IMG/VR virus record: IMGVR_UViG_3300037634_003213
Reading direction: 5' to 3' (one strand)
Length of the DNA stretch: 20,000 bases
Source of the DNA: an uncultured virus (IMG/VR IMGVR_UViG_3300037634_003213)
Lineage: Duplodnaviria > Heunggongvirae > Uroviricota > Caudoviricetes
The stretch's first letter is position 1. Every line of letters begins with the position of its first letter. The notes under the pieces were generated by a model. That model was not told the origin of the DNA. It saw nothing but the letters and a program-made list of their open reading frames with translations, and did not search any database. Below, piece after piece: positions 1-20,000 of the stretch. Both the position numbers and the translations under genes were made by a program.

Positions 1-179
1 GATGTACCAGTATGCAGAAGGCTGCGAGCGCATGAAGGGCGGCCACTCGGAGGCAGTGGCCACCGCTGAGATTGTCTACACTGGATGATCTCAACCCGCC
101 TACAGGTCACTGGCAAGAAGAAATGAGCGACCCTCGGGGGTGCAATGCCCCCTCCACTTTCAACAATAACGAGGCAACC

Positions 180-539
180 ATGAGCTACCGAGAATTCGAT
201 CATCAAGTATCCACTCTGGACCTGGCCTACATAGCCGGACAGATCGTAAATGAAGAGACAGGAGGGTGGTTGACCGAGGCGCACACCCTTTACGCACCCA
301 AGGAAGGCTACTCCAGCTTTGCAGTCGTCATAGATGAAGCAGTTCTAATGACGGCAACCGAGGAAGGGAACCTCGTAATCTGGAATCTAAACGAACCGCA
401 TCCGTACTGCGGAGACGGATACGACAGAGACTTTTATGTAGTCGAAGACTTCATTGAACGCATGCTCAAGAACAAGCAAGACAACTGCAACATAAAGCCC
501 GCGCCAACTTGGATGCGGGAACAACTCTCCAACCCATAA
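180..539 (+). CDS. Hypothetical phage protein (start moved to ATG 180)
   Basis: GAGGCAACC directly before ATG 180, in frame with the ORF-track 72..539. Confidence 0.75.
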   Translation: MSYREFDHQVSTLDLAYIAGQIVNEETGGWLTEAHTLYAPKEGYSSFAVVIDEAVLMTATEEGNLVIWNLNEPHPYCGDGYDRDFYVVEDFIERMLKNKQDNCNIKPAPTWMREQLSNP

Positions 540-552
540 AGCGAGGCAACCA

Positions 553-735
553 ATGAGAGGCATCTACATCATCGAGCAGTCCGGCGACAGGGTCACCGGG
601 CACTACCTATCCAAGAAAGGCGGGCGTTGGAGAGTCCACCTATTCAAGAACTGCTCACTCGAAAAAATAATTGAGAACGCATCACACGTCATCCATGAAC
701 CCACCATCTACACACTCACCAAACGAGGCAACTAA
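553..735 (+). CDS. Hypothetical protein, 60 aa
   Basis: GAGGCAACCAATG start; TAATG coupling to the next gene. Confidence 0.75.
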   Translation: MRGIYIIEQSGDRVTGHYLSKKGGRWRVHLFKNCSLEKIIENASHVIHEPTIYTLTKRGN

Positions 736-1127
736 TGAGATTCAAAGTAGACATCAACGACGGCGAGGTAACGCTCGACATGAAACCAGGGGACACCATC
801 GAGCATGGATGGTGGGAGCCCACCGACGAGGGCTATAGTGGAGGCACCGTCACCTTTGAGGCCCACGAAGAGGGCATCTTCCGCACGATCTACGACCACG
901 GTAGAGACTGCGACGGCTGCATATCATCCTTGCGCAAGGACTTCTGCCCTTGGGATGAACTGAAAGCATACGACGGGCGACGCAAGCAACTTGGCTATGC
1001 CGACGTTGTCGAGGACGGCGTCACCTATCACGAGATGCAGTACGAACCCGACCCCGGCTGGCCTAACTGGCAAGAGCACGAACGCTCCCGGCACTACGAT
1101 CAATACGCTCAAGCAATGAACTACTAA
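735..1127 (+). CDS. Hypothetical acidic phage protein
   Basis: GAGGCAACTAATG start; 130 aa ORF. Confidence 0.8.
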   Translation: MRFKVDINDGEVTLDMKPGDTIEHGWWEPTDEGYSGGTVTFEAHEEGIFRTIYDHGRDCDGCISSLRKDFCPWDELKAYDGRRKQLGYADVVEDGVTYHEMQYEPDPGWPNWQEHERSRHYDQYAQAMNY

Positions 1128-1152
1128 CCGACCAACCCCGGAGAATAAAACC

Positions 1153-1560
1153 ATGAACCGAATCACATCAACCATCACCGAAGGCAACAACGTCCCCCTG
1201 GATCAGCAGCGGGACTCTTGGAAAAAGAACGCTAACCCTTGGACGGTAACGCTTCGCTACCAGGGGAGGCAGTACACCTTCCCGTTCTGGACCGGCACCG
1301 GCTGGACCAGCAAACCCAACACCTTCGACGCGGCACACTGTGTCCTGTCGGAGGCGAGCGGGTTCGAGAACTCCCAAGGCTTCGAGGACTGGGCCAGCGA
1401 CTACGGCTACGACACCGATTCCCGTGATGCAGAGGGCATCTATCGGGCGACTGAACGAGTCCACAGGAACACCAAGCGCTTGCTTGGAGATGACTACCGC
1501 TGGTTCCAAACCACCCTCGTCTATATGGATGAGGAAACCCTTCAAGAGAGAACCCGATGA
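1153..1560 (+). CDS. Hypothetical phage protein (FEDWASDYGYDTDS motif)
   Basis: GGAG RBS upstream; 135 aa; motif resembles a recurrent phage early-protein family of unknown function. Confidence 0.8.
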   Translation: MNRITSTITEGNNVPLDQQRDSWKKNANPWTVTLRYQGRQYTFPFWTGTGWTSKPNTFDAAHCVLSEASGFENSQGFEDWASDYGYDTDSRDAEGIYRATERVHRNTKRLLGDDYRWFQTTLVYMDEETLQERTR

Positions 1561-1574
1561 GAGTCTAACCGATA

Positions 1575-1638
1575 GACTGAGAGCCTGTCGAAAACAAACC
1601 AAAGATTGTTTGTCCCTGAGTAAGGGCCAACAACGTCT
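1575..1638 (+). promoter_or_regulatory. Conserved intergenic element copy 1 (probable phage early promoter)
   Basis: GACTGAGAGCCTGTCGAAAA-N16-TGTCC-N18-CGTCT, colinear with the copy at 4788-4851. Confidence 0.55.
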
Positions 1639-1684
1639 ACCTAATAGCAGCCAATGAAGGCTGACCAAACGAGGCAACAACACC

Positions 1685-1993
1685 ATGAAAAAACAACCTG
1701 ACTACAATCATGATCTCTACGATATCTTTGAGCCCGGTGAACCAGGATTCCACGGATACAAAATCGGTGAGAGGCTGCGCAATATCGGAGCAAAAGAGAC
1801 AACGTGGACGGTGGTTCAAATCTTCTGCCCGAATAGGCCGGAAAGCCTGGGCGAGATTCGCATTGTCAATGACCAGACTAACTACAAAAAGTATGTAGAG
1901 ACACACACCCTGGACCTTTACTGGGTCCGAGTACCGGAAGAGGCAGCCCCCGTGAAGACCTGGACACCCGAGGCGGGCTGGGTTGTATCATGA
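1685..1993 (+). CDS. Hypothetical protein, 102 aa
   Basis: GAGGCAACAACACCATG start. Confidence 0.75.
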   Translation: MKKQPDYNHDLYDIFEPGEPGFHGYKIGERLRNIGAKETTWTVVQIFCPNRPESLGEIRIVNDQTNYKKYVETHTLDLYWVRVPEEAAPVKTWTPEAGWVVS

Positions 1994-2151
1994 CAACCGA
2001 GGAGCTTTTAGAATGCATTCGCGAAGCAATGCCGCACGTGTACCGACAACAGGGACACGGCAAGCATGAACAGGACCGGGCCGACGCCGAAGCATGGTGG
2101 GAAAAATGGAAAGAGATCCGGCACCTTGCAACAACCCATGACATATCGTGA
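1990..2151 (+). CDS. Hypothetical protein, 53 aa (MTTEELLECIREAMPH...), not in ORF track
   Basis: ATGA overlap with the upstream stop; hand-translated open frame fills the gap. Confidence 0.6.
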   Translation: MTTEELLECIREAMPHVYRQQGHGKHEQDRADAEAWWEKWKEIRHLATTHDIS

Positions 2152-2196
2152 CAACAACCAAAGTGTAGCCATGCTACATACACAACGAGGCAACCA

Positions 2197-2382
2197 ATGA
2201 CAACCTACACACAAGACAACAGGCAGTACCAAGTACACGACTGCAAGACATGCGAAGGCTCCGGGCTCGCACCGTGGCACCTCGGATGCGGCGACAGTGG
2301 TCCCGACGATTGCAGGAAGTGCGACGGCATCGGCCAGTACGCCACTGAAATAACACCAACAAAGGAGGCAACCAATGGATGA
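2197..2382 (+). CDS. Small zinc-finger protein (DnaJ-type CxxCxGxG repeats)
   Basis: CKTCEGSG and CRKCDGIG; GAGGCAACCAATG start. Confidence 0.75.
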   Translation: MTTYTQDNRQYQVHDCKTCEGSGLAPWHLGCGDSGPDDCRKCDGIGQYATEITPTKEATNG

Positions 2383-2590
2383 CTACACAGCAGCACGATT
2401 CGCTGATGCTTACGAGCGACCCTACCCCGAGGACCACCCACGGTGTGAGTACTGCGGCGAGCACTTGACTGATGACGAGCAAGACCACGAAGGACCGAAC
2501 GAACTGTGCAGCGAACACCGCACGGATGACCAACAGACAGAACAACAACAACAACAACAACCAACCCTAACGGAGGCAACCAATGGGTGA
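2375..2590 (+). CDS. Small acidic Cys/His protein with poly-Gln tail
   Basis: CEYC...CSEH; GGAGGCAACCAATG start; (CAA)n run near 2543-2560. Confidence 0.65.
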   Translation: MDDYTAARFADAYERPYPEDHPRCEYCGEHLTDDEQDHEGPNELCSEHRTDDQQTEQQQQQQPTLTEATNG

Positions 2591-3608
2591 ATCAACAACA
2601 AAGAAATGGGACCCCTACACACACATCACCGACCTTGTGATCGAAGGACTTGAGAAGGGCGTCGGCCCTTGGTCTAAGCCATGGCGACTGAAGCCGGGGA
2701 TGTCCGATGGACTCAACGGTCTACTACCATTCAACCCCTGCACCAAGTCAGGTGGTCGAGTGTACAACGGCAACAACTCCTGGCTGCTGGCCATCCGTGG
2801 CCTGCGCTTTGGATGGACCGACCCTCGGTTCTGCACCTTCAAGCAGGCAAAGGCGCGAGGCTGGCAGGTCAAGGACGGACAGAGCGGTGCCAAGGATGGG
2901 CCGGGTCCATCGCATGTGTACTTCTTCATCGTGAAGAGCTACCCGAAGCTGAGTACGCTGACCGGCGAGCCCTTGGTTGACAGCAACGGCAAGCCAATCA
3001 TGTGGACATCATTCAAGCCGAAGGTGTACCGAGTGTGGAACTTCGAGCAACTCGATGGACCCGAGGCATGGGTGACCGAAGAGGAGGAGGCCGCCGAGGT
3101 GACCGAGGAGGAGACCACTGCACTCAAGCATGACCTTGCATGGGAAGTCATCGAGGCATGGCGACAGGTGGTGCCTACCAAGTTTGGTGGAGGGCGAGCA
3201 TTCTATATGCCTTCCGCTGACCGCATCCAACTGCCAGAGTACGAGGCGTTCGACTCCGAGGAGGACGCGCTGTCCACCGAGTTCCATGAGGACATCCACT
3301 CCACGGGGCATGAGTCCCGAGAGGAGCGAGACTTCTCAGGACGATTCGGCAACGAGGCATACGCCTTTGAGGAGTTGGTAGCAGAGCTTGGGTCTGCAAA
3401 CCTCATGGCTGCGACCGGCGTAGTCGGTCCCGGCATTGTCCGAGAGGACCACGTCAAGTACCTACAAAGCTGGATCAAGGTGCTCAAGAAAGACAACAGG
3501 GCGCTGTTCACGGCGAGCAAGCTGGCACGCCAAGCAACCGAACGCATCCTAAAGAACCATGAACAATCCGTGTCGGCGGTCAGGGAGACAACGGAGAAGG
3601 CTGCGTAA
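2583..3608 (+). CDS. ardC: ArdC-family antirestriction protein (N-terminal ssDNA-binding domain plus zincin-like metallopeptidase domain)
   Basis: ITDLVIEGLEKG.GPW.KPW, YNGNN, TFKQAK..GWQV, AFY.PS.DRIQLP, HEDIHSTGH (HExxH), YAFEELVAELGSA, YLQSWIKVLK. Confidence 0.9.
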   Translation: MGESTTKKWDPYTHITDLVIEGLEKGVGPWSKPWRLKPGMSDGLNGLLPFNPCTKSGGRVYNGNNSWLLAIRGLRFGWTDPRFCTFKQAKARGWQVKDGQSGAKDGPGPSHVYFFIVKSYPKLSTLTGEPLVDSNGKPIMWTSFKPKVYRVWNFEQLDGPEAWVTEEEEAAEVTEEETTALKHDLAWEVIEAWRQVVPTKFGGGRAFYMPSADRIQLPEYEAFDSEEDALSTEFHEDIHSTGHESREERDFSGRFGNEAYAFEELVAELGSANLMAATGVVGPGIVREDHVKYLQSWIKVLKKDNRALFTASKLARQATERILKNHEQSVSAVRETTEKAA

Positions 3609-3653
3609 GCAGCCGCAACGGGGTGAGGGTAGGGACATACCCTGCTCTCATCC
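3599..3653 (+). terminator. Tandem RNA hairpins after ardC (terminator or processing site)
   Basis: GGCTGC-GTAA-GCAGCC (3599-3614) and GGGTGAGGGTAGGG/CCCTGCTCTCATCC (3621-3653) with three G-U pairs; no U-tract. Confidence 0.45.
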
Positions 3654-3707
3654 CAACCCTACCTTAGAACACAACACACGCCCAGCAATGGGCACTGGAG
3701 GCAACTA

Positions 3708-4070
3708 ATGACAAACTATACACTATACATTGCAGAGATTGACAACCTACCGGAGGACGCCACAATCGACGAACTGGCGTTTCTTTACTACAAACCCCAC
3801 CAAGATACACCGGGCCCAGTTCACATGTTCCGAGTCAAGGCGACAGGCATGGAGGAAGCAACGGAGCGCTTGCGTGGTCAAGCATTCAACAAAGGCTGGT
3901 CTATTCACAACACCCTTTCAATCGTGGTTGACGGGGCAGGCATGAGATACCGCGACTGGATTGAGATGAACTTTGACGCGGCGAACAACGAGTTGTTCAA
4001 AGCCAAGGAAGAAGCAGCCAAGTGGGCGACTGCTTTGCATAAACTAAACCAAACAGGAGGCAACCAATGA
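3708..4070 (+). CDS. Hypothetical protein, 120 aa
   Basis: GGAGGCAACTAATG start. Confidence 0.8.
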   Translation: MTNYTLYIAEIDNLPEDATIDELAFLYYKPHQDTPGPVHMFRVKATGMEEATERLRGQAFNKGWSIHNTLSIVVDGAGMRYRDWIEMNFDAANNELFKAKEEAAKWATALHKLNQTGGNQ

Positions 4071-4300
4071 GATACGAAATGTTCTACACCGTCACGATCC
4101 AGAGAGGCGGCTGCGTAGAGGTAGAGGCAGACAATGCCGAGGAGGCTAAGGCAATCGCCATGGCCTTCCTCACAGAATCAGATGAGTCCAACGTCACCCG
4201 CTCTTGGCCTGACTGCGTGGACATGGACGATCCCAAGTACGTTCTCGATGAACCCACAACGAAGAGAGTGATGGATGGAATGCTCGAAGGATGCCTGTGA
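4067..4300 (+). CDS. DpnD/PcfM-like small protein
   Basis: Y...TVTI....VEVEADNAEEA pattern; GGAGGCAACCAATG start. Confidence 0.6.
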   Translation: MRYEMFYTVTIQRGGCVEVEADNAEEAKAIAMAFLTESDESNVTRSWPDCVDMDDPKYVLDEPTTKRVMDGMLEGCL

Positions 4301-4401
4301 TGAGGCTGGCACTTGAACTGACTGGCCTTTGCATCTTTCTGTGGGCGGTCATGGAGGCTCGTGGATTCATCAAATCAATCGAGAAGCAAGAGCGTGAGTA
4401 A
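4300..4401 (+). CDS. Putative 33-aa membrane peptide (MRLALELTGLCIFLWAVMEARGFIKSIEKQERE)
   Basis: TGATG coupling; hydrophobic N-terminus and charged tail. Confidence 0.45.
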   Translation: MRLALELTGLCIFLWAVMEARGFIKSIEKQERE

Positions 4402-4453
4402 GCCATCAGCACTGGAGCTAATCGTTGCACGGACCCTTGAGCATTGGTTGAGG

Positions 4454-4756
4454 AAACCAAGAATGTCCCAACCTAAAACCAAGAACGTCCCAAAAGATAA
4501 GCGTAAACCATTGAAATGATTAGCGTCTGGTTTTGCAAATGTCCCAAGCCATTGTGTGAAATGTCCCAAGTGTCCCAAGGTTGAAGGCCTAAGCATCTGG
4601 AATCACTGTGTTCCATTCGGGCAAATGTCCCAGCCTGACATTCAAAGTTCCCTTCTCCCCCAGACCCCCTCTACCCTCAAATGTTTATAATTGGTATAGA
4701 TATACACTAGTAGGTATATGAATCTAATAAAAGATAATTGGATCTAATAAGATCTC
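4454..4756 (+). repeat. Non-coding GTCCCAA repeat array followed by an AT-rich tract (origin-like)
   Basis: GTCCCA(A) at 4465, 4487, 4541, 4563, 4572, 4627; AT-rich 4681-4750 with ATCTAATAA twice. Confidence 0.75.
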
Positions 4757-4787
4757 AGCGGCCTGTCAAACCCCAATCAACACAAGG

Positions 4788-4851
4788 GACTGAGAGCCTG
4801 CCGAAAATAAAATAAACTTTTCCTGTCCGCCTAAGACATTTGACCGCGTCT
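4788..4851 (+). promoter_or_regulatory. Conserved intergenic element copy 2 (probable phage early promoter)
   Basis: GACTGAGAGCCTGCCGAAAA-N16-TGTCC-N18-CGTCT; first block 19/20 identical to copy 1, same spacings. Confidence 0.55.
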
Positions 4852-4908
4852 TCTAAGACAGGAAGGGAAAACCCCGACCGACAACCAACCCCAACAAGGC
4901 AACCAATC

Positions 4909-5262
4909 ATGATCGAATGCATCAATCTTTACCCACTATCTGAAGACCAAGACCCTGGCGGAGAGTACCAAGTTCACCCGCTTGTGCGGCTTGAGTATTG
5001 GATCAAAGGCAAACTACAAGACAAGCTGGACCCCAACGACCTCATGAAAACCATGGCCGGAGTACCAGCCACCGCCGAAGAGATCGCCCTGTTGCGCGAG
5101 GCATACACGGCTTGCCTAAAGGGCGACCTCGAACGTGCCATCTTTCTGGCACGTGAGTACGAGCAGCTTGATCCCTATGGATTCTATGACGGAAGCTTCT
5201 GGGATGTGAAGTTCCCTGACATCGTCTTTGTTCAACCAATCCCCAACCAACTCAACAACTAA
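4909..5262 (+). CDS. Hypothetical protein (start moved to ATG 4909)
   Basis: AAGGCAACCAATCATG variant motif. Confidence 0.75.
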   Translation: MIECINLYPLSEDQDPGGEYQVHPLVRLEYWIKGKLQDKLDPNDLMKTMAGVPATAEEIALLREAYTACLKGDLERAIFLAREYEQLDPYGFYDGSFWDVKFPDIVFVQPIPNQLNN

Positions 5263-5275
5263 GAGAGGAAACCCC

Positions 5276-5797
5276 ATGAGAACATTCAACAACCGACAGA
5301 TGAGCGCAGCCTTCAAGAAGCTGGGCTTCCGTAAATCCGAATATCAACTGACCCGAATGGGCATAAGCTACAAGCACCCATGGTCCAAGGCCCTGTTCAC
5401 ATTCGCTAAGGCCGAGAACGGCGGTATCACTTGCTCCGCTCCCGGCGAGGATAAGCTGTGGAGCTTCCCCCTCGGACTAACTCAAGAGAAGTTCGAGGCG
5501 TTCGAACAGGCTGGCGTTCGATTCCCTTGGGTAGAGGACAGCAATGCTGACCAGATAGGAGTGCGCGAAGTCCTGCTATGCATAGCCCGAGGCTTTGGCG
5601 AGATGCTCGAAGAGGAAGTGGAGTGCGACGAGTGTGGCGAGGTGGAGTACCGGGCCCACATGGTCCAAGGACCCAACGGGCTTTTGATACATGAAGACTG
5701 TGTAGAAGAAGTAGCAGACTGGAATGAACACCCAGATGCATTTACCAAACGCATGCTTGAACGGCGTGCCCAACAACAACAGGAGAGTGAAGTATGA
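5276..5797 (+). CDS. Hypothetical protein with C-terminal CxxC...HxxC zinc site
   Basis: GAGAGGAAACCCCATG start; CDECG...HEDC. Confidence 0.75.
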   Translation: MRTFNNRQMSAAFKKLGFRKSEYQLTRMGISYKHPWSKALFTFAKAENGGITCSAPGEDKLWSFPLGLTQEKFEAFEQAGVRFPWVEDSNADQIGVREVLLCIARGFGEMLEEEVECDECGEVEYRAHMVQGPNGLLIHEDCVEEVADWNEHPDAFTKRMLERRAQQQQESEV

Positions 5798-6048
5798 GCG
5801 ACAAAGAACGGCAAGGAACAATCTTAGAAACCGTGACGACGGAAGGAGGCACCGTCTACGAACTGCGACAGGATGGACACTACTGCAAACTCTACACTGT
5901 AGGAGAGCACGGCTACTTCTGTGGCTACGTCAGTAACCCTGAGTACATGCAAGACGCCATCGACAACCACGAGGAAGAGATGAGAATCATGCTCGCTGAA
6001 GCTCAAGAAGAGTTTGAAGGTAGTTTACTACTTGACGGTAGAATCTAA
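5794..6048 (+). CDS. Hypothetical acidic protein, 84 aa
   Basis: AGGAG RBS; ATGA overlap. Confidence 0.7.
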   Translation: MSDKERQGTILETVTTEGGTVYELRQDGHYCKLYTVGEHGYFCGYVSNPEYMQDAIDNHEEEMRIMLAEAQEEFEGSLLLDGRI

Positions 6049-6049
6049 C

Positions 6050-6094
6050 CAACAACCAACAACCAACAATCAACAACCAACAATCAACAACCAA
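6050..6094 (+). repeat. Tandem 7-mer CAACAAY x6 in a 5' leader
   Basis: Read directly; ends just before GAGGCAACCAATG. Confidence 0.9.
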
Positions 6095-6106
6095 GAGAGG
6101 CAACCA

Positions 6107-6649
6107 ATGTTCAATCACAACACACAAATCAACCGAGCCGGGGCAGCAATGACCCGAGCATTCCAACAAGCAGCCGAGGCGCTCATCGAACAGCGAGACA
6201 GCAGCGACTGCTGGGACCTAAAGCAACTCGGGGTCAAGCGAAAGACCTTCAAGGGTGTGAAGCTTCATCGAGTCCTTCTATGCAAGGGCTTCAACCAACC
6301 CCGCATCGCCGTAAGCAATGGCAGTATTGCATTCGACTTGGTAGGCAGCGAGCAGCATGACGCTTGGCTCGACACCAACCACGATGTCAATGCTTGCACC
6401 GGGCCAAGCTGGGAGAAGCAAGAGGTAGGCATCAACCCTGAAGTCTTCGACCAAAGCGGCTGGCTTGTCCAGAAGCTGCACCACGAGAAGGCAGGGGTGA
6501 ATGCCGTGCTGCTCAACGCTGCACTCAAGTGGGTAGGCGACGGACCTGTCTCAATCACTCAGAAGCCAACCGAGCCACTCGGACCCATCCTTGTGCAGAA
6601 CACGGAGAAGCTTGTGTCGGTGGTAGTGATGCCAGTCCGACTCACCTAA
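6107..6649 (+). CDS. Protein with a C-terminus resembling the DNA Pol III beta-clamp (DnaN) C-terminal domain
   Basis: GAGGCAACCAATG start; ends NAVLLNAALKWVGDGPVSI...PILV.....SVVVMPVRLT, like the DnaN terminus (..YVVMPMRL). Confidence 0.6.
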   Translation: MFNHNTQINRAGAAMTRAFQQAAEALIEQRDSSDCWDLKQLGVKRKTFKGVKLHRVLLCKGFNQPRIAVSNGSIAFDLVGSEQHDAWLDTNHDVNACTGPSWEKQEVGINPEVFDQSGWLVQKLHHEKAGVNAVLLNAALKWVGDGPVSITQKPTEPLGPILVQNTEKLVSVVVMPVRLT

Positions 6650-6719
6650 ACACTAACGACCTGGACACGTCATCAAACTGTCCACCCACCAACCAACTGA
6701 CAACCTATGGAGGCAACCT

Positions 6720-7307
6720 ATGGAATCTATCCTTTACACACAACTAAACCCTGACGACTGCAACATCCAAGACGTGGAGTTTGAGCGAGGTATCAACCGC
6801 TTCATGGAGCGGTACATGACCAGCTTTCCTCTCTCGCTGCTTGAGAAGGACTACGATCGCTGGGAGCTTCAACCTCTTGGTACATGCGAGGTCGAATCTG
6901 AGTTTCCAGCAGACTCTGACGACTGTCACGAAGTGTTCTTCGTCATCGACATCTACGGCGAGCGGCATGAGTTCGCGGACGAGTGTGATGCTGAGTACTT
7001 TGCTCAGGAGCAGAACGAGGAGGAAGAGCAGAACCGACTTGGCTTCCCTTGGGCGCACAACTGCTGCTTCATGCCAGAAGACAACATCAGGGACGAGGAA
7101 CTGCGTGCCGCTGGATTCACTATCGCGCTCTATACAGACAGCGACGGTGATCAAGTGCGCCTCTGTGGGATTGATAGCTGCGGCTACTCTTTCATGGGCG
7201 CTCACTTCTCCAAGCTGTGTGCAATCGTTTACCACCGCTGGGGCAGGGCAGTGCAGACTGTCGATGGTCTCCGGCTCATCGAGTTCCCTAAGACAGGAGG
7301 TGAGTGA
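6720..7307 (+). CDS. Highly acidic hypothetical phage protein (GIDSCGYSF..AHF motif)
   Basis: GGAGGCAACCTATG start; 195 aa. Confidence 0.8.
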   Translation: MESILYTQLNPDDCNIQDVEFERGINRFMERYMTSFPLSLLEKDYDRWELQPLGTCEVESEFPADSDDCHEVFFVIDIYGERHEFADECDAEYFAQEQNEEEEQNRLGFPWAHNCCFMPEDNIRDEELRAAGFTIALYTDSDGDQVRLCGIDSCGYSFMGAHFSKLCAIVYHRWGRAVQTVDGLRLIEFPKTGGE

Positions 7308-7462
7308 TGAGACTGAATCTTTGGGGCCGCTGCAACGGCGGCGAATGGGAACACATCGACAGCGCGGAGAGCACGGACGACAAGTCCTATCTCCTCGCTG
7401 AATACCGGATGGCCTTCGGGCCGGGCTGGCAGTTCCAGTGGCGACGTAAGGGAGGTGAGTGA
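7307..7462 (+). CDS. Hypothetical protein, 51 aa (MRLNLWGRCNGGEWEHID...KGGE), not in ORF track
   Basis: Bounded by two GGAGGTGAGTGATG cassettes; hand-translated. Confidence 0.8.
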   Translation: MRLNLWGRCNGGEWEHIDSAESTDDKSYLLAEYRMAFGPGWQFQWRRKGGE

Positions 7463-7662
7463 TGGGTTTTCTCGACAGGGAGTTCAACCCCACCTACAAG
7501 ACGCGGTGGCTGCCATCCAAGAAAGTGCTGAAGCCAGGACAGAAAACCTATCGAGTGAAGGAGAGAGAGGATCACCACGAGCAGACTTGCGACCAAATGG
7601 ACAGGCTTAGTGAGCTATTACAAGAGCCACCCTCATTGAGTGATGGGGGGTTCAAACCATGA
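7462..7662 (+). CDS. Hypothetical protein
   Basis: GGAGGTGAGTGATG start. Confidence 0.7.
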   Translation: MGFLDREFNPTYKTRWLPSKKVLKPGQKTYRVKEREDHHEQTCDQMDRLSELLQEPPSLSDGGFKP

Positions 7663-8123
7663 CAAAGGTGTACCTTGTACGATTCAACGTAGGAGTGGAG
7701 ACCTATGCAAAGGTCTGTCACTGGCTGCCTGGAGGTGGATATGCCAGGACGATTGGCGACATGCTTCTGAAGTTCATGGTCGATCTCTACCAGGGAGAAA
7801 CAAAGCCCCGCTTTACCAGCCCAACCATCTTGGCAACAAGGTGGGTGGTGTGGTCATGCCAACAGCAGAACAAGAGGCATCCACTAAGGGTAGAGAACAT
7901 CGGTGTAGTCTCAAACGAACGCTATGTTTTTGCGGACTATGTGTTCGACATCAACTGCGATCAACTGGGGCCACTAACCAACCTGCCAGACATCAGATGC
8001 ACCCGCGTCAATCACAACGGAGGAGAGAACAAACCAGTAAAACTTCAACCATTTAGCATGTACCGACAACTCATGCTGGAGGAGAAAACAGAACCAATGA
8101 TCATTGAAGACAGCATGCTGTGA
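7659..8123 (+). CDS. Hypothetical protein, 154 aa
   Basis: ATGA overlap; G-rich RBS. Confidence 0.7.
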   Translation: MTKVYLVRFNVGVETYAKVCHWLPGGGYARTIGDMLLKFMVDLYQGETKPRFTSPTILATRWVVWSCQQQNKRHPLRVENIGVVSNERYVFADYVFDINCDQLGPLTNLPDIRCTRVNHNGGENKPVKLQPFSMYRQLMLEEKTEPMIIEDSML

Positions 8124-8183
8124 CATTTAGTGACAACCAAACATAAACAACGTGGTTACTATGTAGCCACGGAGGCAACAACT

Positions 8184-8729
8184 ATGGGACATTCAATCCC
8201 CGACCAAGACATGACCGATGCGCTCATCGTAGCACTCGGTAAACTTATCAACAACAAGACGTTCAAGACCGCTCGTCAAAAGCTGGAGCCTGGTTCATAC
8301 GATGTGCCAGTGTTGGTCCACGGAACCTTACAGGTTGACGTGGCAGAGGACTACAGCCGCAAGGGAACAAGCCGTATCCCTTACACCGTCGTCATTGCAT
8401 TGCTTCTCAAGCATGCTGGCTACACCAAGAAGTCCTCAGTGCGGACGCTGACAAAGGTGTTTCGTGAAGCTCACGAGATGGACAAGGACGCAGCCAAGCT
8501 TCTCATGCAGGAGTACGGACTCACTGAAGCCTTGACTACAGTGCAGAAGATTGTGGCTGACTCGCTTCCACCTATCCACGCCAAGGGTGTGGTCAAGGTT
8601 CAGAGCGAGGGCTTGGTAATCGAGCAGCGTGAGTTGACTCGCTCCGAGGCTGAAGCCCTGTTCCCTGCCGCAGCGGTGGCAGAGGATCGCAAGCTCAAGC
8701 CACGCAAAGAAGAAGAAGGAGGTGAGTGA
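8184..8729 (+). CDS. Hypothetical protein (start moved to ATG 8184)
   Basis: GGAGGCAACAACTATG start. Confidence 0.8.
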   Translation: MGHSIPDQDMTDALIVALGKLINNKTFKTARQKLEPGSYDVPVLVHGTLQVDVAEDYSRKGTSRIPYTVVIALLLKHAGYTKKSSVRTLTKVFREAHEMDKDAAKLLMQEYGLTEALTTVQKIVADSLPPIHAKGVVKVQSEGLVIEQRELTRSEAEALFPAAAVAEDRKLKPRKEEEGGE

Positions 8730-9154
8730 TGAGTGAGTCTTATGAAATACCAATCCGAATCAGTTTACTCCTTGAGGTAACAGTCGAAGCTGACAGCCTT
8801 GAGGAAGCCCAACAAAAGGCCCTAACCTTTGAGATAGATGACCAACTGGTGGGGGTAAACGATGGGGCCGATGGCCAGTGGTGCGAGTTTGACCAAACAA
8901 CGGAGGTGCGAGCGGGAAGAGTGAGCTTCGGAGCATACCTAAAGGATCAGCGGGGCAGGCTGGGGCTAACGCAAGGCGAGCTTGTGGAGCGCACAGCCGG
9001 AACGGTCTCGCAGTCGAGCTTAAGCCACTATGAAGCGGGGAGAAAAAGACCGGCTCACGCGGGGCTTGTCGCCCTCCTGGGGGCGCTCGGGGTCAACGGG
9101 ATCGATCGGGCGGTGGCTTTAACTGTTTGGGCTTCGCCCTTGGGAGGTGAGTGA
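8729..9154 (+). CDS. DpnD/PcfM-like N-terminal domain fused to an XRE-family helix-turn-helix
   Basis: VTVEADSLEEA; FGAYLKDQRGRLGLTQGELVERTAGTVSQSSLSHYEAGRKRP. Confidence 0.75.
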   Translation: MSESYEIPIRISLLLEVTVEADSLEEAQQKALTFEIDDQLVGVNDGADGQWCEFDQTTEVRAGRVSFGAYLKDQRGRLGLTQGELVERTAGTVSQSSLSHYEAGRKRPAHAGLVALLGALGVNGIDRAVALTVWASPLGGE

Positions 9155-9345
9155 TGACTGCCAAGCAAGCAATTGACCGGCTCAAGGCTGCCGGTATTGA
9201 CGTTAGAACTGCTCCCGCCACGGAGGTGGTTGAAAAACTGACCGAGCTTGCTACCGAGCTTCGGTGGTCTAACCCGGCCGAAAGGGCCAACAACATGCTG
9301 GCGCACCTTCAAGGGTTGACCGCCATCTTAGAAGGAGGTGAGTGA
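9154..9345 (+). CDS. Hypothetical protein
   Basis: Bounded by GGAGGTGAGTGATG cassettes. Confidence 0.75.
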   Translation: MTAKQAIDRLKAAGIDVRTAPATEVVEKLTELATELRWSNPAERANNMLAHLQGLTAILEGGE

Positions 9346-9545
9346 TGGAATATGAATACAAACCTGGAGAGTTCTTTAGATTCGAAAGCGAACAAGAGAA
9401 GAAAGAGTTTCAGGAGGAGGCCGACGACCGAGCCGTCCCCCTTGCTCAAGTCATTCAAGAGAACATCGACGAACAAAACCATGTCGGCGGTGCCGAGGAT
9501 GGACAATGGATGCGGGACAACGATCCCGACTGGAGGTACGGATGA
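9345..9545 (+). CDS. Hypothetical acidic protein
   Basis: GGAGGTGAGTGATG start. Confidence 0.7.
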   Translation: MEYEYKPGEFFRFESEQEKKEFQEEADDRAVPLAQVIQENIDEQNHVGGAEDGQWMRDNDPDWRYG

Positions 9546-9793
9546 GCGCCAAAGGATGTAAAGGCAGAGGCGGTAACGCTAATGGCAAGAAGAACGAGGG
9601 CCGCCGTCACGGTGGCGGTGGAAGTGGTAAAGGCAAGCGCCGTCGCGCTTCTGCCTCGCGCGTAGAGAAGGCTCACGAAACCGTTGAGCGTCGAGCGGGA
9701 AAGAAAGAAGCCACGGAGTATGACCCCGACTCCATCATGGGAATCATGGAAAACATAAAGAGTCTGGCCGACGAGATCAAAGGAGGTGAGTGA
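9542..9793 (+). CDS. Gly/Lys/Arg-rich basic small protein
   Basis: GGAGGTACGGATG start, ATGA overlap; MSAKGCKGRGGNANGKKNEGRRHGGGGSGKGKRRR. Confidence 0.7.
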   Translation: MSAKGCKGRGGNANGKKNEGRRHGGGGSGKGKRRRASASRVEKAHETVERRAGKKEATEYDPDSIMGIMENIKSLADEIKGGE

Positions 9794-10101
9794 TGAAGAG
9801 AAGCAAGTGGATTGAGACCGAGGTCGAGGAGGGGGGCAAGGTGTTCTTGCTCCCCGTTCGATGTCGTCTTGAAGTCAAGGACAATTACGTCCGAACAACA
9901 GTGCAAAGCAGGGATGCAAATACCGGCAAGTGGAATACCAAGATGCATTCAGAACCTATGCACATACCAAATACAAATACAATATCAATGGATGCATTGA
10001 ACGAAATGGCTCAGAAGTTTGCTGACAAACTCATCGAGTCTACTGAAACTTCATTGCACCCTGACTGGGAGGTGAGTGATGGGCGAGCAATTCAATCTTG
10101 A
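9793..10101 (+). CDS. Hypothetical protein
   Basis: GGAGGTGAGTGATG start. Confidence 0.7.
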   Translation: MKRSKWIETEVEEGGKVFLLPVRCRLEVKDNYVRTTVQSRDANTGKWNTKMHSEPMHIPNTNTISMDALNEMAQKFADKLIESTETSLHPDWEVSDGRAIQS

Positions 10102-10351
10102 AGAGATCAACAGCATCGGACTAAACAATCATCAGTGGATGATGGTCATCCAAGGACTGCAACGGAACCTTTTGTATTCGAGGAACTCAATCGCGAAACA
10201 CCGCGAGCTATACTCGGTTGACGCAGATCCAAAAAACACACGAGCAATAGCCGCCTACAGGGAGGACATCGAGAAGCATCAGGATATGCTGAAGTTCATT
10301 AGACAAAAGATTTTTACTAATGACGAGCGGAAAAATGTTCCCGACTTTTGA
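10079..10351 (+). CDS. Hypothetical helical protein
   Basis: GGAGGTGAGTGATG start. Confidence 0.7.
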   Translation: MGEQFNLEEINSIGLNNHQWMMVIQGLQRNLLYSRNSIAKHRELYSVDADPKNTRAIAAYREDIEKHQDMLKFIRQKIFTNDERKNVPDF

Positions 10352-10736
10352 ACGACAACCTATAGATGTTAGCGCGGTATCTGCTGCACACAAAGAGGCG
10401 ACCAAGGCGCTTAGGAAGGCAAGGGCTTCCGGCTCTACAGGACTTGAGGCCGCTGTCATTGCTCAACGAGAGAAGAACAACACCTACAAAAAACTAACGG
10501 GGACTGACCTCCCCGGTTTCAAAACGGAGGCAACTATGGAACCACTATCTAACTACGACGCTGTCGGTCTGGCCGAGGGCTTTGTCGAGGGAACTGATGA
10601 CCAACGCATCCAAGCGTGGCAGCAACTCATTGACACTGGCCTGGTCTGGCAGCTTCAGGGCGGCTTCGGGCGGACAGCAATGAGTCTGATTGAATCAGGC
10701 ATCTGCTCACCACCCAAACCAATCCCCGCACCTTAG
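10335..10736 (+). CDS. Hypothetical protein with internal in-frame start at 10536 (66-aa LIDTGLVWQLQG.FGRTA domain)
   Basis: GGAGGCAACTATG at 10526-10538; the C-terminal part resembles a recurrent stand-alone small phage protein. Confidence 0.65.
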   Translation: MFPTFERQPIDVSAVSAAHKEATKALRKARASGSTGLEAAVIAQREKNNTYKKLTGTDLPGFKTEATMEPLSNYDAVGLAEGFVEGTDDQRIQAWQQLIDTGLVWQLQGGFGRTAMSLIESGICSPPKPIPAP

Positions 10737-11308
10737 CGGTTGCGTGCCCACCCAGTACCCCTGGACTCCTGTGTTCTGGCCGTCGCATAACGCTCAAGGA
10801 TACGGACAGCCGCAGACCTGGCCTTCTTTGCACTCGACAAGTCGAGCGTCTTGAGGTCTGTAAAGTTTGCAGCCTTACCTCTCCGGCTCTTTCTGCAATC
10901 CCTATAGGCGAGAGCATCCTCGGACGATGACAGAAGAACACGAAACAAAGGGCCGTCTTGGTTGTACAGCATGTCAGACAGAGACCTTGTCTGTTCTGGG
11001 AGAGTCATCAAGTCTTCAAGAACCTCTTGGTCAACGTCATCCCAGTCAAGCACTTCATCTATGAGTGACTCAGACAATCTCCTCCAACCAGACTTGATGG
11101 GCCATGGCCGCTTAGGGACCACGGATAGATAACAGTTGATGGACGACTTCTGAGTTAGCCCACAAAACTCCCTAAGAGTTCTGGTTATCTCCGCCCTTGT
11201 GAAACCATCGAGTCGCATCTCTCGTACAATCTCTTGATGTTCACCTTTCCAAAGACGACTACGCATGAAACGATCCACAATAAGAACCGCAGAATCCAGA
11301 GCAATCAA
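10733..11308 (-). CDS. Hypothetical protein, possibly HTH-containing (start uncertain)
   Basis: 191 aa ORF fills the gap; GFTRAEITRTLREFCGLT segment is HTH-like. Confidence 0.55.
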   Translation of the reverse strand: MIALDSAVLIVDRFMRSRLWKGEHQEIVREMRLDGFTRAEITRTLREFCGLTQKSSINCYLSVVPKRPWPIKSGWRRLSESLIDEVLDWDDVDQEVLEDLMTLPEQTRSLSDMLYNQDGPLFRVLLSSSEDALAYRDCRKSRRGKAANFTDLKTLDLSSAKKARSAAVRILERYATARTQESRGTGWARNR

Positions 11309-11648
11309 TGTCGCTGATGGAAGCGAAGTACCCGCAGCACCCTGGCATTATGGTGCCGTCCAAGCATGGCTTGCCTGGCGCAAGGTGCAGCAAGAAATGG
11401 GAGACAGCATCTTGCTCAAGGACTTCTCCGCTGACTGTAGCAGTACGATGGTGCGCGTTGTCGCACTTCTGTCTGGTCTCAACAAAGGCTCGGGATCATT
11501 TAATGCCGTGCATAAGTGGTGCATTGAAATCTCAGCCTCTTGGAAAGAGCGGGGTGTGCCTTACGAGATGTGGCTGCTGGCCCGACCGGATGGAACGATT
11601 GGAGCCAAAGCAAGAAAAACTACTGACAACAAAGCTAAGACTGTATAA
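11265..11648 (+). CDS. Hypothetical protein, possible paralog of 11919..12194 (start uncertain)
   Basis: AVHKWC...LLARPDGTI vs ALHNWA...IGLWPDGDV. Confidence 0.5.
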   Translation: MKRSTIRTAESRAINVADGSEVPAAPWHYGAVQAWLAWRKVQQEMGDSILLKDFSADCSSTMVRVVALLSGLNKGSGSFNAVHKWCIEISASWKERGVPYEMWLLARPDGTIGAKARKTTDNKAKTV

Positions 11649-11683
11649 TATATGCATACACAAGGAGGAAACTAAAAAGCACC

Positions 11684-11938
11684 ATGACGAACTCTTTGCC
11701 TGTTCACCCACATGTGTTCTGGGCACCAACGACAACCTTTAAAATCACCACCAACAACTTCAAAATATGCTGGAAACGGGGGCCCAGACGGGAAGCAATG
11801 GGGGCAGACCCGATCAATAACCTTGGCGACATAACTACTAACGATAACCCTATCACCTATACAAAGACTCTTTGGAAGCGGATTGCCGCTATCAGCACGA
11901 GGAAACAAGGAAACAACCATGATAAGAACTACACCTAA
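11684..11938 (+). CDS. Hypothetical protein
   Basis: AGGAGG upstream (long spacing); TATAAT at 11644-11649. Confidence 0.35.
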   Translation: MTNSLPVHPHVFWAPTTTFKITTNNFKICWKRGPRREAMGADPINNLGDITTNDNPITYTKTLWKRIAAISTRKQGNNHDKNYT

Positions 11939-12194
11939 ACCAAAAGAAACACGCGCCCAGAAATTCTACAGGCTTTCCGAATGCAAATCAATGGCAGAGT
12001 TTGCACGCAAGACAAGCTTCCACCCAGTGACAATAAGAACATATCTCCTTCCATCCGATAGGAAAAGCTGGAGACCAACACCTATCCCTGCTTTGCATAA
12101 CTGGGCACAAGCCCTCAAGGAAGGCGGCGGACCATCAATCGCTATTGGGCTTTGGCCTGATGGGGACGTGACCTTTGAAGTCGAACAAGAATAG
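11919..12194 (+). CDS. Putative HTH DNA-binding protein
   Basis: AAGGAAACAACCATG start; SMAEFARKTSFHPVTIRTYL. Confidence 0.6.
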   Translation: MIRTTPKPKETRAQKFYRLSECKSMAEFARKTSFHPVTIRTYLLPSDRKSWRPTPIPALHNWAQALKEGGGPSIAIGLWPDGDVTFEVEQE

Positions 12195-12483
12195 GCGACC
12201 AAAGTATTGGTCAAACTGGAGAGAGGACTCAAAGCTGTCGAGCATAGTGGCTTCCTATGAGATCTTCATAGGGGATAGACTGTCTGTTGTATCGTTCACT
12301 AATACAGGCGCACCCATAATGGAGATAGTCTCGCCAAAAAGATCACTAAGAAAAAAAGCAAAAAAAGCAGGGATGATTTATGGGCGATGGCCAACAGAAA
12401 ACGGTGGAGAACGGCGCGGGTGGATACCTGGCCGACCTGATGAGCCGTTAGAAACAAACCCTTATTTAATTGAAAAGCGTTGA
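12175..12483 (+). CDS. Hypothetical basic protein (start uncertain)
   Basis: 102 aa ORF fills the gap before the convergence point. Confidence 0.5.
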   Translation: MKSNKNRRPKYWSNWREDSKLSSIVASYEIFIGDRLSVVSFTNTGAPIMEIVSPKRSLRKKAKKAGMIYGRWPTENGGERRGWIPGRPDEPLETNPYLIEKR

Positions 12484-12507
12484 TGAGTAGTAAAAGTCGG
12501 TTAGACT
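12480..12507 (+). promoter_or_regulatory. Putative sigma70 promoter for the candidate sRNA
   Basis: TTGATG (12480-12485)-16 bp-TAGACT (12502-12507). Confidence 0.4.
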
Positions 12508-12513
12508 TAAACC

Positions 12514-12585
12514 TGTCAGGTGTTGGTTGCCTCCAACCACGACGTTGCGACCCCGGTAGTGTCGGTCTCTATCGGGGTCGCTTTA
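12514..12585 (+). ncRNA. Candidate small RNA antisense to the GGAGGCAACCAA start motif
   Basis: TTGGTTGCCTCC at 12523-12534; stem GTTGG/CCAAC with loop TTGCCT; followed by a strong hairpin. Confidence 0.55.
12547..12584 (+). terminator. Intrinsic terminator-like hairpin at the convergence of + and - operons
   Basis: GCGACCCCGGTAG/CTATCGGGGTCGC 13-bp stem (one G-U, valid only on +), followed by a short TTT. Confidence 0.7.
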
Positions 12586-12592
12586 CGTCCAG

Positions 12593-12784
12593 CTAAGACT
12601 GTTGAGAATATCCATCGGCGGCCCAGCCGCCCCCTTTGAGTGAGAAGCTTGTCCGCGATACCATCTTATTGGTCCGCTTAGACTGGCACTTTGGACACAC
12701 CTGGGCTTTGTCGCGCTCCGCTTGGGACAAGAGCTTATCGAACTGAGCAGCGCAGTTGTCACAACGATATTCAAAGATGGGCAT
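12593..12784 (-). CDS. FmdB-family zinc-ribbon protein
   Basis: MPIFEYRCDNC...F...CPKC...SFSLKGGGW..DGY; starts immediately after the dnaB stop. Confidence 0.85.
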   Translation of the reverse strand: MPIFEYRCDNCAAQFDKLLSQAERDKAQVCPKCQSKRTNKMVSRTSFSLKGGGWAADGYSQQS

Positions 12785-12785
12785 T

Positions 12786-14186
12786 TTAGTACCAGGTTGG
12801 TTGACTGTCCTCATCATCAAGGTCTTTCCTTATACGCTTAACCTGTGTGAATTCAACGGGCCGCACTACCCGCCGAGTCTTGTCCTCAAACTTCTGGTTA
12901 CTCGCATTCCAATCCACATGCACAGTGCCGGTTGCTCCGTTGCGATGCTTGGATATAATAATCTCAGCGTCTGAGGGGTCAGCCCTTTCGTCGTAGTAAC
13001 TGTGCCTATAAAGGAACATCACCACGTCTGCGTCTTGTTCCAGTGAGCCAGAACCTCTTAGGTCTGACAGCATGGGCCGCTTGTTGGTGCGCTGCTCGCA
13101 GCCACGGTTGAGTTGGGCAAGGCAGAGGATAGGCACATCCAAATCTCTTGACAGCACCTTTAATGCACTGGACACCTGTGAAACACTTTGCTCCATACTC
13201 TCCGCTTTTGGCGGTCGAATAAGTTGCAGGTAGTCCACCACGATCAAACCAAGATCGGGCTGCCTTGACTTAAGGCGGCGTGCTTGTGCAGATATTTTTG
13301 CAATACTGATCCCAGCCTTATCTGAAACATACAAGGGAGAATCGTGAAGGAACTCAAGCGCTGATGTTTCAAGCCGGTCCCAATCTTTAGAGCTAAGGTC
13401 TCCCGTCTTTATGTTCCAAGCGTTTACCTTGGCAAGTGAAGAAGCCATTCGGTCAGTCAGTTGATCCGCGCTCATCTCTAAAGAAAAGAAAGCCACAGGT
13501 ACTCGTGCCTCTAAAGCAGCAACCGCAAGGTTTAAAGACATGGCTGTCTTGCCCATGGAGGGTCGAGCAGCCAACAACGTTAGGCCAGGGTGAAGGCCGC
13601 TCAATACATTGTCGAGCGCCACAAGGCCCGTAGACAAGGCAGTCACAGTTCCGCTGGCATTTAGCGCAGCAAGCCTCTCCCACCGATTCTGAGCGCTTTC
13701 GACAAGCTGCGGACCCTCATGCCAGTCGTCTCCACGTTGTCTGCCAGCAATGTCTAGTAGGTCCTTCTGGCCCTGCTCAATAAGCTCATCAATCTCTAAG
13801 CCGCCGTTGGTAGCGCAAGCCTGTAAATTTATAGAGGCTAAAACCATTCGCCTACGAATAGCCTTCTCTCTCATGTTCTTGGCATGGTAGGGAACCGAAT
13901 CAAGAACAGGACAACATTCAGGCAGGCTTGTGATGTATGCGAGGTCGTTATATTTAGACTCTGAATTTGTGGTCATGAGATGTTCGCAAACCATCAAGAC
14001 ATCAACGTGCTTCCCGCTGTGGGCTCGCGAGCGAATCAAAAGATAAAGGTTCTTGTGTTTGTTACTATAGAAATCGTCTGGCTCGATCTCACCAGCAACG
14101 TCATTCAATAGTGTGGAGTCTGATAGTAAACCTCCGAGAACAACTTTTTCGCTTTGAATGCTGTTAGGAAACTGCTTGTCGGTCAT
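12786..14186 (-). CDS. dnaB: Replicative DNA helicase
   Basis: AARPSMGKT (Walker A), FFSLEM, VDYLQL, QLNR..E.R..KRP.LSDLRGSGSLEQDAD, KHRNG.TG. Confidence 0.97.
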   Translation of the reverse strand: MTDKQFPNSIQSEKVVLGGLLSDSTLLNDVAGEIEPDDFYSNKHKNLYLLIRSRAHSGKHVDVLMVCEHLMTTNSESKYNDLAYITSLPECCPVLDSVPYHAKNMREKAIRRRMVLASINLQACATNGGLEIDELIEQGQKDLLDIAGRQRGDDWHEGPQLVESAQNRWERLAALNASGTVTALSTGLVALDNVLSGLHPGLTLLAARPSMGKTAMSLNLAVAALEARVPVAFFSLEMSADQLTDRMASSLAKVNAWNIKTGDLSSKDWDRLETSALEFLHDSPLYVSDKAGISIAKISAQARRLKSRQPDLGLIVVDYLQLIRPPKAESMEQSVSQVSSALKVLSRDLDVPILCLAQLNRGCEQRTNKRPMLSDLRGSGSLEQDADVVMFLYRHSYYDERADPSDAEIIISKHRNGATGTVHVDWNASNQKFEDKTRRVVRPVEFTQVKRIRKDLDDEDSQPTWY

Positions 14187-15151
14187 CGGTGGTTGCCTCT
14201 ACTAATGATTTTGTTTTGAGTGTTGCTCTGAAGCTCAGTCCGAACCTCTGATAGAAATTGATCGCGTACAACGTGTTGCTGTTTTCCAGGTCGGAGGGTT
14301 CCCAAAAATCTCCAGCCCCCCACTGAATCAACAGCCTCAACCATTGCTTCATGCACTCGTCGTATACTGTGAAGCGATGTTGGCCGAGAAGGATAAGCCC
14401 CAACCAAGAACAGCAGGCGCTCCCACAGAGCCTCGTACTTTGGTTCAAACGATTGCTTCTTAGGTGGAATGAATACCCATTCATTTCCATCCCATCTTTC
14501 TCTGGCCACTGTCACATTGCGATCTACCTTCTCTCTATTAAGAAGATTGGCAATGTCCATGTATCCCTGCTGTCGCCAGCTATCGACCAAGAAGTCACCG
14601 TCTGGAAACTCAAAGGCCATTCGGACAACAAGGATGAGATCCTGAGCGGTATGACCCCCAACCAAAGCGGCCCGTAACACACGCTCTCTACCCTTCGTTA
14701 GCTTGTTGTGGCGATGGGTCCTTCGGTATTGAGCTAACTCCCAGACATCAAACACAGTTCGGATCTCTACAACAAATCGTTCAGCACGTTTTGGGACGAT
14801 GACAGCAGCAGGTTGGGACGCAAAAAGAACCAGGCTTTCTGTGATTACAGGGGTTTGCGTATCCTCAACAGCGATAGTTTGGGACGGCACCGTATCTGTG
14901 TTGGGACAATTTGGTTTAAATCGATCCAGTATCGAGCGTGTTTTTCTTTCGGTAAGACCCCATCGACTCATTAGTTTTCGGCGCGACGGAACTTTTCCAG
15001 TTTCAAGTTCAAGAAAACCAATATCAATTTCTGCCAATTTAATAGGCCATGGTTTTTTTATAGCCTGCCGAACCTGCCTCCACGCATCAGCAGTGATTAA
15101 TAATCCGGTCGGTCCACTGTCTTTATTCATCTTGCCATCGGTCCTTTCCAC
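14183..15151 (-). CDS. Phage replication initiator/replisome organizer (N-terminal wHTH; start uncertain, ATG 15130 possible)
   Basis: SRRKLMSRWGLTERKTRSIL wHTH; directly upstream of dnaB; internal iteron-like repeats. Confidence 0.7.
   Translation of the reverse strand: MERTDGKMNKDSGPTGLLITADAWRQVRQAIKKPWPIKLAEIDIGFLELETGKVPSRRKLMSRWGLTERKTRSILDRFKPNCPNTDTVPSQTIAVEDTQTPVITESLVLFASQPAAVIVPKRAERFVVEIRTVFDVWELAQYRRTHRHNKLTKGRERVLRAALVGGHTAQDLILVVRMAFEFPDGDFLVDSWRQQGYMDIANLLNREKVDRNVTVARERWDGNEWVFIPPKKQSFEPKYEALWERLLFLVGAYPSRPTSLHSIRRVHEAMVEAVDSVGGWRFLGTLRPGKQQHVVRDQFLSEVRTELQSNTQNKIISRGNHR
14791..14907 (-). repeat. Four GTCCCAA iteron-like repeats inside the initiator gene
   Basis: TTGGGAC on + at 14791, 14813, 14879, 14901 (spacings 22, 66, 22). 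Confidence 0.75.
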
Positions 15152-15201
15152 TTCTACTGATTCATAGCGAAAACTGTTTGACTGTCAATGCCTGTGACAA
15201 A

Positions 15202-15720
15202 TCATGACAATTCGTTTTGCAAATTTCTAAGGCCCCACATTGCGATACACGCCGCGTCAGCAATGCCGTCGTGAGCTTTGCGTTTTCTGCCTGGTGATAA
15301 ATCCAGTTTGGGTAGCCGCTGTTTACAAAGATAAATGGCGCGGCCCTTTCCTGAGCCGGGGACATCTCGGAGCACTGACTTTTGCCAGGTCTTAGGATGC
15401 ACCACCGAACAGGGGATGGCTAATGTCCCTATTACACCAAGCCACAAGCCGTACCCCATCCCAAGCGAAAACATTGAAGTCCCGCCCTGTGACGGCATGG
15501 CCTGCTGTTTTTCTATACATACAAGACGCACTTCTTGCAGCGCATGAAGCTCAGTTAAATGATTCCCCATAGCGACTGCGTCATATTCTCGTCGGCTACC
15601 TTTCCCAATCGGAACTGTGAACCGCTCCTTGGTAAGCGCTACACTCCTTATGATTCCGTGTTCGTCCATGGCGACAACCGCGCCGTCTTTCCCTGGGTCA
15701 ATTGCTACTACTAAACTCAT
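15202..15720 (-). CDS. RuvC-like Holliday junction resolvase
   Basis: VAIDPGKDG, CIEKQ, SMFSLG..YG, V.PKTWQK, DGIADAACIA; GGAGGCAGAAAATG start. Confidence 0.88.
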   Translation of the reverse strand: MSLVVAIDPGKDGAVVAMDEHGIIRSVALTKERFTVPIGKGSRREYDAVAMGNHLTELHALQEVRLVCIEKQQAMPSQGGTSMFSLGMGYGLWLGVIGTLAIPCSVVHPKTWQKSVLRDVPGSGKGRAIYLCKQRLPKLDLSPGRKRKAHDGIADAACIAMWGLRNLQNELS

Positions 15721-15958
15721 TTTCTGCCTCCAATATCTCGGGTACAAGGTCATCAAACATAAGGGAACCAGGCTTGACGCCAAGCCGCGACGAAATTTCT
15801 TCAAGCCGTTTTTTTCTTGGAGCAACGCGGCCCGACATGTACCGCTTTAAAAGCGAGTAGTCTATGCCTGTTTCCCTGGAAAACTGCCTGAACCCGCAGC
15901 CGTAAGCTTGGATTAGGTAGTGAAGGTTCTGACCAAATATTCGATAGGGCTCGTTCAT
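15698..15958 (-). CDS. XRE/Cro-family HTH regulator
   Basis: FGQNL...FRQFSRETGIDYSLLKRYMSGRVAP....LEEIS..LGV. Confidence 0.85.
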   Translation of the reverse strand: MNEPYRIFGQNLHYLIQAYGCGFRQFSRETGIDYSLLKRYMSGRVAPRKKRLEEISSRLGVKPGSLMFDDLVPEILEAENEFSSSN

Positions 15959-16001
15959 TGTTTCTACTATATAGTATTGGGGGCAAAATGCACACCCACC
16001 C

Positions 16002-16030
16002 TTGACAGGGCGCATCAAATGCGCCAAGTT
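16002..16030 (+). promoter_or_regulatory. Divergent control region: TTGACA -35 with a palindromic operator-like site in the spacer
   Basis: TTGACA 16002-16007; GGCGCAT-CAA-ATGCGCC 16009-16025; -10 weak. Confidence 0.5.
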
Positions 16031-16091
16031 CTTTTGGAGGCGGTCAGTTTATTGCTCGTCATTACATTATGCTAATCCAAGGAGAGCACCC

Positions 16092-16727
16092 GTGTCTATT
16101 TTACCTGAAGTTACTGAGACTCTAATGAAGGAAAGCAATACAAGAAAGCTTACAGACCCAAGCGTTTTGATTGCCACGGCTAACCGCATGCTTTCTAAGG
16201 TCACAGTCGAGGGGAACCCAGAGCACCGGACCCGTAGCAAGATTGCCCGCTGGCGCGTATCAAACCTTCTCAGCGCTATTGATGAGGCCACTTGGTTCAA
16301 TATGGTATCAGCAACGCTTGACGGGCAAAAGAAAACCCTGAACAACATGCAGTCAAACGGCGACTGGCAGCCCTGTGGTTTCGAGGCTGAGATCCGCGAG
16401 GACGCTGGGGTGGCTATCTTTATGCTCGGTGTTGAATGGACAGATGAAAACGGGGCGGAAGATGTTGTCTATCAGAACGGTGCCCCTGTTGTAAACGTTA
16501 ACGTCACCACAAAAAGCGAACCAAGCGGTGGCAACGAAATGACTCTTGAGATCTTAAAGATGCTGGCCGCAGGCCAAGTCAATGCTAACGAAGCCATTTC
16601 ACGCTTAGAGGGCGTTCTCTCCTCAAAAGATGAGGAAGAAGTCATTAAAGAAGCAGAGCCTACAGCCAAGGCTAAGACAGCAACCACTAACAAAAAGCGC
16701 TCAATCGGAAAACGACCTACGAACTGA
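16092..16727 (+). CDS. Hypothetical protein (GTG start)
   Basis: AAGGAG RBS before GTG 16092; 211 aa. Confidence 0.75.
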   Translation: MSILPEVTETLMKESNTRKLTDPSVLIATANRMLSKVTVEGNPEHRTRSKIARWRVSNLLSAIDEATWFNMVSATLDGQKKTLNNMQSNGDWQPCGFEAEIREDAGVAIFMLGVEWTDENGAEDVVYQNGAPVVNVNVTTKSEPSGGNEMTLEILKMLAAGQVNANEAISRLEGVLSSKDEEEVIKEAEPTAKAKTATTNKKRSIGKRPTN

Positions 16728-16901
16728 TCGGCGCTCATCAGGATGAATCCTTTGGACCGACCCATCGGCACTAAGAAGCCCTGCAAGTTCGAGGTTTTTA
16801 CCTCGTTCCAGGGCGACCTTTGGTTTATCTCCAGAGTCCACCGCTTTTTTGGCATACTTGGCGGCTCTTGCGATTCCTTGATGACTAATTTTATTTTTCA
16901 T
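16701..16901 (-). CDS. Putative leaderless small basic protein (MKNKISHQGIARAAKYAKK...)
   Basis: Minus-strand TAGTCA-17-TATAAT ending 6 nt before the ATG. Confidence 0.4.
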   Translation of the reverse strand: MKNKISHQGIARAAKYAKKAVDSGDKPKVALERGKNLELAGLLSADGSVQRIHPDERRSVRRSFSD

Positions 16902-16929
16902 AAAAACATTATACCCCACGGAGTACAAC

Positions 16930-17868
16930 TTGACTAAACCTGAAGGCTGGCACGAGGCAAGAATGTCTGGTTTGGGGGGCTCCGACATTGCGGCAGTCCT
17001 CGGATTATCTAAATGGACCAGTCCCATTGACGTGTGGAATCAGAAGCGAGGGCTTGTTGAGCCACTTGATGAAACCAATCCAATGAGGCGAGGCCGTTTG
17101 TTAGAACCTGCTATTGCTGAATGGTATGCAGAAGAAACTGGTCTTGATGTTTTGAACGGTGAAGAGATGCCCATCGTTGGGCCAAAGCCATTTATGCTTG
17201 CAAGTCCTGATAGGTACGTCAGTGTTAACGGAGCCCGATTCGGGTTGGAGATTAAAACAGCGCGTAGCGCTGACGGCTGGGGAGACTCCCTTAGCGCTGG
17301 CGTGCCTGTCTATTATGCAACCCAGGCTGCTTGGTACATGGCTTGTACTGGTATTGACCGATGGGACTTCGCGGTTCTGTTCTTGGTCAACGATGAGTTC
17401 CGTCGTTACACGCTTTTTCGGGACAAGAAGACAGAGAAGAAGCTTGTAAAGAAATGTGGTGACTGGTGGGAGAAACACGTTTTACTTGGAGAGCCACCAC
17501 CCATCGACGGATCATCGGCTGCTGACAAATATTTACAAGACAAGTTTAGCAATCCAAGTGATGAGTACCGTTCTCCAGACATAGAGGAGGAAGCTTTGAT
17601 CTTTGATCTGGATGACATCCAAACGGAAATCAAGTCTTTGAAAGAAAAAGAATCGCTTTTAAAGAACAAAATTAAAGAACGTATAGGCAAAAACGCGGGC
17701 TTTCGTGGGGTGTTCGGAACCGTATCTTGGAAGCTTAGCAAGGGCCGGTCAAGCCTCAACTCCAAAGCTCTTAAGGAAAAACACCCAGACATAGCAAAAG
17801 CTTTTACTAGAACGTCTGAACCTGCAAGGATTTTAAGAATGAACATTCAACACAAGAGAGGCAACTAA
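16930..17868 (+). CDS. YqaJ-like (lambda-exonuclease family) recombination nuclease
   Basis: W...R..GLGGSDIAAVLGLSKW.SP..VW, GRLLEP, ASPDR, LEIKT, Y..Q..WYM. Confidence 0.93.
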   Translation: MTKPEGWHEARMSGLGGSDIAAVLGLSKWTSPIDVWNQKRGLVEPLDETNPMRRGRLLEPAIAEWYAEETGLDVLNGEEMPIVGPKPFMLASPDRYVSVNGARFGLEIKTARSADGWGDSLSAGVPVYYATQAAWYMACTGIDRWDFAVLFLVNDEFRRYTLFRDKKTEKKLVKKCGDWWEKHVLLGEPPPIDGSSAADKYLQDKFSNPSDEYRSPDIEEEALIFDLDDIQTEIKSLKEKESLLKNKIKERIGKNAGFRGVFGTVSWKLSKGRSSLNSKALKEKHPDIAKAFTRTSEPARILRMNIQHKRGN

Positions 17869-18656
17869 TGGCTAAAAACGAAATCGCTCAGAAACCAGTA
17901 ACTAAGATGGACAAATTTAAAGATCTCATCAACGGTAAGATGAAGTCGCAAGTGGCAGCCATCTTACCGAAACACCTTACTCCTGAACGCCTGTGCAAGG
18001 TCATGATTGTTGAGGCAAGCAGAACTCCTAAGCTATTGGAATGCACAACCATTTCCGTGGCAGAGTCTATTATGCTGTCCGCTCAACTCGGGCTGGAGCC
18101 AGGCGGCACACTGGGCCACATCTACTTCATCCCATACGGAAACAAGTGTACGCCTATCATTGGCTACAAGGGATACCTTGAGCTTGCGAGACGTAGTGGA
18201 CAAGTTGCTCGTCTTGATGCTCGTGTCGTCTACGAGGGAGAAAAGTTTGAGGTAACCGCTGGGCTGCATCCCAACATTGAACACGGTGTTCGTGGCGATG
18301 TAGACAGGTCTGACGACAAGATTATTGCCGCATACTCCGTTGCCGTACTCAAAGACGGCTCATGCTACTTCGAGGTTCTCTGGAAGGTAGACATCGACAA
18401 GGTGCGTCGTCGTTCTAAAGCAGGACGTAGCGGCCCATGGGTAGATGACTATTCCCGCATGGCTCGCAAGAGCGCTATCCGGGCGCTGTTTAATGGCGGC
18501 ACCGTACCGATGTCGTTTGAGCTTGCAACGGCTGTTTCCGCAGACGGCGACGATCCTCACGCAAAAATGCCACCTATTGACATCACTCCGTGGGAAGACG
18601 ATAGCAAACCCAAAGAGACTAACGGGATGAGCGACCTTGGCGCGGCACTCGCATGA
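17868..18656 (+). CDS. recT: RecT-family single-strand annealing protein
   Basis: LP.HLTPER, PKLLECT..S, AQLGLEP, Y.IPYG, IIGYKG..ELARRSG, GPW..DY..MARKSAIR; coupled to the yqaJ-like gene. Confidence 0.95.
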   Translation: MAKNEIAQKPVTKMDKFKDLINGKMKSQVAAILPKHLTPERLCKVMIVEASRTPKLLECTTISVAESIMLSAQLGLEPGGTLGHIYFIPYGNKCTPIIGYKGYLELARRSGQVARLDARVVYEGEKFEVTAGLHPNIEHGVRGDVDRSDDKIIAAYSVAVLKDGSCYFEVLWKVDIDKVRRRSKAGRSGPWVDDYSRMARKSAIRALFNGGTVPMSFELATAVSADGDDPHAKMPPIDITPWEDDSKPKETNGMSDLGAALA

Positions 18657-18790
18657 GGCCGGTCAAGCGAATCTGCTTTGAATGTGACCACCGCTATACG
18701 GGTGACGAGCGTTGCCCTAAGTGCGGTCATTTTTCAGGCGAGCCAATTCCCAAAGTGCGTATAAGAATGCTTCTTAGGACTTCTTCTTAG
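18653..18790 (+). CDS. 45-aa zinc-ribbon protein (CFEC...CPKCG), not in ORF track
   Basis: ATGA overlap with the recT stop; hand-translated MRPVKRICFECDHRYTGDERCPKCGHF... Confidence 0.6.
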   Translation: MRPVKRICFECDHRYTGDERCPKCGHFSGEPIPKVRIRMLLRTSS

Positions 18791-18999
18791 GCGTCTTCTT
18801 CTGCCGGAGCCTCTTCTTCTGCCGGAGCCTCTTCTTCTGCGGGAGACGCTGGAGCAGGAGCCTCTGCCTCTTCAGCAGGGGCGACCTCATCTGGGCCCAT
18901 AAGTTGGCAGGTGCCCAACGTCGTCGTCACAACGAGCGCTCCGCCGACCATGACTACTTTAAGGTTGAGACTTTTCCAAAATGCTTTTAGCTTTTCCAT
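18787..18999 (-). CDS. Small membrane/secreted protein with acidic Ala/Pro repeat tail
   Basis: Hydrophobic VVMVGGALVVTTTLGTC followed by EEEAPA repeats (18-bp tandem). Confidence 0.65.
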   Translation of the reverse strand: MEKLKAFWKSLNLKVVMVGGALVVTTTLGTCQLMGPDEVAPAEEAEAPAPASPAEEEAPAEEEAPAEEDA

Positions 19000-19001
19000 T
19001 T

Positions 19002-19607
19002 CTACCACTCCGTAATAAGGGTGTATGTGAAGGTAGGAGCCCAGTTAGGGTGAAAGGAGATTTGCTTTCGGCAGAGCGTAATTAGCTCATCGAAGTCAGA
19101 TTCTCGCTTGAAAACTTGGCATCCAGCGGACCACTTATCCACATTTGAGGAGTTCGCCCCAGCTTTGTGGAGATTACAGCCGAAGAATCCCTCTTGGATG
19201 GTGCTTGGGTCCATGTCTACGACATCATCCCGGTTACCATCTCGGTATACTTTGATCGGCCCGTTCCGCTGACAGAGAGCGGTGTATTTTCCCCGATGGA
19301 GATCCAGTTTGTATGCACTCCGATACTGGCCTTCGGCAATAATAGCTGTCCCTGCCTCTGTTCCGTAGACCTCTGGATTCTCAAGACAGAAGACGCCTGG
19401 GTCTGTGGTCGCGGCCCAGTATTTGATGACAAAGGGCCCATCAAGGTGCTCTCGATAGGCACAGCACAGGAGATCATCGAACTTGTTCGGCTGGGGATTA
19501 GCTGAACGGATTCCAATGATGTTCAAGTCATAGGGACTCGATCCATCGAAGACTTTGTGCCCAAGAGATTTGACCTGTAGCAGCAGAGGTGGGAGCATGT
19601 CGCTCAT
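19002..19607 (-). CDS. Putative endolysin / L,D-transpeptidase-like cysteine peptidase
   Basis: NLH...WSAGCQV resembles the YkuD H...SxGC motif; LNIIGIR, FDD, TTDPG, GQY motifs; GGGGCAACCAAATAATG start. Confidence 0.6.
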   Translation of the reverse strand: MSDMLPPLLLQVKSLGHKVFDGSSPYDLNIIGIRSANPQPNKFDDLLCCAYREHLDGPFVIKYWAATTDPGVFCLENPEVYGTEAGTAIIAEGQYRSAYKLDLHRGKYTALCQRNGPIKVYRDGNRDDVVDMDPSTIQEGFFGCNLHKAGANSSNVDKWSAGCQVFKRESDFDELITLCRKQISFHPNWAPTFTYTLITEW

Positions 19608-19789
19608 TATTTGGTTGCCCCCTGCCAGGTTTTGAGAGAGGAGTAGCACGATCTAATCTTCTCATCATAGGCATCCTTAGCAGGAGGCTCTTTCTTCTTA
19701 ATGCCGAGCCGGACCACAGTCACGCAAGATTGGTTCACTTTTACCGTTTCGGTTGAATGCTGACGATACAAAGGAGTTGTTGTGTTCAT
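19607..19789 (-). CDS. Hypothetical protein, 60 aa
   Basis: ATGA and TAATG overlaps with both neighbours. Confidence 0.5.
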   Translation of the reverse strand: MNTTTPLYRQHSTETVKVNQSCVTVVRLGIKKKEPPAKDAYDEKIRSCYSSLKTWQGATK

Positions 19790-20000
19790 TTTTTCAGCGA
19801 ATTGATCAGATCACAAACAATATCGACAGCAAACCCGATGATCTTCTCTTCCTGCCGCTCATTGAGAATCGGCATGTTGACATGCTCATTCACAAACTTG
19901 ACCACCCAGTCACGTTTTTTTTTGCCTGACTTTGGCTTAGGGAAGAGGTCCTCTGCCATAAGGATTGCTTGCTTAAGGATTTTGCCACGGTTGATTTTGT
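19786..20000 (-). CDS. Partial gene (3' end), possibly holin-like
   Basis: Hand-translated ...ILKQAILMAEDLFPKPKSGKKKRDWVVKFVNEH...LKK*; AE...G..K pattern resembles LL-H-type holin tails; upstream of the endolysin-like gene. Confidence 0.5.
   Translation of the reverse strand, partial: KINRGKILKQAILMAEDLFPKPKSGKKKRDWVVKFVNEHVNMPILNERQEEKIIGFAVDIVCDLINSLKK

Follow-up and report, generated by a model that had tools for sequence, protein, structure and literature searches.

A start-site tag shared by non-structural genes of an uncultured tailed phage, and a candidate antisense RNA complementary to it

The gene starts of this uncultured phage raise the question why an asymmetric motif situated at the position of the ribosome-binding site (RBS) is conserved beyond what pairing with 16S rRNA explains. 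In the window (the whole stretch of 20,000 nt that was analysed), GAGGCAAC occurs in 16 exact copies, compared to about 0.9 expected (200 dinucleotide shuffles: mean 0.91, maximum 4). In 15 of these an ATG follows after 1-6 nt, which agrees with the count given in the preliminary description; the tag is indeed present on both strands, as stated there, but in a ratio of 14 (plus) to 1 (minus), the sole minus-strand copy with an ATG being the start of dnaB (14192-14199). The 16th copy (12526-12533, minus strand) has no ATG, and the plus strand at this site reads the complement of the tag. Neither this copy nor the second start motif treated below appeared in the preliminary description.

On the plus strand, the tag precedes ORFs 180-539 (tag at 171..182), 553-735 (543..555), 735-1127 (725..737, overlapping the upstream stop as TAATG), 1685-1993 (1671..1687), 2197-2382 (2187..2199), 2375-2590 (2365..2377, within the upstream coding end), 3708-4070 (3698..3710), 4067-4300 (4057..4069), 6107-6649 (6097..6109), 6720-7307 (6710..6722, where the homology of relatives reaches the tag and other genes lie beyond) and 8184-8729 (8172..8186), an ArdC-like anti-restriction gene (2583-3608, tag at 2573..2585; PF08401, PF18818), a DUF7417 gene (10536-10736, tag at 10527..10538) and the RecT gene (17868-18656, tag at 17858..17870, overlapping the end of the YqaJ/RecE gene). 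On the minus strand it precedes the DnaB helicase gene (14186-12786, tag at 14184..14199), which is also tagged in L005-L010, L044 and L046. The reported variants were found again at 4896..4911 (AAGGCAACC, before ORF 4909-5262) and 5265..5278 (GAGGAAACC, before ORF 5276-5797, not wobble-compatible) on the plus strand, and at 15731 (before a ruvC-like gene) and 19605..19621 (the wobble-compatible GGGGCAACC, before an endolysin-like gene) on the minus strand, as were the shared coding ends EATNG (2197-2382 and 2375-2590) and KRGN (553-735 and 16930-17868).

Across the whole genome (65,970 bp) there are 20 exact copies, all within 44.3-63.8 kb; the first 44.3 kb, a region of mainly virion and packaging genes, is free of them. 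Eighteen stand before an ATG (two of these starts open frames of <30 aa), one is the antisense copy, and one (genome position 44340) is in sense orientation without an ATG, inside a non-coding leader. In G000, G001 and G003 the ATG-less sense tag closes this leader of ~900 nt before the early arm and a hairpin follows, whereas in G002 the tag there is a one-base variant; an Rfam search of the leader gave no match. Exact copies are confined to non-structural genes, the endolysin-like gene having a variant, and the tag is found at none of the 22 structural-arm starts examined. The spacer between tag and start measures 0-7 nt across 125 sites, the start being ATG in 113 of them.

As judged from the sequence, it is likely that the tag, GAGGCAAC(C/T)A, is a Shine-Dalgarno (SD) site extended into the shared target of a phage-encoded RNA (12515-12586) that would block translation. 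An antisense RNA is suggested by the one copy in the window that lacks an ATG, which is in antisense orientation and lies in a promoter-hairpin-terminator unit. The candidate, a trans-acting antisense small RNA of ~72 nt with putative ends at 12515..12586 on the plus strand, is preceded by a -35 box TTGATG (12480..12485), which shares bases with the stop codon of ORF 12175-12483, and, 16 nt past it, by a -10 box TAGACT (12502..12507), together forming a sigma-70-like but weak promoter (8 of 12 consensus matches). It begins with a seed hairpin (12515..12543) whose loop UUGCCU is situated at 12527-12532; the seed UGGUUGCCUC (12524..12533, 10 nt, invariant) is the reverse complement of GAGGCAACCA. 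A terminator-like hairpin with a short U run (UUUAC) follows at 12547..12586. Promoter and intrinsic terminator are recognisable by sequence and conservation; a consensus scan of the window called neither the promoter, which is below threshold, nor the terminator, whose U run is weak (4-5 U in several relatives). No ORF of at least 40 aa lies over the element. The two-hairpin fold of the window element has a z of -4.9, with the predicted loop moving to CCUC when extra flanking bases are included. Nothing in the window or in L003 reached the gathering score of an Rfam model, two matches within 12300-12800 were at chance level (E 0.8-3), and the models for c4 of P1/P7 and for the P4 CI RNA did not match the candidate; a covariance model of the element itself gave one strong match in its own genome.

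The element was found in all eight DnaB-related loci (69-100% identity) and also in relatives whose DnaB identity is as low as ~50%, and L011 keeps it although the adjoining genes are rearranged. Seventeen of 45 further loci pass a filter of promoter boxes and a CCUC/CUCC loop, all with the identical seed; those failing comprise 11 distant relatives and 17 loci that, according to gene coordinates, seemingly end short of the site. The seed is invariant in 12 of 12 aligned copies and in 15 of 15 of a larger alignment, which consists of the copies found and chosen by us. Concerning the promoter, the -35 box is of the TTGA type (T and A invariant, T and G in at least 90% of the 12 copies) and reads TTGACA in L044, L046, L061 and L167, the -10 box is of the TAnnnT type (TAAAAT, TAAAGT, TACACT, TAGAAT, TATTCT), and the spacer is not conserved. 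All 12 folded copies form the identical fold with the UUGCCU loop (z -4.9 to -7.9), and the terminator hairpin is retained with a sequence that differs between clades. As the terminator stem came out misaligned between clades in MAFFT, pairs were counted for the five-pair inner stem only, in 15 copies: 73 of 75 cells are paired, two of the five pairs are changed on both sides, and six cells have both sides changed, a value as high as which was obtained in none of 500 shuffles, a control that ignores relatedness (best slid control 68%). Fourteen of the 75 cells are G-U or U-G; since these would be A-C mismatches on the opposite strand, it is the antisense strand that folds. The conserved seed is presented in an accessible loop on a covarying stem.

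Tag and seed are both constant within the clade and both absent outside: starts with tag plus ATG occur in seven of seven records of the element-bearing clade versus none of eight distant records, and the covariance model found no homolog in the distant records searched. This joint presence and absence is that of one clade, not a set of independent events, and as the tag is uniform across the clade, tag and seed were never seen changing together. A scan of viral contigs for the seed pattern gave 28 loci, nine in the clade and 19 that look like chance. Six distant records were scanned de novo for a changed pair of tag and seed, five as a whole and G008 for 40 of 42 kb. Two of the distant relatives, G006 and G008, repeat another start motif, AACAACAGGA, for which no antisense hairpin was found in either, so that repeated start motifs are possible without such an RNA; one hairpin candidate in G008 was dropped, as it lies inside a coding region.

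The candidate is complementary to initiation regions encoded elsewhere. All 18 tagged starts are predicted to form 10-16 contiguous pairs with it, at net binding energies of -7.3 to -18.2 kcal/mol. With the structure cost paid, the predicted median is -10.8 kcal/mol for these and -3.2 kcal/mol for the 22 structural-arm starts, a contrast that is partly circular, since the tags are defined by the RNA complement. The comparison used hand-listed starts, the automatic gene caller having chosen wrong frames for several small genes, and two of the 21 'other' control starts were misplaced. Among the variants, that of the endolysin-like gene is predicted to form 12 contiguous pairs (-15.5 kcal/mol) and AAGGCAACC to bind at -9.9 kcal/mol, whereas GAGGAAACC, with a predicted -2.4 kcal/mol, is probably a poor target. 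At position 9 of the target, opposite a G of the RNA, 62 of 69 distinct sites have C or T, compared to 52 of 112 CAAC occurrences (flanking A/C-rich DNA); this argument from wobble is weakened by the fact that 11 of the 24 T's belong to an overlapping upstream stop codon.

From the observed tag, its conserved and folded complement, the strand and the clustered breakpoints described below, we infer that the candidate is transcribed, pairs in vivo, represses, and does so at a certain time. One search of sequencing runs for 10000-16000 of the window listed no RNA data set matching it. A host polymerase of the sigma-70 type would make the ~72-nt RNA, whose loop UUGCCU would nucleate on AGGCAA of a tagged mRNA, whereupon the short stem would open and pairing extend over 10-16 nt, covering the SD and reaching the AUG or entering it, such that the ribosome is excluded. 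In this way ~18 early genes (accessory, anti-restriction, helicase and recombinase genes, and a lysis-type gene via the wobble variant) would be damped, and one RNA would probably turn the whole tagged set off together, its most likely role being a timed shut-off or an expression cap in lytic infection. The repeated tag may secondarily serve as a crossover point for the exchange of gene cassettes.

Such shuffling by microhomology had been suggested in the preliminary description and is in accordance with the comparison to relatives. Twenty of 117 homology-block ends lie between -16 and +8 relative to a tagged ATG, against 3.3 expected by length, and touch nine of 16 tagged starts, although BLAST extends blocks through any shared motif and untagged starts gather block ends too (four at six starts, 1.3 expected). 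Blocks start with the first base of one tag and run to the ATG of a second one (170-556 in G004, for instance, at 92% identity). As breakpoints cluster there, the tag doubles as a cassette junction. The clustering, partly a general gene-boundary effect, is stronger at a second start motif, GGAGGTGAGTGATG, which is present in seven identical copies on the plus strand (7296..10081; at 7296, 7451, 8718, 9143, 9334, 9782 and 10068), combines a full canonical SD with a stop/start overlap and forms a cassette junction as well; precise one-gene deletions between its copies are found in L005 and L007. The YqaJ/RecE-like exonuclease and the RecT annealase (16930..18656, plus strand) would be the likely agents of exchange at short homologies. 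It might even be assumed that the tag is maintained mainly by RecE/RecT crossovers at a shared RBS, by which the motif is homogenised, with the antisense hairpin being incidental or acting elsewhere. The enzymes, the block edges and the deletions at GGAGGTGAGTGATG, for which no antisense partner was found, fit this explanation, yet it explains neither the single antisense copy, equipped with a promoter of its own and a covarying stem, nor the tags of dnaB and recT, genes that do not belong to the exchanged cassettes; we consider it unlikely.

An RNA that pairs with the tag might also activate translation, guide a nuclease or phage protein, or trigger termination in the early leader. The sense tag and hairpin closing this leader could be read in that way, as could the weak SD pairing of many tags (about -6 kcal/mol). 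Pairing that covers the SD up to the AUG is, however, the usual geometry of translational blocking, and no partner protein gene stands constantly beside the RNA, whose neighbours vary between clades, which makes a function other than repression improbable.

The preliminary description had considered either an RNA or a protein as regulator, of which the RNA is favoured by the conserved unit with its tag-complementary seed, and the protein is not. The phage does have HTH and zinc-ribbon regulators, and for a comparable motif Pope et al. did not decide between protein and RNA (PMC3203893); a decoy for an RNA- or DNA-binding protein of phage or host should nevertheless display the sense sequence, whereas promoter, U run and G-U pairs indicate the antisense strand, and a DNA operator requires neither fixed orientation nor a start spacing of 0-7 nt, such that a protein site, with the extra copy as decoy or operator, appears very unlikely. 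Likewise very improbable is an ordinary SD whose spacer is unstructured and A/C-rich, or an unusual 16S tail of the host that the tag would match: the upstream regions do consist of ~69% A+C, but the same ribosomes serve the 22 of 22 structural-arm starts without a tag, seven gene starts bear the perfect canonical complement GGAGGTGA and thereby indirectly point to a 16S tail of the usual kind, position 9 shows a C/T bias that runs against the local A bias, and distant relatives are equally A/C-rich without the tag.

If translational blocking by the candidate is true, one RNA of ~70 nt, encoded in a self-contained unit, addresses ~18 scattered phage genes via a tag fused to the RBS, and regulation would be tied to mosaic evolution, cassettes being swapped at the tag. 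The antisense RNAs described for phage genes have, to our knowledge, one target or one operon each. That of P22, sar, is cis-encoded, and the P4 CI RNA acts on leader sites by termination. Among known RNAs, c4 of P1/P7 comes closest; it is described as pairing around the RBS, with the complementary sequences thought to be in loops (PMC12197685). The candidate resembles it in being phage-encoded, aimed at the RBS and predicted to carry its seed in a loop, but the action of c4 is confined to a single operon of a temperate phage, where it governs antirepressor synthesis. P22 sar and PAK_P4as15, which act, or are proposed to act, as translational blocks on a phage gene (PMC12197685), have a single target each, whereas the candidate overlaps no target. 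Equally to bacterial multi-target trans sRNAs such as GcvB (PMC12197685), it would use one short seed for many messages; unlike for GcvB and the P4 CI RNA, the targets are the phage's own genes, addressed through a nearly exact tag joined to the SD. The arrangement of tag and mirror-image RNA of this phage was not found in the literature searched.

Most similar to the tag are the start-associated sequences (SAS) at the RBS in mycobacteriophages of Cluster K (PMC3203893; PMC11373665) and in Microbacterium phages of Cluster EF (PMC7302621); the role of SAS was described as unknown both in 2011 and in 2024. Tag and SAS are both over-conserved asymmetric motifs a few nt before the ATG of 10-19 non-structural genes. 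The phages are unrelated, however, the SAS is shorter (9-10 nt), its consensus GGGATAGGAGCCC (Cluster K) or GGGAAAGGACCCC (EF) is not matched by the tag, and inverted repeats of the ESAS kind were not seen in this phage; the tag is an analogue, not a homologue. Four Cluster K phages are reported to have one SAS copy in opposite orientation away from starts (PMC3203893). In Adephagia and Anaya a long hairpin on the transcribed strand has this copy as its loop, and the mirror hairpin of Cluster K is located in the interval where late transcription starts, whereas that of the present phage is a unit with a promoter and terminator of its own, which no relative reaching the site lacks. It is possible, though on the doubtful side, that phages build RNA-controlled regulons from a private tag on the RBSs of a gene class and one mirror-image hairpin RNA, under whose control any gene recombining in at the tag would fall from the outset. 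This would explain SAS in general, Cluster K included; for SAS, the candidate offers a concrete and cheaply testable mechanism. The evidence in Cluster K itself is mixed: among 12 aligned phages, nine of them hand-picked among 40 of 169 matches listed, the exact anti-SAS loop is found in four, a C/U-rich variant in four and none in four, the SAS is unchanged in three checked phages without the exact loop, and the stretches of TM4 and Pixie examined contain no reverse copy within two mismatches.

Concerning host and lifestyle, five of five near-complete genomes gave no match to integrase, resolvase or ParA (PF00589, PF00239, PF13614). The searches for a host found none: there was no close cultured phage (best DnaB 39.6%), and no cultured phage had a nucleotide match to the element. 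Among the matches listed, DnaB identity outside the phage clade is at most 42%, and a scan of a genome collection yielded eight loci with 28-40% identity.

Exact copies of the tag GAGGCAAC (extended by C/T and A, upstream of ATGs) number 16 in the window against 0.91 expected, and an ATG lies downstream of 15 of them, such that the motif noticed before many ATGs in the preliminary description is borne out; the peptide endings of upstream ORFs recorded there (EATNG, KRGN) are correct, as are the motif variants at 4896, at 5265 and before the ruvC-like and endolysin-like genes. Genome-wide, 20 exact copies exist, every one within 44.3-63.8 kb, and none of 22 structural-arm starts examined carries the tag. 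The window (bases 45,971-65,970 of the 65,970-bp virus record, completeness 91%) contains small early genes and genes for an ArdC-like anti-restriction protein, DnaB, a RuvC-like resolvase, YqaJ/RecE, RecT and an endolysin-like protein; the terminase, major head and other virion genes are situated in the genome's first 40 kb. A cultured relative or host of the virus was looked for and none was found; contig names of several relatives carry marine-survey labels.

The sixteenth copy (12526-12533) has no start codon and is flanked by convergent genes; there the + strand reads as the complement of the tag. It belongs to a candidate antisense small RNA of about 72 nt (12515-12586, +) with promoter-like boxes ahead of it, the order along this strand being TTGATG, 16 nt, TAGACT, a hairpin of 29 nt with UUGCCU as its loop, a second hairpin of 35 nt and a short U run. 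Among 15 aligned copies the ten-base seed UGGUUGCCUC (12524-12533) is invariant, at a mean column identity of 59%. In the inner stem of five pairs, 73 of 75 cells pair, and two pairs have changes on both sides; the best slid control comes to 68%, and a set of 500 shuffles gave no score as high, a count that ignores relatedness and is not a probability. Inner-stem cells with G-U or U-G number 14; read from the opposite strand these would be A-C, so it is on the antisense strand that structural selection acts. Folded singly, 12 of 12 copies share one loop and the second hairpin (z -4.9 to -7.9). A search of Rfam with the element gave no credible match, and a model derived from the 15 aligned copies has one strong match in the genome of the virus itself, against none in the distant relatives to which it was applied.

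The element is present in all eight DnaB-related loci (DnaB identity 69-100%), including one (L011) with an inversion of the helicase module, where the element, still intact, follows the resolvase gene. It also exists in relatives at 49-54% DnaB identity, in which the promoter is closer to consensus (e.g., TTGACA-17-TACACT). When the sole requirements were promoter boxes and a loop of CCUC or CUCC, 17 of 45 further loci passed, and the seed was identical in each; among the 28 that did not pass, 11 belong to distant relatives and 17 apparently end short of the site. Upstream, the stop codon of a 102-codon ORF (12175-12483, +) overlaps the -35 box of the small RNA; since similar sequence is found at the same place in six loci of relatives (L005-L010), this ORF may be a real gene and could read through into the small RNA. 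A tRNA-Asn(GTT) gene adjoins the terminator, on either strand, in four of six relative loci scanned (L008 and L009, both 11393-11468; L010, 6830-6905; L046, 12704-12778), and the window has a zinc-ribbon gene in its place.

The tag with an ATG is found in all seven clade records searched (3-17 copies listed in each) and in none of eight distant records, seven of them at least 97% complete. A joint change of tag and seed was never seen in the records compared. Two distant relatives, G006 (loci L215, L218) and G008 (L223, L224), instead repeat AACAACAGGA(G/C) upstream of early genes, which shows that the tag does not simply arise from A/C-rich leaders; no antisense hairpin for AACAACAGGA was found in either, hence a start motif may be repeated in the absence of any evident RNA.

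Between the small RNA and the tagged starts, 10-16 contiguous pairs are predicted, which take in the SD and in many cases the AUG. Once structure is accounted for, net binding at 18 tagged starts is -7.3 to -18.2 kcal/mol (median -10.8), the medians of the controls, with which the contrast is partly circular, being -4.9 (seven second-motif starts), -3.2 (22 structural starts) and -2.6 (21 other starts, two of them mis-placed). At position 9 of the tag, opposite a G of the small RNA, 62 of 69 distinct sites (14 records) have C or T; in flanking DNA, C or T follows CAAC in 52 of 112 cases. T stands to A as 13 to 6 at this position and as 15 to 52 in the background, but an overlapping stop codon accounts for 11 of the 24 position-9 T's. 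The endolysin-like variant GGGGCAACC is wobble-compatible; the variant GAGGAAACC at 5265 is wobble-incompatible and is predicted to bind poorly.

Translational repression by the small RNA is on this sequence evidence a probable reading, and of the two kinds of regulator proposed in the preliminary description, RNA or protein, the former gains support, with the element at 12515-12586 as the candidate. The RNA would accumulate from a host-type promoter, its loop would seed on AGGCAA, and pairing across SD and AUG would block initiation on about 18 genes together; we infer its transcription, the repression and their timing. A search of five near-complete genomes turned up an integrase, resolvase or ParA in none of the five, and lysogenic immunity is therefore a poorer fit than a timed shut-off or cap during lytic growth.

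The tag is probably also linked to recombination, through cassette exchange. When the early arm was compared with 11 relatives, the homology blocks had 117 ends, of which 20 lie near (-16 to +8) the 16 tagged ATGs against 3.3 expected, a clustering that supports the microhomology reading of the preliminary description. A second motif, GGAGGTGAGTGATG, which has seven identical copies (7296-10081) and comprises a full canonical SD with a stop/start overlap, has 16 of the 117 ends near its ATGs against 1.5 expected; five lie at four variant starts and four at six untagged starts (1.3 expected). In L005 and L007, individual genes are absent precisely from one copy of the second motif to another, and the gene that comes after the tag at 6710 is a different one in each of the window, L005 and L007. 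Judging from this clustering of block ends and from the one-gene deletions and gene swaps, both motifs mark cassette boundaries; exchange leaves unexplained the antisense unit and the tags on dnaB and recT. The second motif is also present in distant relatives without the tag, and its full canonical SD in seven copies suggests an ordinary host 16S tail.

The pairing of a start tag with a candidate antisense RNA has a partial likeness in the start-associated sequences (SAS) of Cluster K mycobacteriophages. Pope et al. describe these upstream of 11-19 non-structural genes, record that four phages have a single copy in reverse orientation, and allow for either a protein or an RNA partner (PMC3203893). 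Freeman et al. state their role as not known and place an apparent start of late transcription of Adephagia between genes 92 and 93 (PMC11373665), an interval in which the reverse SAS is situated; in Adephagia and Anaya it makes up the loop of a hairpin on the strand that is transcribed. The exact anti-SAS loop is found in four of 12 aligned phages, a C/U-rich variant in four and none in four, and in three variant-loop phages checked the SAS is unchanged. In Mycobacterium phage Yuna (L147:17832-17844), an ATG-less SAS copy lies inside a flanking inverted repeat, the opposite strand of which would show anti-SAS in a loop. SAS are also reported from Cluster EF Microbacterium phages (PMC7302621), and the repeats of Cluster O are of a different kind (PMC4351075). 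The antisense RNAs c4, sar and PAK_P4as15 are described with one target or one operon apiece (PMC12197685), whereas about 18 genes are predicted here. The hairpin could be among the 10,006 candidate viral RNAs catalogued in PMC10690425. In the literature searched, which did not extend to most subscription papers, no phage RNA with complementarity to a shared start motif was found described.

Immediately ahead of the window's early arm stands a non-coding leader of about 900 nt (L003:11550-12450; genome 43.55-44.45 kb). It closes with a sense copy of the tag that is conserved and has no ATG, and for this reason the small RNA may have an added role in termination. The leader exhibits little coding sign, block-wise conservation in three relatives (G001-G003), a repeated CTCTTT(C/G)A block and a hairpin after the sense tag; it had no match in Rfam and is a candidate for a large structured RNA. 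An element of GAGCCTG and an A-rich part, repeated in intergenic gaps (window 1575-1615 and 4788-4828; L003 about 11480-11500) and kept upstream of the leader in relatives, is probably part of early promoters. The non-coding gap 4440-4800, a possible origin or operator region, contains several TGTCCCA repeats and an inverted repeat (TTGGTT-GAGGA-AACCAA, about 4445-4461). Elsewhere, the palindrome TCTATAGA is over-represented in the whole genome (12 counts on both strands, 1.5 expected), and a 4,494-aa ORF (locus L001:146-13630, -) is without a PHROG match. In the relative G004, a hammerhead type II ribozyme match (L129:5950-6018; 37.5 bits, cut-off 37) is situated directly 5' of the first tagged gene.

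What the first reader, a model, noticed from the sequence alone, without database searches (positions are those of the whole stretch)
12480..12585. Candidate phage sRNA whose hairpin loop is antisense to the RBS motif shared by 15 or more phage genes
Seen: the only GAGGCAAC copy without a downstream start codon lies on the minus strand of the gap between convergent operons. The + strand therefore reads TTGGTTGCCTCC (12523-12534), the exact 12-nt complement of GGAGGCAACCAA found at starts 2375, 2583 (ardC) and 4067. The preceding UG could extend pairing over the AUG via two G-U pairs. The segment folds as GTTGG-[TTGCCT]-CCAAC, exposing the complement of the invariant core AGGCAA in the loop. 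It is preceded by TTGATG-16-TAGACT and followed by a 13-bp hairpin whose G-U pair works only on +. Known: bacterial sRNAs often use loop seeds to occlude SD/AUG regions. Inference: one ~70-nt RNA could switch translation of a whole regulon (early anti-defence genes, dnaB, recT, possibly lysis) defined by a barcoded RBS. More speculatively, GUUGGUUGCCUCC resembles the 16S 3' end (GUUGGAUCACCUCC), so it could act as an anti-SD mimic or adaptor rather than a repressor.
Basis: partly seen in the sequence, partly recalled or inferred. Interest (0 to 1): 0.9.

Follow-up and report, generated by a model that had tools for sequence, protein, structure and literature searches.

The report
Phage small RNA mirroring shared RBS
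An uncultured marine phage carries a conserved gene for a roughly 70-base RNA whose exposed hairpin loop is the mirror image of the ribosome-landing sequence shared by about fifteen of its early genes, so it probably turns their translation down as a group, although no expression or functional data exist yet.

Summary
GAGGCAAC occurs 16 times in the window against 0.9 expected. Fifteen copies sit just before an ATG that opens an ORF. The sixteenth lies on the minus strand at 12526-12533, in the gap between convergent operons.

On the plus strand that gap holds a compact unit: TTGATG-16 nt-TAGACT, a 29-nt stem-loop (12515-12543) with loop UUGCCU, a 13-bp hairpin and a short U run.

The unit is present in every related contig that reaches the spot, in three tiers (DnaB identity 95-100%, 68-78%, 51-52%). 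TTGGTTGCCTC never changes, while the promoter spacer, discriminator and terminator sequence diverge or are replaced. All three helices keep pairing through compensatory and G-U changes that work only on the plus strand.

The invariant 11 nt are the exact complement of the consensus RBS GAGGCAACCAA, which is also kept in the relatives' early genes.

I read it as a real, undescribed trans-acting sRNA that occludes the SD-to-AUG region of a "barcoded" early-gene set. That the sRNA gene is real: about 0.85. That it represses through the RBS: about 0.55. No RNA data were available, and no seed/RBS covariation could be seen, because both sides are invariant. The 16S-mimic idea has no support.

The parts
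12480..12485 (+). -35-like hexamer TTGATG; TGA at 12481-12483 is also the stop codon of the upstream gene
   Evidence: TTGA is invariant in 14 of 14 alleles. The hexamer reads TTGACA in tier 3 and TTGACG in L012/L161. In L012/L161 it lies 13 nt after an unrelated gene's stop.
12486..12501 (+). 16-nt promoter spacer, fixed in length but free in sequence
   Evidence: Mean pairwise identity is 0.46 among 7 lineage representatives. Natural variants occur at 12488, 12492, 12497 and 12499.
12502..12507 (+). -10-like hexamer TAGACT
   Evidence: TAnAnT is kept in all 14 alleles (TAGACT, TAAACT, TAAAAT, TAAAGT, TACAAT, TACACT, TAGAAT) at a fixed distance from TTGA and from the conserved GUC.
12515..12585 (+). 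Predicted sRNA transcript, about 70 nt (start and end inferred, not mapped)
   Evidence: Conservation and the first helix begin at G12515, 7 nt after the -10 (6 nt in the relatives). The fold is two hairpins, MFE -36.1 kcal/mol.
12515..12543 (+). Stem-loop 1: outer helix GUC/GAC, inner helix GUUGG/CCAAC, loop UUGCCU
   Evidence: Inner helix: 70 of 70 cells paired in 14 alleles, with G-C to U-A changes and 10 wobble cells. Outer helix: G-C in 10 alleles and A-U in 1.
12522..12534 (+). Seed GUUGGUUGCCUCC; the 11-nt core 12523-12533 is invariant in all tiers
   Evidence: 13 of 13 columns are invariant in tiers 1-2. TTGGTTGCCTC is invariant in 14 of 14 alleles. It is the complement of the RBS consensus GAGGCAACCAA.
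12547..12581 (+). Stem-loop 2: 13-bp terminator-like hairpin
   Evidence: 5 of 13 pairs show changes on both sides, and 95% of cells are paired. Tier 3 has a hairpin of unrelated sequence at the same place.
12582..12585 (+). Short U run (UUUA)
   Evidence: The tail is UUUU in L006, L007, L009-L012 and L161, UUUU(U) in tier 3, and UUCUGCGUUU in L162.
12175..12483 (+). Last gene of the plus-strand operon (102 aa, no family match), whose stop overlaps the -35
   Evidence: Third-codon-position variation against L009-L011. 78-94% identity in relatives. No PHROG or Pfam hit.
12593..12784 (-). Zn_ribbon_8 (FmdB-like) gene, last gene of the convergent DnaB operon; it ends 11 nt from the hairpin base
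   Evidence: PF09723, 3.9e-13. It is replaced by tRNA-Asn in L009-L011 and L162.
171..178 (+). RBS motif copy, gene 180-539
543..550 (+). RBS motif copy, gene 553-735
725..732 (+). RBS motif copy, gene 735-1127
1671..1678 (+). RBS motif copy, gene 1685-1993
2187..2194 (+). RBS motif copy, gene 2197-2382
2365..2372 (+). RBS motif copy, gene 2375-2590 (12 WC pairs, plus 2 G-U)
   Evidence: Cofold ddG -19.2.
2573..2580 (+). RBS motif copy, ArdC-like anti-restriction gene 2583-3608
   Evidence: phrog_7245, 2.7e-60.
3698..3705 (+). RBS motif copy, gene 3708-4070
4057..4064 (+). RBS motif copy, gene 4067-4300
6097..6104 (+). RBS motif copy, gene 6107-6649
6710..6717 (+). RBS motif copy, gene 6720-7307
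8172..8179 (+). RBS motif copy, gene 8184-8729
10527..10534 (+). RBS motif copy, gene 10536-10736 (DUF7417)
14192..14199 (-). RBS motif copy, DnaB gene 12786-14186
17858..17865 (+). RBS motif copy, RecT gene 17868-18656

Best explanation
Window 12480-12585 (plus strand) is a self-contained gene for a small regulatory RNA of about 70 nt.

Anatomy. A sigma-70-type promoter (TTGATG-16-TAGACT) starts the RNA at about G12515. The RNA folds into a 5'-terminal stem-loop presenting UUGCCU in a 6-nt loop. A short linker follows, then a Rho-independent-type terminator hairpin.

Proposed mechanism. The loop and its 5' arm (UUGGUUGCCUC) are the exact complement of GAGGCAACCAA. That is the Shine-Dalgarno-plus-spacer sequence carried just before AUG by about 15 genes in the window and about 17-20 genes in complete relatives. 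These genes are the early-region small ORFs, the ArdC-like anti-restriction gene, DnaB and RecT. The loop would nucleate on AGGCAA, and pairing would spread to 8-12 Watson-Crick pairs (up to 15 with G-U) covering the SD through the start codon. This would keep 30S subunits off these mRNAs as a group, and possibly expose them to decay. It would work as an RNA counterpart of T4 RegA. Because the RNA sits directly behind the last gene of the early operon, read-through mRNA would also carry the same anti-RBS hairpin in its 3' UTR.

Shown here: the element, its conservation, its structure, the functional strand and the complementarity.

Inferred: transcription, the exact RNA ends, repression (rather than another outcome of pairing) and its timing.
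For: Distribution:
- The module is present in all related contigs that reach the site. That is 7 of 7 IMG/VR loci and 14 of 15 metagenome loci; the exception, L163, ends inside DnaB.
- In tier 3 (DnaB 51-52%) it is in 5 of 7 loci. The other two, L230 and L232, end before the expected place.
- It is absent from 61 of 61 loci of unrelated phages with DnaB identity of 38% or less.

Selection on sequence:
- The seed is invariant in 13 of 13 columns in tiers 1-2. By contrast, mean pairwise identity is 0.46 for the promoter spacer and 0.34 for the discriminator.
- TTGGTTGCCTC is invariant in 14 of 14 alleles, including tier 3, whose terminator sequence is unrelated.
- In 4 further DNA runs, variants within 12480-12585 fall only in the spacer, discriminator, terminator loop and last stem pair.

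Promoter:
- TTGA and TAnAnT are kept at a fixed 16-17-nt spacing in 14 of 14 alleles, and conservation resumes 6-7 nt after the -10.
- In L012/L161 the module follows a different gene, the ortholog of the window's RuvC-like gene (67% identity). There its TTGACG lies 13 nt past that gene's stop, so the module moves as a unit.

Structure and strand:
- Terminator plus inner helix: 96.4% of cells paired, 5 pairs changed on both sides, 0 of 500 shuffles reach the covariation score.
- Stem-loop 1 inner helix: 70 of 70 cells paired, with G-C to U-A in 4 alleles and 10 wobble cells.
- Outer helix: GUC/GAC becomes AUC/GAU in L161.
- The G-U cells would be A-C mismatches on the minus strand. The U run follows the hairpin on the plus strand only.
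- In stem-loop 1, variation is nearly confined to the 3' arm (3 of 5 columns) and the basal pair. The 5' arm and loop, which face the target, never change.

Targets:
- GAGGCAAC: 16 copies against 0.91 expected.
- AGGCAAC sites at ORF starts: window 16 of 18, G004 18 of 31, G003 17 of 31, G005 11 of 22. In G007, 23 of 74 AGGCAA sites are at starts, and 19 of those 23 lie in one early region.
- There is one orphan copy per genome.
- Cofold net ddG over 34 hand-picked starts: 16 motif genes average -11.9 kcal/mol, against -5.5 for 20 seed-shuffled controls. The 7 genes with the other junction motif average -4.5, and the 11 remaining genes -4.1.
- Loop bases are 0.89-1.00 unpaired.
Against: - No transcript evidence of any kind could be obtained.
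- The window's own promoter scores only 8 of 12 and its U tail has 3 U. The consensus scans flagged neither.
- Conservation of the -35 TTGA is confounded in most lineages, because it overlaps the TGA stop of the upstream gene.
- Only 6 nt of the seed are exposed. Full pairing needs stem-loop 1 to melt.
- Both seed and RBS core are invariant, so there is no compensatory change between them. The one variable edge does not track the base before GAGG in the RBS sites: the seed ends C in tiers 1-2 and U in tier 3, while A precedes GAGG in 11 of 26 tier-3 sites and 18 of 63 tier 1-2 sites (Fisher p = 0.22).
- Structural conservation of stem-loop 1 could equally serve a protein partner.
- The host is unknown, so the polymerase, the chaperone and the native SD preference cannot be checked.
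- The 34 gene starts used were picked by hand from ORF lists, not by a gene finder.
Confidence: 0.55

Rival explanations
1. The unit is only the 3' end of the early operon. It would be a terminator plus a protective 3' UTR stem-loop that acts, if at all, in cis on its own polycistronic mRNA (icaR-type 3'UTR/SD pairing). There would be no separate sRNA and no trans regulon.
For: - The element starts 32 nt after the stop of the last plus-strand gene, and the -35 overlaps that stop.
- In G007 and the window it lies downstream of the motif-bearing genes and on the same strand.
- The window promoter is weak.
- A precedent exists in the icaR 3' UTR UCCCCUG motif (PMC3868564, abstract).
Against: - The TAnAnT box and its spacing are conserved although the sequence around them is free. 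A pure 3' UTR would not need them.
- Tier 3 has a consensus TTGACA-16-TAGAAT.
- The first helix starts exactly 6-7 nt after the -10.
- In G005 the module follows a two-gene unit on the strand opposite to the motif genes at 464-5846. These therefore cannot be reached in cis.
- DnaB and RecT, which carry the motif, lie in other operons.
Confidence: 0.15
2. The RNA is real and pairs with the motif, but pairing does not repress. It might shield the SD region from a nuclease (compare T4 RegB cleavage at GGAG), stabilise the early mRNAs, or titrate something. Alternatively, stem-loop 1 is a binding site for a phage or host protein and the complementarity is secondary.
For: - Stem-loop 1 is conserved as a structure with compensatory changes.
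- sRNA pairing can stabilise mRNAs (RoxS on yflS; PMC5419742, abstract).
- Nothing here measures the direction of the effect.
Against: - The duplex covers the SD and reaches the AUG. In every documented case I know of, this blocks initiation (recalled general knowledge; c4 and RegA passages in PMC12197685 and PMC3014915).
- The side of stem-loop 1 that faces the target is invariant, while the other arm drifts. This points to an external pairing partner rather than a hairpin-binding protein.
Confidence: 0.12
3. A DNA-level element, such as a replication origin, a single-strand initiation hairpin or a protein operator next to the replication genes. The match to the RBS motif would then be a coincidence or the relic of an inverted duplication.
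For: - It lies beside the DnaB operon in all relatives.
- G-T pairs are also tolerated in single-stranded DNA hairpins (recalled).
Against: - A 12-nt exact match to the commonest RBS, whose invariant block coincides with the RBS consensus block, is not expected of an origin.
- The promoter hexamers, the U run and the two-hairpin sRNA layout are all explained by transcription.
- No iterons or other repeats were noted by eye in the intergenic alignment. No repeat search was run.
Confidence: 0.06
4. A minus-strand feature: a fossil or decoy RBS at the end of the DnaB operon, or the RBS of an unannotated minus-strand micro-peptide.
For: The motif reads as an RBS on the minus strand, directly downstream of the last minus-strand gene.
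Against: - No start codon follows it. The only candidates are CTG-started frames of 17 aa in the window and 5 aa in L009-L011, and a 4-aa ATG frame in L161. None is conserved (read by eye).
- A decaying relic would not stay invariant over lineages with 51% DnaB identity while its flanks are replaced.
- 15 wobble cells in the helices, and 10 in the 14-allele alignment of stem-loop 1's inner helix, would be mismatches on this strand.
Confidence: 0.03

Closest known systems
c4 antisense RNA of phages P1 and P7 (immI)
   Same: It is a phage-encoded small RNA that acts on a phage mRNA transcribed elsewhere. Its complementary stretches are thought to sit in loops, and they bind around the ribosome binding site and block translation (review PMC12197685, passages read).
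   Different: c4 controls one operon (ant) in lysogenic immunity and heteroimmunity. Here about 15-20 dispersed genes share the target, and no tyrosine integrase was found in 4 of 4 near-complete relatives. No Rfam family, c4 included, matched at E up to 1. The detail that c4 is processed from its own operon's transcript is recalled, not checked.
C-rich, loop-exposed anti-SD sRNAs of Bacillota (RoxS/RsaE, RNAIII hairpins)
   Same: A C-rich motif presented by a hairpin pairs with G-rich SD regions of many mRNAs. For RoxS 'C-rich regions' I saw only the abstract and section headings of PMC5419742. The rest is recalled.
   Different: Those are host RNAs whose seed matches the generic SD. Here the seed extends 6-7 nt beyond the SD into a phage-specific spacer (CAACCAA). 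It therefore separates motif genes from the phage's other SD-bearing genes (ddG -11.9 against -4.5 and -4.1). There is no sequence homology.
T4 RegA translational repressor (and RegB nuclease)
   Same: A phage-encoded factor that competes with the ribosome at the initiation regions of about 30 mRNAs, to shut down an earlier gene class. RegB inactivates early mRNAs (PMC3014915, passages read). That RegB cuts in the SD at GGAG is recalled.
   Different: These are proteins with loosely defined A/U-rich operators. Here the specificity would lie in an RNA and an exact shared sequence.
icaR 3' UTR / SD interaction of Staphylococcus aureus
   Same: A UCCCC-type motif in the 3' UTR pairs with the SD of the message, blocks initiation and creates an RNase III substrate (PMC3868564, abstract). 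The present hairpin also lies in the 3' UTR of the operon that holds most targets.
   Different: That case is one gene pairing with its own mRNA and has no separate promoter. Here there are many targets, some in other operons, plus conserved promoter elements.

Membership tests
Trans-acting base-pairing sRNA (generic definition) | Own promoter | tested here: met
   TTGA and TAnAnT sit at a fixed 16-17-nt spacing in 14 of 14 alleles with a free spacer sequence. This is by conservation only. The window allele scores 8 of 12 and was not listed.
Trans-acting base-pairing sRNA (generic definition) | Rho-independent terminator (GC-rich hairpin plus U run) | tested here: inconclusive
   The hairpin has covariation. 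The U run is only 3 U in the window and 4-5 U in most relatives. The scan did not list it.
Trans-acting base-pairing sRNA (generic definition) | Conserved, accessible seed complementary to several mRNAs encoded elsewhere | tested here: met
   The 11-nt core is invariant. The loop is 0.89-1.00 unpaired. There are 8-12 WC pairs to 16 gene starts in the window.
Trans-acting base-pairing sRNA (generic definition) | No conserved reading frame | tested here: met
   Indels of 1, 2 and 10 nt among alleles, and replacement of the terminator sequence. No conserved minus-strand frame.
Trans-acting base-pairing sRNA (generic definition) | Detected transcript of defined size | not testable with these tools
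   The tools gave no RNA data for this stretch (see Tried and rejected).
Trans-acting base-pairing sRNA (generic definition) | Regulation of targets shown, with compensatory mutations | not testable with these tools
   This needs reporters. The natural covariation test at the seed edge was not significant (p = 0.22).
Any curated RNA family (Rfam 15), including phage c4 antisense RNA | Match to a covariance model | tested here: not met
   No hit on the element at E up to 1 in the window, nor in L227, L012 and L009 (only tRNA and chance hits elsewhere).
icaR-type 3'UTR-to-SD pairing in cis | Anti-SD motif lies in the 3' UTR of the mRNA that carries the target SD | tested here: inconclusive
   This is true of the window and G007 layouts. 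It is not true in G005, where the module is on the other strand from the motif genes. DnaB and RecT targets lie in other operons.
16S rRNA 3'-end mimic | Extended identity to the host anti-SD tail beyond CCUCC | not testable with these tools
   The host is unknown: no isolate relative has DnaB identity above 40%, and none of the 55 pattern hits in genome contigs carries the module. Only CCUCC is shared with the generic tail, and tier 3 reads CCUCU.

The most novel reading that the evidence does not exclude
A clade of apparently virulent marine phages gives a whole class of genes a private ribosome-binding barcode (GAGGCAACCAA-UG). The class comprises the early small ORFs, anti-restriction, DnaB and RecT genes. 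The phages encode a single 70-nt RNA whose loop reads that barcode. One RNA would thus gate the translation of about 20 genes at once, as an RNA-only equivalent of T4 RegA/RegB that times early-gene shut-off. It might also hit co-infecting relatives that share the barcode. Unchecked notes of this scan list similar anti-RBS hairpins in unrelated uncultured phages. If those hold up, this would be a widespread and so far undescribed way for phages to programme their gene expression.
Probability: 0.4. Interest if true: 0.85.

Novelty: new variant of a known kind. Interest (0 to 1): 0.72.

Why it matters
Temporal control in phages is usually explained by promoters, sigma factors, anti-terminators and a few RNA-binding proteins. 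A single small RNA matched to a sequence tag built into the ribosome binding sites of about twenty genes would be a different and very economical logic. The regulon would be defined by the RBS itself, it would be portable as a 110-bp module, and it could be read straight from sequence.

The idea is directly testable with reporters and compensatory mutations. It would also give a rule for finding such regulons in uncultured phage genomes: look for an enriched extended RBS plus one orphan inverted copy in a hairpin loop between a promoter and a terminator. And it offers a natural orthogonal RBS/anti-RBS pair for synthetic biology.

My literature searches found no description of such a multi-target anti-RBS sRNA acting on a phage's own genes. 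The nearest cases are c4 (one operon) and host C-rich sRNAs.

Tried and rejected
- **RNA evidence.** No RNA holder was listed for window 9000-16000; all 24 runs are on record as DNA. The four runs I laid are DNA contigs and say nothing on expression.
- **Whole genome.** None is held for the window. G001 is an identical 16.4-kb fragment.
- **Phage collection.** blastn gave only a chance-level DnaB match. tblastn with DnaB found no isolate above 40% identity. The host stays unknown.
- **Exact-pattern scans.** The 17-mer gave 5 hits, of which 2 are chance. The 20-nt degenerate pattern in genome contigs gave 55 hits, and 0 carry the module.
- **Search with the 102-aa upstream protein.** It found the same 7 contigs only.
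- **Sliding duplexfold of the seed region over the window.** This was far too permissive, with hundreds of sites at -14 kcal/mol or below. I dropped it in favour of contiguous-pair counts and cofold ddG.
- **Seed-edge covariation with the base before GAGG.** Not significant.
- **Minus-strand peptide.** Rejected; no start and no conserved frame.
- **A second sRNA against the other junction motif GGAGGTGAGTGATG.** No inverted orphan copy in the window, G003, G004 or G005.
- **N4-like idea, prompted by giant ORFs.** No PHROG hit, and only one sub-threshold Pfam hit. No PF00940 RNA polymerase was found in 4 genomes, but the control of that search was uninformative. Dropped.
- **Immunity-RNA reading (as for c4 or P4).** Made less likely by the absence of PF00589 in 4 of 4 near-complete relatives. 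Serine recombinases were not searched.
- **16S-mimic idea.** Not testable without a host.
- **Earlier notes of this scan.** Look-ups by place and by sequence found nothing.
- **Literature search for the motif string.** It returned only unrelated primer matches.
Full report
**Observation**

The 8-mer GAGGCAAC occurs 16 times in the 20-kb window against 0.91 expected; 0 of 200 shuffles reach 16. Fifteen copies are followed within 10 nt by an ATG that opens an ORF of 60-466 aa. The copy at 12526-12533 on the minus strand is followed by none.

The plus strand there reads TTGGTTGCCTCC (12523-12534). This is the complement of GGAGGCAACCAA in front of the genes at 2375, 2583 and 4067. T12521 and G12522 can add two G-U pairs over the U and G of AUG.

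Two cautions apply. The tool's consensus scans listed neither the promoter (8 of 12 matches) nor the hairpin as a terminator. Folding energy is equally unusual on both strands (z -3.79 and -4.18).

**Context**

The window is part of an uncultured marine phage. There is no isolate relative above 40% DnaB identity, and all run holders are marine metagenomes.

- A long plus-strand block of mostly small ORFs runs to 12483. It includes an ArdC-like anti-restriction gene (phrog_7245, 2.7e-60).
- Its last gene (12175-12483, 102 aa, no family) is real. Against L009-L011 it varies at third codon positions and is 78-94% identical in relatives.
- Converging on it is a minus-strand operon: a RuvC-like resolvase, a 322-aa ORF, DnaB (12786-14186) and a Zn_ribbon_8 gene (12593-12784).
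- RecE/YqaJ and RecT follow on the plus strand.

**Relatives**

DnaB searches gave three tiers.

- Tier 1: 95-100% identity.
- Tier 2: 68-78% identity (L009-L011, L155-L162, L012, L160, L161).
- Tier 3: 51-52% identity (L227-L233).

The element is present in:

- 7 of 7 IMG/VR loci of tiers 1-2;
- 14 of 15 metagenome loci; L163 stops inside DnaB;
- 5 of 7 tier-3 loci; L230 and L232 end before the expected place.

It is absent from 61 of 61 loci of unrelated phages with DnaB identity of 38% or less. Exact-pattern scans elsewhere gave only chance matches without the module.

For the alignments I dropped rows identical to one kept.

- A3 (11 rows): dropped L150, L153, L154, L156-L160 and L164.
- A5 (14 rows): dropped L008 and L228.
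- A6 (11 rows): dropped L006, L007, L008 and L155.

**What is conserved**

Among seven lineage representatives of tiers 1-2:

| Segment | Mean pairwise identity |
|---|---|
| 13-nt seed | 1.00 (13 of 13 columns invariant) |
| -35 | 0.80 |
| -10 | 0.65 |
| Promoter spacer | 0.46 |
| Discriminator | 0.34 |

With tier 3 added, TTGGTTGCCTC is invariant in 14 of 14 alleles, as are TTGA and the T, A, A, T positions of the -10 box.

The hexamers read:

- TTGATG/TAGACT in the window;
- TTGAAC or TTGATA/TAAAAT in L010 and L011;
- TTGACG/TAAAGT or TACAAT in L012 and L161;
- TTGACA/TACACT or TAGAAT in tier 3.

They are always 16-17 nt apart, and conservation resumes 6-7 nt after the -10.

The TTGA is partly explained by the stop codon TGA of the upstream gene, which it overlaps in most lineages. 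In L012/L161, however, the module follows a different gene, the ortholog (67% identity) of the window's RuvC-like gene. There TTGACG lies 13 nt beyond that gene's TAG. The promoter, hairpin and terminator therefore travel together as a module.

In four further DNA runs, variants inside 12480-12585 fall only at 12488, 12492, 12497 and 12499 (spacer), 12509 (discriminator), 12568 (terminator loop) and 12581 (last stem pair, G-C to G-U).

**Structure and strand**

All alleles fold into the same two-hairpin shape.

- **Stem-loop 1** begins at the first conserved base. GUC pairs with a conserved GAC (AUC with GAU in L161). The inner helix GUUGG/CCAAC is kept as GUUGG/CCAGU in L012/L161 and as UUUGG/CUAGA or CUAAA in tier 3. 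That gives 70 of 70 cells paired, G-C to U-A in 4 alleles and 10 wobble cells; 1 of 500 shuffles reaches the score.
- **The terminator helix** has 5 of 13 pairs changed on both sides; 0 of 500 shuffles reach the covariation score, and slid controls pair in 32-50% of cells. In tier 3 it is replaced by a hairpin of unrelated sequence.

The wobble pairs would be A-C mismatches on the minus strand, and the U run follows the hairpin only on the plus strand. The functional strand is therefore the plus strand.

Within stem-loop 1, change is almost confined to the 3' arm (3 of 5 columns) and the basal pair. The 5' arm and loop never change. That asymmetry is what an external pairing partner would impose.

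**Relation to the RBS motif**

The invariant 11 nt are the exact complement of GAGGCAACCAA, the consensus in front of AUG in the motif genes. Both edges of the invariant block coincide with the edges of that consensus.

| Genome | Sites at starts of ORFs of 40 aa or more |
|---|---|
| Window | 16 of 18 AGGCAAC sites |
| G004 | 18 of 31 AGGCAAC sites |
| G003 | 17 of 31 AGGCAAC sites |
| G005 | 11 of 22 AGGCAAC sites |
| G007 (tier 3) | 23 of 74 AGGCAA sites; 19 of the 23 in one region, 67.5-73.0 plus 0.5-7.8 kb |

- Each genome has one orphan inverted copy.
- Contiguous pairing to the window's 16 starts is 8-12 Watson-Crick pairs, or 8-15 with G-U.
- Net cofold energies over 34 hand-picked starts average -11.9 kcal/mol for the 16 motif genes, against -5.5 for 20 seed-shuffled controls. 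They average -4.5 for the seven genes with the other junction motif GGAGGTGAGTGATG and -4.1 for 11 others.
- The six loop bases are 0.89-1.00 unpaired.

**What this does not show**

- No RNA data could be had.
- Because seed core and RBS core are both invariant, there is no compensatory change between them. The only variable edge (C in tiers 1-2, U in tier 3) does not track the base before GAGG (p = 0.22).
- Most of the seed is inside a stem.
- The window's own promoter and U tail are weak.

**Explanation and rivals**

I take the unit to be a trans-acting sRNA of about 70 nt. It nucleates with its loop on AGGCAA and zips over the SD-to-AUG region of the motif genes, blocking initiation.

The rivals are these.

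- **A purely cis 3' UTR/terminator element.** Against it: the conserved -10 box and spacing, the layout of G005 and the targets in other operons.
- **Pairing with a non-repressive outcome, or a protein-binding hairpin.**
- **A DNA-level element.**
- **A minus-strand fossil RBS or micro-peptide.** Against it: no start codon, no conserved frame, invariance, and wobble pairs.

Four of four near-complete relatives lack a tyrosine integrase, which speaks against an immunity-RNA role of the c4 or P4 kind.

**Comparison with what is known**

- **c4 RNA of P1/P7.** It pairs around the RBS of ant (PMC12197685, passages) but controls one operon. It is not related by any Rfam model.
- **Host sRNAs with C-rich loops (RoxS/RsaE).** They hit generic SD sequences (PMC5419742, abstract and headings; the rest recalled).
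- **T4 RegA.** It occludes about 30 initiation regions but is a protein (PMC3014915, passages).
- **icaR.** It pairs its 3' UTR with its own SD (PMC3868564, abstract).

The present case combines these: an RNA, many targets, and specificity that reaches past the SD into a phage-private spacer. Three literature searches found no such case in print.

Earlier notes of this scan describe similar anti-RBS hairpins in other uncultured phages. They are unchecked leads, not support.

**Verdict**

- The sRNA gene is very probably real.
- Its proposed role is well motivated but untested.
- It is a new variant of a known kind.

Noticed in passing
window 7296-10081 (+): A second shared junction, GGAGGTGAGTGATG, joins seven consecutive small genes (7296, 7451, 8718, 9143, 9334, 9782, 10068). 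The TGA stop of one gene overlaps the ATG of the next. It recurs in G004 (4 copies) and G003 (1 copy), and no inverted orphan copy exists.
   Followed up: partly
L009:5393-5468, L010:5393-5468, L011:5393-5468, L162:4393-4466 (+); L227:5303-5377 (-): A tRNA-Asn(GTT) gene abuts the sRNA terminator in relatives. It lies on the DnaB strand in four loci, and on the sRNA strand just downstream in L227. The window lineage has a Zn_ribbon_8 gene (12593-12784) at that place instead.
   Followed up: partly
L135:6753-19877 (-) (= G005 26753-39877); G008 from 31495 (+): Giant ORFs of 4374 aa and at least 3118 aa. There is no PHROG match, and the only Pfam line is sub-threshold (18.6 bits against a cut-off of 27.4).
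   Followed up: partly
window 12175-12483 (+): A conserved 102-aa protein (KYWxNWRED...NPYL near the C-terminus) with no Pfam or PHROG family. Its stop codon is embedded in the sRNA's -35 box in tiers 1-3. In G005 its homolog lies elsewhere, upstream of the DnaB operon.
   Followed up: partly
window 17846-17870 (+); G003 26347, G004 31113, G005 16213: The RecT start context tcaacacaagagAGGCAACtaatg is identical in four genomes with 69-100% DnaB identity. The likely reason is that it overlaps the end of the RecE/YqaJ-like gene.
   Followed up: no
window 12784-12788 (-): The Zn-ribbon gene starts at ATG 12784 (MPIFEYRC...), 2 nt after the TAA stop of DnaB (TAAAATG). The 75-aa TTG-started ORF in the ORF list is therefore too long.
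   Followed up: yes
G005 (L134-L137) 11421-14325: In this relative the RuvC-like gene plus the sRNA module are inverted with respect to DnaB and the early genes. The module is therefore not fixed to one neighbour.
   Followed up: partly
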